Assembly (NCBI GenBank): GCA_944390035.1
Contig: CALXOP010000113.1
Coordinates: forward strand, 1 to 51,216
Length of the DNA: 51,216 nucleotides
Reading direction: 5' to 3'
Source: an uncultured Alphaproteobacteria bacterium
GTDB taxonomy: Bacteria > Pseudomonadota > Alphaproteobacteria > RF32 > CAG-239
Under the pieces are notes generated by a model that worked only from the letters and a program-made list of their open reading frames with translations, searched no databases and was not told where the DNA came from. Positions 1-51,216 of this stretch are shown in pieces. Both the position numbers and the translations under genes were made by a program. Numbering within the stretch: the first letter of the stretch is position 1; every line of letters starts with the position of its first letter.

Positions 1-55
1 AGACGGCGCCACCCGAGATCTACACTCTGACCCGGCCCGACGCGCTTCCGACCCT
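1..55. other. Probable sequencing-adapter remnant (Illumina TruSeq universal/P5-like), not genomic sequence
   Basis: Nt 13-28 CCGAGATCTACACTCT exactly match the core of the TruSeq universal adapter. The flanks (ACGGCG..CCACC.. and ..CGACGC.CTTCCGA.C.T) follow the adapter order at roughly 80% identity by eye. The genuine 93-bp repeat starts immediately afterwards. Confidence 0.7.
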
Positions 56-334
56 GAAGAAAGTGCCGCGCCCGAACAGGCTGCTCCGGCTGAAGACGCC
101 TCAACCGAAGGGCAAGACTGGGAGTGGGACTATGAAGAAGTGCCCGCTGAAGAAAGTGCCGCACCCGAACAGGCTGCCCCGGCTGAAGATAATGCGACCG
201 AGGGGCAAGACTGGGAGTGGGACTATGAAGAAGTGCCCGCTGAGGAAAGTGCCGCACCCGAACAGGCTGCTCCGGCTGAAGATAATGCGACCGAGGGGCA
301 AGATTGGGAGTGGGACTATGAAGAAGTGCCTGAA
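56..334 (+). repeat. Tandem 93-bp (31-codon) repeat, 3 copies, truncated by contig end
   Basis: GA(A/G)GAAAGTGCCGC recurs at 56, 149 and 242, an exact 93-nt period. The copies are near-identical. The repeat is GC-rich relative to the rest of the window. Confidence 0.9.
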
Positions 335-637
335 GGCGAAGAAGAAACTTCTCCTTCCGTGTCTGAGAAATTACAAGATGCTAATAATGACAAAGCACTT
401 AAATTTGCTGACAAATTTAATGATCCTTATCATCCGGAAACAACCTCAGACACAGAAGAATCTTCTCCTCTGAGCTCGATTTACGGCGGAGAAGTATATT
501 TTCAGGATAAAGTCTATCAACAGCAAAATGACGAGGCAATTTCAGCCATTGATGTGCCGGAAAATATTGCAGATAACTTTCCTTTGTCGGATACGGATGA
601 AAAAGATGAACCTTATAAACCCAAGACAACGATATAG
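56..637 (+). CDS. C-terminal part of an acidic repeat protein (5' end missing at contig edge); function unknown
   Basis: The frame of the listed ORF 140..637 stays open back to nt 2. It carries three 31-aa repeats (EESAAPEQAAPAEDNATEGQDWEWDYEEVPA) followed by a unique acidic tail, with a stop at 635-637. It is the longest and least low-complexity of the frames over the repeat. Confidence 0.55.
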   Translation, partial: EESAAPEQAAPAEDASTEGQDWEWDYEEVPAEESAAPEQAAPAEDNATEGQDWEWDYEEVPAEESAAPEQAAPAEDNATEGQDWEWDYEEVPEGEEETSPSVSEKLQDANNDKALKFADKFNDPYHPETTSDTEESSPLSSIYGGEVYFQDKVYQQQNDEAISAIDVPENIADNFPLSDTDEKDEPYKPKTTI

Positions 638-712
638 TTGGGTAAAGGTTAGAGAAAATAATTTACAAACCTTAACAGCTAAATTAAATTGATTAAAGAA
701 TTAGGAGCTGAT

Positions 713-1375
713 ATGGAACAAAATACCAATACCGAACATAACCCTTTGCAACAACAAAGCAAAGAACAACCTCAGGCAAGCGCATTTCCCCAAAGTGCGC
801 CATCGGCAACAAGTGCGCAACAGCAAGCTCCCGCACCTTCTAAGGAAAGCCTGTGGTATGTTGATAATTATATCTTGCTCAAAGATTATTATGACCGCAC
901 AATTTCAAGAATCGCAGCCAGATGCGTTCGGATGGGAAATATTGCCATGGAAGAATATCCTTTCTATGGTTATATTTTGGATGTTTTGGAAGAAATCAGC
1001 GACACGGGAGATTATATTCTTCAGCACAAAGAGCTTTACCCTTATGTGGAAAAGAAAATTGCCGGCGGAATTAACGAACTGAAAAAAACTTTGTCAGAAT
1101 ACCAAGAAGAACTGCGCCGCAACTCTTCTCCGGATATGATAAAAGAAGATGAATCCGAAATTGAAAAAATGAAAGAAGCTCTCGGTGCCGTTACCAGCGT
1201 GGCCGATGACCCGACCGTTGGTGCCGGTATGAATATGGACCAGTTGATGGATAAATTATTGGCAGAAGACCAAGCTAAAAAAACCATCAAAAAAGTGATT
1301 AAAATAAGAAAACCCGTGGCTCAAGCCGCAGAGGCGGCCGTTCCTCAAAAAGCGGAAGGAAATGAAAACAAATGA
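713..1375 (+). CDS. Hypothetical protein (Gln/Ala/Pro-rich N-terminus, acidic helical C-terminus)
   Basis: The listed ORF 689..1375 begins with TTG. An in-frame ATG at 713 is preceded by AGGAG at about 703-707. The stop overlaps the ATG of the next gene (ATGA at 1372-1375). I recognise no family. Confidence 0.6.
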   Translation: MEQNTNTEHNPLQQQSKEQPQASAFPQSAPSATSAQQQAPAPSKESLWYVDNYILLKDYYDRTISRIAARCVRMGNIAMEEYPFYGYILDVLEEISDTGDYILQHKELYPYVEKKIAGGINELKKTLSEYQEELRRNSSPDMIKEDESEIEKMKEALGAVTSVADDPTVGAGMNMDQLMDKLLAEDQAKKTIKKVIKIRKPVAQAAEAAVPQKAEGNENK

Positions 1376-2634
1376 AATACCATTTGGGGAATATAAGTCT
1401 TTTGATTGCTCTTGCCGTGATGGCGGTAGGGGTGGTTGCTTGTACCCCTAAACAGCCGCAAAGAGAACTTTCTATAGAAGAAAAAATTGCCTCGGACACC
1501 ATTTTTCCCCAAGACCCTAACATGATTAGGACGTCTAAAGGAGCCAGTGCTCTCGATTTGGAAACACCATTGAGATGCTATGTTAATTGGAATACTCAGG
1601 AAATGATTACCTCTATTCCTTATAACATCAAAGCCTTTAATTTGGTGAGAAACGGCAAAAATGACATGTTGCCCAGATTTGAGGTTACAGGCTTTACTTT
1701 TTCGACCATGCCGGCAGAAAAAGCCATTTATAAATTAACAAAAGAAGCCGGAATTAAATTGGTGGCAAAAGATGCTCCTTATGCCAGTATTTCGGCGGAA
1801 AATCTCCGTGGTGAGCTCTCCGAAGTTATTGCCATGTTAGCCGATGCGGCCGAAATTTACTATGCTTATGATGCCGACAGGAAAACTCTGACCCTTAGCC
1901 GCAAAGCAAACTTTAGTTTGTTTGTACCAAAGTCACGGCCGATTATTTTGGCCTTGCTTGATGTGCTCAGAGGTTCCGGCATTACCGATATGACAACTGA
2001 CTGGTCCGATTATTCCGTCACCTTTGATGCCGATTTTGAGCTTAAAAACAAAATAAATAAATTGGTTAATTCTTTTGAGGATAATCCAACATTGATTGCT
2101 TTTGACGTAAAGGTGTTTCGAATCTATCCTTACGGCAAGCAAGATGTTGAGTGGCAAGACTTGTTACAAACTTTTGACTTTGGCACAATCAAAACAACTA
2201 AAACCGGCGTTATCGGACGGTCTTTAACAACCTCTAACGACCTCAATATTTCTACGCTCAGAAGTTTTTTGGGACAACAAGCATTGGTCGTTCCCGTAGC
2301 TGAGGGTAAATTTGTGGTGCCGAACTTATGGTTTGCTCGTTTTGATATTGGTAAATGCAGTGCCAGAGACTCGATTGAAACCGATTTGTCAGTGTTGGCC
2401 AAGGCTTCTTTGGAGCACAATAATCGTATCTTCTCAGATATTACGCTTGAGGCAACCAACGGGCAAATTACGCAATTTAAGGTACGTACCCGTATCGGTG
2501 AAAATTTTATGATTATCGGTATTCCTAACCAAATCTTTGATAAAAATTCGGCTAAGTCGGAAACCGTAGTCTTTATGGTACCCAGAATTATCAGAACAAT
2601 GAAATCGTCAAAACCAGTACAAAATAATTTGTAA
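1372..2634 (+). CDS. Secretin-family-like outer-membrane lipoprotein (short PilN-like paralog)
   Basis: Signal peptide with a lipobox (VGVVAC). An N0-like segment (MPAEKAIYKLTKEAGIKLV...EIYYAYDADRKTLTLSRKANFSLFVP) parallels the PilN-like protein at 35617 (..GIWWKYDRKEIYFYKYQTRTFVLYSLP). The N1-like segment VTFDADFELKNKINKLV..IAFDVKVFRI parallels VTATPNDIKKIAKFI..VAISIKVLQV. The C-terminus ENFMIIGIP...SETVVFMVPRII resembles a secretin C-terminal strand. Confidence 0.5.
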   Translation: MKYHLGNISLLIALAVMAVGVVACTPKQPQRELSIEEKIASDTIFPQDPNMIRTSKGASALDLETPLRCYVNWNTQEMITSIPYNIKAFNLVRNGKNDMLPRFEVTGFTFSTMPAEKAIYKLTKEAGIKLVAKDAPYASISAENLRGELSEVIAMLADAAEIYYAYDADRKTLTLSRKANFSLFVPKSRPIILALLDVLRGSGITDMTTDWSDYSVTFDADFELKNKINKLVNSFEDNPTLIAFDVKVFRIYPYGKQDVEWQDLLQTFDFGTIKTTKTGVIGRSLTTSNDLNISTLRSFLGQQALVVPVAEGKFVVPNLWFARFDIGKCSARDSIETDLSVLAKASLEHNNRIFSDITLEATNGQITQFKVRTRIGENFMIIGIPNQIFDKNSAKSETVVFMVPRIIRTMKSSKPVQNNL

Positions 2635-2643
2635 GGATTGATT

Positions 2644-3357
2644 ATGGATGATATAACACAAAATAATACTAATATGCCGCAAAATTTTGATCCGACCAGA
2701 CGTTTGAAAAAAGTAAAGCGTCCGATTAAGCGTATTGTTCCGGGACAAGCCGCTCAGCCGGCCGTTCCCAGCGCTTTTTCAGGAAATGAGGCTTCGGTTG
2801 GTGGGAATTCTTCGCAAATCAGTCAACCAAACAGCTTTAATATTGATGATATTTTGGATGGAAACACTAATTTGCCGGTATCGGCTCAAGAAACGGAAGT
2901 CTCTAGTCAAGATTCTGCTTTTCAGCCCCAATTTATCAACGACAGCGACGTTACGCCGCCTAAACTTTCTTTGGCTGAACAGTTGATGCAAGGCAATATG
3001 TTTACCATGAAAGGAATGTCTTTAATTGCCTTGTTGGTTTTTGTGCTCGGTTTGTTTGCGGCTAAACTCTTTTTCACACAACAAACCGTTGTCAGAGATG
3101 GGCTGCAAGGCGTGGTCTTTAATCCGGAAGTGCCCAGAGGGCGCGCTCGTTGCGGTGTGGCTGAAAGAACACAAGGTTGTGTGCTATATATTATGAATCC
3201 GCAACGCCAAGAGCTCACGGGAAGAGATTTTTATGATTTGGCATCACAATTAACCAGCCGTCAAAGGTTTGTGATTGAGACCGGAAATATGCGTTATTCT
3301 AACGTTAAAATTCGTCCCGGTGATATTGCACAGCTCAATATTCCGCCTTTGCAATAA
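2644..3357 (+). CDS. Bitopic membrane protein, unknown function
   Basis: The listed ORF starts at TTG 2638. An ATG at 2644 lies 6 nt after AAGGA. There is a single transmembrane (TM) helix, MSLIALLVFVLGLFAAKLFF, at about aa 125-145, then a ~90-aa C-terminal domain with two Cys. Confidence 0.6.
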   Translation: MDDITQNNTNMPQNFDPTRRLKKVKRPIKRIVPGQAAQPAVPSAFSGNEASVGGNSSQISQPNSFNIDDILDGNTNLPVSAQETEVSSQDSAFQPQFINDSDVTPPKLSLAEQLMQGNMFTMKGMSLIALLVFVLGLFAAKLFFTQQTVVRDGLQGVVFNPEVPRGRARCGVAERTQGCVLYIMNPQRQELTGRDFYDLASQLTSRQRFVIETGNMRYSNVKIRPGDIAQLNIPPLQ

Positions 3358-3362
3358 TTACT

Positions 3363-3394
3363 AAAAAAAAAGAGGACCAAAGGTCCTCTTTTTT
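3363..3394. terminator. Bidirectional intrinsic terminator between convergent genes
   Basis: An A9 run, then the stem AGAGGACC / GGTCCTCT with loop AAA, then a T-run. It sits between the stop of 2644..3357 (+) and the stop of virB11 (-). Confidence 0.75.
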
Positions 3395-4361
3395 ATGTTA
3401 CTTCGGTTACGGCACGGAGGTTGCCGTCACGGTTGATTTGCACTACTCTTAATTTGCGGTGCATTTCTTTAATGGTTTTTTCGCGGTCAATTGTCGGATA
3501 GCTGTGCAAAATACGGTCAACAAAGGCTTCATACGCGGCCTCTGAGCTCTCAGCGTGGATGGTTGCCAGGCAGTTATCGTGTCCGGACCCCATCAGCTCC
3601 CACAAAGCGCCGGCATTGTTAGTTGAAATCTCACCGCCGATAATGGCATCAGGCGTGAAACGCACTACCAAGTCAATGATTTTTGAATAGTCAAATTCAT
3701 TGGTTTGTTCGGTACGTGACATTACAATATGGACACGATTGGGATGCGGAACAATTAGTTCTCGCGTATCTTCAATGGTGATGATTCTTTTGTGAATATC
3801 CAAAATTTTTAGAAGATTGTTCAAAAAAGTTGTTTTACCGGTAGCGGTTGCACCGGATACCAAAATATGGTCACCGCGTTTGATACTTAACAGCAATCGT
3901 TCATAAGGGTCTTCCGGGTCTTGAATATCTTTCAGAGGATTAATTTTATGCAGGCTTTCACCTTGCTTTAAGCCGTAATCTTGCAGACCAAAGGCAACAT
4001 CATCGCTATGGACACGAATTGTTAAGGCGACGCCACCGGTGAGGTCATCTTGGTCATACATTACGTTGCGCCCGCAAATGGCTGAAAAACGGTGATCTCC
4101 CGGAATTGTGGCATAAACAACCGGCGTGCCTTGTACCGGATCAAACGGTAGTTCATAGGTGTTGGCAATAATATAGAGTAAATCCGTCAGGTATTCTTTG
4201 GTTAATTTTTCGTCTTTGTACATTACCCAAGGATAGGCTCTTTTGCCCCTGAGGCGCAGCCAAACCTGTCCGGAGCGGTTAATTGCCACTTCTTCTATGT
4301 TTTCTTGATTATACCAGTATGCCAAAGGGCGTAAAACTGACTCTAAAACTTTAAAACTCAT
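3393..4361 (-). CDS. virB11: Type IV secretion ATPase VirB11
   Basis: 322 aa. Walker A SGATATGKTTFLN, IEDTRE (Asp box), GGEI and ATIHA (His box) occur in the usual VirB11/GspE-superfamily order. GGGAG Shine-Dalgarno (SD) sequence upstream. It is the last gene of the virB-like operon. Confidence 0.9.
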   Translation of the reverse strand: MSFKVLESVLRPLAYWYNQENIEEVAINRSGQVWLRLRGKRAYPWVMYKDEKLTKEYLTDLLYIIANTYELPFDPVQGTPVVYATIPGDHRFSAICGRNVMYDQDDLTGGVALTIRVHSDDVAFGLQDYGLKQGESLHKINPLKDIQDPEDPYERLLLSIKRGDHILVSGATATGKTTFLNNLLKILDIHKRIITIEDTRELIVPHPNRVHIVMSRTEQTNEFDYSKIIDLVVRFTPDAIIGGEISTNNAGALWELMGSGHDNCLATIHAESSEAAYEAFVDRILHSYPTIDREKTIKEMHRKLRVVQINRDGNLRAVTEVT

Positions 4362-4372
4362 CTTCTTACTCC

Positions 4373-7300
4373 CTAAAACAGTTGCGGAACACTGCTATCC
4401 GTATTTTGCGTACTGCTGCTGGTGGCCGCGCCCGGCGTGCTTGAAGTTGCAAACGACGGTGGTGGCGGCGGTGTGGCGCCGGTAGAGGTATTTGAAATCA
4501 GGGCCGGCGGATTGTTGCTCTGCTTGTTGGTGGTTGCACCTTTGGTATCATCAATCAAAGCCGGCGTGCCACCTTTGGCCTCAACATCTATGGCTTGGGA
4601 TTCATAGATAACGTTGCCGGTACCGGTCGGAGAGGCTTCGGTCTTGCCTAAGCTCCGACGGTTCTTTTCGAGCTCACGTTTGCCGGTGACAACCGGGTCA
4701 TCAATAAAGACGTCTTTCTTACCCATGCCTCCCAATTCTTTCGGATTACGATCTCTGGTTCGCATCCACAAATCTACGTTCGGATAAACAATAATACGCG
4801 TACCGGCCGGAACATAGGTCAATGGGCGAATATTGGTTTTATCCGACAGGATTTGCTCAAATACTTGATTCATTTGGTTCAAGAAATTTTGGCGTGCATC
4901 ATTGGCGGCTTGTTGTTTCGGGGTTTCATTAACACCGCTGCTCTCATTATCATCATCTGCCATAATATATGAGGTATAGCTGGTGAGTGCCGTGGTCATA
5001 ATCGGCAAAGTATATTTCTTAAACAACTGCTGGTCTAAGTAACCAAGAGCACCACCGCGACCTTGGGCGTCGCCGGTAATTCCGCTGAAGACAAATAGCG
5101 AACCGTCCGGACGAATTAGTCTTTCCCAAGTAATCTGTACTTTAGCCGACTGCGATGTGGTTTCGGTCGTTCCCGTTAAGCTGCCGAGTGTGCCCATAAT
5201 TCGGCTACCTGCCGGAATTATGATGTTTCGACCTTCTTCGGCATAGACATTACGTTCAACAAAAGCGGTTACCGGTGTTGGGTTATTGCTGTCAATGGAG
5301 CGAGCAATAACGGCCGGTATCGGTTTATCGGCAAATATCATCTCACTCAAGTCAACCCGCCATGATGAAATGGCTTTTTTGATTCCTTGTTCATCCCAGT
5401 CTTTTTGCATACCGTCAAACGTATCCGGGCTAATATTGCTGCTGATTTTTCCGACTTGCATATTGCTCCGGCGTTCTTGTTGTGCAGCATCTAAGGCCAT
5501 AGCTCTTTGCGGGTCATATCTTTCACCCGGACCAAAACCGCCACCCGGACCTAGGTTGCCTCCAGGACCCGTGCCGGTACCATAAGCGCCACCGCGACCA
5601 AAGGTGCCGGCAGGAATAAACATATCGCCGGTGGAAGGTTTCGCTGTTTCTTCAATTCCGATTAATGCGCCGTCATCATCAATGACCAGACCATCCGGCA
5701 TACGATGTCCGACGACTTTTCCTTCCTTATTAACAACGCTGCCGTCTTCCATAATATCCCCTAAATATTCACCGTCTGGCGTTAGAGCAATCCCTAAAGA
5801 GCGGCGATATTTTTCGGTCATTTTCTCTTCTTCCGGTGAGAGGCCGATTTCGGGTATTTCGCCTGGACGATTGTACCAATCTGGTCTCTCTGTTGGTGAT
5901 TTTGGTGCAATGATAGAACCTATTGTGTTTCCATTAGCGTCTAGTATGGTTCCGTTTTCACCCAATTTGCCAATTATTTTTCCCGTATTGTCAACAACAC
6001 TACCGTCAGGCAAAACTTTTCCTATAACGTTACCGTTGGCATCATAAGCCACTTTGGTGCTGGCCAATTCTCCGACCAAATTACCATTTTTATCAACAAC
6101 CTTGCCGTTTTGTACCATTCCGATAACTTTGCCGTTTTCATCGGTAACGGTTCCATCCGCGTTAACATAGCCAAGTAAATTGCCATTAACATCAAAAACT
6201 TTTTCTCTGGCTACAATTTCACCGTAATACTGCAACGGTTTGGCAACGGCGACAATTCGACCATTTGTATCAATAATACTGCCATTTTTGGTGATTGTTC
6301 CCAGGATTGTATTATTAATGTCTCTTAGCTCGCCTTTTAGATTCAGTTCGCCTAAGATGCGGTTAGAATCATCTCGGATGTAAAAGTCCCGATTGCCACG
6401 GCCTTTTACTTCATCATTTTTATCAATCAAAAATCCTCGGCTTAAACGACCCAAATTTTGATTTACAAAAGATAAGACCGTTCCGTCTTTTTGGATAACG
6501 CCGATGACTTCGTAATCATTATCATAAATATAAAAATCATAAAGTGCATAACCGATTTTGCGGTTGTCGTTAATGACATTTCCTTCAAAGTCAACCTGAC
6601 CGATGGTGTTGCCTTGCGCGTCTAAGACTTTGCCTTCTTGGGTGATGCGTCCGATATATTTGTTGGCCAGGCTGAATGCATAACGATATTTAAAGAGATG
6701 TCCGATGGGAGCTCCGGTTTTGGAATTAACATTGCCGTTTGCTTGGGCATAGCCGATAAATTGGTTCTCCGAATTAACGATTTGACCGTCTAAAACGCTT
6801 CGACCCAAAAGAACCCCGTTAAAACTCATAACCGGATAATATTCAATGGTGTGTGCCAAAGAAACACCGTCATCACTTTTGAGAAAGCCTCGTTTATCAA
6901 TACAACCCAAAACATTATTATTGTAATTCAAAACTTGACCGTTGCTTGAAACCGTACCAATGATGTTGCCGTTATAATCAATGACTGCAGTCGAATTTAC
7001 GCTGTAGCCGATATATGTTCCGTTTTCGGAGACGACTTGTCCGTTTAACAAAGGGCGCCCCATAACGGTTTCTCGATAGTTGCGGACTTCTCCGCGAGAC
7101 GTAATAACACCCAAAAACGAACATTTATCATCAATAACCGTGGCATAATCTATCGCTCCACCAATGGCAGATCCCGTGTTATCTACCAAAATTGATTCGG
7201 CTGTGATTTTGCCAAGATTAGCTCGTCCAAAGTCTGTGGCTATTCCCAAATTATTAACATAACCACCTAACCGACCGTTAAACAACAGAGCCAGTTGCGC

Positions 7301-8989
7301 TGAGCTGCCTCGCCCTAATTGCGGCATCATATTAACCGAAGCGTTATCTGTGGCCGCAATAACCGAACCATCTGGAATATATTTGCCCAAAATGCTCCCG
7401 TCTGTCTTTTGTACGAGATTGCGATTGTTAAGCAGGCCAATCGAATTGCCTTCTGAATTTACAAAGTAGCCATTATCGATATTTTTGCCGATGATTAAAT
7501 TGCGCTCATCAACATTATAGCCTGATTGGGTTAATTTTCCTAAGGCCCGGACATTGTTGTTGGTTAATTGTCCATTGGGCATAATTTGCGCAATTGGGGT
7601 GCCCGTAATATTGTAAATTCCGGATAAAGGCAAGCCGCGTCCCGAAGGTTTGCCATCGGCTGAGAAGAGGTAACCAAACGGAGACATAAATTTTTTCTCT
7701 TCACCGTCCATTACGGCTCCACTAATGCCAACCAGTCCCAAAACTTGATTGTTGGAATTAATGGCTAACAAGTTCCGCATGGTGGCGCCAATGGCTCGGC
7801 CGGTATTTTCATAAGCCATGTTATCCATAATATAGCCGGCAGGCGTGCCCTCCATGGTGATAATTGAGCCATTTTTCAGGGCATGGGCTCTTAGCGTACC
7901 TCGATAATCAAAAACCGGACCGGCATTGATAATGCGACCAATCAAAGTTCCGTCTGCCGACAATACAGCCCCGCGCGGACCGACTTGTCCGACTTCATCT
8001 TTACCTTTGCGAATTTTGCCTTGCGGAACAACGCGTCCTAAATATTTGCCGTTTAAGTCTGTGGCCGTTGCTGAAAAATCAACCACAGAACCAATAATTT
8101 CTCCTTGCAGATTGGCAATTGTTTCGTCGGCTTGAACATGTCCTATAATCATGTTTTTGTCAATGACTTCACCATTGTATGTAACAAAACCGAGGTATTT
8201 GCCGGAATTATGTACAGCATAGCCTGAACGAACAATACTGCCGATAATTTGATTGTCGTTATTATAAACAAAACCGTTGGCCTTTACATAGCCAATCGTT
8301 ATGGCATCAAAATTGGTGACACTGCCGCCGGGGGCAACACTTCCGATAAACTCGCCACTCAGAGATACAACCATTTTAGAGGAAATGAGACGTCCGTCCA
8401 AAATATATTCTTGGCCAACCTTACGATAGGCATAACCATCAGGAGAAATAAAGCCGATTGCCTGTCCTTGCAAGTTGGTATATAAACCATCACCGGTTAG
8501 ACGTCCTACCGTTTTGCCATCGTCAGAATAAACCAATCCCGGAAAAAGAACCGAACCAACTACATTAAAGAAATCATCCAAAACCAATCCGTTAGGCAGT
8601 ACTTTGGCGATGATTTTACCGGAAGGTAAGCGAACGGAGCCATCGTTATTTACTTTGCCCAAAGGTTTGTTATCATTGCCGATGGCAATTCCTTGAGGGA
8701 CGACACCACCGATAATTTCCCCGTCAAAATTTAGAATTAAGCTGTCGGCGGTTACATTGCCGATTAGTTGATTGTCAAAGCTCACAACCTTACCGTCGGG
8801 TATGACTTTTCCGATTAAGTCACCGTTAAAGTCAACCGCCGTGATTTCCTGAGCTTGGGCATTAACGCAAAAAAGCAACATTCCAAACAGAATATTGACA
8901 AATTTCAGCGCTTTGACGCAACATTTTTTGTTTGTGCTTGCCCCTATCAACTCAGTTCCTCCGGTTCTTTGCAACTTCCTGCAATGCAT
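4373..8989 (-). CDS. virB10: Giant VirB10/TrbI-family protein (~1538 aa): N-terminal TM, ~1100-aa repeat region, Gly/Pro linker, VirB10 C-terminal domain, 125-aa Pro/Ser/Thr tail
   Basis: The C-terminal block (nt ~4760-5375) reads ISSWRVDLSEMIFADKPIPAV...ERNVYAEEGRNIIIPAGSRIMG...ITWERLIRPDGS...GALGYLDQQLFKKY...RPLTYVPAGTRIIVYPNVDLW, the TrbI/VirB10 barrel pattern. The N-terminal hydrophobic segment is FVNILFGMLLFCV. The listed start 8998 is TTG; the first ATG is at 8989. Confidence 0.85.
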   Translation of the reverse strand: MHCRKLQRTGGTELIGASTNKKCCVKALKFVNILFGMLLFCVNAQAQEITAVDFNGDLIGKVIPDGKVVSFDNQLIGNVTADSLILNFDGEIIGGVVPQGIAIGNDNKPLGKVNNDGSVRLPSGKIIAKVLPNGLVLDDFFNVVGSVLFPGLVYSDDGKTVGRLTGDGLYTNLQGQAIGFISPDGYAYRKVGQEYILDGRLISSKMVVSLSGEFIGSVAPGGSVTNFDAITIGYVKANGFVYNNDNQIIGSIVRSGYAVHNSGKYLGFVTYNGEVIDKNMIIGHVQADETIANLQGEIIGSVVDFSATATDLNGKYLGRVVPQGKIRKGKDEVGQVGPRGAVLSADGTLIGRIINAGPVFDYRGTLRAHALKNGSIITMEGTPAGYIMDNMAYENTGRAIGATMRNLLAINSNNQVLGLVGISGAVMDGEEKKFMSPFGYLFSADGKPSGRGLPLSGIYNITGTPIAQIMPNGQLTNNNVRALGKLTQSGYNVDERNLIIGKNIDNGYFVNSEGNSIGLLNNRNLVQKTDGSILGKYIPDGSVIAATDNASVNMMPQLGRGSSAQLALLFNGRLGGYVNNLGIATDFGRANLGKITAESILVDNTGSAIGGAIDYATVIDDKCSFLGVITSRGEVRNYRETVMGRPLLNGQVVSENGTYIGYSVNSTAVIDYNGNIIGTVSSNGQVLNYNNNVLGCIDKRGFLKSDDGVSLAHTIEYYPVMSFNGVLLGRSVLDGQIVNSENQFIGYAQANGNVNSKTGAPIGHLFKYRYAFSLANKYIGRITQEGKVLDAQGNTIGQVDFEGNVINDNRKIGYALYDFYIYDNDYEVIGVIQKDGTVLSFVNQNLGRLSRGFLIDKNDEVKGRGNRDFYIRDDSNRILGELNLKGELRDINNTILGTITKNGSIIDTNGRIVAVAKPLQYYGEIVAREKVFDVNGNLLGYVNADGTVTDENGKVIGMVQNGKVVDKNGNLVGELASTKVAYDANGNVIGKVLPDGSVVDNTGKIIGKLGENGTILDANGNTIGSIIAPKSPTERPDWYNRPGEIPEIGLSPEEEKMTEKYRRSLGIALTPDGEYLGDIMEDGSVVNKEGKVVGHRMPDGLVIDDDGALIGIEETAKPSTGDMFIPAGTFGRGGAYGTGTGPGGNLGPGGGFGPGERYDPQRAMALDAAQQERRSNMQVGKISSNISPDTFDGMQKDWDEQGIKKAISSWRVDLSEMIFADKPIPAVIARSIDSNNPTPVTAFVERNVYAEEGRNIIIPAGSRIMGTLGSLTGTTETTSQSAKVQITWERLIRPDGSLFVFSGITGDAQGRGGALGYLDQQLFKKYTLPIMTTALTSYTSYIMADDDNESSGVNETPKQQAANDARQNFLNQMNQVFEQILSDKTNIRPLTYVPAGTRIIVYPNVDLWMRTRDRNPKELGGMGKKDVFIDDPVVTGKRELEKNRRSLGKTEASPTGTGNVIYESQAIDVEAKGGTPALIDDTKGATTNKQSNNPPALISNTSTGATPPPPPSFATSSTPGAATSSSTQNTDSSVPQLF
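5620..8850 (-). repeat. Coding repeat region of virB10 (degenerate ~17-20-aa G-x-x-I-G-x-V-x-x-D/N-G-x-V units)
   Basis: The translation shows continuous recurrence of [DN]G.[VI].....G..[IL]G.V throughout. The units are most regular just upstream of the Gly/Pro linker (..VFDVNGNLLGYVNADGTVTDENGKVIGMV..YDANGNVIGKVLPDGSVVDNTGKIIGKL..). Confidence 0.8.
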
Positions 8990-11900
8990 AACCTGCAACC
9001 TTCTTATCTAAATTTACGTAAGAACCGTTATTTTTAAGATAACCGACATTTTTGCCTTCACTGTCTTCAACAACGCCTTCCGCATTGAGGCGGCCGACAT
9101 AGTTGCCGTCATTTCCTAAAATTGTGGCTCCTATCTTGTATATTTTTCCAATAATACTATCATTATTGTCAATGGCCAAATCACCCGAAATGGCTCGACC
9201 AATCAGACTACCTTCTTTGTTTCTGATTTTACCATCAAAATTAACATAGCCTACAACTTTATCTGAGTTATCAATAACAATATCACCGTGGACAACTTCT
9301 CCGATTAATTTTCCAGCAGCACTAATGACATTGCCGTCAGATAAGACACGACCAATGACTATATTTTCTCTGTCGATGACTTGTCCGTTCGGTAAAACTG
9401 CCCCTATGGTGTTACCGCCAAAATCAATTACCGTGCCGCGACGCAGCAGACTAAGATTTTTGTCAGTAGAACCGCCGGGAAGAACTGCCGTTATCACTTC
9501 ATTTTTCAAATCTATTACGTCACCGACCGAGTTGACGCGACCTTTATAGTTGCCCCAAATATCAACCACAATATTTTCAGGAATAACTTCGCCGATGAGC
9601 TTTCCTTTCAAATCTATCACTTTTCCGTCAGAAGTTGTAGTTCCGACCCTCGTGCCTTCCATACTGATAACCGTGCCGTCGGTTGTGGCATAGCCCAAAA
9701 ATGACCCGTCATAGCCAATGGCACTTCCTCTGGAAATAACACCGCCGCGATAAACGCCTTTGCTGTCAATAAAGTTTCCTTTGGCATCTATTCGGCCTAA
9801 ATTTTCACCAAAACGAGTGATAACTTGTCCGTCATGCGAGACTTGTCCAATCGTCTTTCCTTCAAAATCTGCCACAAAACCTTTTTTGACGGTGTTGCCG
9901 ATGAGAGAATTATAAAAGTTTAGGCCATCGCCGTGGAGCTTTCCGATTACGTTGCCTTTAGAATCGTAAACCTCACCACTTGGGAAAAGGCGGCCCTTGA
10001 AATTTCCTTCGGGTGAGATAATTGTTGATTTTTCATCCATCAAAACGCCCAAGATTTCGTTTTGGTCGTTGGCAACCAAATCATTGGCATAAAGTTTGGC
10101 ATCAGGTTGGCCACTAATGGCGACACGTCCGTTCGGGGCTACCAGATTTAGGAAATTACCGTGCAAATCATAGGCATTTGTTTTTTCCAGAACTCGACCG
10201 ATATAGGCCCCGTCTTTGTTAAAGACATCGCCATAGAGGCCAACGCAGCCAACTGGTTGTTGAGAAAGTGCTATGACCAAGCCATCGGCCGAAACTTGTC
10301 CCAAATATTCTCCATCATAAGACAGAGCAACGCCGTTACGAACCACACTGCCGATAACTTCACCTTTTTCGCTCAGAACCGTACCGTCGGGGTTAACACA
10401 GCCCACATAGACCCCTTCAGAAGAGCGAACAATTCCGTCTGTGCCGACATCTCCGATATAAGTGCAATTATTGTCAAACACTTTGCCGGTGCGGATGACT
10501 TCGCCGACATAGTTGTTTTCTGCATCAACAATTACACCATCAGGCATGGGTTTGAGTTTTGTTTCCGTATTGCCTTTTTTTATCTTGCCGTCCGAATCCA
10601 AATAACCGATATTTTTGCAACCATAGCCCACAACCAGTCCGCCTCGGATTAATTTGGCAACAACCTCCGAACCGGACGGATCGCGTACCAAACCGTTTGA
10701 CAGTACACGACCTACCGTTTTGTTGTTTTGAACAACCGTACCGTCATTGTTTAATTTTCCCAAAACCGTTCCTTTGGGAGTTATCGGTATCATACGAGTT
10801 TGAACCAAAGCACCCAAAGTTTTGTCTTGCGAGCTTACGATATTGCCATTGGCATCGACATAACCGATTTCATTGCCTTTGAGGTCAAATACTTTGCCGT
10901 TGGCATCAACATAGCCAACCACCTTACCATCTTTATCCAAAACCAGATTGACCATCTCGCCGGCTTTGCCGATAACATTACCTTCCAAGTCAACTAAAGT
11001 GCCATCATCTAGCATTTTGCCTATGATGTTGCCATTAAAATCAACAACATTACCGTTTTCATCAATGTAGCCTATCAAATTGCCGTCTTTATCATAAGCC
11101 AAACGCCTTTGCGCGCCGATATTCATATCGGCAACTTTTCCTATGACGTTACCGTTATTGTCCACAACCGTGCCGTCAGGCAAGACGCGCCCGATAATAT
11201 TACCGTTGGCGTCACGGACATTGCCGTCTTCATCAACATAGCCGATGACATTGCCATCCTTATCATAAACCAGACGTCTTCCCGGAACATTGGCAACTTG
11301 TCCAATCACATTGCCGTTGGCATCCACAATCGTCCCATCGGGCAAAACCTTACCAATGACATTGCCATTAAAGTCAACCACATTTCCGTTCTCATCAACG
11401 TAGCCGATAACATTGCCATTTTTATCATATGCTAACCGTCTTTGCGGGATAGTCGTTGACTTGCCGATAACATTGCCGTTTTCATCCATAACATTGCCGG
11501 CAGCATCAACTTTGCCGATAACATTGCCGTTGGAATCGATAACATTGCCGTTAGAATCTACAAAACCTATAACTTTACCGTTTTTGTCATGCGCTAATCT
11601 TACAGAACCGCCGGCGTTTCCCAAAACATTTTTGCCGACAACCTTGCCGTTTTCATCTACATAGCCGACAACATTGCCGTTTTTATCTACCACCGAGCCA
11701 TCGGGCATCACAACACCCAAAACATTGCCGTTTTCATCAACGGCAACGCGGCCTTGCTTGCTGACACGGCCTATGACGTTACCATTGGCATCAACCGCTT
11801 CTCCGTTGGCATTTAATCTACCGGTCACATTACCGTTTTTATCGACGACCGTGCCGTCGGGCATAACCCGGCCGATGATGTTGCCATTTTTATCATACAC

Positions 11901-12875
11901 AAAACCGGCATCAACCGCTTTACCGATAACATTACCGTTCAAATCAACGACCGTGCCGTCGGGCAACATACGACCGATAATATTGCCGTCTTTGTCCACC
12001 ACGGTACCGTCAGGATTAACATAGCCGATAACGTTGCCGTTAGCATCATAAACCAAGCGGCGGTTTTCGCCAACGCCTATGACATTGCCGTTTTCATCAA
12101 CGACCATGCCGGCGGAATTCACCCGTCCGATGACATTGCCGTTAGAATCGCGAACATAGCCGTCTTCATCAATGGTGCCGATTACCTCGCCATTGGGGCC
12201 GATTGCATTGCGCGTGCGCAAACCTTTGGCTGTGTTATCTGCATTAGCACCGATGTTATCTGTCGGTACTTGCTCACAAAAGTTGCAATCTTCTTTGCGG
12301 ATGGCATTACCTTCAACCGGAACTTTTTCAGACTTGGCGTTGGCGGTTGTTAAGTTTGATTCATGCCAGGTTATAATAAAGTTGTTTTGAACATTTCCGG
12401 GGACAACCGGGGTCCAACTCATGGTAATATCACAAGTCTCATGGCCGCGGAGTTCTTTATCCGTACAATCGTCCTTAAACGTAAATCCATCAAAAGGCGG
12501 CTCAGCTAACTGGACAGAGACAATTTTGATGGCAGCTTTGGCATTGGTCCCTATGGTTAACACATTTTTGGCATCCGTTCCTAAGACAACCTGCCCCATT
12601 TGAACCGGATTAGGCGTTGTGGTAATCGGTGGCTCTGCCTCGTCTATCATACCGAATTCGATATTATTGCTCTGCGTATTGTCAGATGTAATGTTTAAGG
12701 CATCATCATTGGTGGTAAAGACGGGCTCGGTATATTCATTTTCAACCGGACCACTCTGCATTAACAACATTACGCCCAAAACAAAGATGACAAACGAGGT
12801 AATACCAACCACAAAAATAATGCGGTTGGTTTTCTTTATATAACTCTCCGAATGTGTTAATACCTCTTTGCTCAT
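8952..12875 (-). CDS. Giant bitopic repeat protein (~1307 aa) paralogous to the VirB10 repeat region; no VirB10 C-terminal domain
   Basis: ATG at 12875 overlaps the virB9 TGA (ATGA). TM helix IIFVVGITSFVIFVLGVMLLM. A unique ~180-aa region follows with a possible Ig-like segment (..CDITMSWTPVVPGNVQNNFIITW). After that come more than 20 N-G-N-[VI]-I-G units (by-eye count) and then degenerate units to the C-terminus. Confidence 0.75.
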   Translation of the reverse strand: MSKEVLTHSESYIKKTNRIIFVVGITSFVIFVLGVMLLMQSGPVENEYTEPVFTTNDDALNITSDNTQSNNIEFGMIDEAEPPITTTPNPVQMGQVVLGTDAKNVLTIGTNAKAAIKIVSVQLAEPPFDGFTFKDDCTDKELRGHETCDITMSWTPVVPGNVQNNFIITWHESNLTTANAKSEKVPVEGNAIRKEDCNFCEQVPTDNIGANADNTAKGLRTRNAIGPNGEVIGTIDEDGYVRDSNGNVIGRVNSAGMVVDENGNVIGVGENRRLVYDANGNVIGYVNPDGTVVDKDGNIIGRMLPDGTVVDLNGNVIGKAVDAGFVYDKNGNIIGRVMPDGTVVDKNGNVTGRLNANGEAVDANGNVIGRVSKQGRVAVDENGNVLGVVMPDGSVVDKNGNVVGYVDENGKVVGKNVLGNAGGSVRLAHDKNGKVIGFVDSNGNVIDSNGNVIGKVDAAGNVMDENGNVIGKSTTIPQRRLAYDKNGNVIGYVDENGNVVDFNGNVIGKVLPDGTIVDANGNVIGQVANVPGRRLVYDKDGNVIGYVDEDGNVRDANGNIIGRVLPDGTVVDNNGNVIGKVADMNIGAQRRLAYDKDGNLIGYIDENGNVVDFNGNIIGKMLDDGTLVDLEGNVIGKAGEMVNLVLDKDGKVVGYVDANGKVFDLKGNEIGYVDANGNIVSSQDKTLGALVQTRMIPITPKGTVLGKLNNDGTVVQNNKTVGRVLSNGLVRDPSGSEVVAKLIRGGLVVGYGCKNIGYLDSDGKIKKGNTETKLKPMPDGVIVDAENNYVGEVIRTGKVFDNNCTYIGDVGTDGIVRSSEGVYVGCVNPDGTVLSEKGEVIGSVVRNGVALSYDGEYLGQVSADGLVIALSQQPVGCVGLYGDVFNKDGAYIGRVLEKTNAYDLHGNFLNLVAPNGRVAISGQPDAKLYANDLVANDQNEILGVLMDEKSTIISPEGNFKGRLFPSGEVYDSKGNVIGKLHGDGLNFYNSLIGNTVKKGFVADFEGKTIGQVSHDGQVITRFGENLGRIDAKGNFIDSKGVYRGGVISRGSAIGYDGSFLGYATTDGTVISMEGTRVGTTTSDGKVIDLKGKLIGEVIPENIVVDIWGNYKGRVNSVGDVIDLKNEVITAVLPGGSTDKNLSLLRRGTVIDFGGNTIGAVLPNGQVIDRENIVIGRVLSDGNVISAAGKLIGEVVHGDIVIDNSDKVVGYVNFDGKIRNKEGSLIGRAISGDLAIDNNDSIIGKIYKIGATILGNDGNYVGRLNAEGVVEDSEGKNVGYLKNNGSYVNLDKKVAGYALQEVAKNRRN
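8990..12190 (-). repeat. Coding repeat region (NGNVIG-type units; includes three ~54-57-aa super-repeats at ~10950-11445)
   Basis: At the DNA level, AACATTGCCGTT / GACATTGCCGTT recurs densely on the + strand between about 10960 and 12170. The super-repeats start with RRL(A/V)YDK(N/D)GN at about 11440, 11278 and 11107. Confidence 0.85.
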
Positions 12876-14512
12876 TGCGTCCTTACTACGCTGCAAAATA
12901 CCCCGTTACGACCTAAGCGACTGCAGACATTGTCGCCGGATTCCAAACTCTTGACTGGCCCAACACGTAAGTGGAACAACTCTTTGCCTTGTCCGTCAGC
13001 CGGGGCATCAACCGAGAAAAACGGCTCATAACGACTTAAGACATCAGGATACTTTTTAGAGAGCTCGCTCCACAAATTCTCCAAATTCGAGACATTGGCG
13101 TCCGTTCCTAATTCGATAGAGATATTGGAACTATCGGCACCGACAAAACCCGAACCAAAGCCATAACCACCTTTTGAACCGGCCTGTCCGCCTACATTGC
13201 CGGCATATTGATTATTATTTTTAATATGCTGCATTTTCGAGTAATCGTAGCCATCGTTAGGCGGTTGGAAACCTATGTTGACCCCATTGCCATTGCCTGA
13301 GTTAGCACCGCTATTGCCGTAGCGCGGTACAACAATTTCGCTTTGTCCGACTTGAATGTCATATTGTCCCGGCATACCGTTGGCTGAAGAATTAAATTCA
13401 CTGTCTCTGCCGGTACCGCCCGTCGGACGCATGGTTCCACCCGGAATTGGTTGCGGAACATCCCATGCAGAATCTTCAAAATCCGTTGCATAAGTGGCAT
13501 TTTCCAATCCGGCATCATCAGAGCGACGCATCTTGAGGCAAACTATTCTCTTGCCGTTGCGCAATACCATATCACCAATTCCTTCAACAACAATCAAGCG
13601 ATTGTTCGGTCCTTTGGTTCTAAATCCGACCGGAACTTCTATTCTTTCAACAATCAAGGTGACAATCGGGCGTTGGGTCATATTGAGCGCCTTTTCACCA
13701 AAATCAATATAAGTGAAAATATCATCCCGCCATACTCTTTCCGGCGCAATCACAACATCATCCGGATTTGGAACATAGACTTCAATATCAAAACGGAATT
13801 TGCTCGGGTCGACTGGAATTTCTTTTATCCAATCACTTCTTTGAAAGCGTTTGGTAAAAAGAGAATCTGCCGAATGGGCATTGTTTGCCTTGTAGGATGA
13901 GGCATTTACACCCGAACCGCCGCCAACACTTCCGCCAGCAATGCCGGCTCCTCTTGAACCTGCCGGACCGTCAATCACATCAATATCAATAATTGAATTG
14001 GTCAAGCGCTCTGTGTTGACACCTTCACTTTTGACATAAAATACATATTTATTCCCTGAACGGCCAAAGATAATAATATTGGTATCGACCCCGACATTTG
14101 CTCCCTTACGCGGATAGAGCAAAATTGTATTCGGACCGGAAATTTGGCCATCAAACGTGGCATTGTCACCAATATACATGTCCTCAATTAGCTCCCACTC
14201 CGGAAAATTGAGCAAAGTTATCATACCTTCACGTAGGCGTATCGGCAAGATTAAATCCGGCGACCAATAATATTTTGAATATGCCGGCTTGCTTTGTCCT
14301 TCGCCCAGATTTTGGAGCGGGTCCAGCCAAGCGGCTTGTGTCATTCCAAGAGAGTTAAAACCGGCATAACCCAGATTCATCGGCATATATTGTCCCTGAC
14401 TTTGGTCGGCATTTTGATCCAAACTTCCCATCGTGGCTTGCGAAAAAGCATTACGGCTGACCATCAGCGTAATTGCTCCGATTAATAAAATTTTGCCAAC
14501 TTTCAAAATCAT
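12872..14512 (-). CDS. virB9: VirB9/CagX-family protein with C-terminal SPOR-like domain (546 aa)
   Basis: Signal peptide. N-terminal domain YYWSPDLILPIRLREGMITLLNFPEWELIEDMYIGD...ILLYPRKGANVGVDTNIIIFGRSGNKYVFYV. C-terminal domain DDIFTYIDFGEKAL...RLIVVEGIGDMVLRNGKRIVCLK. A Gly/Asn-rich linker follows, then ISIELGTDANVSNLENLWSEL...FHLRVGPVKSLESGDNVCSRLGRNGVFCSVV (SPOR-like). Confidence 0.85.
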   Translation of the reverse strand: MILKVGKILLIGAITLMVSRNAFSQATMGSLDQNADQSQGQYMPMNLGYAGFNSLGMTQAAWLDPLQNLGEGQSKPAYSKYYWSPDLILPIRLREGMITLLNFPEWELIEDMYIGDNATFDGQISGPNTILLYPRKGANVGVDTNIIIFGRSGNKYVFYVKSEGVNTERLTNSIIDIDVIDGPAGSRGAGIAGGSVGGGSGVNASSYKANNAHSADSLFTKRFQRSDWIKEIPVDPSKFRFDIEVYVPNPDDVVIAPERVWRDDIFTYIDFGEKALNMTQRPIVTLIVERIEVPVGFRTKGPNNRLIVVEGIGDMVLRNGKRIVCLKMRRSDDAGLENATYATDFEDSAWDVPQPIPGGTMRPTGGTGRDSEFNSSANGMPGQYDIQVGQSEIVVPRYGNSGANSGNGNGVNIGFQPPNDGYDYSKMQHIKNNNQYAGNVGGQAGSKGGYGFGSGFVGADSSNISIELGTDANVSNLENLWSELSKKYPDVLSRYEPFFSVDAPADGQGKELFHLRVGPVKSLESGDNVCSRLGRNGVFCSVVRTQ

Positions 14513-14532
14513 TTCTTAATACCTTAATCTAC

Positions 14533-15264
14533 CTATTGAACTCTGTTTAGTGTCAATGAATATCTATCAACCGTAAACCCAACCGGATTGTTTAAGCGTT
14601 CGCCGTATTTAACGCTTTTTTGAACATAGCCAACCCGCAAAGAGGCTGTCCAGTAGTTGATTTCCGGCTTGGTCGAATCCGGATACATATCTTGTGTTTC
14701 ATACTCAACTTGCCACAAGCCTCTGCCCAACTCATTAACCGTCAGAATACGAACATTTCGCTGTAAGCTCTTGGTGCGGATAATATCAAGCGCCCTTTTA
14801 GCGGTTTTGTTCAAGAATTCTTGATATACCGCAGGAGAGGACATTTCTTGTATCGGGCCACCCGGCATCCAGCGTGCTTCCATTTCGGGGATATCTCTGT
14901 CAAACGAACTTCTTTGCAGAACATATTCTCTGACAAACACTTCGGTAATTGCCTTTTCATCTGCCAAATTTCCTCTAACCGGAACAATATTGTAAACTTG
15001 TTCCCCTTTGGCCTGAAATGTCAGCAAAAAAGGCTCTATGCGAAACAGCGGCATAACTTGAATAATTGCCAGAAACAAAACAACATTGCAGCATAGGCTA
15101 ATTGCCGTGATGACGGCAAAGGCACGTGCGGTCCAGAGATACCTCTTTTCACCGACATTGGCGACAAAGACATCTTCCGTCGTGCGTGATTTGACAGTTT
15201 GTTGAGGCTGTGCCTGCCGCCCTATAAGGCGTTGCTGTGTATTATTTTCGAGGCGATTATCCAT
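14533..15264 (-). CDS. virB8: VirB8-family protein
   Basis: 243 aa. The N-terminal TM helix is AFAVITAISLCCNVVLFLAII. The periplasmic domain has ..VFVREYVLQRSSFD.. and the C-terminal signature NYWTASLRVGY...NPVGFTVDRY. Confidence 0.85.
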   Translation of the reverse strand: MDNRLENNTQQRLIGRQAQPQQTVKSRTTEDVFVANVGEKRYLWTARAFAVITAISLCCNVVLFLAIIQVMPLFRIEPFLLTFQAKGEQVYNIVPVRGNLADEKAITEVFVREYVLQRSSFDRDIPEMEARWMPGGPIQEMSSPAVYQEFLNKTAKRALDIIRTKSLQRNVRILTVNELGRGLWQVEYETQDMYPDSTKPEINYWTASLRVGYVQKSVKYGERLNNPVGFTVDRYSLTLNRVQ

Positions 15265-15272
15265 TGGTTTTC

Positions 15273-15461
15273 CTAAATTGTTTCAACAAACCAATCGGGA
15301 AGTGTTTTCGGCAACTCGACCTGCATGCAAGCGCAAGGTGATAACTTCAACTCATCAACACCTTTACCGACGCCGACCGGCTCTGCCTCGTAATATGACC
15401 CAAATATGCCGCAAGATGACAGCAGCATTAGAACAAAAAGCATAATTATCTTTTTTGACAT
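15273..15461 (-). CDS. Small lipoprotein, VirB7-like by size and position
   Basis: 62 aa. Signal peptide with lipobox (LLSSC). It lies between two virB8 paralogs, directly upstream of virB8-virB9. I see no sequence signature beyond this. Confidence 0.5.
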   Translation of the reverse strand: MSKKIIMLFVLMLLSSCGIFGSYYEAEPVGVGKGVDELKLSPCACMQVELPKTLPDWFVETI

Positions 15462-15511
15462 GTCTTATTTCCTTGTCTATATCGTTCGAGTACTCTTATA
15501 GATATTACGAA

Positions 15512-15539
15512 ATTATACTCTTTTTCATTAAAAGTCTAA
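15512..15539 (-). promoter_or_regulatory. Candidate sigma70 promoter (internal, upstream of virB7-like gene)
   Basis: The minus strand reads TTAGAC - 16 nt - TATAAT, in the 113-nt gap between virB8 paralog 2 and the lipoprotein gene. Confidence 0.35.
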
Positions 15540-15574
15540 TATCGTATTGCGGAAATCCCCAACTTATCAACAAG

Positions 15575-16333
15575 CTATAATATTTCTACTTCGGCTTGAG
15601 AATAGCGCGTTACCGTAAAACCTATCGGATTTATCAATCTTAAGCCCGTAAATTCTCGTCCGGGGATGAAAAAGGCCGTAACTGAAGCAGTCCAATATTT
15701 TACCGTCATAATGCGAGCACGCGTCTTTTTATCAACCGCGTATTTGGAAAGCTCATAAGTTTTAAAATCGACTTTCCAGACCGGACTGCGCTCACCGCCT
15801 TGCTTACCGATAGAGATAATTTCAACCTCTCTGACCACGCCGTCATGGCGCATTTTTTCCCAAATGCTGTCGCGGTATTGCGAAAACTCGTTATACACCC
15901 TCGGAGCTGATAAAAAGTTCATCATACCGCCGTCATACCAGCGCACCTGCATTTCCTTTTCATCATCAATTATGGTATTGCGCAGAATAACAAATTGCGC
16001 CACAAACATTTCCATTAATTTGTTTTTGGAGGCCATTCGATTGGTGATGGCTTCGGCTCTGACAATGCCATCCGACGTATCTTGATTAATGATTAAAAAC
16101 GGCTCGACCGAAACCTGCGGGGCCAGCCTGAACAAAGCTAACGAAAAGCTCATAAAAACCAAGAGTGAAAGTATGGCAAAAAAGATAAACAAGCGAGACA
16201 GCCACATATAATATTTGAGCTTAAAGCCTTCTTTTTCTTGCTCTGTTTCGCTGATGAACTCGTGCGTTTGACCGTTGGAATCCGTCAATGACAGAACCTT
16301 TGCTCCTTCCAACTGCGGGTTTATGTTGTTCAT
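15575..16333 (-). CDS. virB8: VirB8-family protein, second paralog
   Basis: 252 aa. TM helix LFIFFAILSLLVFMSFSLALF. C-terminal KYWTASVTAFF...INPIGFTVTRY parallels the first paralog. Confidence 0.8.
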   Translation of the reverse strand: MNNINPQLEGAKVLSLTDSNGQTHEFISETEQEKEGFKLKYYMWLSRLFIFFAILSLLVFMSFSLALFRLAPQVSVEPFLIINQDTSDGIVRAEAITNRMASKNKLMEMFVAQFVILRNTIIDDEKEMQVRWYDGGMMNFLSAPRVYNEFSQYRDSIWEKMRHDGVVREVEIISIGKQGGERSPVWKVDFKTYELSKYAVDKKTRARIMTVKYWTASVTAFFIPGREFTGLRLINPIGFTVTRYSQAEVEIL

Positions 16334-16348
16334 CTTTGCCTCTTGTCC

Positions 16349-19300
16349 TTAGTATGCTGCACAGAAAGGTATCGGGAACGAGTTTAGTTGTTTTTCAAAT
16401 TCTTCATCGGCTTTTTTCTTGTATTCCGACGTTACTTGATGGTTTACTTCTTCCGTTTTTATTCTCTCGTCTAATTCCGAACCGGAATCCGTGGTATCGC
16501 TGAGTGAGATATACGCCTCTTTATCTTTGCGCAAAGCAGTAAATATATTCTTAATCTTATCTACTCTTTCTTGAACAACTTCGTTATCCATTACATTTAC
16601 GCTATCCAGCTGTTCCGTGGCTTCATTAATGAGGCTGTTTTTATAGCGATTCAGCGTTTCTTTGGTTAGGTCATAGTCTTCTTGTTTGGCTAAATCATAA
16701 TCCGCACTCGGAACAAAGCCGATTTCTTCAAACTTTTCAAACAGCTCGGCTTTGGCTTCATCTACACTTAATTTCATTTCTTCAAGTGCTTGACGATAGC
16801 TGATTTCTTGCTCAACAAAGGTTAAAAAATTACCGATTTGGTTATGGTCAAGCATAGCTTTTTCATAGACTATATCTTGCATATTTTCCGTATAAGATGA
16901 GCCTTCTTGCTTTTCTTCGGCCATCTTTTCCAAGCGTGCAAATACCGTTTCAGGCGCATCGTTGTAGAACAAGCCGGAATCTGTGGCTTTGAGCAAAGTG
17001 CCAAGTTCACTGTTTGAGCCAGTATTTCCAACCTCTTGAGCAGTTAGTACTTTTGCTGATGCCGTGACCTCTTCTGCTTTGTCTTTGATGGTGACATATC
17101 TTTTCAGCTGTGCCAAGAGCCCTGATGCCCCTTCCAGACTTATTTCTTGGCATTGCGGCAGTTGGCGCCAATTTTCCCACTCGTCAGAAACTTTTGTGCT
17201 ATAAACGCGGAAAGTGCCGTCCGTGTTGGTTAGATCAATGATGTAATTATCCAAAATGCAAGGATAACGTCCGCCGCGCATAAAGTTTGCCGCCTCGTTG
17301 CCTTCGGAAAGCAAGGTTTTTAAATCTATATCTTTATCAACAAAGGCTTTGTTCTTTAATATCAATTTCCAAATTTCGGGGAATTTTCCACCGCTGTTGA
17401 GCAAGCCTTCTTTGCTGACGCCGCCATTGCTGGTTTTGGTGACATTATCGTGGTCAACATCGTCAAAATGAACAACTTCTCTCAGCGGGGGCAAGTATTC
17501 CTGAAGTGAATTCTTAGGCGCCATAAAGTCACGCGCTTTGCCGTAAGAGCCGACAAAATAGTCATCATCGGCTTGCATACAAGCATCATCCACGCAGGCT
17601 TGTTCTATCAGCATTTTTTGGAACATTGAGGTCAGCGGTTTGATAATTGATGCTGTTTTGGCATAGGCCCCGACGGCAGATGAAAAATTCTGCAGACCTT
17701 CAACCGGCAAGTCCTTTAATTTGGTCATTAGGTCTTGGTGCAATTTGACAATCTCATCACCATAGGCACCGATATAGACATCTTCTCCCAAATTCATAAT
17801 TGCGTTTTGAGTATCATCAACCAGTTGAACAGCATAACTCTTGGTATCAGAAGTCAGACCGCTGGCTGTTTGCAAAATTCGTAGCAGGCTAAACGGCGGA
17901 ATTATTCCGTCTGCATCGGCAACCGGAAGTCCGATTTTGTTTTGATAATAAGCAACCAAATCGAGCGTTTCTTTGGCTTTGCGCTTTTCTTCTATATATT
18001 TTTTGGCTTCTTCCAATTTTTGATTATAAGCCTGTTCAATTTGCTGAACTTGAGAAATATAATTCTGTTCTTCGGCAGAAATTTGTTCTTCTACTTGCTC
18101 TAATTGTTTCTTTAAATTAGCCACCTCTTGGTCTTTGCTATCAACCTGAGTTTTTAGACTTGCGGCTAATTCGGTATTTTGTTCAACTTCGGCTTGGTAT
18201 TGATTAATTTCTTCTTTGGCAAGCGACATACCTTCCGTATCTTCCAAATTCAGAACTTCGCTTTCTTTTTCGGTTGAGTCGGTGTAATCTGCCGTTTGTG
18301 CCTCTTGGGTTTCTTCATCTACCTTATCAGTTGTTTCCAACGTGGTATATTCCATCGTAGCTTCTGCCTTAGAATCTAGCTCGGCATCTAATTTGGCCTT
18401 TTCTTGATTATAGTCAAAAGTGTTATACTGTGCGCCAAAATACAGTGTACGGCTGAGTGCATATTTTGAGCCGTTTCCGGGTGCAAAATTACCATTTTCG
18501 CTAAACGGGCGACGGCGGAACAAGGTCTTTTTCTCATTAGCGGCCGGGGCTTCAATCGATGTATCATCTTCCGGATAGAGGCTGACCGAACCGTCCGGAT
18601 TACTGGTAATGTTGTTAGGTTGTAAATTTTGTTTTTCCAAAACTTGTTGCTGTTTTGCCTGATAGTTCAGCTTATTCATCTTATCTTTATATTCGGAGAT
18701 GGCTTCACCGGTGTCAAACAGCATCCTTTGTTCGGTATTTTCTTGGTATTCGGTTGAGTGTACTTCTTTGGTGGTCTCCGGTGTGACCTCATAGGTTTCA
18801 TCAGCATATTCAACACTACTTTGCTTTGTAATGTTATCTTCAATGTCTCCTTGGCGGTCTTCTTGGTCTTGGAGGATTTTTCCTTGAGTATCTACACCGG
18901 CTTGAGCCTTTAATTTATTTTGTTGTGCGGTGTTGAGTTGTTCGGAGTAATCCGCCAGTAAACCGGAGGCTCTGTCTAGCTTGTCTTGCAGGCTTTTTTT
19001 GCGGCTTTCCAGACTTTGGAGGCGTGATTGTTTGCTGTTTAGGGCCTTTTGTAAGAGTTCGTCTTTATTCTTTTCAAGGCTTTCTAAGACAGAGGCCGGA
19101 TCGGAGGCGGCATCTTCTTGTGCCAGACGAGCCGACAAGCTATCCAGTCCGGCGCGATTGTTGGCTCTTTCATCGGCATCTTCGGTCAAGATATCATTAA
19201 GCGGATAGGCTATTTCAACAATAATCGACGTCACATCATATTGTTGCAGATAGTCTTTTATGTTGCCGTATTTACCGCCTATATATTGATTATAAAAACT

Positions 19301-20962
19301 GATTTGGTCATTCCATATCGGGAATTTTTTAGTCGGCGTTCCCCATTGCGGTGTGGTTTTGTGTTGGTCTTCTACCAAAAGCTGGGCGGCTTCGGCTCCA
19401 ATGTTAAAGGAAATCATTTGTGATTCACGCGTGGATTGCTCTATTTCTTCGGTTTTGCTGGCGTCGGTTAAGCCATTATTGCCTTTTGACTCCAGTTCCT
19501 TTTGAATAGATTGAAAACCATTGGCATCGTCAATATCAACATCCGTATCAATCTCGATGGTGCCCAAATCTTCAGGCTCCATGGGTGTGCTTTCTTCGGA
19601 TTTGGCTAACTCAAATGCTTTAATTGCCCAGCCGGACAGGCCTTGGCGCGCATCATAATCATTAACGGCGGCATCGGGCATTGTGCCTTTCCAAACGGTT
19701 TGCGGCGTTGAATAGTATCGCCCCAAATACTGCATAACACATTGGTCTGACGAATTGACGGCATCTATGGCTTTTTGGTGCAATTTTTGATATTGTTGAT
19801 AGCTCTTGAAAATTTCCTGATAGCTGTCCAGTGCTTGCATTAGATTATGGACATCCAATGCTGACTGCGCTTTTTCATAAATCGGTTCAATTTTATCTAA
19901 CTCTTGAATCTTTTCTTCATTACCGGCAAAAGGCGAATCGATATTGGGTTTGTTGGCTTCGCCAAAAGTGACATTGCCGTAAAGAGAGGGATTATAGACA
20001 TATTCTTCGTCATCTTCTTGTGTGGCCGTATTGGCTGAGGCTTGCGATGATTGGAGATTAAAATCGGCTTGCGTGATAAAACCTAATTGACCAAACATTA
20101 ATGTTTCACGGTGCGAAATAACACCTGATGAGGCCAATTTGACCGGCTCTTGAGTGAGGTTAAATGAGGTTTGCTCTTGAGCTGCCTTTTCTTTGGCTTC
20201 TCTTTCTGATTTGCTGACATAGGCTGCCGGCGTAATTTGGTTATGCAACAGAATTGCCGCCTCATATTGCAGTTTCATTGCCAAAGCTTCTTGCGTGATT
20301 TTCAAGATGCTGTCCATGGTCTCATAGGCATTGAAGGCATTTTTCCAAGCACCGTTTTCATCATCACCGCTTTCGGCGCCGTCTGCTCCCGTACTACCGC
20401 CGGCAAAAGTGGTTGAGAGTTTGTCAACCTCGGCGGTTAGGGTTTCCAGCTCTTCTTCCAACTTGCGGGAAGATGTATAAATTTCAATAACCGTATCTTC
20501 ATAAAACTCTTGTGCCTTTGCCTCATAAGCCTGACATTGCTCATATTCATCGGCACCTTTATTGCAATCAACCGGATAGGCTAAAAATAACTCATACAAG
20601 GCTTGTTTAACCGAATCGGCATCATAAATATCGGCAATTTTGGTTTCTTCGATTGTTTTGGCACCGGGCATGTCCTTTTTTTCTTTCTTTTGGAACAAGC
20701 CATTCATAAAGCCCGTAAACTTAGACATATATTCCTTTTTTGCGGCTTTTACGGCTGCCGTGGCATTGTTGGCATAAGTCTGAAGTTGAGCTGCAACGCC
20801 TTGTGCTGCTGCTGCAACATTTTGTGTGGTTCCGGCCACATCCGTCGGAGCATCGGCCGTCGGCGTAAACGGCCCCGGAGGTAACAAAAAGCCATAAGAA
20901 GAGATTGCCGACCCCACAATCAGCAAAGAAGAAAGAGCAATTATTTTGAAGAGTTTCAACAT
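16349..20962 (-). CDS. Giant secreted acidic coiled-coil protein (1537 aa), unknown function, at the position where VirB6/TrbL is normally encoded
   Basis: N-terminal signal peptide (IIALSSLLIVGSAISSYG). I see no further hydrophobic helix anywhere in the protein. There are long heptad-like Glu/Lys/Gln stretches. It sits tightly packed between the 458-aa gene and virB8. Confidence 0.7.
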   Translation of the reverse strand: MLKLFKIIALSSLLIVGSAISSYGFLLPPGPFTPTADAPTDVAGTTQNVAAAAQGVAAQLQTYANNATAAVKAAKKEYMSKFTGFMNGLFQKKEKKDMPGAKTIEETKIADIYDADSVKQALYELFLAYPVDCNKGADEYEQCQAYEAKAQEFYEDTVIEIYTSSRKLEEELETLTAEVDKLSTTFAGGSTGADGAESGDDENGAWKNAFNAYETMDSILKITQEALAMKLQYEAAILLHNQITPAAYVSKSEREAKEKAAQEQTSFNLTQEPVKLASSGVISHRETLMFGQLGFITQADFNLQSSQASANTATQEDDEEYVYNPSLYGNVTFGEANKPNIDSPFAGNEEKIQELDKIEPIYEKAQSALDVHNLMQALDSYQEIFKSYQQYQKLHQKAIDAVNSSDQCVMQYLGRYYSTPQTVWKGTMPDAAVNDYDARQGLSGWAIKAFELAKSEESTPMEPEDLGTIEIDTDVDIDDANGFQSIQKELESKGNNGLTDASKTEEIEQSTRESQMISFNIGAEAAQLLVEDQHKTTPQWGTPTKKFPIWNDQISFYNQYIGGKYGNIKDYLQQYDVTSIIVEIAYPLNDILTEDADERANNRAGLDSLSARLAQEDAASDPASVLESLEKNKDELLQKALNSKQSRLQSLESRKKSLQDKLDRASGLLADYSEQLNTAQQNKLKAQAGVDTQGKILQDQEDRQGDIEDNITKQSSVEYADETYEVTPETTKEVHSTEYQENTEQRMLFDTGEAISEYKDKMNKLNYQAKQQQVLEKQNLQPNNITSNPDGSVSLYPEDDTSIEAPAANEKKTLFRRRPFSENGNFAPGNGSKYALSRTLYFGAQYNTFDYNQEKAKLDAELDSKAEATMEYTTLETTDKVDEETQEAQTADYTDSTEKESEVLNLEDTEGMSLAKEEINQYQAEVEQNTELAASLKTQVDSKDQEVANLKKQLEQVEEQISAEEQNYISQVQQIEQAYNQKLEEAKKYIEEKRKAKETLDLVAYYQNKIGLPVADADGIIPPFSLLRILQTASGLTSDTKSYAVQLVDDTQNAIMNLGEDVYIGAYGDEIVKLHQDLMTKLKDLPVEGLQNFSSAVGAYAKTASIIKPLTSMFQKMLIEQACVDDACMQADDDYFVGSYGKARDFMAPKNSLQEYLPPLREVVHFDDVDHDNVTKTSNGGVSKEGLLNSGGKFPEIWKLILKNKAFVDKDIDLKTLLSEGNEAANFMRGGRYPCILDNYIIDLTNTDGTFRVYSTKVSDEWENWRQLPQCQEISLEGASGLLAQLKRYVTIKDKAEEVTASAKVLTAQEVGNTGSNSELGTLLKATDSGLFYNDAPETVFARLEKMAEEKQEGSSYTENMQDIVYEKAMLDHNQIGNFLTFVEQEISYRQALEEMKLSVDEAKAELFEKFEEIGFVPSADYDLAKQEDYDLTKETLNRYKNSLINEATEQLDSVNVMDNEVVQERVDKIKNIFTALRKDKEAYISLSDTTDSGSELDERIKTEEVNHQVTSEYKKKADEEFEKQLNSFPIPFCAAY

Positions 20963-20975
20963 TCTTTTTCTCCTT

Positions 20976-22352
20976 TTAGAGGCCTATTCCCAGGCTATCT
21001 GTTGCCGACTTAGCGGCAGACAAACCATCTTGTGCCGTACTTAGTCCGGATTTTGCGGCGCTTAAGCCAGATTTAGCTTTGCTAGCTAAATTGCTCAAAT
21101 TATCTTTACTGAAAAAGCTCGGTTTTTCATATTTATAGTCATCCAGATTAAACTGGGTTACATCTTTGTTTGGATTATTGAGTTTTCCGACTTTAATGCT
21201 GGCCAGGTCAGATGAACTTTTCATTTTCATCTCTTGGACCAATAATTTCGTATAATCCAAAAGGGCTTGCATATTTTGAACCTTTAATTGCGTATCAAGC
21301 ACAATTGCCGAACTTGAGCCTTCCATCATTGGAACATTTGAGGCCGTATCATCTGCTTTTTCACTATTGTCTCCTCTTTCGGCGCGCATTTTTAATGCTA
21401 ACGAGTAAGCACGTAAAATATCGGCCGTTTTGGTCTTTTGGCGATAATCTTCAACTTTTTTCAGATTTTCGGTGGTAAGTTGTTCTTTTTCCGGCACAAA
21501 GTTATTGGCAATGGTTTTGTTGAGAGCCTCTGCAGATTCATTTTTATCTCCAAACAGCGATTTAGCCGCGCTCAGGCCGTCTTTGGCCAGGCTCAAACTT
21601 TCTTGGGCGGCATCTTCTTGCAGGGTTTGAATTTGTTTATCAATATTGGCAACTTGCGCTTGATAAGCAGCCTGCTCTTTTTCTTCATTTGCTTCATATT
21701 CGGCTTGGAGCTTCTTTATTGCTTCATTATTGGCGGCGATTTTATCTTCCAAGGCCTCTTTTTGTGAGGGGTCTTGGGCTATCTGTTGTTGATAGACCGC
21801 ATTATTGTCTTGGTAGGATTTGACTTGTCCCTCATATTCGGTTTTGCGGGTTTCGGCCGCAGTGTTATACTCGGATTCAAGTGAACTCTTTTCATTTTTA
21901 AGGCTAAGTAATTGTTGTGCCGATTGCGTTTTTCCGGCTACGGACGAAGCCGTGGAAAGTGCTCCGCCGGCGACGTTGCCGACTGTTCCCGAGGCCGCAT
22001 TTGTTACATCGCCCACCGTACTGTTTACCTCACTTGTTATATCTCCAACAGTTGAGGTTACCGTGTTTTTGGCATCATTGATGGCGTTTTTGGTTTGATT
22101 AATACCTTCTTTGACGGCATCGGCTTGCTCTTTGAGCCATTTGGCGGTCTCAATTGCCCCTTTACCATAAGCTATCATGGTTTGAATTGTGGTGGATTCA
22201 TTAATGAGGGTTTGCGCTTGCTCTGCCCAACCACTTACCGTTCCTTGCACCTTATTAGCGGTGTTGGTTATATCAAATTTTATTCCGGCTTGGCTCGGAA
22301 GGCTAACTATTATCCCTAAGAGGCAACCCATAACAAAAACTATTTTTCTCAT
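20976..22352 (-). CDS. Secreted helical protein (458 aa), possible VirB5/TrbJ-like
   Basis: Signal peptide (..IVSLPSQAG). After the signal peptide comes IKFDITNTANKVQ, then long helical Ala/Gln/Glu sequence. Short repeats: TSEVNSTVGDVT / NAASGTVGNV and a C-terminal SGLSAAKSGLSTAQDGLSAAKSA. Its ATG overlaps the upstream TGA (ATGA at 22349-22352). Confidence 0.65.
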   Translation of the reverse strand: MRKIVFVMGCLLGIIVSLPSQAGIKFDITNTANKVQGTVSGWAEQAQTLINESTTIQTMIAYGKGAIETAKWLKEQADAVKEGINQTKNAINDAKNTVTSTVGDITSEVNSTVGDVTNAASGTVGNVAGGALSTASSVAGKTQSAQQLLSLKNEKSSLESEYNTAAETRKTEYEGQVKSYQDNNAVYQQQIAQDPSQKEALEDKIAANNEAIKKLQAEYEANEEKEQAAYQAQVANIDKQIQTLQEDAAQESLSLAKDGLSAAKSLFGDKNESAEALNKTIANNFVPEKEQLTTENLKKVEDYRQKTKTADILRAYSLALKMRAERGDNSEKADDTASNVPMMEGSSSAIVLDTQLKVQNMQALLDYTKLLVQEMKMKSSSDLASIKVGKLNNPNKDVTQFNLDDYKYEKPSFFSKDNLSNLASKAKSGLSAAKSGLSTAQDGLSAAKSATDSLGIGL

Positions 22353-23134
22353 GAGTCCTCCTCGGCATAAGTAAATTGTCTTGCCTGTTGAGTTGCATTA
22401 TATTCAAAAAGCATCGTGTTCATCAACATTATTTTGCGAAATCGTTTAGCCATCTCCATTGATTTGGCTTTGGTGCTTTGAATAATATCGCGGGTATTTT
22501 CCTTGTCTGTTTCTTCGGCTTCTTCTTTGGCCAGGTTTGCTCTGTCACTAAAAGCGACGGCATATAAGTTGGCAAAATTAGCACGTTGAATTTCGCTCAT
22601 TTTTTCTTCTTGTGCATTATAAATTTCGACCAAATCCGTTGTTTCTGAACTATCTGCATTATCAGCAGTTGATTGATTGCCCGAAGATGATGAGGTGCTT
22701 GTGTTGGATTTTGGGCGTTGCATTAAATAGTTTTTTTGAACTGCTGAGCTGAGTGCTTTGGCATCATTTAAATCTACCTTGGTGGCAAAACCCGGCATTG
22801 AGCTACCCAAAGTCTGGAGTGAACCTTCAGGATCATTGGCAAAATTTTGCACCGCATTTACCTTATCTGTCACGGCACTTATGTTATTGCTAATATCATT
22901 TTTAACCGAATTTACGGTATTGACAGCACTTTTGACCGTGCCCATAGCACCTTCGGCTGCAGAACGTATATCTTGCTGAATTTCGTTCAAATCTTGTTGA
23001 ATAGAGCGCGCTTCTTCCAAACCGGTTTTTATCGGACCTAAAACAGTTCCTTGTATGGCTTCAATATCCGCATAAGATATTTGCGGCCAAAATAGGCTAA
23101 GCGCCAGCAGAAAATATATTAACTGCTTTTTCAT
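22349..23134 (-). CDS. Secreted helical protein (261 aa), VirB5/TrbJ-like by size, signal peptide and position
   Basis: Signal peptide ending ISYA. It then reads DIEAIQGTVLGPIKTGLEEARSIQQDLNEIQQDI and is helical throughout. Its ATG overlaps the upstream TGA (23131-23134). The family assignment is an inference. Confidence 0.6.
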   Translation of the reverse strand: MKKQLIYFLLALSLFWPQISYADIEAIQGTVLGPIKTGLEEARSIQQDLNEIQQDIRSAAEGAMGTVKSAVNTVNSVKNDISNNISAVTDKVNAVQNFANDPEGSLQTLGSSMPGFATKVDLNDAKALSSAVQKNYLMQRPKSNTSTSSSSGNQSTADNADSSETTDLVEIYNAQEEKMSEIQRANFANLYAVAFSDRANLAKEEAEETDKENTRDIIQSTKAKSMEMAKRFRKIMLMNTMLFEYNATQQARQFTYAEEDS

Positions 23135-25362
23135 TCGCTTTCTCCGGTTTCACCAAGGCTCTCTGTCGTTAATCCGCCTAATTGCCCCAGCGCGGTTTGC
23201 GACAGCTGTGCGGCCTGCATTGTGATTAACTTATTAAGCAAAGTTTGGATTTCTTTATTGGTCTGCGCCAGTACTGCGCTATCGTCACGCGTGGTTGAGG
23301 CACTCCCTGCTTGCTCATCAAATGTATTTAAAACTTGGTCTTCATAATTGGCGGCTATATTCTTCATTTGCATACTTTCCGTAACCGTCGCAATTACATT
23401 TTCAGCCCCAATTTGAGTGATTTTGCTCTTACCTTCCGCCGCAACTTGACTATCTGAATCCGACTGATGGCGAATGAGTTTTTTCAGGCATTCTTCCATG
23501 AGGGTCGGATCTTCTAGTTTATCGACACCTATGTTACAATACTCAACCAAAGATGCCGGAATAATGGTTTCCTCATATTCACCATTGTTGATTACGCCAT
23601 CGGGAATATATTCTTCACTTTCGGCACCAAACATTAAGGTTTCCGAAGATTTATAAGTGGCAATTTTAACTGTTTTTGCAATATCCAAACTTGCTCCCTT
23701 ATCTAAAGTGAGGTTGTTTTTGATAATGGCTCTTTGACGGAAACTCTTAGAGGTATTTGCACGTGTGGTCGGCGCCGATATTGCCTTTTGCACCGAAGAA
23801 GTTGAGGTGCTTAGTGCTTTGACAGGCGCGCTTTGCAATACCTTATCCGTTGAGATTGACTTATTTTCAAGGCTCTTTGTTGACAAGGTTGATGTTGCAT
23901 TGGCTGAGGATGTGGCTTGTGTTGACACTGCCGGCTTAATTTGTGCGCTTGGTGTCGCTGTCGTCAGCGTTGATTTAGCAACCGGTGTAGATTGCACGCT
24001 CTCCGAGGTGGTTGTTTGTGACGTTTTGCCGCTTAGGGCTTTGTTTTGCCTAAAGGGACGACGGAAACTTTTGTTTGATTGAGCTTTTTGAGCTGTAGCG
24101 GCTTGAGTTGTATCTGTCGCGCTGACAGCGTCTGCTTCAGTCGCTGCTGAAGTTAAGGCTTGCGCGCCTTCTGCCGGTGCTTGAGCGACAGGGGCATTTT
24201 CCACTGTCGCAGATTGTGCTGGTGCTGTTGCTTCTTCGGCCATTGGTTGAGCTGTTCCTTCTGTCGTATTGTTAGACATAGAGCTATTTTTCTGCATATC
24301 ATTTGTCTTTGCGGTAGTTTGTGCTTTATTTTGTCTTAAAGCTTTGTTTTGCCTAAAGGGACGACGGAAACTTTTGTTTGATTGAGCTTTTTGAGCTGTA
24401 GCGGCTTGAGTTGTATCTGTTGCGCTGACAGCGTCTGCTTCAGTCGCTGCTGAAGTTAAGGCTTGCGCGCCTTCTGCCGGTGCTTGAGCGGCAGGGGCAT
24501 TTTCCACTGTCGCAGATTGTGTTGGTGCTGTTGCTTCTTCGGCCATTGGTTGAGCTGTTTCTTCTGCCGATTGGACAGCGGTCGTTGCTTCTTCGGCTAT
24601 CTGGTTTTGACTTGATTGCAAAGTAGCATTTTCATCTGCCGGTATGGTTTGCGGCACAGTTTCACCTGACATTACAGACTGTGTATTATCGTATATCTTA
24701 GCATCGGAGTTAATTCCGGCCTCATAAGCGGCAACATAGTCATCAACAAATGTATCTTGCGTATTGGGGGTTGAAGTCGTGTTGCCAGTGGCTTGGTTAA
24801 CATCAGAGCGGACATCGTTTACCTTATTTTGGACGGATGATACCTTCTCTTTAGCCAAATCTTTGGCGTCGTTTATGGTCCCTTTAGCCTCATTTACCGT
24901 TGCTTTGGCTTCTTCAACCTTTGATTTTGCTTCGTTTACTGTTGATTTTGCTTCTGCGACTTTTTCTTTAGCTTCTGCTATTTTTTTCTGCGCCTTTTCA
25001 TATTCTTCTTTGGCCTTTTGCGCTTTCTCTCTTGCTTCATCAATTTTGGCTTTGTTTTCTTCCAAACGCTTTTTGGCTTTTTCTAGCTTTTTGGCTTGTT
25101 CTTGAACTTTTTTCAGATTATCGCCGGCAAATTTTGACATTGATGATTTTGCATCACCAATGGTACTGTTCATTTTGCCGGCAAGCTGCGTGGTTTCTGT
25201 TACGATTTTTGATTGTTTGACCAGCTCTATTTTGGATGATATGCCTTCTTTGATAGCGGCAATATCCAGCGTCGGCCATTGGGCTTGGGCACTTGAGGTT
25301 ATGGTCATAGCGATTGCTATCCCTAAAAGGGATATTCTCTTTTTGTGCTGCATTATCTTCAT
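23131..25362 (-). CDS. Secreted repeat protein (~743 aa): VirB5-like N-terminus, Lys/Glu/Ala coiled coil, duplicated Ala/Thr/Gln-rich block
   Basis: The listed start 25386 is GTG. GGAGG lies 5 nt upstream of the ATG at 25362 (MKIMQHKKRISLLGIAIAMTITSSAQA). The mature protein starts QWPTLDIAAIKEGI... It follows virB4 directly. Confidence 0.7.
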   Translation of the reverse strand: MKIMQHKKRISLLGIAIAMTITSSAQAQWPTLDIAAIKEGISSKIELVKQSKIVTETTQLAGKMNSTIGDAKSSMSKFAGDNLKKVQEQAKKLEKAKKRLEENKAKIDEAREKAQKAKEEYEKAQKKIAEAKEKVAEAKSTVNEAKSKVEEAKATVNEAKGTINDAKDLAKEKVSSVQNKVNDVRSDVNQATGNTTSTPNTQDTFVDDYVAAYEAGINSDAKIYDNTQSVMSGETVPQTIPADENATLQSSQNQIAEEATTAVQSAEETAQPMAEEATAPTQSATVENAPAAQAPAEGAQALTSAATEADAVSATDTTQAATAQKAQSNKSFRRPFRQNKALRQNKAQTTAKTNDMQKNSSMSNNTTEGTAQPMAEEATAPAQSATVENAPVAQAPAEGAQALTSAATEADAVSATDTTQAATAQKAQSNKSFRRPFRQNKALSGKTSQTTTSESVQSTPVAKSTLTTATPSAQIKPAVSTQATSSANATSTLSTKSLENKSISTDKVLQSAPVKALSTSTSSVQKAISAPTTRANTSKSFRQRAIIKNNLTLDKGASLDIAKTVKIATYKSSETLMFGAESEEYIPDGVINNGEYEETIIPASLVEYCNIGVDKLEDPTLMEECLKKLIRHQSDSDSQVAAEGKSKITQIGAENVIATVTESMQMKNIAANYEDQVLNTFDEQAGSASTTRDDSAVLAQTNKEIQTLLNKLITMQAAQLSQTALGQLGGLTTESLGETGESE
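24038..24561 (-). repeat. Near-identical direct duplication (~220 bp copies, 303-bp period) inside the 751-aa gene
   Basis: GCTTTGTTTTGCCTAAAGGGACGACGGAAAC... starts at 24038 and again at 24341. Over about 220 bp only a few substitutions are visible. The encoded block is ..TAQPMAEEATAP.QSATVENAP.AQAPAEGAQALTSAATEADAVSATDTTQAATAQKAQSNKSFRRPFRQNKAL. Confidence 0.9.
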
Positions 25363-25442
25363 CATAACCTCCATACGACAAGTCACCGTATATTATCTAT
25401 AATACCAAATTTTCGGCCATTGATAAATGGCTATTATGCTCA

Positions 25443-27875
25443 TTACGCAATATTTAAATATTTTGTAACAAAGTTTTCTTCGCCATATTCCTTTATTAGC
25501 TCTTCTACCAACAAAACGTTCTTGCGGCCTGAGTTGTAGAGTTTCAAATATGGCCCTAAACCACTCAAATCTACATCCAAAATAACCGATTCACCCGTGG
25601 CCGGACGAGAAAGCAATATGGCATAAGGAAAATCGCGGTAGGTTTTACCAAAGATAAAATCGACCTCACGCTGGGTTAAATTCCAGTTGGCATAATCTTC
25701 CGGCATGGCTTGCGGGTTACGGAAGAAAATTACCGTTTGGCATTGACCGCGAATAACCTCGCCGACCCCTAATTTATCGATAATATTGGGTTGTTGGAAG
25801 GCGCATAAGTAAGCCTGACGTTTTTTACGGCCTTCTTGAAGACCGATAATAAAGTAATCTCTAAACATCGGGTGCTTTAACATCGGCGCCGTTTCATCAA
25901 TCATAATTAAGGACGGAACACCCGTGTCTCCGGTTTCGGACATAATTCGGTGCATAATATAGCTGATAACGGCCGGAGCCAAAGTTTCATCTTCAAAAAT
26001 ATGAGTAAAGTCAAATGCCATAAATCTTTTGCTGGCCAAGTCCAAGCTATCGTTTTCGGCATTGAAAATATTACCGTATTGATCGGGGTTGACCCAACGA
26101 AACAGTTCACGACGCATATTACCGGTCGGTGAAAAACAGCTCTTATAAAGATTTTTTAAAATCCGTTCCTCAGGTTTCAAATAGTCAAACGCCGTGGTGA
26201 CCGCGCGACCTATCTCTTTTTCGGACAAAGCATCATCAACCATGGTAATGGATTTGAGCCATCTTCTTAAAAAGGCACGGTTATTGGGCGTATTTTTGCA
26301 GTCAAACGGGTTGAGGGACACGTTCTTTTCATCGCCGTCAAAACCGACATATGCCCCTTGTATGGCGCGGGTGAAGATTTCTGCACCGCGGTGACGGTCA
26401 AAGAAGAATACCTTCAAATCATGGTGACGCATGGCTTGTCCGGCCAAAAATGTCAGCAAAGTGGTTTTACCTTGTCCGGTCGGACCAATAATACAACAGT
26501 GCGCAACGGCTGAATCTTCAGTTGAAACATGGAATTGAAAACGGTAAGCCGAGCCGGAGGTCGTCCGGAAAATGGAAATTGCGCCCGGACCCCAGTCACT
26601 TTTGGGCAAGCCTTCGGAAGGCTTATCAAAAGATATGGCCATGGCAACCACTCTTGATAAGTAGCGATAGGTTCTGGGATAAGCATCATAAGTCGGAAAT
26701 TGGTTGAAAAAGGCCGCTTGAGCCACCCAACCTTCTCGAACCGGCGTTACACTGAACAAACGACAAATTCTTTGAACTTCACTCTCTCCGAAATTGATTT
26801 CTTCCATGCTGTCGCCACGGAGAATAATATCCATTGCATATTCGGTCAGAGATTGATAATCGGCATCACTATCTTCAATTGCGGAGAGTGCCTCGGAATA
26901 TTGGCTGACAACATCGGGTGAAAAGCTCGTTACCGTTGCCATACGTTGTTGTTGCATTAATAATGCACGTGCCTGAGGTTTAAACATCGGTTTAATGTTG
27001 TGCAACAGTGTTAATTCGCAATCAATAGACAAGAGTGAGGCTATCATGCTCTCATCCATATAGTCGCCGGAGGTGCGAATGCCCATGACAATCTCATAGA
27101 GTTCTTTGTCGCCGGAGAAAAATTTGATAATGCCGTTTTCGCCGGTAAAATGAATATGGTCCGCAGTCAAGAGCTCATTGAGTTGATAACCGGTCGCCTC
27201 TCTGACTTTCGGCAGCGGTTTAGAAACCGGACTACAAATTTTGGAAAAGACATACAGCGGACTGTCCGTTGCCGCGCTGTCTTCCGTCTCAAACATAGGC
27301 TTAACACCATAGTCATTTAAGGTTGCCAAGAGTGATTGTGAGGCATAGTTTAGGTCTTTTAGCGCATCGGGACGGTCGGCAACCGACAAAATGATATAGT
27401 GTTTATTGCTATAAACCCTATCCAGATTATTGCGCCAGGTCATCGAAATTTGTTCCAGCAGTTGGTTACCGAAATCTCCACTGTCTTCTTCCATCGGAAT
27501 ACGTTCACGCAATGTCAAAACTCGGCAAATAATCTGCATATCCGACATCGAATCTATCCATGACTTGCGCGCTTCCATCATGGCCATATTCTTTTCTTCG
27601 GTCACAAAAGATAAATCTACCCCTTCAACCCGGAAAACACGCGCAAAAGAGCCATTATAGCAACGGATGGTGATGCCGTCTGCCATTAACTTATTGAAAG
27701 GCAAAAAGTCAACCACGCGGGACTCTTGCGGTTGCGGCAAGATGATGCGACCTAATTTGGTCGCCCATAATCCGGCAAAGGCCGCTGCAGACACAAATCC
27801 AATAGCGGCAACAATTACTTCTATGTTGGACAATCCTTGAACAAAGATTGTGAAAAAATCAAAATCAGGGCGCAA
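25443..27875 (-). CDS. virB4: Type IV secretion ATPase VirB4/TrbE
   Basis: 810 aa. Walker A IIGPTGQGKTTLLTFL. Walker B-like SLIMIDETAPML. The typical C-terminal ..QCQTVIFFRNPQA.. is present. The apparent TTG start overlaps the end of virB3. Confidence 0.9.
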   Translation of the reverse strand: MRPDFDFFTIFVQGLSNIEVIVAAIGFVSAAAFAGLWATKLGRIILPQPQESRVVDFLPFNKLMADGITIRCYNGSFARVFRVEGVDLSFVTEEKNMAMMEARKSWIDSMSDMQIICRVLTLRERIPMEEDSGDFGNQLLEQISMTWRNNLDRVYSNKHYIILSVADRPDALKDLNYASQSLLATLNDYGVKPMFETEDSAATDSPLYVFSKICSPVSKPLPKVREATGYQLNELLTADHIHFTGENGIIKFFSGDKELYEIVMGIRTSGDYMDESMIASLLSIDCELTLLHNIKPMFKPQARALLMQQQRMATVTSFSPDVVSQYSEALSAIEDSDADYQSLTEYAMDIILRGDSMEEINFGESEVQRICRLFSVTPVREGWVAQAAFFNQFPTYDAYPRTYRYLSRVVAMAISFDKPSEGLPKSDWGPGAISIFRTTSGSAYRFQFHVSTEDSAVAHCCIIGPTGQGKTTLLTFLAGQAMRHHDLKVFFFDRHRGAEIFTRAIQGAYVGFDGDEKNVSLNPFDCKNTPNNRAFLRRWLKSITMVDDALSEKEIGRAVTTAFDYLKPEERILKNLYKSCFSPTGNMRRELFRWVNPDQYGNIFNAENDSLDLASKRFMAFDFTHIFEDETLAPAVISYIMHRIMSETGDTGVPSLIMIDETAPMLKHPMFRDYFIIGLQEGRKKRQAYLCAFQQPNIIDKLGVGEVIRGQCQTVIFFRNPQAMPEDYANWNLTQREVDFIFGKTYRDFPYAILLSRPATGESVILDVDLSGLGPYLKLYNSGRKNVLLVEELIKEYGEENFVTKYLNIA

Positions 27876-28155
27876 ATTTATTCCCCTTTTCTTTATAAAG
27901 ATTGTTACTTATTCGACGGCATTGTCCGAAGGCTTGTATCATCGAAGAGATATGCGGTTCTTTATTGCCTAAAAAAATCATAAATATATGGCCCAAGGCA
28001 ATAGTTACCATAAAAATCAACGGATTGGACTTGAATACTCCCATGCACATAAACATTAACGGGAATTGTACACCAAGGTTTAACAGGGTCGGCAAAAACG
28101 GCCCCCACAAAATTTTGGGAGGATTGGCTACCGCTTTTAATATCATTTCTCTCAT
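27865..28155 (-). CDS. virB3: VirB3-family small membrane protein
   Basis: 96 aa. ..PPKILWGPFLPTLLNLGVQFPLMFMCMGV.. followed by a second hydrophobic helix. It lies immediately upstream of virB4 and overlaps it. Confidence 0.8.
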   Translation of the reverse strand: MREMILKAVANPPKILWGPFLPTLLNLGVQFPLMFMCMGVFKSNPLIFMVTIALGHIFMIFLGNKEPHISSMIQAFGQCRRISNNLYKEKGNKFAP

Positions 28156-28176
28156 GGCCGTTCCCTCTTTGTTTGG

Positions 28177-28204
28177 ATTCTAGCTCATTTTTATTTTGTT
28201 GCAA
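28177..28204 (-). promoter_or_regulatory. Candidate sigma70 promoter for virB3-virB4...
   Basis: The minus strand reads TTGCAA - 16 nt - TAGAAT, about 20 nt upstream of the AGAGGGA SD sequence and the virB3 ATG. Confidence 0.4.
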
Positions 28205-28314
28205 CATTGAGAGGAAAATTAACAACAAACATTTTCCAGAATCCGGTGCAAACTTTTCTTATTTTTAGTGTAGCTTTTTTTTATGAATATTCTATTAACA
28301 GCCATAGCGGACAA

Positions 28315-28344
28315 TAAAAAAAGGCACCATAAGGTGCCTTTTTT
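28315..28344 (-). terminator. Intrinsic terminator after the 1128-aa VirB2-domain gene
   Basis: Stem AGGCACC / GGTGCCT with loop ATAA. On the minus strand it is followed by a T8 run, beginning 4 nt after the stop at 28348. Confidence 0.7.
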
Positions 28345-28347
28345 ATT

Positions 28348-31300
28348 TTATTTATTATACTTATTATAAAAGTCTTTTCCTTTTGGAAACTCTGTCATTT
28401 TTTGATTTACTTCCGCTTTTGTCTTTGCATTTGCTAACAGAGCTTTACAATCAGATAAACATTGCTCTTTTCTTTTGGCTCCTTGACATTGGGTTTGACA
28501 GCGCGCATTTCTTTGCTGATCGGTTATCTCTGCTGCTGCTTCTGCAGTTGCTTTTTCTTGAGCTCTTTTTTCGTAATTACATTTTGCACAAGCTTCTTTT
28601 GGTTCTCCCGTATCAAAGCATGTTTGCTTAAATTTTGCATCATTACATTGATTTATTTCTTTTGCTTCTGTATCTATCGCTTGAATACAGCTATTGATTT
28701 CTGCAATAGTAGATTTTCCAACACAGGCCTCACATTTACTTTTAAGAGCAATATAATCTCCAGTATATCTAGAACATTGCTGTTTTAGCGTATTCTTTTG
28801 CTCTTCACTTATTGTTTGAGTTTTCTCCTCTGCTTGTTTCTTAGATTCCTTTTCATCCTTTTCTTCCGCCGGTTTTTCTTCCGTTGGCTTTTCTTCAGTC
28901 TTTGTTCCTTTCAAAGCATTTGTCATACTCTCGGCTGTCGGACGATTGTACTTATTTACCAACTCTGTACTGACTTTATTGCCTTTAGAATCGTAGGTTA
29001 TCTTATTGCCGTCAGCGTCGGTAACGACCTTTGAACCATCTTTGTTTTTGACAATGGTAGAGCCATCTTTGCCCGTAATTGTGGTCGTACCATCCGTACT
29101 GATTACAGTAGTCGTTCCGGTAGATTCATTAATGGTCTTGATACTGCCGTCTCCTAAGTTCTGGATAGTCGTATCTCCACTCTTTGTCTCACTCTTGACA
29201 TAGCCTGCCGTTTTTTGGAAAGCCTCTTGCTCGGCTTGAGCTTTCTCTTCACGTTTGGTTTCCTCACTTCTGAAGTCAAATGCACCATTCTTTTGTCCTT
29301 GGGATACCGTATTCACCCCTTCGGTGACTGCCGTACCGACACCAAAGCCTACACCTAAGATGGCGCCCAGTGCACCATCACCACCGATGGATTGACCTTC
29401 TTTTGCTGCGGTTGCCGCTGTATTAACAGACTTGGCAGCATTAGAGGTGATATTACCAACTTTGTTAATACCTGACAGGATTGTCGCACCACCGCCGGCA
29501 CCATCGTTTTCCAGCCATTTATTAACGCCAGTCTTTTCACTTTCCAAAAATTCTTTATTAACCTCCAGCTGTTCTTTTTCTACATCACTACAGTTACCTG
29601 CATCGCATTTCTTCTGCAGAGCATCCGTTTTTTCTTGAACTTTCGCCACTGCTTCTCTTGCAGCATTGGTTGAGCCTGCATCTTTAATGTTGCTGGAGAG
29701 CTCACCTGCGTTGGTTGCTATATTATTGGCCAAGGTTTGACCTGAGCTAACAATACTTCCGGTCGCATTGGCAACAGCTCCCGCGGCATTGATAATACCA
29801 TCTAATCCACCGCCACCGGCTTTAATCTGTGCTTTCATATTAGAAACCGTGTTAGCAACATTAGTGACGGTTGTTTTGGCTGCCTTATACATATCACTGG
29901 CATTTCGAACAGCACTTATACCTGCTTGAATTGAGCCTTTTAAATCTTTGAGTGACCATTTTTCTTTTTTATAGCTTTGATCAATTCCTGTTACCGTGAC
30001 TTCCGGACAAAGATAGCTGCCATCCGCTGCCTTCGCTGCTCCTTCGCCACTTCCGCCGGCACCACAATTATAAACCTGCCCGTCACTGCCTTGAATATCC
30101 GTAAATCCGGCCGGCAAATATTTACCAAAACGTAAAGTACCATCCTTGCCGGTTGTGAAATATTCAATAAACGGCGTCATCATTGACAGCAAGAATAAGC
30201 CTATACCAATATTAGCTAAGTGCTTAAAGCTCATCTTACCGAAAATGGCTGCATAAGCCAAGGCAATCATACCAAAACCTGATATAATATAGGCAATAAC
30301 TCGCAAGTCAGCCAAAGTAATCATTGCCTTACATGCAATCAACAAGAAAATGTTTCCTTCAGCCTCACTACACATCTTTGGTGCTGCAGATTGAGCAGAT
30401 GCAATATCTTTCTTGGCATCTGCCAGCTCTTGGTCGGCACTTGCGGCTTCTGCCAAAGCATTTTCTTGCGCTGCTTCTGCTGCTATTTCAGCATCTCTTT
30501 CATCCATATATTCTTGTGCAGCAACGTCTTCATCCTCTGCATTAAAAGCTGCTGCTTTTTGGTTGGCATTATCTAAGGCACTTTGTGCACTGGAGGCTGA
30601 AGCTCGAGCCGCTGCCAAATCTGCCAAATCATCATCATCGCATTTGCCTTTGGCACATTTTTCTTCTAATTTTTCAATTTCTTTGTTTGCTTTCTTTAAG
30701 TCTTTTTCAGCTTGTTTTTGTTCTTTTTCTATGGCCTTTTTCTGTTCTTTTTGCTCTTTTTCGAGGGCCTTTTGCTGTTCTTTTACCGCATCGTCCATGG
30801 CATCAATTTGTTTTTCGGCGGTCTTATCCAGCTCTTTGTTAGCCTTTTTTACATCTTTTTCAACGTCTTTTTGTGCATCTTCAGCTTTTTCAAGGTTCTC
30901 TTTAGCTGCCTTTAAAGCCTCATTAGCGGCCTTCATTTCTTCCGGAGTTGTGGCATTCTTTAATTTTTCTTGTGCTGCTGTATAGTCTTGACGGGCAATA
31001 TTGGTCTGCGCCTGCATATTAGCAACACGCTCATTATTTTGAGCCTTTTGTTCTGCTAATTTTTTCTGAATTTCCGCAACATTGTTATCTCTTACTGCTT
31101 GTGTATTTTGTTGCTGGTTTATTCTATTTTGCTGAGCATCATAAATTTCTTGTGCTGCCTCATTTCCTCCAGTGGCATTATATCTTGCTTGGTTTTTGGC
31201 TATAGTGTTTTGCGTCTCCTTGTCTAAGGTTTGCCAACCACCAACTGCTTCTTCCTCGGGAGCTTCTTCTTCAATAACTTGAGACATGTCTATTTGAGCT

Positions 31301-31734
31301 AGCTGGTACGAAGATGAACTTGCTGCACTGTTAGAATTATTTGCGGCTGGAGTTGAGGATGTCGCCGGGGTTGAGGATGCCGCCGGAGTTGCACTACTTT
31401 CATTAACTGTTACTTTAGGGCCACTATTTTTCTTTTGTTCATATTCTTTCTTCTGTTTTTCCGCATATTGCTTTAATGCTACAGTTTGATCTGCCGCATT
31501 ATTCAACTGCTCTACCAAGGCATTGGCTTCTTCTTCCGAACAATTAGGGTCTGCATCACAATCTGCTAATTTTTGTGACAACTTATCCCATTCTTGGTTG
31601 TATTGCCCTGCCATTGCATTGGTTATATCATAATTTCTTACAATCTGAGCATAAACGTCTGACGATTGCATCAAAACACAAACAGACACGATTAACAGGC
31701 TTATGCTTTTCAATAGATTAGATATGTACTTCAT
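28348..31734 (-). CDS. Giant protein (1128 aa) with an internal VirB2/TrbC-like hydrophobic hairpin flanked by ~450-aa and ~560-aa hydrophilic arms
   Basis: Signal peptide (..QSSDVYAQ). At nt ~30150-30355, IAYIISGFGMIALAYAAIFGKMSFKHLANIGIGLFLLSMMTPFIEYF aligns with ILGGFGLVGIAYSAILGKVKWSWFAGLAVGLAILAAAGSIVEY (32248..32586) and AVSGFGVVAIAVGAFFGTMNWKWLVAIIIGLFVIASTAGIINY (31759..32208). The N-arm is a Lys/Glu/Ala/Gln coiled coil. The C-arm is Gly/Ala/Thr-rich and ends in a Cys-rich tail. GGGAGG SD sequence upstream. Confidence 0.75.
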   Translation of the reverse strand: MKYISNLLKSISLLIVSVCVLMQSSDVYAQIVRNYDITNAMAGQYNQEWDKLSQKLADCDADPNCSEEEANALVEQLNNAADQTVALKQYAEKQKKEYEQKKNSGPKVTVNESSATPAASSTPATSSTPAANNSNSAASSSSYQLAQIDMSQVIEEEAPEEEAVGGWQTLDKETQNTIAKNQARYNATGGNEAAQEIYDAQQNRINQQQNTQAVRDNNVAEIQKKLAEQKAQNNERVANMQAQTNIARQDYTAAQEKLKNATTPEEMKAANEALKAAKENLEKAEDAQKDVEKDVKKANKELDKTAEKQIDAMDDAVKEQQKALEKEQKEQKKAIEKEQKQAEKDLKKANKEIEKLEEKCAKGKCDDDDLADLAAARASASSAQSALDNANQKAAAFNAEDEDVAAQEYMDERDAEIAAEAAQENALAEAASADQELADAKKDIASAQSAAPKMCSEAEGNIFLLIACKAMITLADLRVIAYIISGFGMIALAYAAIFGKMSFKHLANIGIGLFLLSMMTPFIEYFTTGKDGTLRFGKYLPAGFTDIQGSDGQVYNCGAGGSGEGAAKAADGSYLCPEVTVTGIDQSYKKEKWSLKDLKGSIQAGISAVRNASDMYKAAKTTVTNVANTVSNMKAQIKAGGGGLDGIINAAGAVANATGSIVSSGQTLANNIATNAGELSSNIKDAGSTNAAREAVAKVQEKTDALQKKCDAGNCSDVEKEQLEVNKEFLESEKTGVNKWLENDGAGGGATILSGINKVGNITSNAAKSVNTAATAAKEGQSIGGDGALGAILGVGFGVGTAVTEGVNTVSQGQKNGAFDFRSEETKREEKAQAEQEAFQKTAGYVKSETKSGDTTIQNLGDGSIKTINESTGTTTVISTDGTTTITGKDGSTIVKNKDGSKVVTDADGNKITYDSKGNKVSTELVNKYNRPTAESMTNALKGTKTEEKPTEEKPAEEKDEKESKKQAEEKTQTISEEQKNTLKQQCSRYTGDYIALKSKCEACVGKSTIAEINSCIQAIDTEAKEINQCNDAKFKQTCFDTGEPKEACAKCNYEKRAQEKATAEAAAEITDQQRNARCQTQCQGAKRKEQCLSDCKALLANAKTKAEVNQKMTEFPKGKDFYNKYNK

Positions 31735-31758
31735 ATTAGCCTCCCTTGTCTGCGTATT

Positions 31759-32208
31759 TTAGTTCGCCGTTACCAGGCTGTCGGTTATCATTTGATCCGT
31801 GATAACTTCACTGTCAACCATATAGTTAATTATTCCGGCGGTTGATGCAATCACAAATAATCCGATAATAATTGCAACCAACCATTTCCAGTTCATCGTT
31901 CCAAAAAAAGCGCCAACGGCTATGGCGACAACACCAAAACCGGATACGGCATATATGATTTCACGCATACCGCCAAAAATCTCTATACCTTTATTGGTTA
32001 AGTCGCTGAACAAAACGCCGTCTTCTGCGTAAGAGTTTGTTGCAAATAAAATTGAAGAAACAGCAAACATCATTACTGAAAGAACAAGAAATTTCTTTAA
32101 TTTTACGCACAACATCTTCTTATCCTTTTTTTGCAAACATTGTTTTATGTTGGTAAATAAGGCAACAAAAGGGAAGGCGTGTGGTTGCTTTTGATTTAAG
32201 TTTTCCAT
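31759..32208 (-). CDS. virB2: VirB2/TrbC-like pilin-family protein with long leader (149 aa)
   Basis: A strong SD sequence (GGGGAGGG) lies 4 nt before the ATG at 32208. The leader is long, with a hydrophobic core FLVLSVMMFAVSSILFATNSYA. Two C-terminal hydrophobic helices have the same pattern as the neighbouring paralog. Confidence 0.7.
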   Translation of the reverse strand: MENLNQKQPHAFPFVALFTNIKQCLQKKDKKMLCVKLKKFLVLSVMMFAVSSILFATNSYAEDGVLFSDLTNKGIEIFGGMREIIYAVSGFGVVAIAVGAFFGTMNWKWLVAIIIGLFVIASTAGIINYMVDSEVITDQMITDSLVTAN

Positions 32209-32247
32209 AATACCCTCCCCTTTGTTTGCTATGCAGTTACCTGCTGA

Positions 32248-32586
32248 TTAAATATTACCAAATGTGGTGGTTAAGCCTGATTCGGTAGAACCGGTTGCAT
32301 ATTCAACGATTGAACCTGCTGCTGCCAAAATTGCCAAACCTACGGCCAAGCCTGCAAACCAAGACCATTTTACTTTACCTAAAATAGCTGAGTAAGCAAT
32401 ACCTACCAAACCGAAACCACCTAAAATAAAGGTAATGGTTTTAACACTATCAAATACGTTACGTGTTTTCGTTTGCGCCGTATTCATCAAGCTGGCGCCA
32501 TCCGCCCAAGCTTCTCCACAAAAACCCATTGCTACAATCAAGGTCAAGCAGCAAAGAGTTAAAATGTTTTTCTTTATGAATTTCAT
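32248..32586 (-). CDS. virB2: VirB2/TrbC-like pilin-family protein (112 aa)
   Basis: Signal peptide ending ..EAWA. Two hydrophobic helices are separated by the short basic loop GKVKWSW. It is the first gene of the virB-like locus. AAGGAG SD sequence upstream. Confidence 0.75.
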   Translation of the reverse strand: MKFIKKNILTLCCLTLIVAMGFCGEAWADGASLMNTAQTKTRNVFDSVKTITFILGGFGLVGIAYSAILGKVKWSWFAGLAVGLAILAAAGSIVEYATGSTESGLTTTFGNI

Positions 32587-32872
32587 TTTCTTTCTCCTTA
32601 ATAAATCGCAAAACTTCTTATACTCTTTTAGGATAGCTAATTTTTGGCTTTTTGACCAGAGGAAAGAGCAATCCTTAAAATCTTATAACCGTTTGTTTTT
32701 GCTAGATATATTTTCCTGTAACAAAAAATTCACAGAACTGAAACATATCTAAACACCTTATTTTTAATGCTAAAAGGTAAATTTTTCTCTAACACGTGAT
32801 GCTTATTTTTTATTTTGCTCTGCATCATTTTAGATTTTTTGCATGCAATTTGTGCATAATTTTATATCTGCC

Positions 32873-32901
32873 TTGCCAAGAGTCGTATATTGAATTATCA
32901 A
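32873..32901 (+). promoter_or_regulatory. Candidate sigma70 promoter for the pilus-cluster operon
   Basis: TTGCCA - 17 nt - TATCAA, about 24 nt upstream of the ATG at 32925 (SD sequence AGAGGGG). It lies in a 338-nt AT-rich divergent intergenic region that also contains the palindrome TGCATGCA (about 32840-32848). Confidence 0.4.
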
Positions 32902-32924
32902 GGCTTTAGAGGGGTTTTATTTTA

Positions 32925-34865
32925 ATGGGAAAAACAGGTTTAAAAACTTTTGTTTGCAGCTTTTCTTTCTCTTTGCTTGCCTTTGTTTGGGCCGGTAAGG
33001 AGTGGTTGACTGTATCTCAACCCTCACAAAATGAAATTATTATTCCCAATAAAAATATATCTCTGTTTTTTAAGGATACACCAACCAAAACGGTTGCTTC
33101 AAAAGCTATTCCCATTAAAAAAATCGCCCTATCCGTCCCTCACATTCCGGAAGCTCAGGATAAAAAAACTCAGGAAAACAATATAGTTATTGCCAAAAAA
33201 GATTTAATTCCCCTCACCTTTGCCGATAACAATATTGACTTAGACATTGAGCCGCAAGACATTGATTTGAATCAAAATCAGACCAAATCAATTGCCCCTG
33301 AAAAAGTCGATGTTCCAACTACGCCTAAAATTGTGCAAAATTACTCTGAATTTATTGCGCACAAGCCTGAAATTGAAAACTCAGACATTAGCGAAACGGA
33401 TGATAATCTCTTTGATGCAAAAATGGATGAAGCCTTGGCCGGCAAGACTTTGCAGGCAAAAGTACAAATTTTGCGTCCTAATGCCAAAAACGTACAAAAA
33501 GCGCTTAAGCTGTCTCAAGCTCCTGCTGAGGACAACATCCAACTTGCAAGCAAAGAAAAAGAAATTATTCCTATCATTGAAAACAAGAAAAAGAAGTCCG
33601 AACTTAAAGACAACATCAAACAAGCTGAGCCGGAAAGCCACGTGATTGCCATGGTGCCGGATAAGCCTGTTGCAGCGCCTCAGAAAGAGGACAACCTGCC
33701 AGCAAAACCCTTGCCTCCGACTTTTAAGGTGGCTCGCGCTAAGACCAATCCGGACAACCAGTTAAAAATAGCTGAAAGACAAGAAACTCCTGCCGTAGCA
33801 GCCCATGAACCTAAAAACCTCCTTATTCCTCTTGAGACGGACGATAACACTCCGTTAAAAGAAAATGCAAAAATTGCTACAGCTCTGGAGAATAACAAGC
33901 TGGCCATGCTTAATGCAAAGGCCTCCATTCACAGTATGGAGCAAAAAATAGCCGCAAACGATACGTCCGGCGATATTGACACTTCAGATGAGGAGTGGCA
34001 GACAATGGCTGAAAGAAACGGCGAGCCCGTTAACGCTTGGGTAGCCGCAAGAGGCGCCGGACATATTGCAAACAGCAAAATTAAAGATGAGCAATATTAT
34101 AAATCTGCCGACAAAAAAATACTTAAAAAGGTTTTAAGCGATGAAACCAAACCGCAAACCGCGAAAAGCGATGTTCAACTGGCATCCGAAACGGTAGATA
34201 ATTTGCTTATTCCTATTCCCGAGGATATTTTAAATGACCCCAACCTGACCCCTCAGCTGGTATCCTCACCTCAAGGCAAAGAATTGGAAGAAAAAATAAC
34301 AGAGCAAGAAAATCAAGCCTATGGAACAACAGCATCCAAAAAGAAAAAAGTCAACGATACCACAAAAAAAGAAGTCCAATCTGAAGACAAAGGCTTATTG
34401 CAAAGTATTACTTCTATTTTTAAGAAAGATACAGGTAACGAACAAGCAAATGACGAAGGAGATTCAGATAGCTTTTTTGACCGCCTTACCAAGAAGGCTC
34501 AAAAATCAGAATATTCAGGAAAAATTCTTCCCACAGAAATTCGTTTGGCTTTTCAACCTAATCGTGCCGAAATTTCAGGTGTTACGCTCAAGTGGCTTCA
34601 GGCTTTTGCCAACAAAATAAATGAAGATAAAAATGCAGGTTTGGAAATTCGTATTGACGGTAGCAGCTCTTATGAACTGCAACAAAAACGCCTCAATCTT
34701 CTTAACAATATTTTAGCCAGCAACGGGGTCGATTTCAGCAAAGTCAATACGATTTTTACAACCCGAGAGCCAAACTCTTTTATTATACGAACAGTTCGGA
34801 TTAACAACTCTAACGAAAGCATGGAGGAAAATAATGATTGGCAGGATTATTACAAGGTATGGTAA
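32925..34865 (+). CDS. Membrane-anchored/secreted Lys/Glu/Pro-rich protein (646 aa) with a degenerate OmpA/MotB-like C-terminus
   Basis: N-terminal hydrophobic segment FVCSFSFSLLAFVWAG. A long low-complexity middle region follows. The C-terminus IRLAFQPNRAEISGVTLKWLQAFANKINEDKNAGLEIRIDGSSSYELQQKRLNLLNNILASNGVDFSKVN follows the OmpA_C layout loosely. Confidence 0.6.
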   Translation: MGKTGLKTFVCSFSFSLLAFVWAGKEWLTVSQPSQNEIIIPNKNISLFFKDTPTKTVASKAIPIKKIALSVPHIPEAQDKKTQENNIVIAKKDLIPLTFADNNIDLDIEPQDIDLNQNQTKSIAPEKVDVPTTPKIVQNYSEFIAHKPEIENSDISETDDNLFDAKMDEALAGKTLQAKVQILRPNAKNVQKALKLSQAPAEDNIQLASKEKEIIPIIENKKKKSELKDNIKQAEPESHVIAMVPDKPVAAPQKEDNLPAKPLPPTFKVARAKTNPDNQLKIAERQETPAVAAHEPKNLLIPLETDDNTPLKENAKIATALENNKLAMLNAKASIHSMEQKIAANDTSGDIDTSDEEWQTMAERNGEPVNAWVAARGAGHIANSKIKDEQYYKSADKKILKKVLSDETKPQTAKSDVQLASETVDNLLIPIPEDILNDPNLTPQLVSSPQGKELEEKITEQENQAYGTTASKKKKVNDTTKKEVQSEDKGLLQSITSIFKKDTGNEQANDEGDSDSFFDRLTKKAQKSEYSGKILPTEIRLAFQPNRAEISGVTLKWLQAFANKINEDKNAGLEIRIDGSSSYELQQKRLNLLNNILASNGVDFSKVNTIFTTREPNSFIIRTVRINNSNESMEENNDWQDYYKVW

Positions 34866-34934
34866 CGCCTTGGTAATAAGTTGCGCCTGACGCTTGATTA
34901 TTTATTTTTCAATATGTATGATAGGTAAAAAAAT

Positions 34935-35630
34935 ATGACAAAATATAGCTTAGGAATTAAAATTATGCGCATAAAGCTTCGGTTAATTACCGGATTTTTT
35001 GGATTATTTACCATCACGGGATGCTTAGGAACTCTAAATCATCCTGTTCAGTTGCCTCCGGATGCTGTTGAATGTGATGAAAGCGGGAACAGAGTTTGCA
35101 CCGAAGCAAATTCTGCTTTTCAACCTGTCGGCGCTCCACAGGACAGTGAATTTGTCAATTATACACAAGTTGCTGCCGATTATAAAGAGTATGGCGAAAG
35201 AGTACCCAGAGACCAAAATATTGTTGACGGCGGCGCCGGAAGCAATATCTCTGCCGCTGTTCCACCAACAGTAGAAAGCGAAGTTGTTGATTACGAGCAA
35301 GAAATTAGTGAATCCTCCGGAAACAACTCCGGAAATGACTCTGAATATACGGCCGAAGATCCGGTTGAAGATTGGCTAGCCGAAGAAGGACAAACACTCA
35401 AAGGCTTGTTGACAGAGTGGAGTGAAAGAGCCGGCTGGCGTTTAATTTGGAACTCAAATCGTAACTATACGCTAACGGCAGGAGCTATGTTCAGAGGTCG
35501 TTTTGCAGATGTCAGCGCCGCTCTTATCAGAGCGTTTGCTCGTGCGACACCTGCTCCTATCGCTACATTTTATAAAGGTAACCGCGTCTTAGTTGTTGAG
35601 ACAATGGAGGATGAGAATGCTTATGAATAA
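34935..35630 (+). CDS. pilL: PilL/TcpQ-domain lipoprotein (type IVb pilus)
   Basis: Lipobox FTITGC. The C-terminal block GQTLKGLLTEWSERAGWRLIWNSNRNYTLTAGAMFRGRFADVSAALIRAF matches the TcpQ/PilL pattern. An alternative ATG is at 34965. Confidence 0.65.
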   Translation: MTKYSLGIKIMRIKLRLITGFFGLFTITGCLGTLNHPVQLPPDAVECDESGNRVCTEANSAFQPVGAPQDSEFVNYTQVAADYKEYGERVPRDQNIVDGGAGSNISAAVPPTVESEVVDYEQEISESSGNNSGNDSEYTAEDPVEDWLAEEGQTLKGLLTEWSERAGWRLIWNSNRNYTLTAGAMFRGRFADVSAALIRAFARATPAPIATFYKGNRVLVVETMEDENAYE

Positions 35631-37236
35631 AATTACAAAATACAGCTTAGGCGCATTATTGCTTGCAATTGCAGGCTCTTGTTCTTTGTCCACCAAAATG
35701 GATGCAACAGTAGAACGTGAGATCGAGGCTACAACCAAGTTAAAAGAAGTTGCTAAAATTCCGGATAAAGTCCTTAATGATGATGTTGTTCGGGTAAAAA
35801 ATGATATTTGGCTCGGTGATACCAGTCAAATTGAATATGACGGGCAACCTATTCCGGCTTATTTAGAAGGAAAAGACGGTATTACCTTGATTAGTAATCG
35901 TCCGATTACTTTATATGAAATCGGTGATATGATTAATAAGATTACCGGATTGCGTGTCAGCTATGCAACGCATTTGGAAAAAGACGTATTAGCAAATGCA
36001 GCTAAAAATAAGCCAGATGCGGCTTCAATTAACGTGGATTGGACCGACCCGAGCAAAATGCTGGTCTCTTACCAAGGACCATTGAGCGGTTTGTTAAATG
36101 AAATCGGTTCTCGTTTTGGAATTTGGTGGAAATATGACCGCAAAGAAATTTATTTCTACAAATACCAAACCAGAACGTTTGTTTTGTATAGTTTACCAAC
36201 AGCTCCGCAAGTTTCGGTTAACGTGGGCGGTTCGACACAAGGTTCAGGCGGAACATCGCAAATTTCTTTAACCAGCGGTGCTAAGATGGATTTTTGGAAG
36301 AATATTGAAAATTCCATTAAAAATATGTTGGATAAAAATGCAAAGTACACCATGGACCCATCTAACGGCACGATTTCGGTTACCGCTACGCCCAACGATA
36401 TTAAAAAAATCGCTAAATTTATTAATGAGCAAAATGTCAGATTATCAAGACAAGTCGCCATTAGTATTAAAGTTTTGCAAGTCAGTATTGATGATAGCGA
36501 CCAATATGGGTTGGATTTATCTGCCATTTGGAAAGACCCAACAGGTGACAGCGTCGGTGTTTCAAGTATCGCAGGAGGTTTAGGTCAAGATGTTACAAAG
36601 AACTTGACCATGACTTTGTTGCCGGGAAATGTGTCGATTGATGCCTCACTTCAGGCTTTATCTACACAAGCTACAACAAACTTAATTACCAGTGGTACGG
36701 TTACAACCTTAAACAACAAGCCGGCACCGATTCAAGTTGTTAAGACGCAAAATTACATTTCTGAAATTACCAAAACGAATAGTGGCGGTGATGCAAGTTA
36801 CTACGACGTGTCAACAGAAACTGAAGAAATTGAAACCGGTTTTACGATGGACGTGTTACCCAGAATTTTGGAACATGGACGTTTGATGCTTATGTTTAAC
36901 TTAACTTTGTCGGATTTGATTTCTTTGGAAAAAGTCAGCCTGGATGACCGTGCAGACGGTGAGACCAGCGCAGGTGGCGGACAATATATTCAAAACCCGA
37001 TTATCGAATCTCGAGGATTTACGCAAGAAGTAGCCATGAAGTCCGGACAATCTTTGGTTTTGACCGGTTATGAACGTGTTGAAAATACGACAGAAAAATC
37101 AGGCGTTGGCTCTGCAGATAACTCTCTGTTAGGCGGAACGGCAAAAGCCGGGAAAGTAAGAAGTCTGTTAGTGATTATTTTAACCCCTGTTGTTTTAGAT
37201 TCGCCATTATCACCCGAATCAAGGATGAAAGAATAA
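35617..37236 (+). CDS. pilN: PilN-type secretin lipoprotein (type IVb pilus outer-membrane channel)
   Basis: GGAGGA SD sequence, then the ATG at 35617. Lipobox LAIAGSC. Secretin C-domain: ..ETGFTMDVLPRILEHGRLMLMFNLTLSDL...IESRGFTQEVAMKSGQSLVLTGYE...VRSLLVIILTPVVL. Confidence 0.8.
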   Translation: MLMNKITKYSLGALLLAIAGSCSLSTKMDATVEREIEATTKLKEVAKIPDKVLNDDVVRVKNDIWLGDTSQIEYDGQPIPAYLEGKDGITLISNRPITLYEIGDMINKITGLRVSYATHLEKDVLANAAKNKPDAASINVDWTDPSKMLVSYQGPLSGLLNEIGSRFGIWWKYDRKEIYFYKYQTRTFVLYSLPTAPQVSVNVGGSTQGSGGTSQISLTSGAKMDFWKNIENSIKNMLDKNAKYTMDPSNGTISVTATPNDIKKIAKFINEQNVRLSRQVAISIKVLQVSIDDSDQYGLDLSAIWKDPTGDSVGVSSIAGGLGQDVTKNLTMTLLPGNVSIDASLQALSTQATTNLITSGTVTTLNNKPAPIQVVKTQNYISEITKTNSGGDASYYDVSTETEEIETGFTMDVLPRILEHGRLMLMFNLTLSDLISLEKVSLDDRADGETSAGGGQYIQNPIIESRGFTQEVAMKSGQSLVLTGYERVENTTEKSGVGSADNSLLGGTAKAGKVRSLLVIILTPVVLDSPLSPESRMKE

Positions 37237-37248
37237 GGAATTATTACA

Positions 37249-38526
37249 ATGGTTCTGGAAGATGCTAAATTTCAAGAACAAGATTTTGACACGAACGTAA
37301 ATCGGTCGTGGGCTTCCGAGTTTACTCTGGAAGGAACGACCTATGCGACAAGCTTGTTTTGGCAACCTTTACAGAACAAAGATGACCCTTATACGGAAGT
37401 CGAAGAAACAGCCGGCAGCGTTTTGGAGGGTGCAGACCTCTTTAGTATAAAACCGGGTAAAGCTCCTCAATTTGGTATTTGTGTTTCCCAAGAAGGCTAT
37501 AAAAACGGGACTTTGGCGGCTGCTGTTTCTTTATCAACGGCACTGTCGGACAGGTCTTCTTTTGTAGGTGTATTTAAAGTCAAAGAAGGATGGTGGTACA
37601 CCTGCGTTCGTAATGATATTATTCTTTCCGACGGTGATATGCTCTTCTTAAAAGAGGAAGATGCTAAAAACCAATTTATGTCAATGTTGGCGGTGCCGGA
37701 TTGGGGACGCAAAATTGCTCCGCCCGAGTGGGAAATTGAAGACACCGAATATCCTGACTTGGCAAAACTTCTACAAAGGGGGGCCAAAAGTAAATTACAA
37801 AAAATTAAAGCTCTCAGAGGCTCAAAATTATTTGCGGTTGTTGCCGTATCCGCTATCGTTGGGCTTTGGCTGCTTTATAGTATTGTAAGCAGTATCTTCT
37901 TATCTCCGCCTAAGCGTCCGATTATTGCACCTGTCAGACCCAAAATTGTTAAGCCTGTGGAACAGCCACCGGAAATTAAACCTTGGGAAAAGTTAAAAAA
38001 CCCTTCGGAAGTTATGTTACAATGCAAAATGGGTGTTGACGCTTTACAACGTATTTTGCCACCGGGATGGAAAATTGGCGGTATCGCTTGCAGTGATTCA
38101 TCCATTACAACGTCATGGAGACGAGAAGTCGGTCGTATCAGTTGGATTGATAAAGCTCTGACTAAGTCCGGTATTAATTTTTCCGGAAAGTCAGTTTCCG
38201 ATGACGGTAATACCGTGATGGTTTCGGTACCTTTTAATAAAATTGATATTATTTCTTCTCCCCCGCAGTATATGGGAGTTGACCTCAAGAATGTCTTAAA
38301 TAATATGTTCCAGGCTATCGGACAGGATATTTCTTTACAAAGTTTTTCTTATACATCACCGAGAAAGAACGTTTATCGGTCTATTAAATTTCAATTTAAA
38401 TCTTTGCAAAATCCTGCAGTTTGGAATGATTTATTAATAAAATTTTCAGGACTTGAGATTAATAGTATTAAGTATGACGTAAATTCAAAAATGTGGCATT
38501 ATGAAGGAGCAATCTATGTCTTATAA
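37249..38526 (+). CDS. PilO-like type IVb pilus accessory protein (425 aa, single central TM)
   Basis: It lies between the pilN-like and pilP-like genes. It has an N-terminal cytoplasmic domain, the TM helix LFAVVAVSAIVGLWLLYSIV at about aa 195-215, and a periplasmic C-domain. The assignment rests on synteny and architecture only. Confidence 0.5.
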   Translation: MVLEDAKFQEQDFDTNVNRSWASEFTLEGTTYATSLFWQPLQNKDDPYTEVEETAGSVLEGADLFSIKPGKAPQFGICVSQEGYKNGTLAAAVSLSTALSDRSSFVGVFKVKEGWWYTCVRNDIILSDGDMLFLKEEDAKNQFMSMLAVPDWGRKIAPPEWEIEDTEYPDLAKLLQRGAKSKLQKIKALRGSKLFAVVAVSAIVGLWLLYSIVSSIFLSPPKRPIIAPVRPKIVKPVEQPPEIKPWEKLKNPSEVMLQCKMGVDALQRILPPGWKIGGIACSDSSITTSWRREVGRISWIDKALTKSGINFSGKSVSDDGNTVMVSVPFNKIDIISSPPQYMGVDLKNVLNNMFQAIGQDISLQSFSYTSPRKNVYRSIKFQFKSLQNPAVWNDLLIKFSGLEINSIKYDVNSKMWHYEGAIYVL

Positions 38527-40012
38527 TATAAAATATAAATCTTGCTTTGCAGCTATGGCACTGGTTCTGGCCTTAACGCCTAGTCAAAAGGCTTGGGCTG
38601 TTCTTCCTTTAGATGCCGAACAAAATAGTCCAACGATTGTTCCGTTAATTCCTGATGAAATTGCGCTTAACGACAATTCAAATGCCGATGCCTTATTGAC
38701 ACCTCCTACTCTTAACGGAAAAAAAGATGTTCCTGACGAGATTCCTTTAGATGCGGGAAAAAATAATGAAACGGATATTCAGGATTTGAAATTACCAAAC
38801 TTGAATCCGACAACAGCAGAAACAGCTCCTGCACAGCAGCCTCAGCCATTAAATGCTGGGGGTAAGTCTTTACCGGCAGCAAAATTAGATGCAGGAAAGA
38901 ACAAATCTCCTACTCCGGCGTCATCTCCGACAGACACTAATGCTGCTAAATTTCAGCAATTGCAATTAATGAAGCAACAAGCTACCTCGCCTGAAAGCAA
39001 CAATTTTGGGGAAGCTATTTTGTCTCAAATTGATAATGATTTATTTAATCAAATGTCTGATTTGGAAAAACAAACCAGCTTGCTCAGCTTGGAATTACGC
39101 CGCGAAAAAGTTAAAAATGAAATTGAGGCTCTAAAAGCTGCAAGACAAAAATCTATTGATGAAGCAAATGCTAAAAAAGAAGAAAAAGAGCGTAAAAAAC
39201 AAGAATGGGAACAAGAACAACAACGCAAACTTTTAATAGAAGAACAAAAGCTAAAAGCTCTTAATTTAACTTATGAAAAACTACGCCAAGAAAATATTAT
39301 CAAAGCCTATAAGGAAGAAATGCTCGCTACAAACCAAAAATGGATTGATAATAACATGAATTTATATGGCGAAATTGCAAAAATTGAAGAAAATCGCGAT
39401 AAATTAATCAATGACTTGAAATTAAAGCTAAATTATTTATTGCAACTATCGGCTAAGGCTTCTGAAGCCGCCGAGACGGCTAAGAAAAATTACAGTCGAG
39501 AATTATCAAACCTGCAAACACAAGTCTCTATTTTGAAGTCTCGTTTGGAGGCTGAAAAACAAGCTCGCGTAGAAATAAATACGGCCAGCAAAGATAAGAC
39601 AAATCCTTTTGCCTCTCTTTCTGAAGAAGACAAAAAAGATGTCAATAAGAGTCAAAAATTGTCGGATGAATACGCTATTATGGAAATTCGCGGTAAAGGC
39701 AGCGATTTGTCTGCTAAGTTGATTAATAAAAGCGGGTCATCCTTCTTGGTTCAAAAAGGAACAGTTTTGCAGACAGGACATACGGTCGATGAAATTTCTC
39801 AAACTTATGTGACCGCATCTAAAGACGGTAAAAAAGAATATCTTTATTTTGCAGCAGGCGGAGTCTTGGACAGAGAGCCTAAGGCGGTTTCTCCGGCTTT
39901 GTCCGGAGGAATAACTCCTTTGCCTCAAAAATCCGGGAAACTAGATGCCTTGCCGTCTTTGAGTGCAAATCAGGGATTGCCAAGCCTACGCTCAGGAATG
40001 TTTGTTAGGTAA
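38516..40012 (+). CDS. PilP-like pilus biogenesis protein with long coiled-coil insert
   Basis: AAGGAG lies 7 nt before the ATG at 38516. Signal peptide (..SQKAWA). A Pro-rich region is followed by a ~200-aa Lys/Glu coiled coil. The C-terminal EYAIMEIRGKGSDLSAKLINKSGSSFLVQKGTVLQTGHTVDEISQTYV fits the PilP C-domain pattern. Confidence 0.5.
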   Translation: MSYNIKYKSCFAAMALVLALTPSQKAWAVLPLDAEQNSPTIVPLIPDEIALNDNSNADALLTPPTLNGKKDVPDEIPLDAGKNNETDIQDLKLPNLNPTTAETAPAQQPQPLNAGGKSLPAAKLDAGKNKSPTPASSPTDTNAAKFQQLQLMKQQATSPESNNFGEAILSQIDNDLFNQMSDLEKQTSLLSLELRREKVKNEIEALKAARQKSIDEANAKKEEKERKKQEWEQEQQRKLLIEEQKLKALNLTYEKLRQENIIKAYKEEMLATNQKWIDNNMNLYGEIAKIEENRDKLINDLKLKLNYLLQLSAKASEAAETAKKNYSRELSNLQTQVSILKSRLEAEKQARVEINTASKDKTNPFASLSEEDKKDVNKSQKLSDEYAIMEIRGKGSDLSAKLINKSGSSFLVQKGTVLQTGHTVDEISQTYVTASKDGKKEYLYFAAGGVLDREPKAVSPALSGGITPLPQKSGKLDALPSLSANQGLPSLRSGMFVR

Positions 40013-40019
40013 GTTTTAA

Positions 40020-41681
40020 ATGGCAGAAGAAGACAACGAAGAAGCAACTGAAAACAGCAGCAAAGCATCCGGACAGGTTATCGGGGCTTCTGATGCTGAT
40101 GGTCCTAAAAAAACTAATATTATTGAGGACCTTTTCAGTAACGGAAATAAGCTCCTGACTTTACCAAACTCCTCGTTGGTAATTAATGATGATACCAGAC
40201 GTTTGCTGGCCCTATTTGCTGATGGGCGTTTTTTGGTCGTGGAATCACATAAATTTGATGGACGTGTTTTAAGTTTTGAAGTCTTAGCCCGCAAAAAACA
40301 CTTAAATCTAAGCAAACCGACTTACGTTAGCCAAAACGAAATCAATGCTATTTATGCCTACGGAGAACGTGCCCAACCCCTTTCAAACATTGAAGGCGAT
40401 GAAGACTTAGACCAACTGCAAATGCAGAAGGACTTTGTTAATGTAGTGGCACGTGCCGCAGCAATGAAAGTGTCAGATGTTCACGTTGTGGTTGCAGACA
40501 GTACGCAGATTATGTTTCGTGTTAACGGTATGATGCAAACGGTGATGGAGTATAACAAAGATTGGGGTGAATCTTTTGTGCGTGCGGCATTTGCTTCGGC
40601 TGATATTTCCGATTCAAACTATGCTCAAAACGAATTCCAAGGTGCGCAAAAATTGGGTTCAACCCCTTTGCGCGGCTCCAAAGGAAAATTAATGCTGCCA
40701 CATAATGTGTTGGCTATTCGTTTGCAATTTAACCCGATTGCGTTTGGTTCTCAATATTTGGTTATGCGTTTATTGTATGCCGACGAAAACCCAGACGGCA
40801 GCGGTGACTTACAAGCTCTCGGGTTTGGCGAATATGAAGAAAATTTGTTTTATCGCTTGCGTGCTGTTCCTACCGGATTAAGCGTTATTGCCGGACCGAC
40901 GGGGTCAGGAAAATCAACCACTTTGCAACGCAATATGATTAAGCTGTTGCAAGAAAAAAATTATGAAATTAACCTAATTACGGTGGAAGACCCTCCGGAA
41001 TACCCAATTCCTGGAGCAAGACAAATGCCGGTGACCAACGCAAATACCGAAGAAGAAAAAGCTGAAATGTTTACCAAGGCTCTTTCAGCTGCTTTGCGTT
41101 CCGACCCGGACGTTATGATGGTGGGTGAAACACGTGCGCTGGCAACAGCCGAATTAACCTTCAAAGGCGCCCTTTCAGGTCACGGCGTTTGGACAACTTT
41201 GCACGCCAACAGTGCGCCGGCCATTATTACACGTTTAAGAGATATGGGAATTCAACCTTATATGTTGGCAGATCCAGAATTGGTAAAGGGTTTAATTTCA
41301 CAACGTTTATTCAGAAAACTTTGCCCTCATTGCCGTGTGTCCGTCAAAGAAAAACTCAATGACCCAGCCGTTAAGAGACTTAAAGTTGCTCTCGGGGATT
41401 TTGGTATTGAAAACACCTTTGTACGCGGTCCGGGCTGCAAATTTTGTGATAATAAGGGAATTAAAGGACGTATGTGTGTGCCGGAAATTATTTTGCCGGA
41501 TGCCGTGTTCTTAGAATTGATGATTGCCGGCGAAACCAGAAAGGCTATTGACTATTGGACCAGTGATTTAAACGGTCGACCGTTAAAAGATGCCGCAATT
41601 GAAAGAATGCTAAAAGGTTATATTGATTTAGACGAGGTTGAACGTTGGTGCGGCTTACTTGACCAACGCCCATCTTATTAG
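40020..41681 (+). CDS. pilQ: GspE/PilB-family assembly ATPase (PilQ of R64-type clusters)
   Basis: Walker A GPTGSGKSTT, VEDPPEY, MVGETR and TLHAN are all present, as is a tetra-Cys motif (CPHC...CKFC). Confidence 0.85.
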   Translation: MAEEDNEEATENSSKASGQVIGASDADGPKKTNIIEDLFSNGNKLLTLPNSSLVINDDTRRLLALFADGRFLVVESHKFDGRVLSFEVLARKKHLNLSKPTYVSQNEINAIYAYGERAQPLSNIEGDEDLDQLQMQKDFVNVVARAAAMKVSDVHVVVADSTQIMFRVNGMMQTVMEYNKDWGESFVRAAFASADISDSNYAQNEFQGAQKLGSTPLRGSKGKLMLPHNVLAIRLQFNPIAFGSQYLVMRLLYADENPDGSGDLQALGFGEYEENLFYRLRAVPTGLSVIAGPTGSGKSTTLQRNMIKLLQEKNYEINLITVEDPPEYPIPGARQMPVTNANTEEEKAEMFTKALSAALRSDPDVMMVGETRALATAELTFKGALSGHGVWTTLHANSAPAIITRLRDMGIQPYMLADPELVKGLISQRLFRKLCPHCRVSVKEKLNDPAVKRLKVALGDFGIENTFVRGPGCKFCDNKGIKGRMCVPEIILPDAVFLELMIAGETRKAIDYWTSDLNGRPLKDAAIERMLKGYIDLDEVERWCGLLDQRPSY

Positions 41682-41691
41682 GAGTTGACTT

Positions 41692-42813
41692 ATGGCACAA
41701 GAAGAAAAAAGACATTCGGATGCGCTTACCAAAGCGATGAAAAAAGTCGGAGCAATTGAAATTCAATATGCTAAGCTCATCACTAAAATGTCAAACAAGA
41801 CACGCCTTAAAATGTATCGAAAGATTGCATCTTTGATGTCTAACCGCTTTTCTTTAATGGATGCTCTTGATTTGTTGTATGATGGGGCGAGCAACGGCGG
41901 AAGAAACCCGAGCGAGCCGATTGCAATTGCTATCGCCGCTTGGTCTAAGTCTTTGCAAAACGGTTTAACCTTTGCGGAAGCACTCAAAGGCTGGGCCCCG
42001 GCGCGCGAAAGATTAATGCTCTCAACCGGTGATGTATCAAACCTTGAAAGTGCTTTACTCAACCTTATCAAAGTAACTGAAGGAACGACTAAGATGGTTC
42101 GACCGATTGTCGGCGCAATTGCTTATCCTTCGTTCTTGATGTTTATGGCGGTTTTAATTTTGTATGGTATCGGAGCTTACATGGTGCCGCCGATGCAAGA
42201 TGCCGCTCCGAACGTTCGCTGGCGTGGAAGTGCAAAAACTTTGGTCGATATTTCAGATTGGATTAGAACTTATTGGCAAGTTGCCTTTGCCGCCTTGCCG
42301 ATTACCATGTTAGTGATTTATGCTACCATTGGTATTTGGACAGGATTTATTCGTTCTTTCTTTGATAGCTTGCCACCTTGGTCTTTGTACAAAGTGTTTA
42401 CCGGTATTAGCTGGTTGTTGGCAATGTCGGCATTGGTTAAAAGCGGAACGCCGGTTTCGACTTCTTTGCAGGCCCTGCGGCGCGATGCTAACCCATACTT
42501 GAGAGAAAGAATCGATAAAACTTTGGTGTTTGTTAATAACGGTGATAACCTCGGTCAAGCCTTGGAAAAAACAGGCCTGGAGTTTCCGGATAGGGAAATT
42601 ATTGCAGACTTGAAAGTTTACTCAGAACTTGATAACTTTGAAGAAGCCATGGATAAGCTCGCAAATGAGTGGCTGGAAGATTCCGTTTATATTATTGAAC
42701 AAAAAGCCAGCGTTTTGAATATGATAGCCTTGCTTTCGGTGGGCGGTATTATTGCTTGGGCCGTTATGGGCGTATTTGATATGCAAGACCAAATCACAAG
42801 TGCAATGGGGTAA
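41692..42813 (+). CDS. pilR: GspF/PilC-family inner-membrane platform protein (PilR of R64-type clusters)
   Basis: 373 aa. It has two repeats of a cytoplasmic helical domain plus TM helices (IVGAIAYPSFLMFMAVLILYGIGAY; LPITMLVIYATIGIW; MIALLSVGGIIAWAVMG). AGGAG SD sequence upstream. Confidence 0.8.
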   Translation: MAQEEKRHSDALTKAMKKVGAIEIQYAKLITKMSNKTRLKMYRKIASLMSNRFSLMDALDLLYDGASNGGRNPSEPIAIAIAAWSKSLQNGLTFAEALKGWAPARERLMLSTGDVSNLESALLNLIKVTEGTTKMVRPIVGAIAYPSFLMFMAVLILYGIGAYMVPPMQDAAPNVRWRGSAKTLVDISDWIRTYWQVAFAALPITMLVIYATIGIWTGFIRSFFDSLPPWSLYKVFTGISWLLAMSALVKSGTPVSTSLQALRRDANPYLRERIDKTLVFVNNGDNLGQALEKTGLEFPDREIIADLKVYSELDNFEEAMDKLANEWLEDSVYIIEQKASVLNMIALLSVGGIIAWAVMGVFDMQDQITSAMG

Positions 42814-42817
42814 TATT

Positions 42818-43417
42818 ATGGAAAAAATCAAACAATATTTATTCTTGTTCAAACAAAAGATTTTATCCAATCCGATTTGGGGAAAGTTGGGGCAAAAAAT
42901 CATTATTACAACAACCCTGATTACGGCTCTTTTGGTTGGAATTTTGGCTTGGATTATTCGGCCTAATCCAGAAATTAATCAAGCTGCCGTACAATTAGCT
43001 CAAATGGCTAACAATATTCGTCTGTTTTATCAGACAAAACCCGGATACTGGGGCTTAAGTACCGATAGTGTCATCAAAAATAATCTTTATGCCGCCAATA
43101 TGTTTAAAGAAGGGAAACTTTACAATGCCTTTGATAAACCCGTTATTGTCGGGCAAGACACCGAAGGAAATATTGTTATGCCCGGAAGTCGAAATTTTAT
43201 GGTGACTTTTCCCGAACTCAGCAAAAAAGAGTGTACGGCAATGGCTGCATTTAAGCTCAATGAAAGAGAAACCCTAAGCCTTTTACAAATGGTGATTCTA
43301 ACCGAAGGACAAAGATTTGACTTTACCTGGGGTGGGGCAAACCCTCTGCCCGTCACAAAAACCGAGGCCGCGAAATTTTGTGGAGATAAAAATACTGTGG
43401 CATGGAGCTTTGAATAA
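42818..43417 (+). CDS. Type IVb pilin-like protein, non-canonical leader (PilS position)
   Basis: An in-frame ATG at 42818 lies just after the pilR stop. There is a ~25-aa leader ending ..WGKLG, then the hydrophobic helix QKIIITTTLITALLVGILAWII with no Glu at +5. A C-terminal Cys pair (KKECTAM...AAKFCGD) resembles a pilin D-region. Confidence 0.45.
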   Translation: MEKIKQYLFLFKQKILSNPIWGKLGQKIIITTTLITALLVGILAWIIRPNPEINQAAVQLAQMANNIRLFYQTKPGYWGLSTDSVIKNNLYAANMFKEGKLYNAFDKPVIVGQDTEGNIVMPGSRNFMVTFPELSKKECTAMAAFKLNERETLSLLQMVILTEGQRFDFTWGGANPLPVTKTEAAKFCGDKNTVAWSFE

Positions 43418-43510
43418 CTGAAATTTGTAACAAAAGATTAAATAAATTTTATTCTTTTTGATGTTAGACTAGCAGTTATTGTTATAAGTGTTTTGGTTTA
43501 AGAGGAAATA

Positions 43511-44473
43511 ATGGTTAAATTAAGCGAAGTTTTGTTTTCAGATATTTATATTACGCCGGAAAAGGTAGCTTATATTCCGGATAATGTTACACCTAACGGC
43601 TTGGAAATTTTAAAAGCTGACGATTTTGATGACTTTTTTGAATTGCTGGAACAATCTTGGGATGGTTCAAACCCTAGTTATTCCGTCGTATTTGATAACG
43701 TCTTTTACCGTGTGGAAAGAACAGTGGCTATTTACGGAATTCAATATTGCGCTCGTAAGATGCCAAAACAAGTTCCCCCGTTCAACAGCTTAGGCTATCC
43801 GGTTGAATTGTCACAATATTTACTCTCGCTTAGCAATGCTTCCGGTTTAATTTTGTGCGGCGGGCCAACCGGTGCCGGTAAAACAACCACAATTTCCAGC
43901 TTGCTTAAAGAATTTTTGACAATGGAAGGCGGATTTGCCTATACAATTGAAGACCCAACCGAAATGCCTTTGGACGGCGTTTATCACTCTGTGGCCGGAG
44001 GGCTTGGACTTTGCAAACAAACTCTGCCGCCAAACGGTATGTGGGGTGAAGGATTAAAATCGGCTTTGCGTTCTAAGCCTCGTTTTATTTTGGTGGGAGA
44101 AATTCGTACGCCTGATACGGCGAGTGAGGTTTTGCGTGCGGCAACGTCAGGCCACTTGGTATTATCTACCATTCACGCCAATAATATTACCGATGCCATT
44201 AACTCGGTTGTAAAATATGCCTCATCTACCTCCATGAGTGAGGAATTGGCTTATGATTTGTTTTCACGCGGTATGCTTGGCGTTTTGCACCAAACATTAA
44301 TGGGCGTTAAAGATAAGAAACCTTTGGTCAGCTATTTGTTTGCTAATCCGGATTCTACCAAAGGCGACCAAGTTCGTGGTATTATTAAAGGCGGAAAGCT
44401 CAACCTTGCAACATCAATTGAAACGCAGATGACGCGTATGGCGCGAGGGAAAAATATTTTTCCAGAATTATAA
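43511..44473 (+). CDS. PilT/DotB-type (short GspE-superfamily) hexameric ATPase
   Basis: 320 aa. Walker A GGPTGAGKTTT, IEDPTE, LVGEIR and STIHAN are present. It lacks the N-terminal extension and the Zn motif. AGAGGA SD sequence upstream. Confidence 0.8.
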   Translation: MVKLSEVLFSDIYITPEKVAYIPDNVTPNGLEILKADDFDDFFELLEQSWDGSNPSYSVVFDNVFYRVERTVAIYGIQYCARKMPKQVPPFNSLGYPVELSQYLLSLSNASGLILCGGPTGAGKTTTISSLLKEFLTMEGGFAYTIEDPTEMPLDGVYHSVAGGLGLCKQTLPPNGMWGEGLKSALRSKPRFILVGEIRTPDTASEVLRAATSGHLVLSTIHANNITDAINSVVKYASSTSMSEELAYDLFSRGMLGVLHQTLMGVKDKKPLVSYLFANPDSTKGDQVRGIIKGGKLNLATSIETQMTRMARGKNIFPEL

Positions 44474-44486
44474 TCATTATCATCGT

Positions 44487-44515
44487 AAAAAAGCTCCGTT
44501 AAGGAGCTTTTTTTA
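44487..44515. terminator. Bidirectional intrinsic terminator (pilus operon / gpt convergent)
   Basis: A6, then the stem GCTCC / GGAGC with a GTTAA loop region, then T7. It overlaps the gpt stop codon. Confidence 0.7.
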
Positions 44516-44944
44516 TAAATCCCAAGGAAAAACTATCCATTTATCCGGCATTTCGGAGGTATAAAAATCCACAAAAGATTTTCCTTTTGACTTGGCATAT
44601 ACTGCAGCGAAATGAGCGTTTGGGAATTCTTGTCTCAAGAGGCGAAAGGTATTGCCGGTATCCGATAAGTCATCAATCACAATGGTATGCTCATCCACCT
44701 CTCCTACAAAACTTTTGATGTCTATATCGGTTTTGGAGCGTTGTTTTTCTCCGTCGTATGAACTCATATTTACAACTTCAACATTGCGAATATCTAATTC
44801 ATAAGCCAAAATTCCGGCCGGTAACAACCCACCGCGGCTAACGGCAACTATTTTAGTCCAAGGGCCGTTTTCCTTTAATTTTACCGCTAATTGCTTGGCA
44901 TGTTGATGAAAGTCTTCCCAGCTGATATATAATTTTTCGGTCAT
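44513..44944 (-). CDS. gpt: Xanthine-guanine phosphoribosyltransferase
   Basis: 143 aa. It is collinear with E. coli Gpt as I recall it: ..ISWEDFHQHAKQLA..IVAVSRGGLLPAGILAYELDIRNV..SSYD..VIDDLSDTGNT..FPWD. Confidence 0.9.
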   Translation of the reverse strand: MTEKLYISWEDFHQHAKQLAVKLKENGPWTKIVAVSRGGLLPAGILAYELDIRNVEVVNMSSYDGEKQRSKTDIDIKSFVGEVDEHTIVIDDLSDTGNTFRLLRQEFPNAHFAAVYAKSKGKSFVDFYTSEMPDKWIVFPWDL

Positions 44945-45484
44945 TTAATTTGCTTTCTTGTTTTGTTGTGCTTTGATTTTGTAAATATATTCAATGACAT
45001 CATCATCATCCCAATCGGCAGAACCGCGAATGCGACCGATTTCTTTTCCATTATTTACCAAAACGGTATTGGGTGAAGTGAAGATTCCTAAATCGGCGGA
45101 CAAATCCCCTTTTTTATCAACATAAAAATCTAAATCTTGGGCATGAAAACGCTCCAAAAACTTTTGTTGCTCTTCAATGCCGTTCCACTCACTGGCCGGT
45201 GAGATAATCACCACTTTTATGCCGTTTTCACTGACTTTTTTGCTGAATTCGTTCAAATCGTCCAATTCTCGAATGCATGGACTGCAATGTCGGGACCAAA
45301 AATTGGCTATCACAAATTGTTCGGGAAAATCCGATAATTTATAGGCCTCACCATCTTCAGTATAGCGATAAACCGCTCTATCCGGCAAAGCACGCGGCTC
45401 AGGATAAATATTTACCGGTTCGGGATTGCCCCAGCCTCCCAGGGCAATAACAGAAAAAACTATGTAAAGTAACTTTTTTGCCAT
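44945..45484 (-). CDS. TlpA/ResA-like periplasmic thioredoxin-fold protein
   Basis: Signal/anchor sequence. FWSRHCSPCIREL (CxxC active site). Thioredoxin-like layout. Its stop abuts the gpt start. Confidence 0.75.
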   Translation of the reverse strand: MAKKLLYIVFSVIALGGWGNPEPVNIYPEPRALPDRAVYRYTEDGEAYKLSDFPEQFVIANFWSRHCSPCIRELDDLNEFSKKVSENGIKVVIISPASEWNGIEEQQKFLERFHAQDLDFYVDKKGDLSADLGIFTSPNTVLVNNGKEIGRIRGSADWDDDDVIEYIYKIKAQQNKKAN

Positions 45485-45580
45485 CTGCCTATTAATAACT
45501 GAGTTTTAGTTTTTGTATTTCGCTTTGTTTGAGAGTATATATTTATATATTTTCCTATTTGACAACAAAAAGGTTAAAAA

Positions 45581-45715
45581 ATGAAAAATTTTTGTAAATT
45601 AATCTCGATTTTAGTGTGTGCCTTTTTGGTATTGCAATTAAGCGGGTGCGGAAAAGTATCTAACCCCGAACCGATTGAGGGCAGCGGATATCCGCATAAC
45701 TATCCCCGCTATTAA
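45581..45715 (+). CDS. Small lipoprotein (44 aa), not in the supplied ORF track
   Basis: ATG at 45581. Translation: MKNFCKLISILVCAFLVLQLSGCGKVSNPEPIEGSGYPHNYPRY, stop at 45713-45715. Classical lipobox LSGC. It is reminiscent of YifL/LptM-type mini-lipoproteins, an uncertain assignment. Confidence 0.5.
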   Translation: MKNFCKLISILVCAFLVLQLSGCGKVSNPEPIEGSGYPHNYPRY

Positions 45716-45738
45716 AAAAAGGATTTACAAGGAGTTAA

Positions 45739-46431
45739 ATGATGGCTGACGATAATCAATTTGTTGATGAGATGATTCCTTATGTGGAGTTTGCAGATAA
45801 TGCAAATGAACGCACCCCTTGCGTTTTGGTGTTGGACTGCTCGGGGTCTATGCGCGGCGAGCCAATCAAGCAACTCAATGCCGGACTGAAAGCTCTGGAA
45901 AAGGAGTTAAAAGAAGATATTGATGCCAGCTCACGGGTGCAACTTTTGATTATTAAAGCCTTCGGAAAAGATGAGGCCGTTGTTTCTTCGGATTGGATTG
46001 ACGCCATGAATTTTACCGCTCCGACTATGGAAGCCGGTGGTTTGACTCCTCTCGGAAAAGCTATGGAACTGGCTTTGCAAAAAATTGAAGAGCAAAAATG
46101 CCTTTATGACAGTTGCGGTATTACCTCTAAGAGACCGTGGATTTTTCTTATCAGCGACGGTGAACCCACCGATTATGACTGGGAAATCGTGGCAGAAAAA
46201 TGCCGCTATGCTCAGCAAAACAAAAAAGTGGTGATTCATGCCGTCGGCACACAAGGGGCTAATTTGGAAAAGCTGGCAAAATTCTCTTTAATGGCGCCAA
46301 AACGCTTAACCGGCTTGAAATTTACCGAATTTTTCTTGTGGCTCAGCCGAAGCGTCTCTTGTATTTCAAAGGCGGCTCCGAATGTTCCCGACTTATTGGA
46401 AGACACCGGAGATTGGGATGAAGACAAGTAA
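45739..46431 (+). CDS. von Willebrand factor A domain protein (TerY-like)
   Basis: MIDAS motif VLVLDCSGSM, then ..GGLTPLG.. and FLISDGEPTD. AAGGAG SD sequence upstream. Confidence 0.85.
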   Translation: MMADDNQFVDEMIPYVEFADNANERTPCVLVLDCSGSMRGEPIKQLNAGLKALEKELKEDIDASSRVQLLIIKAFGKDEAVVSSDWIDAMNFTAPTMEAGGLTPLGKAMELALQKIEEQKCLYDSCGITSKRPWIFLISDGEPTDYDWEIVAEKCRYAQQNKKVVIHAVGTQGANLEKLAKFSLMAPKRLTGLKFTEFFLWLSRSVSCISKAAPNVPDLLEDTGDWDEDK

Positions 46432-47161
46432 TATCCGCGTTTTGGCCACAAGTTTGGTCGGGCCCATGCATACTGCCAAAAATATGCCCTGCCAAGACTA
46501 CTGCAAATATAGTCTTGAGGGAAAAAATTTTGTGGCGGTTGTATCGGATGGAGCCGGCTCATCAAAATACGGAAAAATCGGGGCCAAAGTTATTTGCAAT
46601 ACGTTGACCGACTTGCTCCCTAATGCCGACTTTAGCAATGCCAAAGAAGCCGTTGTTAAAGCAATTATGATTGCACGCAACAAATTACTCAGACATCGCC
46701 TCAACAAGACTAAAAACGAGGCCGGATTGGTGGATTTTGCCGCAACTTTGGTTGGCGTGATTTATTGCAGAAATAAAGGCTTGTTTTTTCATATCGGTGA
46801 CGGGGCGGCTTTGGCTTTTCATCAGGATAATTTTGAGCATTTTACCGCCTCGCGTCCCGAAAACGGAAAGTTTTCTTGCGAAACTTATTTTTATACCATG
46901 GATGATTGGAAAGACAGCCTGCGCTTTACCAGCTTTGATAAGGCTCATACCTTGTTTTTGATGAGTGACGGGCTTACAAATTTCTCTTTTTCTAAAGACT
47001 ATAGCCATATTGAGAAAAATTTTATTGTGCCGATTGATAATTTTTTGAGCAATGCCACCAACAAACGAAAAGCCAAAAAAGCGCTGGAAAATACGCTGAA
47101 CAATGCTAAAGCGCGCAAGCTCAACTCCGATGATAAAACTTTGTTGTGGGTGAAACTGTGA
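46418..47161 (+). CDS. PP2C-family (PP2C_2-like) protein phosphatase
   Basis: ..PCQDY..VAVVSDGAGSSKYGKIGA..FHIGDGAA..FLMSDGL.. The ATG at 46418 overlaps the end of the vWA gene. The listed start is 46382. Confidence 0.8.
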   Translation: MKTSNIRVLATSLVGPMHTAKNMPCQDYCKYSLEGKNFVAVVSDGAGSSKYGKIGAKVICNTLTDLLPNADFSNAKEAVVKAIMIARNKLLRHRLNKTKNEAGLVDFAATLVGVIYCRNKGLFFHIGDGAALAFHQDNFEHFTASRPENGKFSCETYFYTMDDWKDSLRFTSFDKAHTLFLMSDGLTNFSFSKDYSHIEKNFIVPIDNFLSNATNKRKAKKALENTLNNAKARKLNSDDKTLLWVKL

Positions 47162-48627
47162 TGGATAGCGAGAGTTCTTTGATTTATAATGCCATTTACG
47201 GAGACGGGCACTTTGAAAAAGTGCAGCTTGGAGAGCTCATTAACAAAGGCGGAGCCGCCGGAAAAATTTATATGGATGCCTCGCACCCCGGAAGTGTGGC
47301 AAAAATCTTTCATAACCGCAACAAGAGTGCCACAAACCGCAAAAAACTGGAGGCTATGCTCCTCAACCGCCCGAACTTTCCTAGGATGACCAAAGACGAA
47401 AACGGCGTGGAACGCGTTCAAATTGCGTGGCCGGACGCTATTTTGGAAGATGAAAACGGGTTTTGCGTCGGTTACCTGATGCCGATGATTAACATGAGCG
47501 AGGCGGTGTCCTTAGACCACCTCATGCAAAAGGCTATTCGCACAAAATTAGAATTGCCCGAAAGCTATGCTTATCGCATTTTTGCCGCTTATAATGTTGC
47601 GGCAATGGTGGCAGCCATGCACAAATGCGGGCACTATATTGTAGATTTGAAACCTTCTAATGTTTCGGTTTATAAAGACACCATGACCGTGGCAATGGTG
47701 GATTGCGACGGATTTTCAATCAGAGGTGAAAACAACAATCGGTATCCGGCCGAATTTGTGAGTGAAGAATATATTTATCCCGAAGGCATGGATTTAGGAT
47801 GCGAAGAAATGGGCGAAGAGCAAGATAAATTTGCTTTGGCGGTTATCATCTTCAAATTACTCAATAACGGTATTCATCCTTTCTCGGGAATTCCACGCAA
47901 AAATGACGGGGAAATGCTCACAATTCAAAACCGAATCGAGGAATATCACTATGCTTACGGTTTGTGGCCGGATACATATCAAGCCCCTCACCCTTACTCT
48001 ATTCATGAATATTTTGATAAGAAGACGTTGGAATTATTTGAAAGAGCCTTCGTAAAGGGGGAAGTTCGCCCCTCAGCCAAAGAGTGGCAAGAACATTTGT
48101 GGGCATTGATGCACAACCTTAAACCCTGCAAAAAAAATCCTAATCACTTTTATTTTACGGCTAAAGGCTGCGGTTTATGCGTGGCCGAAGAAAAATTCAA
48201 GGGAACGCTCAACAACGTCAAAAAACAAGCGCAAACGCCGCAAATGGTTAGAGGTATGGAAATCTCAACCCTGTCGGTTGAACATTTGCAAAAAGACAAA
48301 GCCGAAAAGCTACAGCTTAACCATAAGCTCAATCGAATTGCCGCCGGCGGAATTGCGGTGTATTTGCTCTTTTTTGCTTTGTTGTACCCCATGCTTGCAC
48401 CGATTGAAAAAAATATTCAGGCCATGGGGCTTGGTATTCAAGCAATAGTTACTACATTTCTTATGCTGGGAATTAACAGCGCATTGCACCTTTTGGAGCC
48501 CAAATTTCCTTTGTTGCAAAACAAAGCTCTGACCCAGATGTTGCAAGTTTATGCCTTTATTTGCATTTTGATTGTGCTGGTCTCTTTGAACAATTTGCCT
48601 GAGGGAATTTTCAGCTTGGCCTTGTAG
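47161..48627 (+). CDS. Ser/Thr protein kinase-like protein with Cys motif and C-terminal TM helices
   Basis: Gly-loop GGAAGKIY, catalytic-Lys context VAKIFH, catalytic loop VDLKPSNV, DFG-equivalent VDCDGF. CKKNPNHFYFTAKGCGLC follows. Three hydrophobic helices sit at the C-terminus. The start overlaps the PP2C stop (TGATG). Confidence 0.8.
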   Translation: MDSESSLIYNAIYGDGHFEKVQLGELINKGGAAGKIYMDASHPGSVAKIFHNRNKSATNRKKLEAMLLNRPNFPRMTKDENGVERVQIAWPDAILEDENGFCVGYLMPMINMSEAVSLDHLMQKAIRTKLELPESYAYRIFAAYNVAAMVAAMHKCGHYIVDLKPSNVSVYKDTMTVAMVDCDGFSIRGENNNRYPAEFVSEEYIYPEGMDLGCEEMGEEQDKFALAVIIFKLLNNGIHPFSGIPRKNDGEMLTIQNRIEEYHYAYGLWPDTYQAPHPYSIHEYFDKKTLELFERAFVKGEVRPSAKEWQEHLWALMHNLKPCKKNPNHFYFTAKGCGLCVAEEKFKGTLNNVKKQAQTPQMVRGMEISTLSVEHLQKDKAEKLQLNHKLNRIAAGGIAVYLLFFALLYPMLAPIEKNIQAMGLGIQAIVTTFLMLGINSALHLLEPKFPLLQNKALTQMLQVYAFICILIVLVSLNNLPEGIFSLAL

Positions 48628-48753
48628 GCGAAAAATTTTCTCACAAACATGAATTGTTTTGAGATTTTTCTCCACAAAATAAAATTTTTGTGTTATAGAG
48701 ATAGCAAAGTGAATTTTTTAAGGAATAAAAGGTTGATTAAGTTAAATCCCATA

Positions 48754-50121
48754 ATGATTTCAGGTAAAGAGGTTCTTCCTCTGGTTGAGGGCGGAAAAGG
48801 CATTAACGGAAGTGACGGTCGCAGCTGCGGCGCTTGGGCTCACGAAAATTGTGTCGGTACCTTCTCCGGCGTCAGCCCTGATTTTTATGACGAAAACGGC
48901 AATGTCGTTGTTGAACGAATCTTTCAGAAAAAACGCGCCGACAGACACGAACAAATGATTGAATATGCCATTAAAGGCGGTGTGGCTCAGGCACAGATTG
49001 CACACGAAATCTCCGGCGGAAACGGTCGTATTCACATGAATATGCTCTGGGAAATGGCTGATTCAGAGAAGATTTTGACCGGTGTTTTGGAAAGAGCCAA
49101 GGGTTTGGTTCACGGTGTTACCTGTGGTGCCGGTTTGCCTTATCATTTGGGAGAGCTGGCCTCTAAGTTCGGGGTTTACTACTATCCGATTGTTTCTTCG
49201 GCCAGAGCTTTTCAAGTTTTGTGGAAACGCGCTTATTCCAATTTTAGAGAATTTTTAGGCGGCGTGGTTTATGAAGACCCATGGCTTGCCGGCGGGCACA
49301 ACGGTTTGTCAAATGCCGAAGACCCTACCAAGCCGCAAAGACCGTATGAACGTTTGGTTGAGCTCAGAAAAACCTTGCGTAATTTGGGTTTGGAAGAGAC
49401 ACCGATTATTTTGGCCGGCGGCGTTTGGTCATTAAAAGAGTGGGAAGATTATATTGATAATCCCGATATTGGTAAAATCGCATTCCAATTCGGTACACGC
49501 CCGATGATTACCAAAGAAAGCCCTATCAGCGATGCTTGGAAAAAGCTCATGCTGCACCTGAAAAAAGGTGATGTGATTTTGCAAAGATTCAGCCCGACGG
49601 GTTTCTTCTCTTCGGCAATCAAAAATACATTTTTGGAAAATTTGATTCGCCGCAAAGAAGGTGAAATTGCGTTCAAAACCGAAGCCGACAATGAGTTTTC
49701 TCATCCTTTGGAAATGAGCAGCATTAAGACCGTTTATATTAAGCCTGAAGATGTTAATAAGGCTGAGCGTCAAATCAGTGCCGGTTACACCGAAATTAAG
49801 GAAACACCTGACAGTACGGTGGTCTTTTTAACGCCTCAAGAGTGGAAACAAATGCAACAAGACAGAGCCGAATGCGTTGGCTGTTTGTCGCAATGCCAAT
49901 TCTCTACTTGGTCAAGAGCACACGGCACGACCGGAAAAATTCCTGACCCGAGATCTTATTGCATTCACAAAACTTTGTATGATGTCGGACATAACGGCAG
50001 CATCAAAGATAATCTTTTGTTTGCCGGACATCAGGTCTATCGTTTTGCTACCGACCCGTTATATAGAGACGGAATTCCCTCGGTTAAGGAATTGATTGAA
50101 AAAATTAAGTCCGGTGACTAG
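48754..50121 (+). CDS. Nitronate monooxygenase / NPD-family FMN oxidoreductase (long form)
   Basis: ..LPLVEGGKGINGS.., ..GVTCGAGLP.., ..IILAGGVW.. and ..FQFGTRPM.. fit a TIM-barrel flavoprotein. There is a C-terminal Cys cluster CVGCLSQC. The start is uncertain: the listed ATG is 48649, and I prefer the ATG at 48754 (MISGKEVLPL). Confidence 0.65.
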   Translation: MISGKEVLPLVEGGKGINGSDGRSCGAWAHENCVGTFSGVSPDFYDENGNVVVERIFQKKRADRHEQMIEYAIKGGVAQAQIAHEISGGNGRIHMNMLWEMADSEKILTGVLERAKGLVHGVTCGAGLPYHLGELASKFGVYYYPIVSSARAFQVLWKRAYSNFREFLGGVVYEDPWLAGGHNGLSNAEDPTKPQRPYERLVELRKTLRNLGLEETPIILAGGVWSLKEWEDYIDNPDIGKIAFQFGTRPMITKESPISDAWKKLMLHLKKGDVILQRFSPTGFFSSAIKNTFLENLIRRKEGEIAFKTEADNEFSHPLEMSSIKTVYIKPEDVNKAERQISAGYTEIKETPDSTVVFLTPQEWKQMQQDRAECVGCLSQCQFSTWSRAHGTTGKIPDPRSYCIHKTLYDVGHNGSIKDNLLFAGHQVYRFATDPLYRDGIPSVKELIEKIKSGD

Positions 50122-50130
50122 AAAAAATTT

Positions 50131-50158
50131 AACCCCGCTTTTTAGCGGGGTTTGTTTT
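50131..50158 (+). terminator. Intrinsic terminator
   Basis: Stem AACCCCGC / GCGGGGTT with a T-rich loop, followed by TGTTTT. It begins 10 nt after the stop at 50121. Confidence 0.7.
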
Positions 50159-50169
50159 ATGCGTTTACT

Positions 50170-50553
50170 TTATGCGTGAGGTGCTAATTGAGGCGGAATA
50201 ATCTCTATCCAATAGCCATCAGGGTCTTCAATAAAATAAATTCCCATTGCCTCGTTGACAAAACAAATACAGCCCATGGCTTCGTGTTTGGCCTTGGCGG
50301 CGGCAAAATCTTGGGTCACAAGTGCTAAGTGAAACTCACATTCCCCTAAGTCATATTTTTGCGGATGTGAGGGCAAATATGTCAGCTCCAACTCAAAGTT
50401 GGTTTGACCATCGGTTAAATAAACGATTGTATAGCTGTTATCTTCAGCTTGAATGCGACGTTTTTCTTTGAGACCAAGAGCTTTATCATAAAAGGCTAAA
50501 CTCTTTTGCAGGTCTGAGACATTAAAATTAAAATGTGTAAATTGAAAAGCCAT
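50170..50553 (-). CDS. gloA: Glyoxalase I / VOC-family lyase
   Basis: 127 aa. FTHFNFNV, ELELTY, FHLAL and DPDGYWIEII place His/Glu/His/Glu at the positions of the GloA metal ligands. AGGAGG SD sequence upstream. Candidate promoter TTGCAT - 16 nt - TATTAT on the minus strand at about 50570-50605. Confidence 0.7.
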   Translation of the reverse strand: MAFQFTHFNFNVSDLQKSLAFYDKALGLKEKRRIQAEDNSYTIVYLTDGQTNFELELTYLPSHPQKYDLGECEFHLALVTQDFAAAKAKHEAMGCICFVNEAMGIYFIEDPDGYWIEIIPPQLAPHA

Positions 50554-50613
50554 ACTATCCTCCTTGTCGGCTCTTTATAATAAATAAAAAATCTTTATAT
50601 GCAAGCAAAGAGA

Positions 50614-51216
50614 ATTGGCGTCCTCTCGGACACAAAAAAAGCACCCTTGAGGGTGCTAATGGCGTGCCTAAGAGGACTTCGCTGAGTTCGATTTGTAACA
50701 ATTGCTTGGTATGCCTTGCAGCATAGTCGCGATTTAACAAATCTTCACCTGTCGTTAAAATTGCTCATTACTTTGAGCAATTTTTGCCTCCAGCCTCCCG
50801 GTTCGAGTCCTCTCGGACACAAAAAAAGCACCCTTGAGGGTGCTAATGGCGTGCCTAAGGACTTCGCTGAGTTCGATTTGTAACAATTGCTTGGTATGCC
50901 TCGCAGCATAGTCGCAATTTAACAAATCTTCACCTGTCGTTAAAATTGCTCATTACTTTGAGCAATTTTTGCCTCCAAGCCTCCCGGTTCGAGTCCTCTA
51001 AAAAAAAAAAAAAAGCACCCTTAACGGTGCTATGGCGTGCCAAAGAGGACTTCGCTGAGTTCGATTTGTAACAATTGCTTGATATGCCTCACAGCATAGT
51101 CGCAATTTAACAAATCTTCACCTGTCGTTAAAATTGCTCATTACTTTGAGCAATTTTTGCCTCCAGCCTCCCGGTTCGAGTCCTCTCGGACACAAAAAAA
51201 GCACCCTTGAGGGTGC
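50614..51216. repeat. Tandem array of ~187-bp units (3 full copies plus start of a 4th), running off the contig end
   Basis: TCCTCT(CGGACAC)A(n)GCACCC starts at 50621, 50808, 50994 and 51181, giving periods of 187, 186 and 187. The units are about 95% identical by eye, with small indels. Copy 3 has an A15 run in place of CGGACACAAAAAAA. Confidence 0.9.
50634..50820 (-). ncRNA. Candidate structured small RNA (one unit of the tandem array; further units at ~50821-50998 and ~50999-51193)
   Basis: On the minus strand each unit has an 8-bp closing helix (AGAGGACT 50671-50678 pairs with AGTCCTCT 50806-50813). It also has an inner hairpin (ATTGCTCA-6 nt-TGAGCAAT, 50760-50781). It ends with GCACCC-TCAA-GGGTGC plus U7 (50634-50656). 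There is no credible ORF. Confidence 0.3.

What the first reader, a model, noticed from the sequence alone, without database searches (positions are those of the whole stretch)
3393..32586. Highly derived VirB/rvh-like T4SS: conserved core genes interleaved with giant repeat and coiled-coil ORFs, and several canonical parts missing
All genes lie on one strand and are tightly packed, often with ATGA overlaps. The order is three VirB2-like genes, virB3, virB4, four secreted helical proteins, virB8, virB7-like, virB8, virB9, a ~1300-aa repeat protein, a ~1540-aa VirB10, and virB11.

About 15 kb of the ~29 kb encodes proteins with no canonical T4SS counterpart. I see no VirB1 transglycosylase, polytopic VirB6/TrbL, VirD4 coupling protein, relaxase or integrase anywhere in the window.

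The duplicated virB8 flanking a virB7-like gene recalls the Rickettsiales rvh locus. The huge VirB10 recalls CagY and DotG. The combination looks like a host-interaction or adhesion T4SS variant rather than a conjugation system, and I do not recognise it as a described architecture.
Basis: partly seen in the sequence, partly recalled or inferred. Interest (0 to 1): 0.85.

Follow-up and report, generated by a model that had tools for sequence, protein, structure and literature searches.

The report
Expanded VirB secretion system, gut Alphaproteobacteria

Summary
On the minus strand of 3393-32586 lie three VirB2 paralogs (the third is 1128 aa), VirB3, VirB4, four signal-peptide proteins with no known family, VirB8a, a 62-aa VirB7 lipoprotein, VirB8b, VirB9-SPOR, a 1314-aa beta-flower repeat protein, a 1541-aa VirB10 and VirB11. 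The giant ORFs recur intact in independent assemblies, so they are not artefacts.

The host is an uncultured gut alphaproteobacterium (CAG:495 / Candidatus Scatocola group). 277 species-level genomes carry a VirB4 relative. In the 80 loci fetched the gene order is kept: VirB4 stays 80-97% identical while the accessory proteins fall to about 27-39% median identity.

"Canonical parts missing" is partly a window-edge effect. Between 8 and 18 kb beyond virB11 lie three or four large VirB6 paralogs. One is fused to M23 and VgrG3-like cell-wall hydrolase domains, a likely VirB1 substitute.

No VirD4 or relaxase was found in the roughly 70-kb region across more than 80 genomes. The rest of the genome could not be searched.

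My best reading is a vertically inherited, non-conjugative contact or adhesion organelle that may also export Sec-delivered proteins. It is a new variant of a known kind. It combines traits of rvh, Trw and Cag without belonging to any of them.

The parts
32248..32586 (-). VirB2a pilin (112 aa)
   Evidence: Pfam TrbC/VirB2, E 1.4e-9. It has a signal peptide plus two hydrophobic helices. Median identity across species is 60%.
31759..32208 (-). VirB2b pilin (149 aa)
   Evidence: Pfam TrbC/VirB2, E 3.6e-7. Median identity across species is 49%.
28348..31734 (-). VirB2c, a giant pilin paralog (1128 aa). Order of parts: signal peptide, a coiled-coil region of about 430 aa, the VirB2 two-helix core (aa about 459-535), then a tail of about 590 aa.
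   Evidence: The core is 33-37% identical to VirB2a and VirB2b, E 1e-12. Only the core is conserved between species. The ORF ranges from about 125 to 2058 aa across 80 species.
28317..28344 (.). Palindromic terminator-like hairpin between the pilin genes and virB3
   Evidence: It has a 12-bp stem flanked by A and T runs. Any function is inferred only.
27865..28155 (-). VirB3 (96 aa)
   Evidence: tblastn match to the annotated VirB3 of Microvirga pMVF16-3, E 8.5e-9. It always sits directly before virB4, and median identity is 69%.
25443..27875 (-). VirB4 ATPase (810 aa)
   Evidence: Pfam CagE_TrbE_VirB and TIGR00929 at 362 bits. It matches TrwK in PDB at E 1e-39. The Walker A motif GPTGQGKTT is visible in the sequence.
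23131..25386 (-). Accessory protein p751. It has a signal peptide and conserved N- and C-terminal parts around a variable low-complexity middle that contains an internal duplication of about 100 aa.
   Evidence: Pfam gives only coiled-coil noise. Median identity is 33%.
22349..23134 (-). Accessory protein p261. It has a signal peptide and occupies the slot and size range of VirB5.
   Evidence: None of 19 orthologs hits a VirB5 family in Pfam. A family profile finds nothing in PDB. hhalign against the proteins in the Microvirga VirB5 slot is negative.
20976..22352 (-). Accessory protein p458 (signal peptide, helical or low-complexity)
   Evidence: No Pfam family. Median identity is 27%.
16349..20962 (-). 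Accessory protein p1537. It has a signal peptide, two conserved domains (aa 1-650 and 950-1537) with invariant Cys, Trp and Pro residues, and a conserved C-terminal P[YF]CAxY.
   Evidence: It is present in 74 of 80 loci, always just before virB8a. Pfam has no family; a PDB profile search gives only coiled-coil noise, best E 1e-6 to SMC4; there is no plasmid homolog. The AF2 model of the C-domain (pLDDT 66.6) has no Foldseek match, best E 1.7.
15575..16333 (-). VirB8a, the divergent paralog (252 aa)
   Evidence: Pfam VirB8, E 2.7e-18. It is 25% identical to the single VirB8 of outgroups.
15273..15461 (-). VirB7-like lipoprotein (62 aa)
   Evidence: It has the lipobox LLSSC. It is homologous to the 60-aa lipoprotein that precedes virB8 in outgroup L095, sharing the PVGxG...SPCAC motif. 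An ORF of about 62 aa sits here in all loci that reach this position.
14533..15264 (-). VirB8b, the orthodox paralog (243 aa)
   Evidence: Pfam VirB8, E 3.7e-21. It is 32% identical to outgroup VirB8. Its best PDB match is Bartonella VirB8 4mei.
12872..14512 (-). VirB9 with a C-terminal SPOR domain (546 aa)
   Evidence: Pfam CagX, E 1.2e-11, and SPOR, E 5.8e-6; both exceed their cut-offs.
8952..12896 (-). rep1314: an N-terminal membrane anchor followed by about 1000 aa of beta-flower hairpin repeats. The likely start is the ATG at 12875.
   Evidence: Pfam Bflower_2, E 2.8e-87 with 12 stretches, and DUF3659. There is a TM segment at aa 26-44. It is a separate 1307-aa gene in all six independent assemblies.
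4373..8998 (-). Giant VirB10: signal or anchor sequence, about 1000 aa of beta-flower repeats, a TrbI/VirB10 barrel domain (aa 1221-1411), then a Ser/Thr/Pro-rich tail
   Evidence: Pfam Bflower_2, E 4e-61, and TrbI, E 1.7e-33. The C-domain's closest solved structure is ComB10 2bhv, E 3.5e-20. Strains with an identical VirB11 have 1538 or 1739 aa.
3393..4361 (-). VirB11 ATPase (322 aa)
   Evidence: TIGR02788 VirB11, E 5.4e-43, and Pfam T2SSE.
1..3357 (+). Conserved convergent neighbours: the tail of an acidic repeat protein of about 1000 aa (1-637), a 228-aa protein, a 420-aa lipoprotein and a 239-aa membrane protein. They link the virB operon to the VirB6 operon that lies outside the window.
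   Evidence: The same four genes sit between virB11 and the HTH regulator plus VirB6 genes in every related contig examined. None has a Pfam family.
32925..44473 (+). Divergently transcribed neighbour: a 646-aa protein followed by a type IVb pilus operon (TcpQ-like, PilN secretin, PilO, PilP, PilQ ATPase, PilR platform, bundlin/PilS-like pilin, second ATPase)
   Evidence: NCBIfam and Pfam hits. The adjacency is conserved in more than 50 species.

Best explanation
Shown. The window holds most of a roughly 70-kb chromosomal locus for a VirB-type (type IVA, MPF-T-like) secretion system. The locus is conserved across a family of uncultured gut Alphaproteobacteria (the CAG:495 / Candidatus Scatocola / 'Azospirillum sp. 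51_20' group).

Once the DNA just beyond the window's left edge is included, the core is complete:
- VirB2 x3, VirB3, VirB4, a VirB7 lipoprotein, VirB8 x2, VirB9-SPOR, VirB10 and VirB11.
- Three or four large VirB6 paralogs.
- One VirB6 paralog carries periplasmic M23 endopeptidase and VgrG3-like lysozyme-type domains.

No coupling protein or relaxase lies in the locus.

Inferred mechanism:
- The machine is not a conjugation system. It is a fixed cell-surface organelle.
- The hydrolase-bearing VirB6 cuts the local cell wall for assembly, doing VirB1's job. SPOR on VirB9 anchors the outer-membrane complex to the cut glycan.
- VirB10, and the separately anchored 1314-aa paralog of its N-terminal half, span or fill the periplasm with arrays of beta-flower domains.
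- VirB4 and VirB11 drive polymerisation of a pilus built from VirB2a and VirB2b. The giant VirB2c is incorporated as a minor pilin. Its long N- and C-terminal passengers would face outward.
- The four Sec-exported, fast-evolving proteins occupy the VirB5/VirB6 slot. They act as tip or stalk adhesins, as periplasmic substrates released by a VirD4-independent two-step route as in Ptl, or as both.
- The adjacent type IVb pilus supplies long-range attachment.
- The target cell is unknown. It could be host epithelium, a gut protist or another bacterium.
For: - Core identities.
- VirB6 paralogs and the hydrolase fusion.
- Lineage-wide conservation: 277 species genomes carry a VirB4 relative and contigs reach 582 kb. 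Synteny holds in the 80 loci fetched. Housekeeping genes flank the locus.
- Rate contrast: VirB4 has a median identity of 83%, against 27-39% for p458, p261, p1537, p751 and VirB2c. That pattern is expected for exposed or partner-contacting parts.
- Length variation: VirB2c ranges from 125 to 2058 aa. VirB10 differs by 201 aa in frame between strains.
- All four accessory proteins carry signal peptides, and p1537 has invariant cysteines. Both fit a periplasmic or extracellular location.
- No VirD4 or MobA homolog was found in 1.85 Mb of related loci covering the whole region.
- Precedents for VirD4-less T4SSs that act as adhesive pili or two-step exporters are reviewed in PMC12857230.
Against: - Whether VirD4 is absent from the whole genome was not testable. 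In rvh and in the VirB4 outgroups, T4SS genes are scattered, so virD4 could lie elsewhere.
- There is no expression or localisation data.
- No accessory protein could be tied to VirB5 or to any adhesin fold.
- Outward display of the VirB2c extensions rests on remembered pilus structures and was not modelled here.
- The hydrolase domains could be weapons rather than assembly tools.
- The VirB10 C-domain is closest to ComB10, from a DNA-uptake system.
Confidence: 0.55

Rival explanations
1. Effector-translocating T4SS of the rvh, Brucella or Legionella kind. A VirD4 encoded elsewhere, or a VirD4-independent route, delivers proteins into a eukaryotic cell. Candidate cargo includes the acidic tandem-repeat protein of about 1000 aa encoded between the two operons, or p1537. 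On this reading these gut Alphaproteobacteria are contact-dependent symbionts or parasites of host or protist cells.
For: - The architecture resembles rvh: virB8-virB7-virB8 and several large tandem VirB6 genes.
- The nearest VirB4 relatives sit in genomes with scattered T4SS islets, one beside an ankyrin-repeat protein.
- An acidic repeat protein with no signal peptide is encoded inside the locus.
- p1537 ends in a conserved Cys-x-x-Tyr.
Against: - No VirD4 was found in the 70-kb locus in more than 80 genomes.
- The four in-operon proteins have Sec signal peptides.
- The p1537 C-terminal motif is a poor CaaX box. The middle residues are often N, T or S, and several orthologs have 1-6 extra residues after it.
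- No eukaryote-like domains occur in the locus.
Confidence: 0.2
2. Antibacterial contact-dependent T4SS. The M23 and VgrG3-like hydrolase domains on VirB6-3, or other cargo, are delivered into neighbouring bacteria. The small lipoprotein at the head of the VirB6 operon would act as the immunity protein.
For: - M23 and VgrG3-like_C domains are typical antibacterial effector domains.
- A 144-aa lipoprotein gene heads the same operon.
- The dense gut habitat and the adjacent type IVb pilus suit cell-cell contact.
- T4SSs that kill bacteria are known.
Against: - The hydrolase domains are covalently N-terminal to a polytopic VirB6 rather than free effectors.
- No VirD4 was found, and VirD4 is what known killing T4SSs use to recruit effectors (PMC8740702, listed).
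- VirB7 is only 62 aa, with no room for an N0 domain.
- Gram-positive T4SSs use two-domain hydrolases purely for assembly (from memory: PrgK, CwlT).
Confidence: 0.12
3. ComB-like DNA-uptake or DNA-release machine working without a coupling protein.
For: - The VirB10 C-domain is closest by a wide margin to H. pylori ComB10: E 3.5e-20 against 1e-6 or weaker for CagY, VirB10, TraF and TrwE. NCBIfam ComB10 is also the top hit.
- No VirD4, recognisable VirB5 or VirB1 was found.
- ComB is a VirD4-less uptake system.
Against: - VirB11 is present, whereas ComB lacks it.
- About 20 kb of fast-evolving surface-type proteins and three pilin paralogs are hard to explain for DNA uptake.
- The ComB10 similarity may only reflect the shared ancestry with epsilonproteobacterial ComB that was already noted for rvh.
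Confidence: 0.08
4. Decaying remnant of a conjugative element with no present function.
For: - The closest annotated relative is a canonical conjugative VirB/D4 plus MobA cluster on a Microvirga plasmid.
- Some strains show split genes, for example VirB10 as 1107 + 692 aa in L084.
Against: - All core ORFs are intact, and VirB4 is 80-97% identical across the 80 species-level loci fetched.
- The Walker motifs are intact.
- Giant ORFs of 1200-2000 aa stay open in nearly every species, which neutral decay would not allow.
Confidence: 0.03

Closest known systems
Rickettsiales vir homolog (rvh) T4SS (Gillespie et al. 2009, PMC2653234)
   Same: - Both are chromosomal VirB-type systems fixed in an alphaproteobacterial lineage.
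- virB8 is duplicated, with one orthodox and one divergent copy flanking virB7.
- Both have several large VirB6 paralogs in tandem.
- Neither has a recognisable VirB5.
- Both show affinity of outer-membrane parts to epsilonproteobacterial ComB proteins.
   Different: - rvh also duplicates virB4 and virB9, keeps virD4 next to virB11, and is split into five islets.
- rvh has no giant VirB10, giant pilin, beta-flower protein or helical secreted proteins.
- Here virB4 and virB9 are single and the genes form two adjacent operons.
- The nearest outgroup that shows virB8 has one copy, so the duplication is probably independent.
- R. typhi VirB8 is a weaker PDB match than Bartonella VirB8.
Bartonella Trw T4SS (as reviewed in PMC12857230)
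   Same: - Neither has a coupling protein.
- Both carry several sequence-variable pilin copies.
- Trw's proposed role is display of variable adhesive pili rather than translocation.
   Different: - Trw is a close relative of the plasmid R388 system, with small tandem trwL and trwJ copies.
- Here VirB4 is only distantly related to TrwK, at 139 bits.
- One pilin paralog here is a protein of up to 2058 aa.
- VirB5 copies cannot be recognised here.
Helicobacter pylori Cag T4SS (CagY)
   Same: - Both have a giant VirB10 homolog with a long repeat region, and strains differ by in-frame blocks.
- Both have many system-specific extra components interleaved with core genes.
   Different: - The repeats here are beta-flower hairpins, unrelated to the CagY repeats.
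- The C-domain is closer to ComB10 than to CagY.
- Cag has a VirD4 homolog and a known effector (from memory).
- No Cag-specific families were detected.
Helicobacter ComB DNA-uptake T4SS
   Same: - Its VirB10 is the closest solved VirB10 domain (2bhv, E 3.5e-20).
- Neither has VirD4, recognisable VirB5 or VirB1.
   Different: - ComB lacks VirB11 and has small canonical subunits.
- Here VirB11 is present and about two thirds of the coding length is lineage-specific.
Bordetella Ptl and Brucella VirB (VirD4-less, two-step secretion)
   Same: Neither has a coupling protein, and in those systems Sec-exported proteins are taken up by the machine from the periplasm.
   Different: - Those systems have canonical-sized subunits, and Ptl's exported toxin is encoded next to the system.
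- Here, export of the four signal-peptide proteins is only a hypothesis.
Giant DotG/VirB10 homolog of the Teredinibacter purpureus megaplasmid (NZ_CP060093, 2131 aa)
   Same: It carries a beta-hairpin repeat array related to that of rep1314 and VirB10 here: 25% identity over 78% of rep1314, E 7e-17.
   Different: - It belongs to a Dot/Icm-type (IVB) cluster on a plasmid in a gammaproteobacterium.
- It has no separate anchored repeat paralog.
Microvirga sp. VF16 plasmid pMVF16-3 VirB/D4 cluster
   Same: It is the closest annotated VirB4, at 38.7% identity. It has the same core order: B2, B3, B4, three unassigned proteins, a small lipoprotein, B8, B9, B10, B11.
   Different: - It is a canonical conjugative set with a MobA relaxase and VirD4, a single VirB8 and a 590-aa VirB10.
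- It has none of the giant proteins.

Membership tests
VirB-type (type IVA / MPF-T-like) T4SS | VirB4 ATPase | tested here: met
   Pfam CagE_TrbE_VirB; TIGR00929 at 362 bits, below the equivalog cut-off of 643; TrwK in PDB at E 1e-39.
VirB-type (type IVA / MPF-T-like) T4SS | VirB2 pilin and VirB3 | tested here: met
   Two ORFs hit Pfam TrbC/VirB2 above the cut-off. The third paralog's core is homologous to them. VirB3 matches the annotated Microvirga VirB3.
VirB-type (type IVA / MPF-T-like) T4SS | VirB8 and the outer-membrane core VirB7/VirB9/VirB10 | tested here: met
   Pfam VirB8 twice, CagX and TrbI, all above their cut-offs. The 62-aa lipoprotein has a conserved motif.
VirB-type (type IVA / MPF-T-like) T4SS | VirB11 ATPase | tested here: met
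   TIGR02788, E 5.4e-43.
VirB-type (type IVA / MPF-T-like) T4SS | Polytopic VirB6/TrbL | tested here: met
   Absent from the window. Beyond virB11 there are proteins of 935, 699 and 1247 aa with 5-7 hydrophobic segments. Their TrbL hits score 27.4 bits (above the 25.9 cut-off), 23.5 and 24.4. A 438-aa polytopic protein lies among them.
VirB-type (type IVA / MPF-T-like) T4SS | VirB5 pilus-tip protein | tested here: inconclusive
   There is no VirB5 family hit in 19 orthologs of the 261-aa protein. The PDB profile search and hhalign were negative. However, the VirB5-slot proteins of the canonical Microvirga relative are equally undetectable by Pfam.
VirB-type (type IVA / MPF-T-like) T4SS | VirB1 lytic transglycosylase | tested here: not met
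   No SLT-type protein was found in the region. M23 and VgrG3-like_C domains fused to VirB6-3 are the only wall hydrolases found.
Conjugative T4SS | VirD4 coupling protein and a relaxase with the T4SS | tested here: not met
   Neither Pfam nor NCBIfam hits one in the window. Microvirga VirD4 and MobA used as tblastn queries find nothing in 1.85 Mb of related loci covering the roughly 70-kb region. The rest of the genome could not be searched.
Rickettsiales rvh T4SS | virB8 duplicated around virB7, with one divergent copy | tested here: met
   The order 15575-16333, 15273-15461, 14533-15264 is kept in all loci that reach it.
Rickettsiales rvh T4SS | Multiple large VirB6 paralogs | tested here: met
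   Three or four lie in tandem outside the window.
Rickettsiales rvh T4SS | Duplicated virB4 and virB9 | tested here: not met
   There is one copy of each in the roughly 70-kb region.
Rickettsiales rvh T4SS | virD4 following virB11 | tested here: not met
   virB11 is followed by convergent genes of unknown function.
Rickettsiales rvh T4SS | Phylogenetic placement of VirB4 or VirB8 with Rickettsiales | tested here: inconclusive
   The nearest VirB4 relatives (52-35% identity) come from unnamed uncultured Alphaproteobacteria. No Rickettsiales sequence could be placed in the tree. R. typhi VirB8 4o3v is a weaker match (E 2e-3) than Bartonella VirB8 (E 2e-7).
Bartonella Trw-type adhesion T4SS | Close descent from the R388 Trw system, with tandem trwL and trwJ copies | tested here: not met
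   The relation to TrwK and TrwG is only distant. Multiple pilin copies are present, but of a different kind.
ComB DNA-uptake T4SS | Gene set of VirB2-4 and VirB6-10 without VirB11 | tested here: not met
   VirB11 is present, although ComB10 is the closest solved VirB10.
Xanthomonadales-type antibacterial T4SS | VirB7 with a C-terminal N0 domain, and VirD4-recruited effectors | tested here: not met
   VirB7 is 62 aa and there is no VirD4 locally. Effector C-terminal domains were not searched for genome-wide.

The most novel reading that the evidence does not exclude
This locus may be a previously undescribed branch of T4SS evolution, marked by three changes:
- A pilin subunit has become a carrier for up to about 2000 aa of surface passenger.
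- VirB6 carries its own cell-wall hydrolases.
- VirB10 and a free-standing paralog carry beta-flower arrays about 1000 residues long.

On this reading, an abundant uncultured gut alphaproteobacterial lineage uses it for obligate physical attachment to another cell (host epithelium, protist or bacterium) and for VirD4-independent protein delivery into that cell. It would be an extracellular gut counterpart of the rickettsial rvh system. It would also mean these organisms live as contact-dependent symbionts or parasites.
Probability: 0.2. Interest if true: 0.85.

Novelty: new variant of a known kind. Interest (0 to 1): 0.62.

Why it matters
The carriers are widespread but uncultured members of human, primate, rodent, ruminant and chicken gut communities, and their way of life is essentially unknown. 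A 70-kb secretion and pilus locus kept intact across the 80 species-level loci examined (277 genomes carry the VirB4 relative) is likely central to how they live.

The fast-evolving exposed parts suggest a partner-specific interaction.

For T4SS biology the locus offers natural experiments on three open questions:
- What a VirD4-less machine does.
- How much passenger a VirB2 pilin or a VirB10 can carry.
- Whether VirB6 can take over VirB1's wall-cutting role.

It also shows that rvh-like traits (a virB8 duplication around virB7, multiplied large VirB6 genes) arise outside obligate intracellular bacteria.

Tried and rejected
- Are the 1314-aa ORF and VirB10 one frameshifted gene of about 2850 aa? 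Rejected. They are separate genes (1307 aa plus 1538-1746 aa) in every independent assembly.
- Are the giant ORFs repeat-collapse artefacts? Rejected.
- Does any in-window accessory protein hide a VirB6? No. The hydropathy scan shows only signal peptides, and Pfam at E 0.01 gives nothing.
- Is the 261-aa protein a VirB5? This could not be shown.
- Structure of p1537. The C-domain model is of moderate confidence and has no Foldseek match. The N-domain model is too poor to search, at pLDDT 53.7.
- Naming the nearest VirB4 relatives through cluster look-ups. Almost all are unnamed metagenome proteins, so placement relative to Rickettsiales failed.
- Literature searches for RF32, CAG-239 or CAG-495 together with T4SS found no description of this system.
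- Reading the p1537 C-terminus as a CaaX box was considered and judged unlikely.
- The 420-aa lipoprotein has no PDB relative.
- No Rfam families or tRNAs occur in the window or at the recurrent contig break.

Full report
**What is in the window**

ORF listing and translation show a single minus-strand gene array from 32586 down to 3393. Profile searches identify these genes:

| Coordinates | Product | Key evidence |
|---|---|---|
| 32248-32586, 31759-32208 | two VirB2/TrbC pilins | Pfam TrbC |
| 25443-27875 | VirB4 | Pfam CagE_TrbE_VirB, TIGR00929 |
| 15575-16333, 14533-15264 | two VirB8 | Pfam VirB8 |
| 12872-14512 | VirB9 with a C-terminal SPOR domain | Pfam CagX, SPOR |
| 8952-12896 | 1314-aa protein, almost all beta-flower/DUF3659 hairpin repeats behind one N-terminal membrane anchor | Pfam Bflower_2 |
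| 4373-8998 | 1541-aa VirB10; the first ~1100 residues are the same repeat type, residues 1221-1411 are the TrbI/VirB10 domain | Pfam Bflower_2, TrbI |
| 3393-4361 | VirB11 | TIGR02788 |

- The 96-aa ORF before virB4 is VirB3. It matches the annotated VirB3 of a Microvirga plasmid.
- The gap between the two virB8 genes holds a 62-aa lipoprotein (15273-15461, lipobox LLSSC). It is homologous to the small lipoprotein that precedes virB8 in an outgroup genome, so it is VirB7.
Its residues about 459-535 are a clear VirB2 two-helix core, 33-37% identical to the two small pilins at E about 1e-12. About 430 residues of coiled-coil-like sequence precede the core and about 590 residues follow it.
- Between virB4 and virB8a lie four proteins of 751, 261, 458 and 1537 aa. 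By inspection each has an N-terminal signal peptide. None has a significant Pfam family.
- Packing is tight, with two ATGA overlaps.

**The giant ORFs are real**

- The same DNA occurs in independent metagenome assemblies: 99.99% identity over 14.3 kb in L083 and 100% over 12.5 kb in L087.
- Tandem Repeats Finder sees only short, imperfect DNA repeats.
- Intact orthologous ORFs of similar size occur in most of the 80 species-level genomes fetched.

**Who carries it**

- VirB4 has hundreds of relatives at 82-93% identity. Their contigs reach 582 kb.
- In one-genome-per-species GTDB representatives, 277 genomes encode a relative. The titles include 'Proteobacteria bacterium CAG:495', 'Candidatus Scatocola faecipullorum/faecigallinarum', 'Azospirillum sp. 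51_20' and many 'uncultured Alphaproteobacteria' from human, mouse, chicken and ruminant guts.
- NCBI files Candidatus Scatocola under Rhodospirillaceae incertae sedis. From memory, GTDB places this group in order RF32; I did not verify that here.
- Housekeeping genes flank the locus. It has no integrase, relaxase or tRNA.
- The system is therefore a vertically inherited chromosomal trait of a whole lineage, not a mobile element.

**Conservation pattern**

tblastn of all window proteins against the 80 loci shows the same gene order everywhere:

1. a type IVb pilus operon, transcribed divergently
2. a protein of about 646 aa
3. VirB2a, VirB2b, VirB2c
4. VirB3, VirB4
5. three to six secreted proteins
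6. a protein of 1200-1650 aa
7. VirB8a, VirB7, VirB8b, VirB9

Median identities differ sharply:

| Group | Protein | Median identity |
|---|---|---|
| Core | VirB4 | 83% |
| Core | VirB3 | 69% |
| Core | VirB8b | 68% |
| Accessory | VirB2c | 39% |
| Accessory | p751 | 33% |
| Accessory | p1537 | 32% |
| Accessory | p261 | 30% |
| Accessory | p458 | 27% |

- In VirB2c only the pilin core is conserved. The protein ranges from about 125 to 2058 aa.
- p1537 has two conserved domains (aa 1-650 and 950-1537) with invariant Cys, Trp and Pro residues, separated by a variable linker.
- VirB10 differs by an in-frame 201-aa block between strains whose VirB11 is identical.

**The 'missing' parts**

The window contains no polytopic protein in the T4SS array. 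However, the window's left end is a contig end inside a repeat-rich gene. Contigs carrying the identical VirB11 or the identical neighbouring 420-aa protein extend further. Homologs of the key protein give more context.

Beyond virB11, on the opposite strand and convergent with it, lie in order:

1. Three conserved small genes, which are window 2638-3357, 1372-2634 and 689-1375.
2. A very acidic tandem-repeat protein of about 1000 aa; window 1-637 is its tail.
3. A double-HTH regulator.
4. An operon consisting of:
   - a 144-aa lipoprotein
   - a 281-aa protein
   - a 63-aa membrane protein
   - a 935-aa polytopic protein with a TrbL/VirB6 hit above Pfam's cut-off (27.4 bits)
   - a 438-aa six-segment membrane protein
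   - a 699-aa polytopic protein (TrbL, 23.5 bits)
   - a 1247-aa protein

The 1247-aa protein has a signal peptide, Peptidase_M23 (aa 121-229), VgrG3-like_C (aa 292-479), a polytopic TrbL/VirB6 region (aa about 600-850) and a hydrophilic tail.

VirB6 is therefore not missing but multiplied. A two-domain wall hydrolase, the expected functional substitute for VirB1, is fused to one copy.

What remains absent is a coupling protein and a relaxase. Microvirga VirD4 and MobA queries find nothing in 1.85 Mb of related loci that together cover the whole roughly 70-kb region in more than 80 genomes. I could not search the rest of any genome.

**Relatives**

- A full HMMER scan of 1.8 billion representative proteins gives a graded series of VirB4 relatives (52%, 42%, 41%, 40% ...). 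The few named ones are uncultured Alphaproteobacteria.
- In two of these outgroups the T4SS genes are scattered among housekeeping genes. One has virB3-virB4-virB7-virB8-virB9 and nothing else nearby. The other has virB3-virB4 alone, with virB11 3 kb away and an ankyrin-repeat gene close by.
- That outgroup has a single virB8. It resembles VirB8b (32%) more than VirB8a (25%). The virB8 duplication here therefore probably arose within this lineage.
- The best annotated relative is a canonical conjugative VirB/D4-MobA cluster on a Microvirga plasmid, with VirB4 at 38.7% identity. None of the accessory proteins has a homolog there.
- In PDB the VirB10 C-domain is closest by far to H. pylori ComB10: E 3.5e-20, against 1e-6 or weaker for CagY, Xanthomonas VirB10, TraF and TrwE. 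The rvh paper already noted affinities between rickettsial VirB7/VirB9 and ComB proteins.
- The beta-flower fold was defined in 2023 and is related to the lipid-binding Tubby domain.
- A 2131-aa DotG/VirB10 homolog in a Dot/Icm-type cluster of Teredinibacter purpureus has a related repeat array. Repeat-expanded VirB10 proteins of this kind are therefore not unique to this lineage.

**The accessory proteins**

- Family profiles of p261 and p1537 find only coiled-coil noise in PDB.
- Pfam on all 19 p261 orthologs gives no VirB5 hit. hhalign against the proteins in the Microvirga VirB5 slot is negative. Those canonical-system proteins are themselves invisible to Pfam, so absence of VirB5 cannot be concluded.
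- The AlphaFold2 model of the p1537 C-domain, built on 26 homologs, is moderate (pLDDT 66.6; mixed alpha/beta core with long helices). It has no Foldseek match in PDB, best E 1.7.
- The N-domain model is too poor to use.
- p1537 has no homolog in 72,556 plasmids.

**How it most likely works**

Shown: the parts list is that of a complete VirB-type machine with two ATPases, three pilins, an outer-membrane core and several VirB6 proteins, but without local substrate-recruitment genes.

Inferred:
- The hydrolase-bearing VirB6 opens the wall for assembly.
- SPOR on VirB9 binds the cut glycan.
- The beta-flower arrays of VirB10 and of the separately anchored 1314-aa protein enlarge the periplasmic or outer scaffold.
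- VirB2a and VirB2b build a pilus, into which the giant VirB2c is incorporated. Its long termini would face outward; this rests on remembered pilus structures and was not modelled.
- The four Sec-exported, fast-evolving proteins in the VirB5/VirB6 slot are tip or stalk adhesins, cargo released by a two-step VirD4-independent route, or both.
- The conserved neighbouring type IVb pilus fits a life built on attachment.

Precedents for VirD4-less systems acting as variable adhesive pili (Trw), two-step exporters (Ptl, Brucella) or DNA importers (ComB) are summarised in PMC12857230.

I rate this reading at about 0.55. The rivals are:

| Rival | Confidence |
|---|---|
| Effector translocation with an unlinked VirD4 | 0.2 |
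| Antibacterial use of the hydrolase domains | 0.12 |
| ComB-like DNA uptake | 0.08 |
| Decay remnant | 0.03 |

**Comparison and novelty**

- It is a member of the VirB-type T4SS superfamily. The core features were tested and met.
- It is not a member of rvh: virB4 and virB9 are not duplicated, no virD4 follows virB11, and the genes are clustered rather than scattered.
- It is not Trw (no R388 ancestry), not ComB (VirB11 is present), not the Xanthomonas-type killing system (short VirB7, no VirD4) and not Cag.
- It works like a blend of these: rvh-like virB8 and VirB6 expansions, Trw-like pilin multiplicity without a coupling protein, and Cag-like repeat-variable giant VirB10.
- I found no description of a giant VirB2 fusion, a VirB6-hydrolase fusion or a free-standing VirB10 N-terminal paralog in the libraries and papers available here.
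- I therefore class it as a new variant of a known kind.
- It is interesting mainly because it is fixed in a common, uncultured gut lineage and points to a contact-dependent lifestyle.

Noticed in passing
window 34935-44473 (+), with 32925-34865: A complete type IVb pilus operon is transcribed divergently from the T4SS: TcpQ-like, PilN secretin, PilO, PilP, PilQ ATPase, PilR, a bundlin/PilS-like pilin and a second T2SSE ATPase. A conserved 646-aa protein of unknown family precedes it. The pairing is kept in more than 50 species.
   Followed up: partly
window 28317-28344: A perfect 12-bp-stem palindromic hairpin with flanking A and T runs sits 3 nt after the stop of the giant VirB2c gene and 160 nt before virB3. 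It could be a partial terminator that sets the ratio of pilin to machinery.
   Followed up: no
window 1-637; full gene in L083:13725-16835 (-): This is a very acidic protein of about 1000 aa without a signal peptide. It has a run of 11 lysines and seven copies of a ~31-aa repeat (…EGQDWEWDYEEAPAEES…). In L091 the gene is split into 368 + 554 aa exactly at the poly-Lys (poly-A) tract. That suggests phase variation or a homopolymer sequencing error. The window's contig ends inside this gene.
   Followed up: partly
L091:1-390, L093:1-459, L094:1-425, L099:1-316: Four independent assemblies, with contigs up to 371 kb, all end 315-460 bp upstream of the 144-aa lipoprotein gene that heads the VirB6 operon. 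No tRNA, rRNA or Rfam family is present there. An unassembled repeat probably lies beyond.
   Followed up: partly
window 16349-16363 (C-terminus of the 1537-aa protein): The protein ends in P-[YF]-C-A-x-Y, with Cys at position -4, in about 58 of 69 orthologs. The position is that of a CaaX box. However, the middle residues are often polar and some orthologs carry 1-6 extra residues, so a disulfide or a docking role seems more likely.
   Followed up: partly
L098 (Teredinibacter purpureus plasmid NZ_CP060093) 18531-24926: A 2131-aa 'TrbI/VirB10 family' protein in a Dot/Icm-type cluster shares the beta-hairpin repeat array with the window's 1314-aa protein. Next to it is a hypothetical protein of more than 3400 aa.
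   Followed up: partly
L096 (nearest VirB4 outgroup, 52% identity): virB3-virB4 stand alone among housekeeping genes. A VirB11-like ATPase (61% identical to the window's) lies 3 kb away, and an ankyrin-repeat protein is nearby. This scattered layout recalls obligate intracellular Alphaproteobacteria.
   Followed up: no
window 45739-48627 (+): A VWA-domain protein, a PP2C phosphatase and a Ser/Thr protein kinase form a tight three-gene set just beyond the pilus operon.
   Followed up: no
window 1372-2634 (+): A conserved 420-aa lipoprotein (lipobox VVAC) is encoded next to virB11. Its C-terminal segment (…TVVFMVPRII…) recalls the end of secretins. It has no Pfam or PDB match.
   Followed up: partly

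Follow-up and report, generated by a model that had tools for sequence, protein, structure and literature searches.

Background

Canonical VirB10 proteins, such as A. tumefaciens VirB10, pKM101 TraF, R388 TrwE, Xanthomonas VirB10 and ComB10, are single chains of about 380-450 aa, in which a cytoplasmic tail is followed by a TM helix, then by a periplasmic linker rich in Pro and finally by the C-terminal barrel, which bears the antenna helices. VirB10 is thought to be the sole subunit whose one chain links the ATPases at the inner membrane with the gate in the outer membrane. Two expanded homologs have been described. CagY of the H. pylori Cag T4SS is a single chain of about 1,900 aa expanded by internal repeats, which are helical and Cys-containing and of which one block varies in copy number; cagY repeats rearrange in-frame, and a role as an adhesin or antigenically variable element has been proposed for the middle repeat region. 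DotG/IcmE of the Legionella Dot/Icm system is a single TM-anchored chain with pentapeptide repeats, and its C-domain forms the outer-membrane dome. RHS repeats, with which the repeats studied here share features, have a period of about 20-22 aa.

VirB10 carries its N-terminal cytoplasmic tail and inner-membrane TM segment on the same chain, bridging both membranes (PMC12857230). The beta-flower fold (PF21784/PF21785/PF21786, clan CL0395) was found only from AlphaFold models, and each beta-flower described is a small domain, about 80-115 aa in length, without known function (Durairaj et al. 2023, PMC10584680). We found nothing relevant in the searchable literature on beta-flower, DUF3659, giant or YD/RHS VirB10 proteins, or on the T4SS of RF32 and gut Alphaproteobacteria, and the split beta-flower VirB10 layout reported here is described in no paper found there.

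Two genes in the VirB10 slot

The window, i.e., the whole stretch of 51,216 nucleotides that was analysed, contains an operon in the order virB2 (two copies), virB4, virB8 (two copies), virB9, virB10-N, virB10-C and virB11, which encodes a chromosomal type IV secretion system of uncultured gut Alphaproteobacteria; MAG names among the hosts of related loci include Candidatus Scatocola. The slot between virB9 and virB11, where VirB10 is encoded, holds the following features.

12872..14512, minus strand: virB9, with CagX (1.2e-11) and a C-terminal SPOR domain (5.8e-06)
8952..12875, minus strand: virB10-N, 1307 aa from ATG 12875, putative inner-membrane half of VirB10
N-terminus of virB10-N, upstream of the TM helix, minus strand: cytoplasmic tail MSKEVLTHSESYIKKTNR
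12759-12821, minus strand: TM helix of virB10-N
12360-12626, minus strand: Ig-like domain of virB10-N
from nt 12209, minus strand: hairpin array of virB10-N, about 63 units of 17 aa
8955-9044, minus strand: invariant C-terminal 30 aa of virB10-N
8957..8962, minus strand: Shine-Dalgarno-like GGAGGA within the last virB10-N codons, 7 nt before TTG 8950
4373..8950, minus strand: virB10-C, 1525 aa from TTG 8950, putative outer-membrane half of the split VirB10
3393..4361, minus strand: virB11 ATPase (T2SSE 3e-21), immediately downstream of virB10-C and syntenic in all related loci

The stop of virB9 and the start of virB10-N overlap as ATGA, and alignment A3 shows ATG 12875 to be the true start of virB10-N. 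The N-terminal 225 aa of virB10-N are collinear with the N-termini of the canonical-length TrbI proteins P0078 and P0083. In hhalign this N-terminus aligned to P0078, a 579-aa TrbI protein and distant relative which retains Pro-rich segments, with a probability of 95% (E 3.8e-8), and to P0083 with a probability of 75% (E 2.5e-5); the BLASTP values were 0.003 and 2e-5, respectively. All that a word-indexed search with the N-terminal 235 aa retrieved were close orthologs, most of them truncated, with no TrbI protein among them; the link of virB10-N to VirB10 was obtained only from hhalign and an exhaustive profile search.

On the same strand, virB10-C lies in a single uninterrupted frame (4373..8998) of 1541 codons counted from TTG 8998, and the residue numbers used below refer to this frame, its last residue being aa 1541. 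The original prediction had described an ORF of about 1540 aa starting at ATG 8989, which is codon 4 of the frame. That ORF is real and intact, and the repeat arm and the TrbI domain are encoded without a frameshift between them. Translation from ATG 8989 or TTG 8998, both in frame further upstream, would yield 1538 or 1541 aa, respectively; TTG 8950, which trims the protein to 1525 aa, is most likely the true start and is favoured by the GGAGG(A) 7 nt before it and by the start called at the same position in ortholog P0093. It begins 1 nt past the virB10-N stop (TGA at 8954-8952). The protein consists, in order, of a signal-peptide-like segment, an arm of about 61 repeated hairpins, the Gly-rich motif, the TrbI C-domain and a Pro/Ser/Thr tail, with the following segments.

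8852..8950, minus strand: predicted Sec signal peptide MIGASTNKKCCVKALKFVNILFGMLLFCVNAQA, with cleavage predicted between A49 and Q50
6224..8851, minus strand: beta-hairpin core of near-constant length, aa 50-925, with about 51 of the 17-aa units
5900..6223, minus strand: copy-number-variable cassette of 17-aa hairpins of the DANGNVIGKVLPDGSVV type, 6 units here
5792..5899, minus strand: non-repeat spacer SPTERPDWYNRPGEIPEIGLSPEEEKMTEKYRRSLG, aa 1034-1069
5648..5791, minus strand: three conserved hairpins IALTPDGEYLGDIMEDG...DDDGALIGIEE, aa 1070-1117
5510..5620, minus strand: conserved Gly-rich motif FIPAGTFGRGGAYGTGTGPGGNLGPGGGFGPGERYDP, aa 1127-1163
4760..5371, minus strand: VirB10/TrbI C-terminal beta-barrel domain, aa 1210-1413
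4376..4759, minus strand: C-terminal tail rich in Pro/Ser/Thr, aa 1414-1541, 128 aa

C-terminal domain and tail

The TrbI-type domain that had been placed at about nt 4760-5375 was recovered at nearly the same position, since the alignment with ComB10 of H. pylori (2bhv, E 2.4e-19) spans aa 1210-1413 (nt 4760-5371). Pfam TrbI (PF03743) matched aa 1221-1411 (E 1.7e-33, 116.5 bits, cut-off 35), and the NCBIfam models T4SS_VirB10 and ComB10 matched yet stayed under their equivalog cut-offs. The AF2 model of the domain places the two helices of the antenna at aa 1324-1346 and aa 1360-1389 (nt 4832-5029), and Foldseek matched it with a probability of 1.0 to TrwE (7o3j), Xanthomonas VirB10 (6gyb), CagY (6x6s), TraF (3jqo) and DotG (7muq/9ngw), at target-normalised TM scores of 0.56-0.69. 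The protein thus shares with canonical VirB10 the barrel with its two-helix antenna and the slot between virB9 and virB11. The domain fold is also common to CagY and to the dome-forming part of DotG, and DotG is likewise expanded in comparison to canonical VirB10, its N-terminal part being rich in repeats. The tail, predicted earlier at 125 aa, was found at 128 aa and contains one helix predicted at aa 1435-1449, the conserved motif V[VI]YE, a PPPPPS (nt 4454-4471) and a terminal SVPQLF (nt 4376-4393).

Hairpin repeat arm

The original prediction of a repeat array holds, and its unit length of 17-20 aa is narrowed to a period of 17 aa. Motifs of the form G..[ILVMAT]G are spaced at 17, 34 or 51 aa, 30 such motifs being found in comparison to 8.2 +/- 2.7 in shuffles, and a 17-column profile tiled 45 units in comparison to 0.9 +/- 1.0 in shuffles. 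The gaps between tiled units include 13 of 15-17 aa and 3 more of 20-26 aa, which we take for degenerate units, whether or not a short insertion is present, and the total of about 61 hairpin units counts them as such. Conserved Gly positions have an autocorrelation of 0.51 at lag 17. No super-period of 4, 5 or 6 hairpins, which would have pointed to discrete flowers, was seen in the tiling or in the conservation autocorrelation of the arm.

Naming the repeats through Pfam gave scores far above gathering: 204.2 bits against 38 for Bflower_2 (E 4e-61 on the whole virB10-C protein), 86.5 against 25 for Bflower and 69.6 against 24.8 for DUF3659; for virB10-N the Bflower_2 E value was 2.8e-87, and this protein also gave a weak ASH/choice-of-anchor-D match. 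The units match xVxD-x-N-G-x-[IV]-I-G-x-V-x-P-D-G and carry the beta-flower feature of [DNEQ]xxG at the hairpin tips. Judged by these profile matches, the repeats belong to the YD-like beta-flower family of Pfam (PF21785, PF21784, and PF12396 DUF3659). Structure prediction gave an all-beta arm: the AF2 model of 1092 arm residues (mean pLDDT 87.4, pTM 0.78) shows short strands throughout, alternating between 5 and 3 residues. Short strands and [DNEQ]xxG tips are shared with the described beta-flowers; a difference lies in extent, i.e., about 61 and about 63 continuous hairpins in two T4SS proteins in comparison to domains of about 80-115 aa.

The earlier suspicion that the repeats are unlike those of CagY and DotG agrees with the family searches, in which Pfam and NCBIfam gave virB10-C no pentapeptide match and no CagY repeat similarity; PDB sequence matches to CagY were confined to the C-domain. 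The arm of 17-aa beta-hairpins differs from the helical, Cys-containing repeats of CagY; what the two have in common beyond the C-domain fold is the expansion by internal repeats and a repeat block of variable copy number.

The YD/RHS models gave virB10-C 23.2 bits against 22 for RHS_repeat, which is marginal, and 33.4 against 15.8 for TIGR01643, and gave virB10-N 82.6 and 74.1 bits. RHS/YD shells were the best Foldseek local matches of the arm (8qjd_B at E 3e-31, 6ske_A and 7pq5), and YD-like repeats are common to both. However, comparison with Rhs, TcB/TcC and teneurin shells gave a global TM of 0.07-0.09 at an rmsd of about 30 A, Pfam and NCBIfam matched neither a toxin associated with Rhs nor any further domain family in virB10-C, and the period is 17 aa instead of the 20-22 aa or so of the shells, so an RHS-like cocoon was set aside as unsupported.

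The segments of the arm differ in how constrained they are. The core runs from QEITAVDFNG to PLQYY, is all-beta in AF2 with blockwise pLDDT mostly 87-97, and in 105 orthologs has an EITA-to-PLQYY distance of 842-889 aa with a median of 870. Its first part, about 200 aa at the beginning of the mature C-half, is the best-conserved part of the arm (0.85 and 0.80 in comparison to about 0.55 in mid-arm). By comparison, the PLQYY-to-IALTPDG distance, which spans the cassette, is 149 aa here and ranges from 65 to 970 aa among orthologs. The spacer at aa 1034-1069 forms a short helix of low pLDDT in the model, and the three hairpins at aa 1070-1117 are nearly invariant in alignments A1 and A2 with a pLDDT of about 90. 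The Gly-rich motif has a pLDDT below 50 in the monomer model, and its columns are near-invariant in A1 and A2, which cover split-clade proteins with an arm identity of 48-86%. It had been taken for a linker in place of the usual Pro-rich region; the Gly-rich stretch is indeed present, but its near-invariance among the aligned split-clade proteins argues against a simple floppy replacement.

Predicted signal peptide of the C-half

The hydrophobic stretch at the N-terminus of virB10-C exists as noted earlier, but its assignment as a TM segment did not hold. Its features are those of a signal peptide and not of a TM anchor: the region varies in sequence among orthologs and keeps a basic n-region; the h-region, 13 residues long in the median, falls within the 7-15 or so expected of Sec (SPase I) substrates; and small residues in agreement with the -3/-1 rule occur in 122/122 orthologs, with A in 111 and S in 11 at position -1, and A in 92, V in 20, L in 5, S in 3, G in 1 and T in 1 at position -3. 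An invariant QEITA follows directly after the predicted site. The short h-region and the AxA-type site before this QEITA thus make the segment look like a cleavable Sec signal peptide, the cleavage being predicted by sequence rules, and the semi-tryptic N-terminal peptide diagnostic of it would be QEITAVDFNGDLIGK.

This result bears on whether virB10-C is a complete VirB10, repeat-expanded like CagY and DotG and anchored in the inner membrane, with the upstream repeat protein an unrelated accessory. The hydrophobic segment and the full C-domain on one intact ORF would fit such a self-sufficient protein, and CagY and DotG, whose C-domain fold Foldseek detects here, are precedents for single-chain expansion. 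We nevertheless consider it very unlikely, given the short h-region and conserved cleavage site, the canonical tail, TM helix and Ig-like module, which sit on the upstream gene, and the unsplit proteins described next. The earlier reading of a VirB10 homolog with a huge repeat arm stands with respect to homology and arm, but not as a complete VirB10, since the N-terminal module is encoded by virB10-N; tail and TM helix together with the barrel are supplied by the gene pair and not by virB10-C alone.

Unsplit homologs and conservation of the split

The profile of the virB10-N N-terminal module was searched against 1.84 billion representative proteins, and eight proteins of 1498-2363 aa matched the whole module at residues 1-207. 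All eight also contain beta-flower repeats, a C-terminal TrbI domain and one TM segment. One of them, P0318 (2201 aa), stands alone between virB9 and virB11 in a gap-free part of a 71-kb scaffold (L019), this being the one locus on which the operon slot of the unsplit form is based. The N-module thus lies on the upstream gene in the window and other lineages encode both halves as one protein, from which it follows that the window holds a split giant VirB10. Like virB10-C, the unsplit homologs end in ..LF, ..MF or ..IF, with one exception. The Gly-rich motif and the break-end motifs QEITA.. and ..AKNRRN were sought in them and not found, and the split itself may not be the only change in the split clade.

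The synteny of the split form was observed in 14 independent MAG assemblies, virB10-N being present in 14/14 related loci and always adjacent to virB10-C, and the junction shows the stop, the Shine-Dalgarno sequence, the start and the signal peptide again in every locus. Comparison of VirB10 length in relatives gave equally long proteins: intact frames of 1448-2332 aa in 12 independent assemblies and, among the arm matches listed, full-length clusters of 1409-1550 aa with 91-100% coverage and 48-86% identity. In total 417 protein clusters matched the arm at E <= 1e-5, and those listed are annotated as "TrbI/VirB10 family protein" or "hypothetical protein". Database entries of 550-760 aa with Bflower and TrbI matches might suggest that relatives are much shorter; this was rejected, as the entries start inside the repeats, and in L001 and L002 gaps of 100 N, located in the variable cassette, break a longer frame.

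These data also weigh on an artefact, in which the arm would come from mis-assembled repeats or the two genes from one gene broken by a sequencing error. Scaffold gaps of 100 N do occur in regular repeats of L001, L002 and L017, and many database entries are truncated as above. The split in 14 assemblies and the listed full-length clusters argue that the arm is not an assembly artefact, the intact frames and recurrent junction elements speak against an artefact as well, and the DNA-level repeats inside the virB10-C frame are at most about 72% identical, which makes repeat collapse unlikely. An artefact is almost certainly not the explanation.

Proposed architecture

What the analysis established is which domains each gene carries, that either half is homologous to the matching half of the unsplit proteins, and that the split exists and is conserved. 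We believe that virB10-C is probably the outer-membrane half of a two-gene giant VirB10 whose linker has been swapped for a beta-flower array. In comparison to canonical VirB10, about 2,100 aa of hairpin arrays and the Gly-rich motif replace the Pro-rich linker. Another difference is that two genes are used instead of one, the barrel-bearing half having a signal peptide and no anchor. In this scheme the ancestral linker region would have been replaced by a huge array of 17-residue beta-hairpins, and the gene also cut inside the array; the N-half is left with the cytoplasmic tail, the TM anchor, the Ig-like domain and a share of about 63 hairpins, and the C-half, with its own predicted Sec signal peptide, carries the other 61 or so, the Gly-rich motif, the barrel and the tail, the roughly 2,100 hairpin residues being shared between the two. 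Fission rather than fusion is taken as the direction of evolution on parsimony only.

Both arrays would lie in the periplasm, and in the unsplit form the array would be tethered to the inner membrane at one end and to the outer-membrane barrel at the other. In the split form the halves may re-associate non-covalently through their invariant break ends, which would restore the bridge from inner to outer membrane, and the arrays may form a rigid scaffold of great size, the variable cassette setting its length. With 2,100 or so hairpin residues in each subunit pair, far more than it takes to cross the periplasm, a role as a plain bridge or ruler is not obvious. The stronger version of this proposal, i.e., a natural VirB10 split in a widespread clade of gut Alphaproteobacteria, with the halves joined only by non-covalent docking of the arrays, which would build a new type of periplasmic scaffold of megadalton size from a 51-hairpin module of nearly constant length and a length-tunable cassette, is put forward tentatively, as a possibility somewhat short of even odds.

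Alternatively, the halves could act independently, the C-half as an outer-membrane-tethered scaffold in the periplasm or bound to the cell wall and the N-half as a separate inner-membrane protein, giving a T4SS without a VirB10 bridge. The peptidoglycan-binding SPOR domain of the operon's virB9 and weak Foldseek matches of choline-binding hairpin-repeat proteins (ranks 31-37) are compatible with this, and re-association of the halves is something that we infer. On the other hand, the genes are 1 nt apart with the Shine-Dalgarno sequence inside the upstream gene, they are invariably adjacent, and both break ends are the most constrained parts of their arms. We hold independent halves to be unlikely, though not negligibly so.

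A further reading would have the arm displayed on the surface or on a pilus, as an adhesin or antigenically variable element. The range of the cassette among relatives recalls the in-frame rearrangement of cagY repeats, and the N-terminus of the split C-half is free and untethered. Surface display is however very improbable in view of the unsplit arrays, which appear tethered at both ends to periplasm-facing elements, the 870-aa core, which is near-constant in length and 48-86% identical among the clusters listed, and the DNA repeats of virB10-C, which are too diverged for ready recombination.

Implications

Scaffold gaps induced by the repeats fill databases with truncated VirB10 entries of 550-760 aa, so that the true architecture is hidden, and the hosts are common yet uncultured gut Alphaproteobacteria, for whose secretion machinery the searchable literature offers no characterisation. 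The beta-flower fold is here placed in a defined machine and operon slot and, as proposed, in a defined compartment, and a split VirB10 with docked arrays would, if true, be its first functional context. In addition, a conserved split beside unsplit sister forms constitutes a natural experiment on whether the coupling of the two membranes by VirB10 needs covalent continuity.

The two genes and the repeat arm

The results suggested that the giant VirB10 in the window is divided between two adjacent genes:

4373..8950 (-): downstream gene, the C-half (virB10-C), 1525 aa
8952..12875 (-): upstream gene, the N-half (virB10-N), 1307 aa counted from its real start MSKE

The original prediction treated the downstream ORF as a complete VirB10. 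That ORF is real, an uninterrupted minus-strand frame of 1541 codons (4373..8998; residues are numbered from its TTG), with TTG 8950 as the probable start codon, preceded by GGAGG 7 nt ahead and by the upstream gene's stop 1 nt ahead. The TrbI-type C-domain expected at nt ~4760-5375 was recovered by Pfam at aa 1221-1411 (E 1.7e-33) and by H. pylori ComB10, the nearest solved protein by sequence, at aa 1210-1413 (nt 4760-5371; E 2.4e-19), and the C-terminal model is a VirB10 barrel bearing two antenna helices that matched TrwE, Xanthomonas VirB10, CagY, TraF, ComB10 and DotG with probability 1.0 (Foldseek). The ORF is a VirB10-family protein by C-domain and operon position. The proposed linker was confirmed as a Gly-rich stretch (aa 1127-1163), predicted to be disordered (pLDDT < 50) despite being nearly invariant among the aligned split-clade proteins (arm identity 48-86%), and the Pro/Ser/Thr C-terminal tail was present, with 128 aa and SVPQLF as its last residues. 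Split and unsplit giant VirB10s (window 4376-4393 (-); database proteins P0318-P0410) have Phe as the last residue and a hydrophobic one before it, such as ..PQLF, ..GGLF and ..ARMF, with P0387 as the exception; the pattern is reminiscent of the aromatic signal at the C-terminus of outer-membrane proteins.

Repeat units of 17-20 aa had been described; the repeats were borne out, and their period was 17 aa. Spacings of 17, 34 or 51 aa between G..[ILVMAT]G motifs numbered 30 in the arm versus 8.2 +/- 2.7 in shuffles, and a 17-column profile tiled 45 units versus 0.9 +/- 1.0 in shuffles, which, with the gaps between them (mostly 15-17 aa) read as degenerate units, gives roughly 61 units. Pfam named the family as beta-flower (Bflower_2, PF21785; 204 bits versus a threshold of 38), Bflower (PF21784) and DUF3659 likewise exceeding their thresholds and YD/RHS repeat models matching too. 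This fold was reported in 2023 on the basis of AlphaFold models as shallow 4-, 5- or 6-fold barrels built from short hairpin "petals" with tip motif [DNEQ]xxG, without a known function (PMC10584680). Built from an alignment of 55 sequences (54 orthologs plus the arm in the window), the AF2 model of the mature arm (aa 50-1141) had a mean pLDDT of 87.4 and pTM of 0.78, with short strands throughout, 5 and 3 residues alternating per 17-aa unit; since pTM is high over 1092 residues, the arm may be a single rigid unit and not a chain of separate beads. In Foldseek its top PDB matches were Rhs cores, teneurin and TcB/TcC, with E-values as low as 3e-31 and a TM of only 0.07-0.09 to these shells, so the hairpins resemble them locally while the global shape differs.

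The N-terminal module lies on the upstream gene

Taken alone, the downstream ORF has neither the N-terminal anchor nor the Pro-rich linker that characterise the VirB10 family. The N-terminal TM segment claimed for it did not hold up: in its orthologs the first ~30 residues vary freely with a basic n-region and an h-region (median 13 residues) kept, and, with A (111 orthologs) or S (11) at position -1 and one of A, V, L, S, G and T at position -3, the -3/-1 rule is satisfied in 122/122. The invariant QEITA[IV]DFNG follows directly after the predicted cleavage site. The N-terminus is predicted to be a signal peptide, not an anchor.

In the product of the upstream gene, a cytoplasmic tail (18 residues) leads into a TM helix (21 residues), followed by an Ig-like domain and ~63 hairpins of the same 17-aa type. 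Its N-terminal profile was collinear with the N-termini of two distant TrbI proteins of canonical length, P0078 (579 aa; probability 95%, E 3.8e-8) and P0083 (620 aa; probability 75%, E 2.5e-5), by hhalign, with BLASTP also matching; both run from tail and TM helix through a Pro-rich segment, Ig-like domain and second Pro-rich segment to the TrbI domain. Run exhaustively on 1.84 billion representative proteins, the profile matched as a whole module at residues 1-207 of eight proteins of 1498-2363 aa, all with beta-flower repeats, a terminal TrbI domain and one TM segment; no internal hydrophobic segment was found in these eight. One of them, P0318 (2201 aa), is the sole occupant of the virB9-virB11 slot on a 71-kb scaffold, in a stretch without gaps. 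Because the module matches canonical and unsplit VirB10s and P0318 sits in the same slot, the two window genes correspond to the two halves of a giant VirB10, and the anchor is restored when the pair is taken together. That the downstream ORF acts as a single-chain VirB10, as its TrbI domain had suggested, is improbable with the N-terminal module encoded upstream.

The N-half's Ig-like domain (C144/C155, W161-P163, QNN170-172, ORF numbering) is a widespread repeat domain, not VirB10-specific; elsewhere, giant proteins as long as 7259 aa contain many copies of it. In the distant relative L018 (2185-2200; 46% identity across the aligned C-domain), the upstream repeat ORF and virB10 share a frame with a single TGA between them (GGG TGA GCC GGG ATG) and the downstream part lacks a signal peptide; an error in an unsplit gene, a nonsense mutation or read-through could account for this. 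In L017 (2609-7939) a TM-anchored N-half homolog runs 1777 aa stop-free into a 100-N scaffold gap (7824-7923), after which comes the TrbI-bearing frame; it could be another unsplit giant VirB10.

Conservation and length variation

The giant VirB10 is neither an isolated case nor an artefact, and the probability of the artefact reading is negligible. DNA-level repeats within the ORF are at most ~72% identical, so repeat collapse in assembly is unlikely. A genome scan gave 14 related loci, all from MAGs of uncultured Alphaproteobacteria of gut or faecal origin, Candidatus Scatocola among them; VirB10 lengths in these relatives, a comparison the original prediction had proposed, were 1448-2332 aa as intact frames in 12 of the 14, and the order virB8-virB8-virB9-N-half-C-half-virB11 was found in all 14. 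The arm alone retrieved 417 protein clusters (E <= 1e-5), the full-length clusters listed having 91-100% arm coverage, 48-86% identity, 1409-1550 aa and Bflower plus TrbI. Bflower/TrbI "relatives" of 550-760 aa, considered as short forms, were truncations, and a 100-N scaffold gap lies within the regular repeats of L001 and L002.

Across 105 orthologs, the distance between the landmarks EITA and PLQYY was 842-889 aa (median 870, ~51 hairpins), the PLQYY-to-IALTPDG segment 65-970 aa (149 aa in the window) and the C-terminal remainder 442-489 aa, so the arm is a near-constant-size module plus a length-variable cassette of regular hairpins. The longest ortholog (L016 4262-11260) has 2332 aa, its cassette alone 970 aa or roughly 57 regular hairpins. 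Constraint is highest at the two break ends: the N-half is invariant over its final 30 aa, and in the mature C-half conservation was 0.85 and 0.80 over the initial 200 aa versus ~0.55 mid-arm.

Other genes in the window

12872-14512 (-): virB9 (CagX domain), which ends in a peptidoglycan-binding SPOR domain (E 5.8e-06); its stop and the start of the next gene overlap as ATGA
14533-16333 (-) and 31759-32586 (-): two VirB8 paralogs and two VirB2/TrbC pilin paralogs, same operon
16349-25386 (-) and 28348-31734 (-): five ORFs (1537, 458, 261, 751 and 1128 aa) between or beside virB4 and virB8
34935-44473 (+): divergent type IVb pilus cluster adjoining the T4SS locus (TcpQ, secretin, PilO, T2SSE ATPase, T2SSF platform, bundlin-like pilin, second T2SSE-type ATPase)
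45739-48627 (+): three-gene run of VWA-domain protein, PP2C phosphatase and Ser/Thr protein kinase

The virB8 duplication also occurs in related loci, L019 included. Each of the five ORFs begins with a hydrophobic, signal-like N-terminus; none had a family match above curated cut-offs, and a clear polytopic VirB6 was not recognised among them. Neither a VirD4 coupling protein nor a relaxase was found among the window ORFs scanned (Pfam), and the window has no tRNA genes.

Proposed architecture

Starting from the domain content, homology of the halves, split and conservation of the split, established here at the sequence level, we propose that both hairpin arrays are periplasmic. The unsplit array would be tethered to the inner membrane at one end and to the outer-membrane barrel at the other; the N-half and C-half may dock via their conserved ends, rebuilding the inner-to-outer-membrane bridge, and the arrays may make up an extensive scaffold, with the variable cassettes adjusting its size. 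The solved complexes matched by fold have 14 chains per entry; given a 14-fold outer-membrane core of this kind, the arrays would add several megadaltons. That the halves are functionally independent, possibly wall-binding, has some minor probability, the constrained break ends speaking against it. Display of the arm on the surface in the manner of CagY is rather improbable. The parallel drawn with CagY and DotG stands for the expansion of VirB10 only, the split VirB10 differing from both in repeat type, split and signal peptide.

Our literature search found no paper tying beta-flower repeats to VirB10 or describing the T4SS of the window. A conserved natural split of VirB10 is noteworthy because VirB10 has been called the sole subunit bridging the two membrane complexes in a 2025 review (PMC12857230).

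What the first reader, a model, noticed from the sequence alone, without database searches (positions are those of the whole stretch)
8952..12875. Second giant protein made of the same repeat, inserted between virB9 and virB10 and translationally coupled to virB9
The ~1307-aa ORF starts at an ATG overlapping the virB9 stop (ATGA, 12872-12875). Its topology is like VirB10: a short basic N-terminus and one TM helix. It carries the most regular version of the repeat (more than 20 N-G-N-[VI]-I-G units by eye) but has no TrbI domain.

Its regular repeats are N-terminal and its degenerate repeats C-terminal; in VirB10 the order is the mirror image. This suggests duplication of the VirB10 arm into a stand-alone inner-membrane-anchored partner. 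No canonical virB operon has a gene at this position.
Basis: partly seen in the sequence, partly recalled or inferred. Interest (0 to 1): 0.75.

Follow-up and report, generated by a model that had tools for sequence, protein, structure and literature searches.

The report
Membrane-anchored half of split giant VirB10
The gene between virB9 and virB10 is real and conserved: it encodes the membrane-anchored front half of an oversized VirB10 secretion-machine protein that related gut bacteria make as one 2,200-residue chain but this lineage makes from two genes.

Summary
A 1307-aa ORF (8952-12875, minus strand) starts at an ATG that overlaps the virB9 stop. It has one N-terminal TM helix and about 24 regular 17-aa units followed by degenerate ones, and it lacks TrbI. 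The repeat is a known Pfam family, the beta-flower/DUF3659 beta-hairpin (E 2.6e-87).

The gene is not a one-off. Of the 80 closest GTDB species loci, all uncultured gut Alphaproteobacteria, 66 show the same virB9-X-virB10-virB11 order. The nearest orthologue is 91% identical over 1307 aa with no gaps, and dN/dS is about 0.03.

The N-terminal 215 aa of X comprise a cytoplasmic tail, a TM helix and an ASH/PapD-like Ig domain with four invariant Cys. This module is homologous to the N-terminus of the ~2200-aa single-gene VirB10s of sister genomes, which have no gene between virB9 and virB10. The TrbI-bearing gene downstream begins with a cleavable-looking Sec signal peptide, not a TM anchor.

X is therefore best read as the inner-membrane half of a two-gene VirB10. 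I could not test whether the two halves re-associate. I also could not resolve whether the split arose by fission or the single gene arose by fusion. I found no literature on it. I class it as a new variant of a known kind, alongside CagY and DotG.

The parts
8952..12875 (-). X: 1307-aa CDS, the inner-membrane half of a two-gene giant VirB10 (stop TGA at 8952-8954)
   Evidence: ORF and ATGA overlap. Orthologues share the same start. 91% identical with 0 gaps to L007, dN/dS ~0.03.
12880..12884 (-). AAGGA Shine-Dalgarno-like motif 4 nt upstream of the X ATG, inside the 3' end of virB9
   Evidence: Read from the sequence.
12822..12875 (-). Short cytoplasmic tail, aa 1-18, with the conserved motif L-T-H-S-x-x-Y-[IV]-[KR]-K-T-N-R
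   Evidence: Alignment A1 with X orthologues and single-gene VirB10s.
12756..12821 (-). Single transmembrane helix, aa 19-40
   Evidence: Hydropathy maximum 2.87. AF2 helix at aa 8-40.
12300..12626 (-). Periplasmic ASH/PapD-like Ig beta-sandwich, aa 84-192, followed by a CxxC at aa 197-200. Invariant residues: C137, C148, C197, C200, W154, P156, W170.
   Evidence: AF2 pLDDT 81-89. Foldseek hits to CEP192 and HYDIN PapD-like domains at E ~1e-6. Weak Pfam ASH and NCBIfam choice-of-anchor-D hits. Invariant columns in A1.
10896..12212 (-). Regular array of 17-aa beta-hairpin units (beta-flower/DUF3659 type), aa 222-660
   Evidence: Spacing and motif counts. Pfam Bflower_2 2.6e-87. AF2 hairpins at pLDDT ~80-90.
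11076..11615 (-). Lineage-specific expansion inside the regular array, aa ~421-600: three 54-57-aa super-repeats ('RRLAYDKNGN...')
   Evidence: DNA family D1 with spacing 171/162/162. Gap fraction 0.68-0.88 in 42 orthologues.
8955..10895 (-). Degenerate hairpin array, aa 661-1307
8955..9635 (-). Conserved C-terminal module of X, aa 1081-1307, ending in the near-invariant ...SNGSF[IV]DxDKxV[SA]GYxLPEVA[KR]NRRN. Candidate contact surface for VirB10-C.
   Evidence: C-termini of 32 orthologues. Conservation 0.66-0.67 against 0.42-0.58 mid-protein.
12872..14512 (-). virB9 (CagX domain plus a C-terminal SPOR domain). Its stop overlaps the X start.
   Evidence: Pfam and sequence.
4373..8950 (-). VirB10-C: 1525-aa TrbI-bearing half. 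The most likely start is TTG 8950-8948, 1 nt after the X stop, with a GGAGG Shine-Dalgarno at 8962-8958.
   Evidence: Sequence. Pfam TrbI plus Bflower_2. N-termini of orthologues.
8852..8950 (-). Predicted Sec signal peptide of VirB10-C, aa 1-33: MIGASTNKKCCVKALKFVNILFGMLLFCVNAQA|QE
   Evidence: A basic n-region, a 10-14-residue h-region and [AV]-x-A directly before the invariant QEITAIDFNG in 17 of 17 sequences. SignalP was not available.
8312..8851 (-). Conserved mature N-terminal module of VirB10-C (aa 34-213), the best conserved stretch of that protein
   Evidence: 0.70-0.84 identity across 42 orthologues, equal to or above the TrbI domain. The ITAIDFNG motif is absent from all single-gene VirB10s and from all X proteins.
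4766..5338 (-). TrbI/VirB10 C-terminal barrel domain
   Evidence: Pfam PF03743 1.7e-33. PDB profile hits to ComB10, CagY, VirB10, TrwE and TraF.

Best explanation
X is the N-terminal, inner-membrane-anchored half of a giant VirB10 that this lineage encodes as two adjacent, tightly spaced genes.

Shown:
- X carries the VirB10-type N-terminal module: a short cytoplasmic tail, one TM helix and a periplasmic ASH-like Ig domain. More than 1000 aa of 17-residue beta-hairpin (beta-flower/YD-like) repeats follow.
- In sister genomes the same module, a similar repeat arm and the TrbI barrel are one ~2200-aa polypeptide in the same operon slot.
- Here the TrbI half starts with a signal-peptide-like leader.
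- Both halves are conserved across dozens of gut alphaproteobacterial species under strong purifying selection.

Inferred:
- The TrbI half is exported by Sec and its leader is cleaved. It then inserts with VirB9/VirB7 into the outer-membrane core.
- X stays in the inner membrane next to the VirB4/VirB8/VirB11 energy centre.
- The two repeat arms bind each other in the periplasm. The likely contacts are the unusually conserved C-terminal ~230 aa of X and the mature N-terminal ~180 aa of VirB10-C.
- This would rebuild non-covalently the envelope-spanning, energy-sensing bridge that VirB10 normally forms as one chain.
- With about 14 copies per machine, it would also form a very large periplasmic beta-sheet scaffold.

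Evolution (inferred). The most parsimonious history is fission of a single-gene giant VirB10, with some repeat duplication. All canonical VirB10s are a single chain running from TM helix to TrbI.
For: Domain content.

N-terminal homology to single-gene VirB10s over 215 aa, with 11 invariant columns including 4 Cys.

Synteny. Split loci L001-L004 and 66 of 80 GTDB loci have VirB8-VirB7-like-VirB8-VirB9-X-VirB10-VirB11. Single-gene loci L005, L086 and L087 have VirB9 directly followed by a 2202-2271-aa VirB10.

The profile of the single-gene family maps X aa 1-340 colinearly to positions 1-330. It maps VirB10-C aa 1123-1400 to the TrbI end.

Signal-peptide-like leader with [AV]xA before the invariant QEITAIDFNG in all split VirB10s.

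Conserved new termini.

Purifying selection and positional stability. pN is 0.057 against pS 0.70, with 0 gaps over 1307 aa at 84-91% identity.

Tight gene spacing. ATGA at virB9/X. TGA-g-TTG with a GGAGG motif at X/virB10.
Against: - No direct evidence that the halves bind each other.
- Signal-peptide cleavage is judged by eye, not by a predictor or an experiment. An uncleaved leader would leave VirB10-C anchored as well.
- A TrbI tree rooted with the distant ComB10 and CagY does not place the split clade inside the single-gene clade. Split sequences were monophyletic in only 17 of 60 bootstraps, and the single-gene forms came out monophyletic. Fusion of two ancestral genes is therefore not excluded.
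- Mapping of the repeat interiors onto the single-gene profile is ambiguous.
- The combined length exceeds the single-gene form by 400-600 aa, so a simple break is not the whole story.
Confidence: 0.62

Rival explanations
1. VirB10 here is complete and self-anchored. X is an extra paralogue made by duplicating the VirB10 repeat arm, and it acts as an accessory inner-membrane partner rather than as a piece of VirB10 itself.
For: The two arms share one repeat family and align over 1128 aa at 26% identity. The total length of the pair exceeds the single-gene form. The VirB10-C N-terminal module and the X C-terminal region are each other's good matches, at 87 bits. VirB10-C does begin with a hydrophobic segment.
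Against: X holds the tail-TM-Ig module that is the N-terminus of single-gene VirB10s, and VirB10-C lacks it. Its leader has a short h-region of 10-14 aa, is poorly conserved and always ends in [AV]xA before an invariant residue block. That pattern is typical of a cleaved signal peptide and not of an anchor. No genome was seen with both a full-length single-gene VirB10 and an X.
Confidence: 0.2
2. The two-gene state is ancestral for this family. The ~2200-aa single-gene VirB10s arose later, by recombination between the paralogous repeat arms that deleted the junction (a fusion). The function of X today would be the same as in the best explanation.
For: In the outgroup-rooted TrbI NJ tree the single-gene forms are monophyletic and one split lineage (L001 type) branches first. 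Recombination between homologous repeats would give an in-frame fusion of about the observed length.
Against: Bootstrap support is poor and the outgroups are very distant. In the N-terminal module the L001-type X groups firmly with the other X proteins, at 52% identity against 21-32% to single-gene forms. This suggests long-branch attraction in the TrbI tree. Every characterised VirB10 is a single chain from TM to TrbI (established knowledge). No relic of the NRRN tail, the leader or ITAIDFNG occurs in 67 single-gene proteins.
Confidence: 0.25
3. X is a surface adhesin, a secreted substrate or a toxin-delivery Rhs/YD-type protein that merely sits in the operon. It is not part of the core machine.
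For: NCBIfam YD_repeat_2x scores 74 bits and Pfam RHS_repeat gives 2.5e-23. Foldseek shows local 3Di similarity to Rhs cores at E 1e-13. The Ig-like module is common in giant surface proteins.
Against: There is no cleavable signal peptide, only a 22-residue TM helix. RHS_core scores 14 bits against a cut-off of 2000, and no C-terminal toxin or Rhs cleavage motif was found. TM-score to Rhs cocoons is about 0.10. The position between virB9 and virB10 is fixed in 66 loci. The same module and arm are covalently part of VirB10 in sister genomes.
Confidence: 0.07
4. Artefact or pseudogene: a frameshift or stop (a sequencing error or a decaying gene) splits what is really one virB10 reading frame, or the two frames are joined by programmed frameshifting.
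For: The two ORFs are adjacent, in different frames and separated by 1 nt. The single-gene form exists elsewhere.
Against: The split is present in 66 independent species-level assemblies with different junction geometries: a 1-nt overlap, an 8-nt gap and 1-nt spacing. A leader peptide and a Shine-Dalgarno motif are conserved at the second start. dN/dS is about 0.03 in all parts. The stretch of the virB10 frame that is open upstream of the start is short and not conserved.
Confidence: 0.02

Closest known systems
Canonical VirB10/TrbI (A. tumefaciens VirB10, pKM101 TraF, R388 TrwE, Xanthomonas VirB10)
   Same: Same operon slot after virB9. X has the N-terminal cytoplasmic tail plus single TM topology. 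The partner gene carries the TrbI barrel, which matches 6gyb, 7o3j and 3jqo.
   Different: Canonical proteins are about 380-450 aa, a single chain with a Pro-rich linker. Here more than 2000 aa of beta-hairpin repeats and an Ig-like domain are inserted, and the chain is divided between two genes. X itself has no TrbI domain.
Helicobacter pylori CagY (VirB10 orthologue with large repeat regions)
   Same: A VirB10 enlarged to about 1900 aa by repeats N-terminal to the TrbI domain (PMC5954226, PMC2581425). The TrbI profile hits CagY at 1e-13.
   Different: CagY repeats are alpha-helical modules encoded by near-identical DNA repeats that recombine in vivo (PMC2581425, PMC2194252). Here the repeats are beta-hairpins, the DNA copies are 60-75% identical, arrays are positionally stable between species and the protein is split.
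Legionella/Coxiella DotG (IcmE)
   Same: A VirB10-like TrbI protein enlarged by a variable central repeat region thought to form the periplasmic channel (PMC6761968).
   Different: DotG has pentapeptide repeats, a type IVB system and a single gene.
Beta-flower / DUF3659 proteins (Pfam PF21784, PF21785, PF12396; Durairaj et al. 2023, PMC10584680)
   Same: Strong sequence membership (E 2.6e-87). The unit is a 17-aa beta-hairpin with [DNEQ]xxG turns.
   Different: The described beta-flowers are small closed barrels of about 100 aa with 8-12 strands, often lipoproteins. Here about 60 hairpins are strung in one chain attached to a T4SS core subunit. Closure into flowers was not established (pTM 0.48).
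Rhs/YD-repeat proteins
   Same: Local sequence and 3Di similarity of the hairpin unit.
   Different: No Rhs core, no cocoon (TM-score ~0.1) and no toxin tip. The context is different.
Rickettsiales vir homologue (rvh) T4SS (Gillespie et al. 2009, PMC2653234)
   Same: A chromosomal P-type T4SS with duplicated VirB8 and a small VirB7-like lipoprotein gene before virB9-virB10-virB11. Large unassigned ORFs occupy the region where VirB6-like genes would be expected. The paper lists RvhB8a-b, RvhB7 and RvhB6a-e.
   Different: Rvh RvhB10 is an ordinary single-gene VirB10, and virD4 follows virB11 (my knowledge). Neither is the case here.

Membership tests
VirB10/TrbI family (PF03743) | C-terminal TrbI beta-barrel domain | tested here: not met
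   X has no PF03743 hit at E<=0.01, no NCBIfam VirB10 or ComB10 hit and no PDB sequence hit. The domain is on the next gene.
VirB10/TrbI family (PF03743) | Bitopic inner-membrane topology: short cytoplasmic N-terminus plus one TM helix | tested here: met
   Hydropathy and an AF2 helix at aa 8-40. Homologous to the N-termini of TrbI-containing 2200-aa proteins.
VirB10/TrbI family (PF03743) | Encoded directly after virB9 and before virB11 in a virB-type operon | tested here: met
   X and VirB10-C together occupy the slot. The single-gene form occupies it alone in L005, L086 and L087.
VirB10/TrbI family (PF03743) | Bridges the inner and outer membranes and senses ATP energy from VirD4/VirB11 | not testable with these tools
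   Needs biochemistry or cryo-ET.
Beta-flower clan (PF21785 Bflower_2, PF21784, DUF3659 PF12396) | Sequence match above the Pfam gathering score | tested here: met
   288.6 bits against a cut-off of 38, 138 against 25 and 151.7 against 24.8.
Beta-flower clan (PF21785 Bflower_2, PF21784, DUF3659 PF12396) | Hairpins close into a shallow 8-, 10- or 12-stranded barrel with 4-, 5- or 6-fold symmetry | tested here: inconclusive
   AF2 gives confident hairpins (pLDDT 83) but pTM 0.48. Coordinates could not be inspected, and there was no Tubby-like PDB hit.
Rhs/YD-repeat proteins | YD repeat motif | tested here: met
   TIGR01643 scores 74.3 bits against a cut-off of 15.8. PF05593 scores 82 bits against a cut-off of 22, although no single stretch is significant on its own.
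Rhs/YD-repeat proteins | Rhs core or cocoon shell with a C-terminal cleavage motif and a toxin domain | tested here: not met
   RHS_core scores 14 bits against a cut-off of 2000. Foldseek TM-score is ~0.10 with rmsd ~23 A to Rhs structures. The C-terminus is a conserved ...PEVAKNRRN tail, not a toxin.
CagY-type repeat-expanded VirB10 | Near-identical DNA repeats that recombine to vary the array | tested here: not met
   Copies are 60-75% identical and there are no long exact repeats. There are 0 indels over 1307 aa between species at 84-91% identity.
ASH / PapD-like Ig domains (PF15780; choice-of-anchor D) | Seven- to eight-stranded Ig-like beta-sandwich matching ASH profiles or structures | tested here: met
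   Foldseek hits to 6fvi and 2e6j at E ~1.5e-6, TMt 0.62-0.67. The sequence hits fall below the curated cut-offs: ASH 19.7 against 27, NF012200 23.7 against 45.

The most novel reading that the evidence does not exclude
In a widespread, uncultured gut alphaproteobacterial lineage, the envelope-spanning VirB10 bridge of a chromosomal type IV secretion system is assembled from two polypeptides. One is an inner-membrane anchor (X). The other is a Sec-exported outer-membrane barrel half. They dock through dedicated, highly conserved beta-hairpin modules. About 28 repeat arms per machine would build a multi-megadalton periplasmic beta-sheet cage. That architecture is not described for any T4SS.
Probability: 0.4. 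Interest if true: 0.75.

Novelty: new variant of a known kind. Interest (0 to 1): 0.6.

Why it matters
VirB10 is the only T4SS subunit that spans both membranes. It is thought to carry the ATP-driven conformational signal that gates the outer-membrane channel.

A natural system in which this bridge is cut into two genes is a ready-made experiment. It asks whether covalent continuity is needed for energy coupling. Sister genomes keep the bridge as one gene, so a direct comparison is available.

The finding also gives the recently named beta-flower/DUF3659 hairpin repeat a concrete cellular context, as the periplasmic arm of a secretion machine. It flags a conserved but unannotated T4SS in gut Alphaproteobacteria of humans, ruminants, poultry, rabbits and mice, whose substrates and role in the gut are unknown.

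For annotation, these genes are currently labelled 'DUF3659 domain-containing' or 'YD repeat' proteins. They could instead be named as VirB10 N-terminal and C-terminal halves.

Tried and rejected
1. Position-specific mapping of the repeat interiors of X and VirB10-C onto a profile of 64 single-gene VirB10s. The aim was to separate simple fission from duplication plus reciprocal loss. The unique ends map cleanly, but the interiors map mostly to two 'attractor' regions (profile positions 240-570 and 1450-1550). Pairwise BLAST gives many near-equal HSPs. Inconclusive.

2. HMMs of the X C-terminus and the VirB10-C N-terminus searched in the single-gene proteins, to find an ancestral junction. No adjacent pair of hits was found.

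3. TrbI NJ tree with ComB10 and CagY as outgroups, to polarise fission against fusion. The root is unstable and bootstraps are low. The first attempt timed out.

4. Search of 1.84 billion representative proteins with the N-terminal profile, looking for a short, repeat-less VirB10 carrying this module. None was seen. The short hits are truncated fragments, and the Ig part is a common multi-copy domain of other giant proteins.

5. Chimeric X-C-terminus + linker + VirB10-N-terminus structure prediction, to test docking.

6. Genome scan with the N-terminal alignment. The TrbI alignment was used instead, and it returned only the 80 closest loci, all of the split type.

7. Foldseek of the repeat-only model. 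It gave only local hairpin similarity to Rhs, CROP and choline-binding repeats, with TM-scores of ~0.1.

8. tblastn of the N-terminal module against 72,556 plasmids. No match.

9. Literature searches for beta-flower, DUF3659 and VirB10 with RF32/Alphaproteobacteria. Nothing describes this protein.

10. Recent concerted evolution or gene conversion between the two genes. Rejected, because DNA units are 60-75% identical and orthologous units are positionally conserved.
Full report
**Observation**

The minus strand of the window carries a virB-type operon:
- virB2, 31759-32208
- a 1128-aa ORF
- virB4, 25443-27875
- four ORFs with no family assignment: 751, 261, 458 and 1537 aa
- virB8, 15575-16333
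- a 62-aa lipoprotein gene, 15273-15461
- a second virB8, 14533-15264
- virB9, 12872-14512
- the ORF in question, here called X
- a TrbI-containing virB10, 4373-8950
- virB11, 3393-4361

X runs from the ATG at 12875 to the TGA at 8952-8954 and is 1307 aa long. The ATG overlaps the virB9 stop as ATGA, and an AAGGA motif sits 4 nt upstream. The alternative TTG at 12896 is not used, because all orthologues begin M-[SA]-K-E-x-L-T-H-S.

X has one strongly hydrophobic segment at aa 19-40. Twenty-four regular units at 17-residue spacing lie between aa 228 and 654, and 14 of them are strictly N-G-N-[VI]-I-G. Degenerate units run to the C-terminus. Pfam assigns the repeat to Bflower_2 (E 2.6e-87), DUF3659 and Bflower. 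It finds no TrbI domain.

The downstream VirB10 has the same repeat plus TrbI, with the regular units nearest the TrbI end.

**What the repeat is**

The beta-flower families were defined in 2023 from AlphaFold models. They are short antiparallel beta-hairpins with a [DNEQ]xxG turn that close into 8-, 10- or 12-stranded barrels (PMC10584680).

AlphaFold2 on X aa 1-520 gives:
- a TM helix at aa 8-40
- a disordered linker at aa 41-79
- a beta-sandwich at aa 84-192, pLDDT 81-89
- a regular train of two-stranded hairpins from aa 222, pLDDT about 80-88

Foldseek identifies the sandwich as an ASH/PapD-like Ig domain (CEP192 and HYDIN, E about 1e-6).

The repeat-only model (aa 219-520) has pLDDT 83 but pTM only 0.48. 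Its PDB matches are local hairpin similarities to Rhs/YD, CROP and choline-binding repeats, with TM-scores near 0.1. The hairpin unit is therefore secure, but the higher-order shape (closed flowers or an open ribbon) is not.

NCBIfam also scores the YD repeat model, but not the Rhs core.

**Is it real, and is it a one-off?**

The DNA copies of the unit are only 60-75% identical, and no long exact repeats exist. Assembly collapse and recent homogenisation are therefore excluded.

A search of 5.8 billion proteins found two groups:
- about 32 stand-alone orthologues: 1100-1580 aa, 38-52% identity, no TrbI
- more than 60 proteins of about 2100-2290 aa that combine the same repeats with TrbI

Contigs for the stand-alone type (L001-L004) show the same order: VirB8, small ORF, VirB8, VirB9, X, VirB10 (1407 or 1513 aa), VirB11. 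In L001 this sits next to yidC, rnpA and rpmH, so the locus is chromosomal.

A scan of one genome per GTDB species with a TrbI profile found at least 580 relatives. The 80 closest are all uncultured Alphaproteobacteria from human, ruminant, chicken, rabbit and mouse guts. Examples are 'Proteobacteria bacterium CAG:495' and 'Candidatus Scatocola faecigallinarum', which NCBI places in Rhodospirillales. Sixty-six of the 80 show X directly upstream of a signal-peptide-type VirB10, and most of the rest are short contigs.

The nearest relative is L007:

| Protein | Identity to window |
|---|---|
| X | 90.7% over all 1307 aa, no gap |
| VirB9 | 91% |
| VirB10 | 83% |
| VirB11 | 99% |

L006 is 84% identical in X, also without gaps.

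Between the window and L007, pN is 0.057 and pS is 0.70. dN/dS is about 0.03, and it is similar in the N-terminal, regular and degenerate parts. X is therefore a functional gene whose individual repeat units are conserved in place.

The most regular part, aa 421-600, consists of three 54-57-aa super-repeats. It is a lineage-specific expansion that is missing from most orthologues.

**What it is**

The decisive comparison is with the ~2200-aa proteins. In L005, L086 and L087 these lie directly between virB9 and virB11, with no extra gene.

Their first ~215 residues align with X along the whole length: tail motif, TM helix, Ig-like domain and CxxC. Eleven columns are invariant, including four Cys.

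A profile built from 64 such proteins maps X aa 1-340 colinearly onto positions 1-330. It maps the VirB10 of split genomes onto the TrbI end.

Every VirB10 of the split type begins differently:
- a basic, short-hydrophobic, poorly conserved leader ends in [AV]-x-A
- the invariant QEITAIDFNGDLIGKVIPDG follows immediately
- that motif is absent from all 67 single-gene proteins and from all X proteins

In the window the likeliest start is the TTG at 8950. It lies 1 nt after the X stop, with a GGAGG motif at 8962-8958.

The N-terminal anchor module of VirB10 is therefore on X. The TrbI half has what looks like a cleavable Sec signal peptide. Together the two genes hold exactly the domain set of the single-gene protein.

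The two new termini are unusually conserved:
- Nearly all orthologues of X end in ...SNGSF[IV]DxDKxV[SA]GYxLPEVA[KR]NRRN.
- The last 230 aa of X are more conserved than its middle: 0.66-0.67 against 0.42-0.58.
- The first 180 mature residues of VirB10-C are the best conserved part of that protein. They score 0.70-0.84, at least equal to the TrbI barrel.

**How it most likely works (inference)**

X stays in the inner membrane with its short tail in the cytoplasm. VirB10-C is exported and inserts its TrbI barrel into the VirB7/VirB9 outer-membrane complex. The arms meet in the periplasm, plausibly through the conserved terminal modules. This would restore the envelope-spanning bridge that canonical VirB10 provides as one chain.

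The more than 2000 residues of hairpins per pair, multiplied by the roughly 14-fold symmetry of T4SS cores (established knowledge), would form a very large periplasmic scaffold. CagY and DotG are the known precedents for repeat-expanded VirB10s (PMC5954226, PMC2581425, PMC6761968). Their repeats are alpha-helical and pentapeptide respectively, and both are single genes.

Unlike CagY, these arrays are not recombination-prone.

**Evolution**

The arms of X and VirB10-C are only 26% identical, so their separation is old.

The combined length of the pair exceeds the single-gene form by 400-600 aa.

The direction is not settled. A TrbI tree rooted with ComB10 and CagY has an unstable root. No repeat-less intermediate was found.

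I favour fission, at roughly 70:30, for two reasons:
- Every characterised VirB10 is a single chain.
- The N-terminal module groups all X proteins together.

**Comparison and novelty**

X is not a member of the VirB10/TrbI family as that family is defined, because it lacks TrbI. It is homologous to the N-terminal two-thirds of giant VirB10s.

It is a bona fide beta-flower/DUF3659 repeat protein by sequence. It is not an Rhs protein.

I found no paper describing giant beta-hairpin VirB10s or a split VirB10. Public annotations call these genes 'DUF3659 domain-containing' or 'YD repeat' proteins.

I rate it a new variant of a known kind, with moderate to high interest. The mechanistic claim of re-association remains untested.

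Noticed in passing
window 12881-13120 (-), VirB9 aa 465-544: VirB9 ends in a SPOR (peptidoglycan-binding) domain after a Gly/Asn-rich linker (Pfam 5.8e-6). Textbook VirB9 has no such domain, and it may tether the core complex to the cell wall.
   Followed up: no
window 15273-15461 (-): A 62-aa ORF with a lipobox (LLSSC) lies between two virB8 paralogues. It is likely a VirB7-like lipoprotein. A small ORF of 62-69 aa sits at the same place in L001, L003, L005 and L086. The layout recalls the Rickettsiales rvh system.
   Followed up: partly
window 16349-20962, 20976-22352, 22349-23134, 23131-25386, 28348-31734 (-): Five operon ORFs (1537, 458, 261, 751 and 1128 aa) have no Pfam or NCBIfam assignment beyond coiled-coil noise. 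They sit where VirB3, VirB5 and VirB6 equivalents would be expected. Similar large ORFs precede virB8 in L001 and L003.
   Followed up: no
window 1-51216: No VirD4 coupling protein or relaxase is present in the window, nor next to virB11 in L001, L003, L005 or L086. The TrbI domain scores best against ComB10, the DNA-uptake T4SS protein (PDB 2bhv 1.9e-28; NCBIfam ComB10 108 bits). The role of the system is open.
   Followed up: no
window 34935-44473 (+): A type IVb pilus-like cluster (TcpQ, secretin, PilO-like, T2SSE ATPase, T2SSF platform and a second PilT-like ATPase) lies divergent from the T4SS operon.
   Followed up: no
window 45739-48627 (+): A VWA, PP2C phosphatase and Ser/Thr kinase gene trio.
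   Followed up: no
window 4373-4630 (-), VirB10-C aa ~1440-1525: VirB10-C ends in a low-complexity Pro/Ser/Thr-rich tail (…PPPPPSFATSSTPGAATSSSTQNTDSS…) beyond the TrbI domain. It is poorly conserved: 0.28 identity across orthologues.
   Followed up: partly
L006 5828-11203; L012 and L015: VirB10-C length varies much more between close relatives (1430-2070 aa) than X does. L006 carries about 220 extra residues relative to the window, although its TrbI is 96% identical.
   Followed up: no
protein hits P0121-P0262: The Ig-like part of the X N-terminal module (profile positions ~70-165) recurs 5-40 times in many unrelated giant proteins of 1000-7000 aa. It is a widespread ASH/choice-of-anchor-D-type repeat domain.
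   Followed up: no

Follow-up and report, generated by a model that had tools for sequence, protein, structure and literature searches.

Organisation of the locus

The window (the whole stretch of 51,216 nucleotides analysed here, from an uncultured Alphaproteobacteria bacterium) was found to contain a complete type IV secretion system (T4SS) operon encoding three VirB2 paralogues, a VirB3-like protein, VirB4, four ORFs (designated A to D), two VirB8 paralogues, a lipoprotein, a VirB9-SPOR fusion, a beta-flower protein, VirB10 and VirB11 (Table 1). The four ORFs, of 743, 261, 458 and 1537 amino acids, lie on the minus strand directly after virB4, as an earlier note on this DNA had described and as ORF coordinates and gene context confirmed. 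ORF A starts 78 nt past the VirB4 stop, an order which is unchanged in approximately 80 related loci, and A-D fill the canonical virB5-virB7 slot in these approximately 80 species. Three core components are oversized, namely a 1541-aa VirB10 with beta-flower repeats, the 1314-aa beta-flower protein and the VirB9-SPOR fusion. Neither VirD4 nor a relaxase was detected, either in the window or in the relatives' flanks (VirD4 was searched for using tblastn with R388 TrwB, covering the window and flanks of approximately 10 kb).

Table 1. Positions of the genes and features discussed in the text, counted from the first nucleotide of the window.
Feature	Position	Strand	Details
VirB4 ATPase	25443..27875	-	anchor gene upstream of A-D; PF03135 E 2e-11; TrwK E 1e-39
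ORF A	23131..25362	-	743 aa from ATG behind GGAGG; 751 aa from upstream GTG
A, mature residues 1-42 (aa 27-68)	25159..25284	-	begins QWPTLD; in-register alignment with mature VirB5/TrwJ N-terminus
A, two copies of a 257-nt direct repeat	24010..24569	-	94% identical, spacing 303 nt; in hypervariable A/T/S/Q/P-rich region
A, conserved C-terminal domain (aa 567-743)	23134..23664	-	weakly related to B C-terminal domain; ETLMFG motif ahead at 23626-23643
ORF B	22349..23134	-	261 aa
ORF C	20976..22352	-	458 aa
ORF D	16349..20962	-	1537 aa, very large secreted protein with several domains
D, N-terminal module (aa 1-250)	20213..20962	-	signal peptide, then FLLPPGPFTPTAD; hhalign
D, ETLMFG motif	20090..20107	-	common to A; family consensus AS...E-T-L-x-F-A-Q
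D, hypervariable insertion (aa ~700-900)	18263..18865	-	within coiled-coil middle; few orthologues, occupancy 0.12-0.35
D, C-terminal 508 aa	16352..17875	-	AF2 and Foldseek
Two VirB8 paralogues and 62-aa lipobox ORF	14533..16333	-	directly downstream of D; VirB8s (PF04335) at 15575-16333 and 14533-15264, lipobox ORF between them at 15273-15461

Signal peptides were assigned to A-D by inspection: each opens with a basic n-region and a hydrophobic core, behind which lies an AxA-like cleavage site (AQA|QWPTLD, SYA|DIEAIQ, SQA|GIKFD and SYG|FLLPP, respectively), a layout which is also present in the orthologues. No hydrophobic stretch was observed beyond the N-terminal signal segment in Kyte-Doolittle scans of A-D, which therefore lack the five or more hydrophobic helices of a polytopic VirB6/TrbL protein. 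The earlier note had proposed exactly this, a signal peptide on each protein and no further transmembrane helix, and no multi-pass domain was found. It had also described the ORFs as joined by ATGA overlaps; these are present at A/B and B/C only, while C/D and D/virB8 are separated by 13-15-nt spacers, each with its own ribosome-binding site.

Conservation and rate of evolution

ORFs A-D are syntenic in approximately 80 related uncultured gut Alphaproteobacteria and have gene-wide dN/dS values of 0.05-0.17 (VirB4, 0.01; VirB8, 0.02-0.03); they are therefore real genes. Selection on them is purifying; with dN/dS far below 1 and saturated dS, the values give no evidence of positive selection. 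They nevertheless evolve 5-15 times faster than VirB4, with amino-acid identities among relatives of 20-60% compared to 81-97% for VirB4, and they contain hypervariable insertions as well as the recent 257-nt duplication.

ORF A resembles VirB5 at its mature N-terminus

ORF A consists of a signal peptide, a VirB5-like N-terminal helix region, a coiled coil, a variable low-complexity region and a conserved C-terminal domain. Mature A and its orthologues begin phi-P-(T/V)-x-D (at the cleavage site, A|Q-W/I-P-T/V-x-D), comparable to QGIPVFD of TrwJ. In nearly all lineages the first ORF after virB4 has this motif directly past its cleavage site (for example 'LGIPVLDTSSFVQ' and 'LIPVTDPGTLAQ'; VirB5 counterparts 'GGIPVIDVSSLTQQ' and 'GGIPVFDAAGLAQ'), and a census identified it in 42 of 55 A orthologues and in 17 other first ORFs after virB4, compared to approximately 1 in 540 other ORFs.

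Alignment of the A family to 11 plasmid VirB5 proteins with hhalign gave 95.5% (E 1.6e-8) with signal peptides included and 85% (P 6e-6) with signal peptides removed, mature residues 1-42 falling on residues 1-42 in exact register. The mature-only score was reached by none of 100 column shuffles and also exceeded that of the reversed control. The likeness spans only approximately 40 residues, the remainder of A being without any match. No VirB5 match was obtained for A-D in searches of Pfam PF07996, the NCBIfam VirB5/TrbJ models and PDB sequences (for ORF A, at E <= 1 to 10), tblastn of ORF A against plasmids was negative, and HMM-versus-sequence searches did not single out TrwJ. On the basis of its sequence, ORF A is a relative of VirB5 at the mature N-terminus.

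Further along the protein, aa ~200-560 are low in both conservation and occupancy in the family alignment, and each copy of the 257-nt repeat is closed by SFRRPF. The C-terminal domain of A matched that of B at 47% in hhalign.

Compared to the VirB5 family (TrwJ of R388, TraC of pKM101 and VirB5 of Agrobacterium, the minor pilin or stalk-tip protein), A is alike in its gene position after virB4, in its Sec signal peptide and helical character, and in the mature phi-P-(V/T)-x-D with a helix behind it, in register for approximately 40 residues. VirB5 proteins are three-helix bundles of approximately 220 aa with a small globular appendage. A, a putative member with no PF07996, NCBIfam or PDB-sequence match, is 743 aa long and also has a coiled coil, a repeat region that is disordered and, at the C-terminus, an unrelated domain. 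In VirB5-type loci virB6 and virB7 come next, whereas here A is followed by three more secreted proteins.

ORFs B, C and D

ORF B has a signal peptide, is predicted to be all-helical and ends in a conserved QRENxAxLYAxA..R.NLAKE..NTR domain, the only part that it shares with A. It gave no VirB5 signal (profile score 11; shuffle median 11), and its AF2 model was unusable (pLDDT 40). ORF C has a signal peptide, an N-terminus beginning GIKFD (phi-P-K-phi-D in orthologues) and a central coiled coil; its N-terminal region is related to that of A (hhalign 82-96%), and it matched the VirB5 profile weakly but in register (16.6 compared to a shuffle maximum of 13.3).

The first ~225 aa of ORF D open with a comparable motif. 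This N-terminal module occurs as a separate gene of approximately 225 aa, starting A|FFDPGSLTTQV, in one subclade (L020/22/27/28/31/33/50/65/66), and this free-standing gene aligned to D aa 70-248 at 99.9% in hhalign. The module itself matched VirB5 at approximately 50% with the signal peptide included. The motif ETLxFAQ is common to A and D. The C-terminal 508 aa were modelled with AF2 as a helical bundle, a central alpha/beta domain and four long helices (pLDDT 90.1, pTM 0.77). Foldseek with this model returned no neighbour, VirB5-like and adhesin-like folds included (best E 0.5 in PDB and 1.3 in BFVD); as modelled, the domain is without a known structural relative and is not a VirB5 bundle. 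In all 211 representative homologues, which are proteins of 1200-1850 aa, the domain is situated at the extreme C-terminus.

The earlier note had regarded all four proteins as coiled coils with mature N-termini loosely resembling those of VirB5/TrbJ, and had suggested an expanded VirB5-like family. Coiled coil was found in A (aa ~85-200), in C (aa ~100-270) and in the middle of D but not elsewhere, the middle of A being low-complexity and A/T/S/Q/P-rich and D also having large conserved globular domains. The VirB5-like N-terminus is clear in A, weak in C and D and absent from B. An expanded family is thus a reasonable description of the N-terminal modules of A, C and D, given the relation of C to A at the N-terminus and the occurrence of the D module in one subclade as a gene of its own, similar in size to VirB5, but it does not extend to B. 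A VirB5-type helical-bundle fold was not borne out, in view of the D C-terminal model, the low-confidence B model and the lack of Pfam, NCBIfam or PDB-sequence matches.

A polytopic VirB6 is encoded just outside the window

The window contains no VirB6-like ORF, and in the 80 related loci no ORF with three or more hydrophobic segments was found downstream of virB4. The earlier observation that the slot of A-D, between virB4 and virB8, lacks a polytopic VirB6 was therefore upheld. VirB6 had been suggested to be either encoded elsewhere or replaced, and the first of these was found to apply. On a contig (L128) that is 100% identical to positions 117-12634 of the window (12.5 kb), two TrbL/VirB6-like genes for polytopic proteins lie 3.8-8.6 kb past the left end of the window. 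One encodes a 1247-aa protein with five hydrophobic segments, in which a TrbL-like part is fused to M23 and VgrG3-type (VgrG3C) peptidoglycan hydrolase domains; it scored 24.4 bits against PF04610 (E 2.8e-5), slightly below the cutoff of 25.9, and matched TrbL proteins of the clade, some of which pass the Pfam cutoff, with BLASTP E-values of 3e-31 to 1e-19. The other has at least four hydrophobic segments (BLASTP E 8e-14). The two are thus polytopic and match members of the TrbL family. In other relatives the gene for a TrbL-like protein of 650-780 aa, scoring up to 28.8 bits against PF04610, is located 3-5 kb upstream of the operon, and L118-type loci have three VirB6 paralogues. Judging from these matches, the VirB6 of this strain comes from TrbL/VirB6 paralogues whose genes lie just beyond the window.

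The idea that A-D stand in functionally for VirB6, in a T4SS with no polytopic inner-membrane stalk base, draws on the virB4-virB8 interval being free of polytopic proteins in the window and 80 relatives. It is contradicted by the genes of the same strain, by those of the relatives upstream of the operon and in L118-type loci, and by the lack of membrane segments in A-D. Replacement of VirB6 is regarded as refuted, and a functional substitution by A-D as highly improbable.

Comparison with other secretion systems

In the Trw system of Bartonella, trwL and trwJ are amplified and fast-evolving, no coupling protein is present and a role in adhesion is described; trwL/VirB2 and trwJ/VirB5 are co-amplified with trwI/VirB6 on a conserved core (PMC2883598). 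In the present system, likewise alphaproteobacterial and VirB-type, VirB2 has three paralogues and VirB6 at least two, A, C and D each contain a VirB5-like module, and no VirD4 was detected nearby. However, the Bartonella copies are recent tandem duplicates of normal size, whereas those described here are ancient, very divergent, 261-1537 aa in length and fused to extra domains, and the VirB6 paralogues are in a separate convergent gene set.

CagH, CagI and CagL of the Helicobacter Cag system are encoded by consecutive genes in an operon and are secreted, system-specific proteins with a joint role in pilus formation (PMC3164655). CagL is a divergent VirB5 analogue, comparable to A, and both systems have consecutive genes, a short common motif and an oversized, repeat-rich VirB10. 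In Cag this VirB10 is CagY. No sequence similarity of A-D to CagH-CagI-CagL was detected; furthermore, the Cag motif is a C-terminal hexapeptide while ETLxFAQ is internal and confined to A and D.

In the Rickettsiales, the alphaproteobacterial rvh T4SS is likewise chromosomal and VirB-type; virB8 is duplicated, large VirB6 paralogues form a series and the genes are divided among more than one cluster (PMC2653234), features which are all seen here. Unlike rvh, which has no virB5 and has duplicated virB4 and virB9, the present system has a VirB5-like gene that is expanded, a single virB4 and virB9, and VirB6 paralogues outside the virB4-virB8 interval. It was therefore not assigned to the rvh type, as the agreement is limited to the duplicated virB8 and the VirB6 paralogues.

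Interpretation

It is proposed, with moderate confidence in the explanation as a whole, that A-D are exported by Sec and form the distal module of the T4SS, an atypical VirB-type system encoded on the chromosome of uncultured gut Alphaproteobacteria. This module would face the periplasm or the surface, as a stalk tip, a pilus tip or an adhesin; the fast evolution of A-D, their hypervariable insertions and the recent 257-nt duplication are taken to favour exposure. The VirB5 orthologue of the system would be ORF A, which would have kept its place behind virB4, its signal peptide and the N-terminal helix segment of VirB5, and would have been lengthened by the coiled coil, the hypervariable repeat region and the C-terminal domain. 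B and C would be smaller paralogous partners, B through the C-terminal domain of A and C through its N-terminal region. D may combine a second VirB5-like N-terminal module with a stalk of coiled coil and, at the C-terminus, a novel domain, which is the best candidate for a head that binds the target. The polytopic base would be provided by the TrbL/VirB6 paralogues just outside the window. In R388 a VirB5 pentamer sits on a VirB6 pentamer with the VirB5 N-terminus projecting (PMC9259494); A-D may likewise assemble on VirB6, with a tip location and an adhesive function. By analogy to Bartonella Trw, the system may consist of amplified and diversified surface and stalk parts (VirB2, VirB5-like and VirB6) on a conserved core, a reading prompted by the VirB6 paralogues outside the window, the three VirB2 paralogues and the lack of a coupling protein nearby.

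Two other roles were considered for A-D. They could be structural subunits specific to this lineage and belong to an enlarged periplasmic machine (to its stalk or arches, or to the accessories of the outer-membrane core) rather than being a tip or adhesin, in which case the VirB5-like N-terminus of A would be merely a conserved docking peptide; CagM, Cag3 and CagT in Cag, and the DotF/DotG partners in Dot/Icm, are parallels. The oversized VirB10, beta-flower and VirB9-SPOR proteins, the co-transcription of A-D from within the core operon, where A/B and B/C are coupled by ATGA, the overall purifying selection and the failure of Foldseek to find an adhesin fold with the D C-terminal model are all in keeping with such a role. 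We consider it unlikely, however, as A-D evolve far faster than core subunits, hypervariable, repeat-bearing low-complexity regions are unusual for buried subunits, and the VirB5-type N-terminus is conserved in register. Less probable again, and distinctly so, is that A-D are Sec-exported substrates which assemble in the periplasm and are released across the outer membrane with no coupling protein, in the way that Ptl releases pertussis toxin. Although all four have signal peptides, are encoded within the secretion operon and have no VirD4 or relaxase detected nearby (in the window or relatives' flanks), none has a toxin or enzyme domain, their synteny with the machine is strictly one-to-one in approximately 80 species, and A has a VirB5-like N-terminus and the gene position of VirB5.

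An extension of the distal-module proposal, which we hold to be doubtful, is that the stalk partners have expanded together: at least two or three VirB6 paralogues, one with peptidoglycan hydrolase domains, would form a heteromeric base, and the VirB5-derived modules of A, C and D a heteromeric tip displaying the novel-fold C-terminal domain of D as a variable receptor-binding head. If this is true, the machine would serve commensals that are common in the human and animal gut as an organelle of contact or adhesion, acting in concert with the R64/Tcp-like type IVb pilus next to it, and would not be a channel for conjugation or effector translocation.

Organisation and conservation of the T4SS locus

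ORFs A-D, four genes that follow virB4 and whose sizes and coordinates are as reported in the earlier note, were found within a single long run of T4SS genes, which extends on the minus strand of the window from ~32586 to 3393. A VirB4 relative is encoded by 277 species-representative genomes (tblastn, E <= 1e-3), with 80-97% identity in the best 80 of those 277, and the T4SS is conserved across no fewer than 277 species-level genomes, all from uncultured Alphaproteobacteria of the gut of humans, poultry, ruminants and mice. As the A-B-C-D gene order was retained in most relatives and gene-wide dN/dS was low (A 0.09-0.17, B 0.08-0.14, C 0.05-0.09 and D 0.05-0.07, compared to ~0.01 for VirB4 and 0.02-0.03 for VirB8; all ratios are only rough because dS was saturated), A-D are real genes. 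Their amino acid identity was observed to fall to 20-40% where the VirB4 of the same species remained >80% identical.

Features of the window and of two related contigs (window coordinates unless a contig is named)
Feature	Position	Strand	Remarks
TrbL/VirB6-like gene set	L128 1-5944		3.8-8.6 kb left of window position 1; strand converging on virB11
93-bp tandem repeat	54-330	+	3 copies, 93% matches; left edge of window
Four conserved ORFs (165, 228, 420, 239 aa)	140-3357	+	converging on virB11
VirB11	3393-4361	-
Beta-flower + TrbI/VirB10 protein, 1541 aa	4373-8998	-
Beta-flower repeat protein, 1314 aa	8952-12896	-
VirB9/CagX	12872-14512	-	C-terminal SPOR domain
VirB8, second	14533-15264	-
62-aa lipobox ORF	15273-15461	-	between both virB8 genes
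VirB8, first	15575-16333	-	after ORF D
ORF D, 1537 aa	16349-20962	-
ETLMFG motif in D	20090-20107	-
ORF C, 458 aa	20976-22352	-
ORF B, 261 aa	22349-23134	-
ORF A, 743 aa	23131-25362	-
ETLMFG motif in A	23626-23643	-
VirB4	25443-27875	-	PF03135; TrwK E 1e-39
VirB3-like ORF, 96 aa		-	between the 1128-aa protein gene and VirB4; assigned by position only
Secreted protein with VirB2-like hairpin, 1128 aa	28348-31734	-	BLASTP E 3e-10 to neighbouring VirB2
VirB2/TrbC	31759-32208	-	PF04956
VirB2-like ORF, 112 aa	32248-32586	-
Type IVb pilus cluster	32925-44473	+	TcpQ, secretin, PilO, T2SSE, T2SSF, bundlin/PilS-like pilin, second ATPase
VWA - PP2C phosphatase - Ser/Thr kinase trio	45739-48627; with L131 14857-20780	+	adjoins pilus cluster

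Three VirB2-type genes lie in succession, and the 1128-aa product of the last has coiled coils, Gly/Ala/Thr-rich regions and Cys-rich ends flanking an internal two-helix hairpin (aa 459-525), with versions in relatives ranging from ~120 to 2058 aa. The 62-aa ORF, which carries the lipobox LLSSC and is gene-called in every contig seen, is a candidate VirB7-like lipoprotein. Beta-flower repeats (PF21785/PF21784/DUF3659) were present in both giant proteins; the 1541-aa giant ends in a TrbI/VirB10 domain and brings to mind the repeat-rich CagY, and the sole TM segment of the 1314-aa giant is N-terminal. The SPOR domain at the C-terminus of VirB9/CagX is of the peptidoglycan-binding type.

The pilus cluster is divergent from the T4SS operon, an adjacency retained by the majority of the clade; elsewhere among relatives the cluster adjoins a TrbL-like gene instead. 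Beyond the right end of the window, an integrase/resolvase/ankyrin-repeat island follows in one strain and housekeeping genes in another. At the left edge, the 93-bp repeat surrounds the annotated start (140) of the 165-aa ORF, and its copy number is apparently different in L128, a metagenome contig of the same strain. The four conserved ORFs at this end had no Pfam match and may be further T4SS accessory genes; the 420-aa ORF has an N-terminal hydrophobic segment with a Cys at its end.

Reading frames and domain layout of ORFs A-D

A signal peptide of typical Sec type was found in each of the four proteins, in a layout conserved across orthologues, and no other hydrophobic stretch was present in A, B, C or D, both as the earlier note had claimed. 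In addition, no ORF with at least three hydrophobic segments was found downstream of virB4 in any of 80 related loci. The ATGA overlaps proposed to join all four genes exist at A/B and B/C, but C/D (and D/virB8) are separated by spacers with their own ribosome-binding site. The start of A is most likely the ATG at 25365/25362, with GGAGG ahead of it. Coiled coil, which had been ascribed to all four proteins, was evident in parts of them only; a home-made heptad scorer was discarded, as it also flagged VirB4 and VirB8 and so was not discriminating.

In family alignments, the signal peptide of A is followed by a conserved ~170 aa made up of a helix and a subsequent K/E-rich coiled coil. The middle of A (aa ~200-560) is hypervariable, rich in A/T/S/Q/P and the site of a 257-nt duplication with copies 94% identical, and the C-terminal ~175 aa are again conserved, two cysteines among them. 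The alignment of B revealed a signal peptide, a short helical N-terminal part and a conserved C-terminal domain which aligned weakly with that of A (hhalign 47%); only 16-23 close relatives were recovered in the homologue search, and an AF2 model from 20 sequences, predicted as all-helical, had a pLDDT of 40, too low to be usable. C consists of a signal peptide, an N-terminal region related to that of A (hhalign 82-96%) and a central coiled coil. D has a signal peptide and a ~225-aa N-terminal module that is a free-standing gene in one subclade (hhalign 99.9%), then a conserved domain (aa ~320-680), a coiled coil into which a hypervariable segment (aa ~700-900) is inserted, and a last ~500 aa conserved in the family alignment. 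An internal motif, 'AS....E-T-L-x-F-A-Q', is common to A and D at conserved positions (ETLMFG in the window); an ETLxFAQ-type motif also occurs in one B orthologue (locus L006), and SFRRPF/LFRRRPF motifs repeat in the variable regions of A and D.

An exhaustive phmmer search with the D C-terminal domain returned 211 representative homologues, all of them proteins of 1200-1850 aa with the domain at the very end, so that the family is restricted to D orthologues. The AF2 model (70 homologues) was confident (pLDDT 90.1, pTM 0.77) and comprised a helical bundle, a central alpha/beta domain and four long helices. Foldseek searches with this model found nothing in PDB (best E 0.5, TM <= 0.13) or BFVD (best E 1.3); the domain is therefore not the VirB5-type bundle that had been expected, and its confidently predicted fold has no known relative detectable in these databases.

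Relationship of ORFs A-D to VirB5

Pfam, NCBIfam and PDB-sequence searches with A-D, as single sequences and as profiles, gave generic coiled-coil matches only and no VirB5; tblastn of the A N-terminus against plasmids gave no match, and TrwJ was not top-ranked when an A N-terminal HMM was run against all R388 ORFs. A VirB5 HMM run against 2152 locus ORFs produced only matches of E >= 0.01, mostly within the virB4-virB8 interval.

A motif, phi-P-(T/V)-x-D, was found to open mature A directly after the cleavage site, and almost all lineages have it at this place in the ORF that comes first after virB4 (e.g. QWPTLD, LIPTVD, MIPVID, LGIPVLD and LIPVTD); the same motif is read in TrwJ (QGIPVFD) and the other plasmid VirB5 proteins compared. 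A simple pattern matched 42/55 A orthologues and 20 of the 558 other ORFs of >=150 aa, these 20 being 17 first ORFs after virB4, 2 in the C position and 1 true background match. When a profile of 28 A-type N-termini was compared with one of 11 VirB5 proteins, the result was 95.5% (E 1.6e-8, 56 columns) with signal peptides kept and 85% (P 6e-6) with signal peptides stripped from both sides, mature residues 1-42 aligning on 1-42; the stripped-profile score of 37.3 exceeded both the highest score among 100 column shuffles (20.4) and that of the reversed template (14.9). The signal was weak but in register for C, weak for the D N-terminus ('..PTAD'; 'FFDPGSLTTQV' as the free gene) and absent for B.

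Position, export signal and profile together make A a relative of VirB5, at least as far as its N-terminal ~40 residues are concerned. The 'expanded family' of VirB5-like proteins holds for the A N-terminus and, at lower confidence, for the N-terminal modules of C and D; beyond these segments A-D are not recognisably VirB5.

VirB6 is encoded as a paralogue series outside the window

No VirB6 is present in the 51-kb window, and the earlier note had left two options, that it is encoded elsewhere or replaced. L128, identified by the 420-aa protein and 100% identical to window 117-12634, reaches 8.6 kb farther left and carries a TrbL/VirB6-like set there. Of the 635-aa product of gene 1, a protein with four or more hydrophobic segments and a Gly/Ala-rich tail (BLASTP E 8e-14 to TrbL proteins of the clade), the contig holds the C-terminal 346 aa. 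In the 1247-aa product of gene 2, a TrbL/VirB6-like polytopic domain (PF04610 24.4 bits, cutoff 25.9; BLASTP E 3e-31) is combined with Peptidase_M23 (E 2e-15) and a VgrG3-type C-terminal peptidoglycan-hydrolase domain (E 4.5e-14), and gene 3 encodes a 323-aa double-HTH regulator. In L118, a related locus whose regulator is 84% identical, the corresponding set has three TrbL paralogues. Of the two options, encoding elsewhere is thus the correct one, in the form of a series of paralogues, and VirB6 has not been replaced. With its M23/VgrG3-type hydrolase fusion, the 1247-aa protein may take the place of the missing VirB1 and so be a combined VirB1/VirB6.

Two other candidates were set aside. In a minority of relatives (L101, L107) the type IVb pilus cluster is followed by a TrbL-like gene, xerD, aroK, (mtnN), ROK and VirB2... 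VirB4, the TrbL-like protein having 650-780 aa, 5-6 hydrophobic segments and PF04610 scores of up to 28.8 bits (cutoff 25.9); this arrangement differs from that of the window and its closest relatives, where the VirB2-like gene directly adjoins the pilus cluster and the TrbL-xerD-aroK-(mtnN)-ROK block is missing. L104, with three TrbL paralogues and flagellar neighbours, belongs to another organism.

Possible role of ORFs A-D

In R388, the VirB6 pentamer bears a VirB5 pentamer whose N-terminal part projects as that of a pore former does, and the final location of VirB5 is the pilus tip (PMC9259494). The Bartonella Trw system, which is without a coupling protein and mediates host-specific adhesion, has amplified trwL (VirB2) and trwJ (VirB5, with trwI/VirB6), which diversify much faster than the core (PMC2883598). 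The present system resembles Trw in a more extreme form: there are three VirB2 paralogues, one being the 1128-aa fusion, VirB5-derived modules on proteins of 458-1537 aa and at least two VirB6 paralogues, precisely these multiplied parts evolve fast, and neither VirD4 nor a relaxase was detected near the T4SS, albeit in a weak test.

Given this pattern and the R388 arrangement, the reading we favour, by a little over even chances, is that A-D would form a distal tip/adhesin module on a VirB5 scaffold. A purely internal structural role is the less probable alternative, at somewhat better than one chance in five, and it is improbable that A-D are pertussis toxin-like, Sec-dependent substrates. 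That they replace VirB6 is highly improbable, as it is contradicted by the TrbL/VirB6-like genes of L128.

No description of a T4SS in RF32/CAG-239-type gut Alphaproteobacteria was found in the searchable literature. The components are of known kinds (VirB5, VirB6, VirB2) and the architecture is new, with an elongated VirB5, a giant combining a VirB5-like N-terminus with a C-terminal domain without known neighbour, and a separate convergent set of VirB6 paralogues with hydrolase fusions. The VirB5 slot illustrates the extent of drift possible with just an N-terminal segment of ~40 residues retained, a segment which provides a practical marker for hidden VirB5 homologues. As a natural case of multiplied VirB2, VirB5-like and VirB6 parts, the system makes hypotheses on tip/base pairing and target recognition testable.
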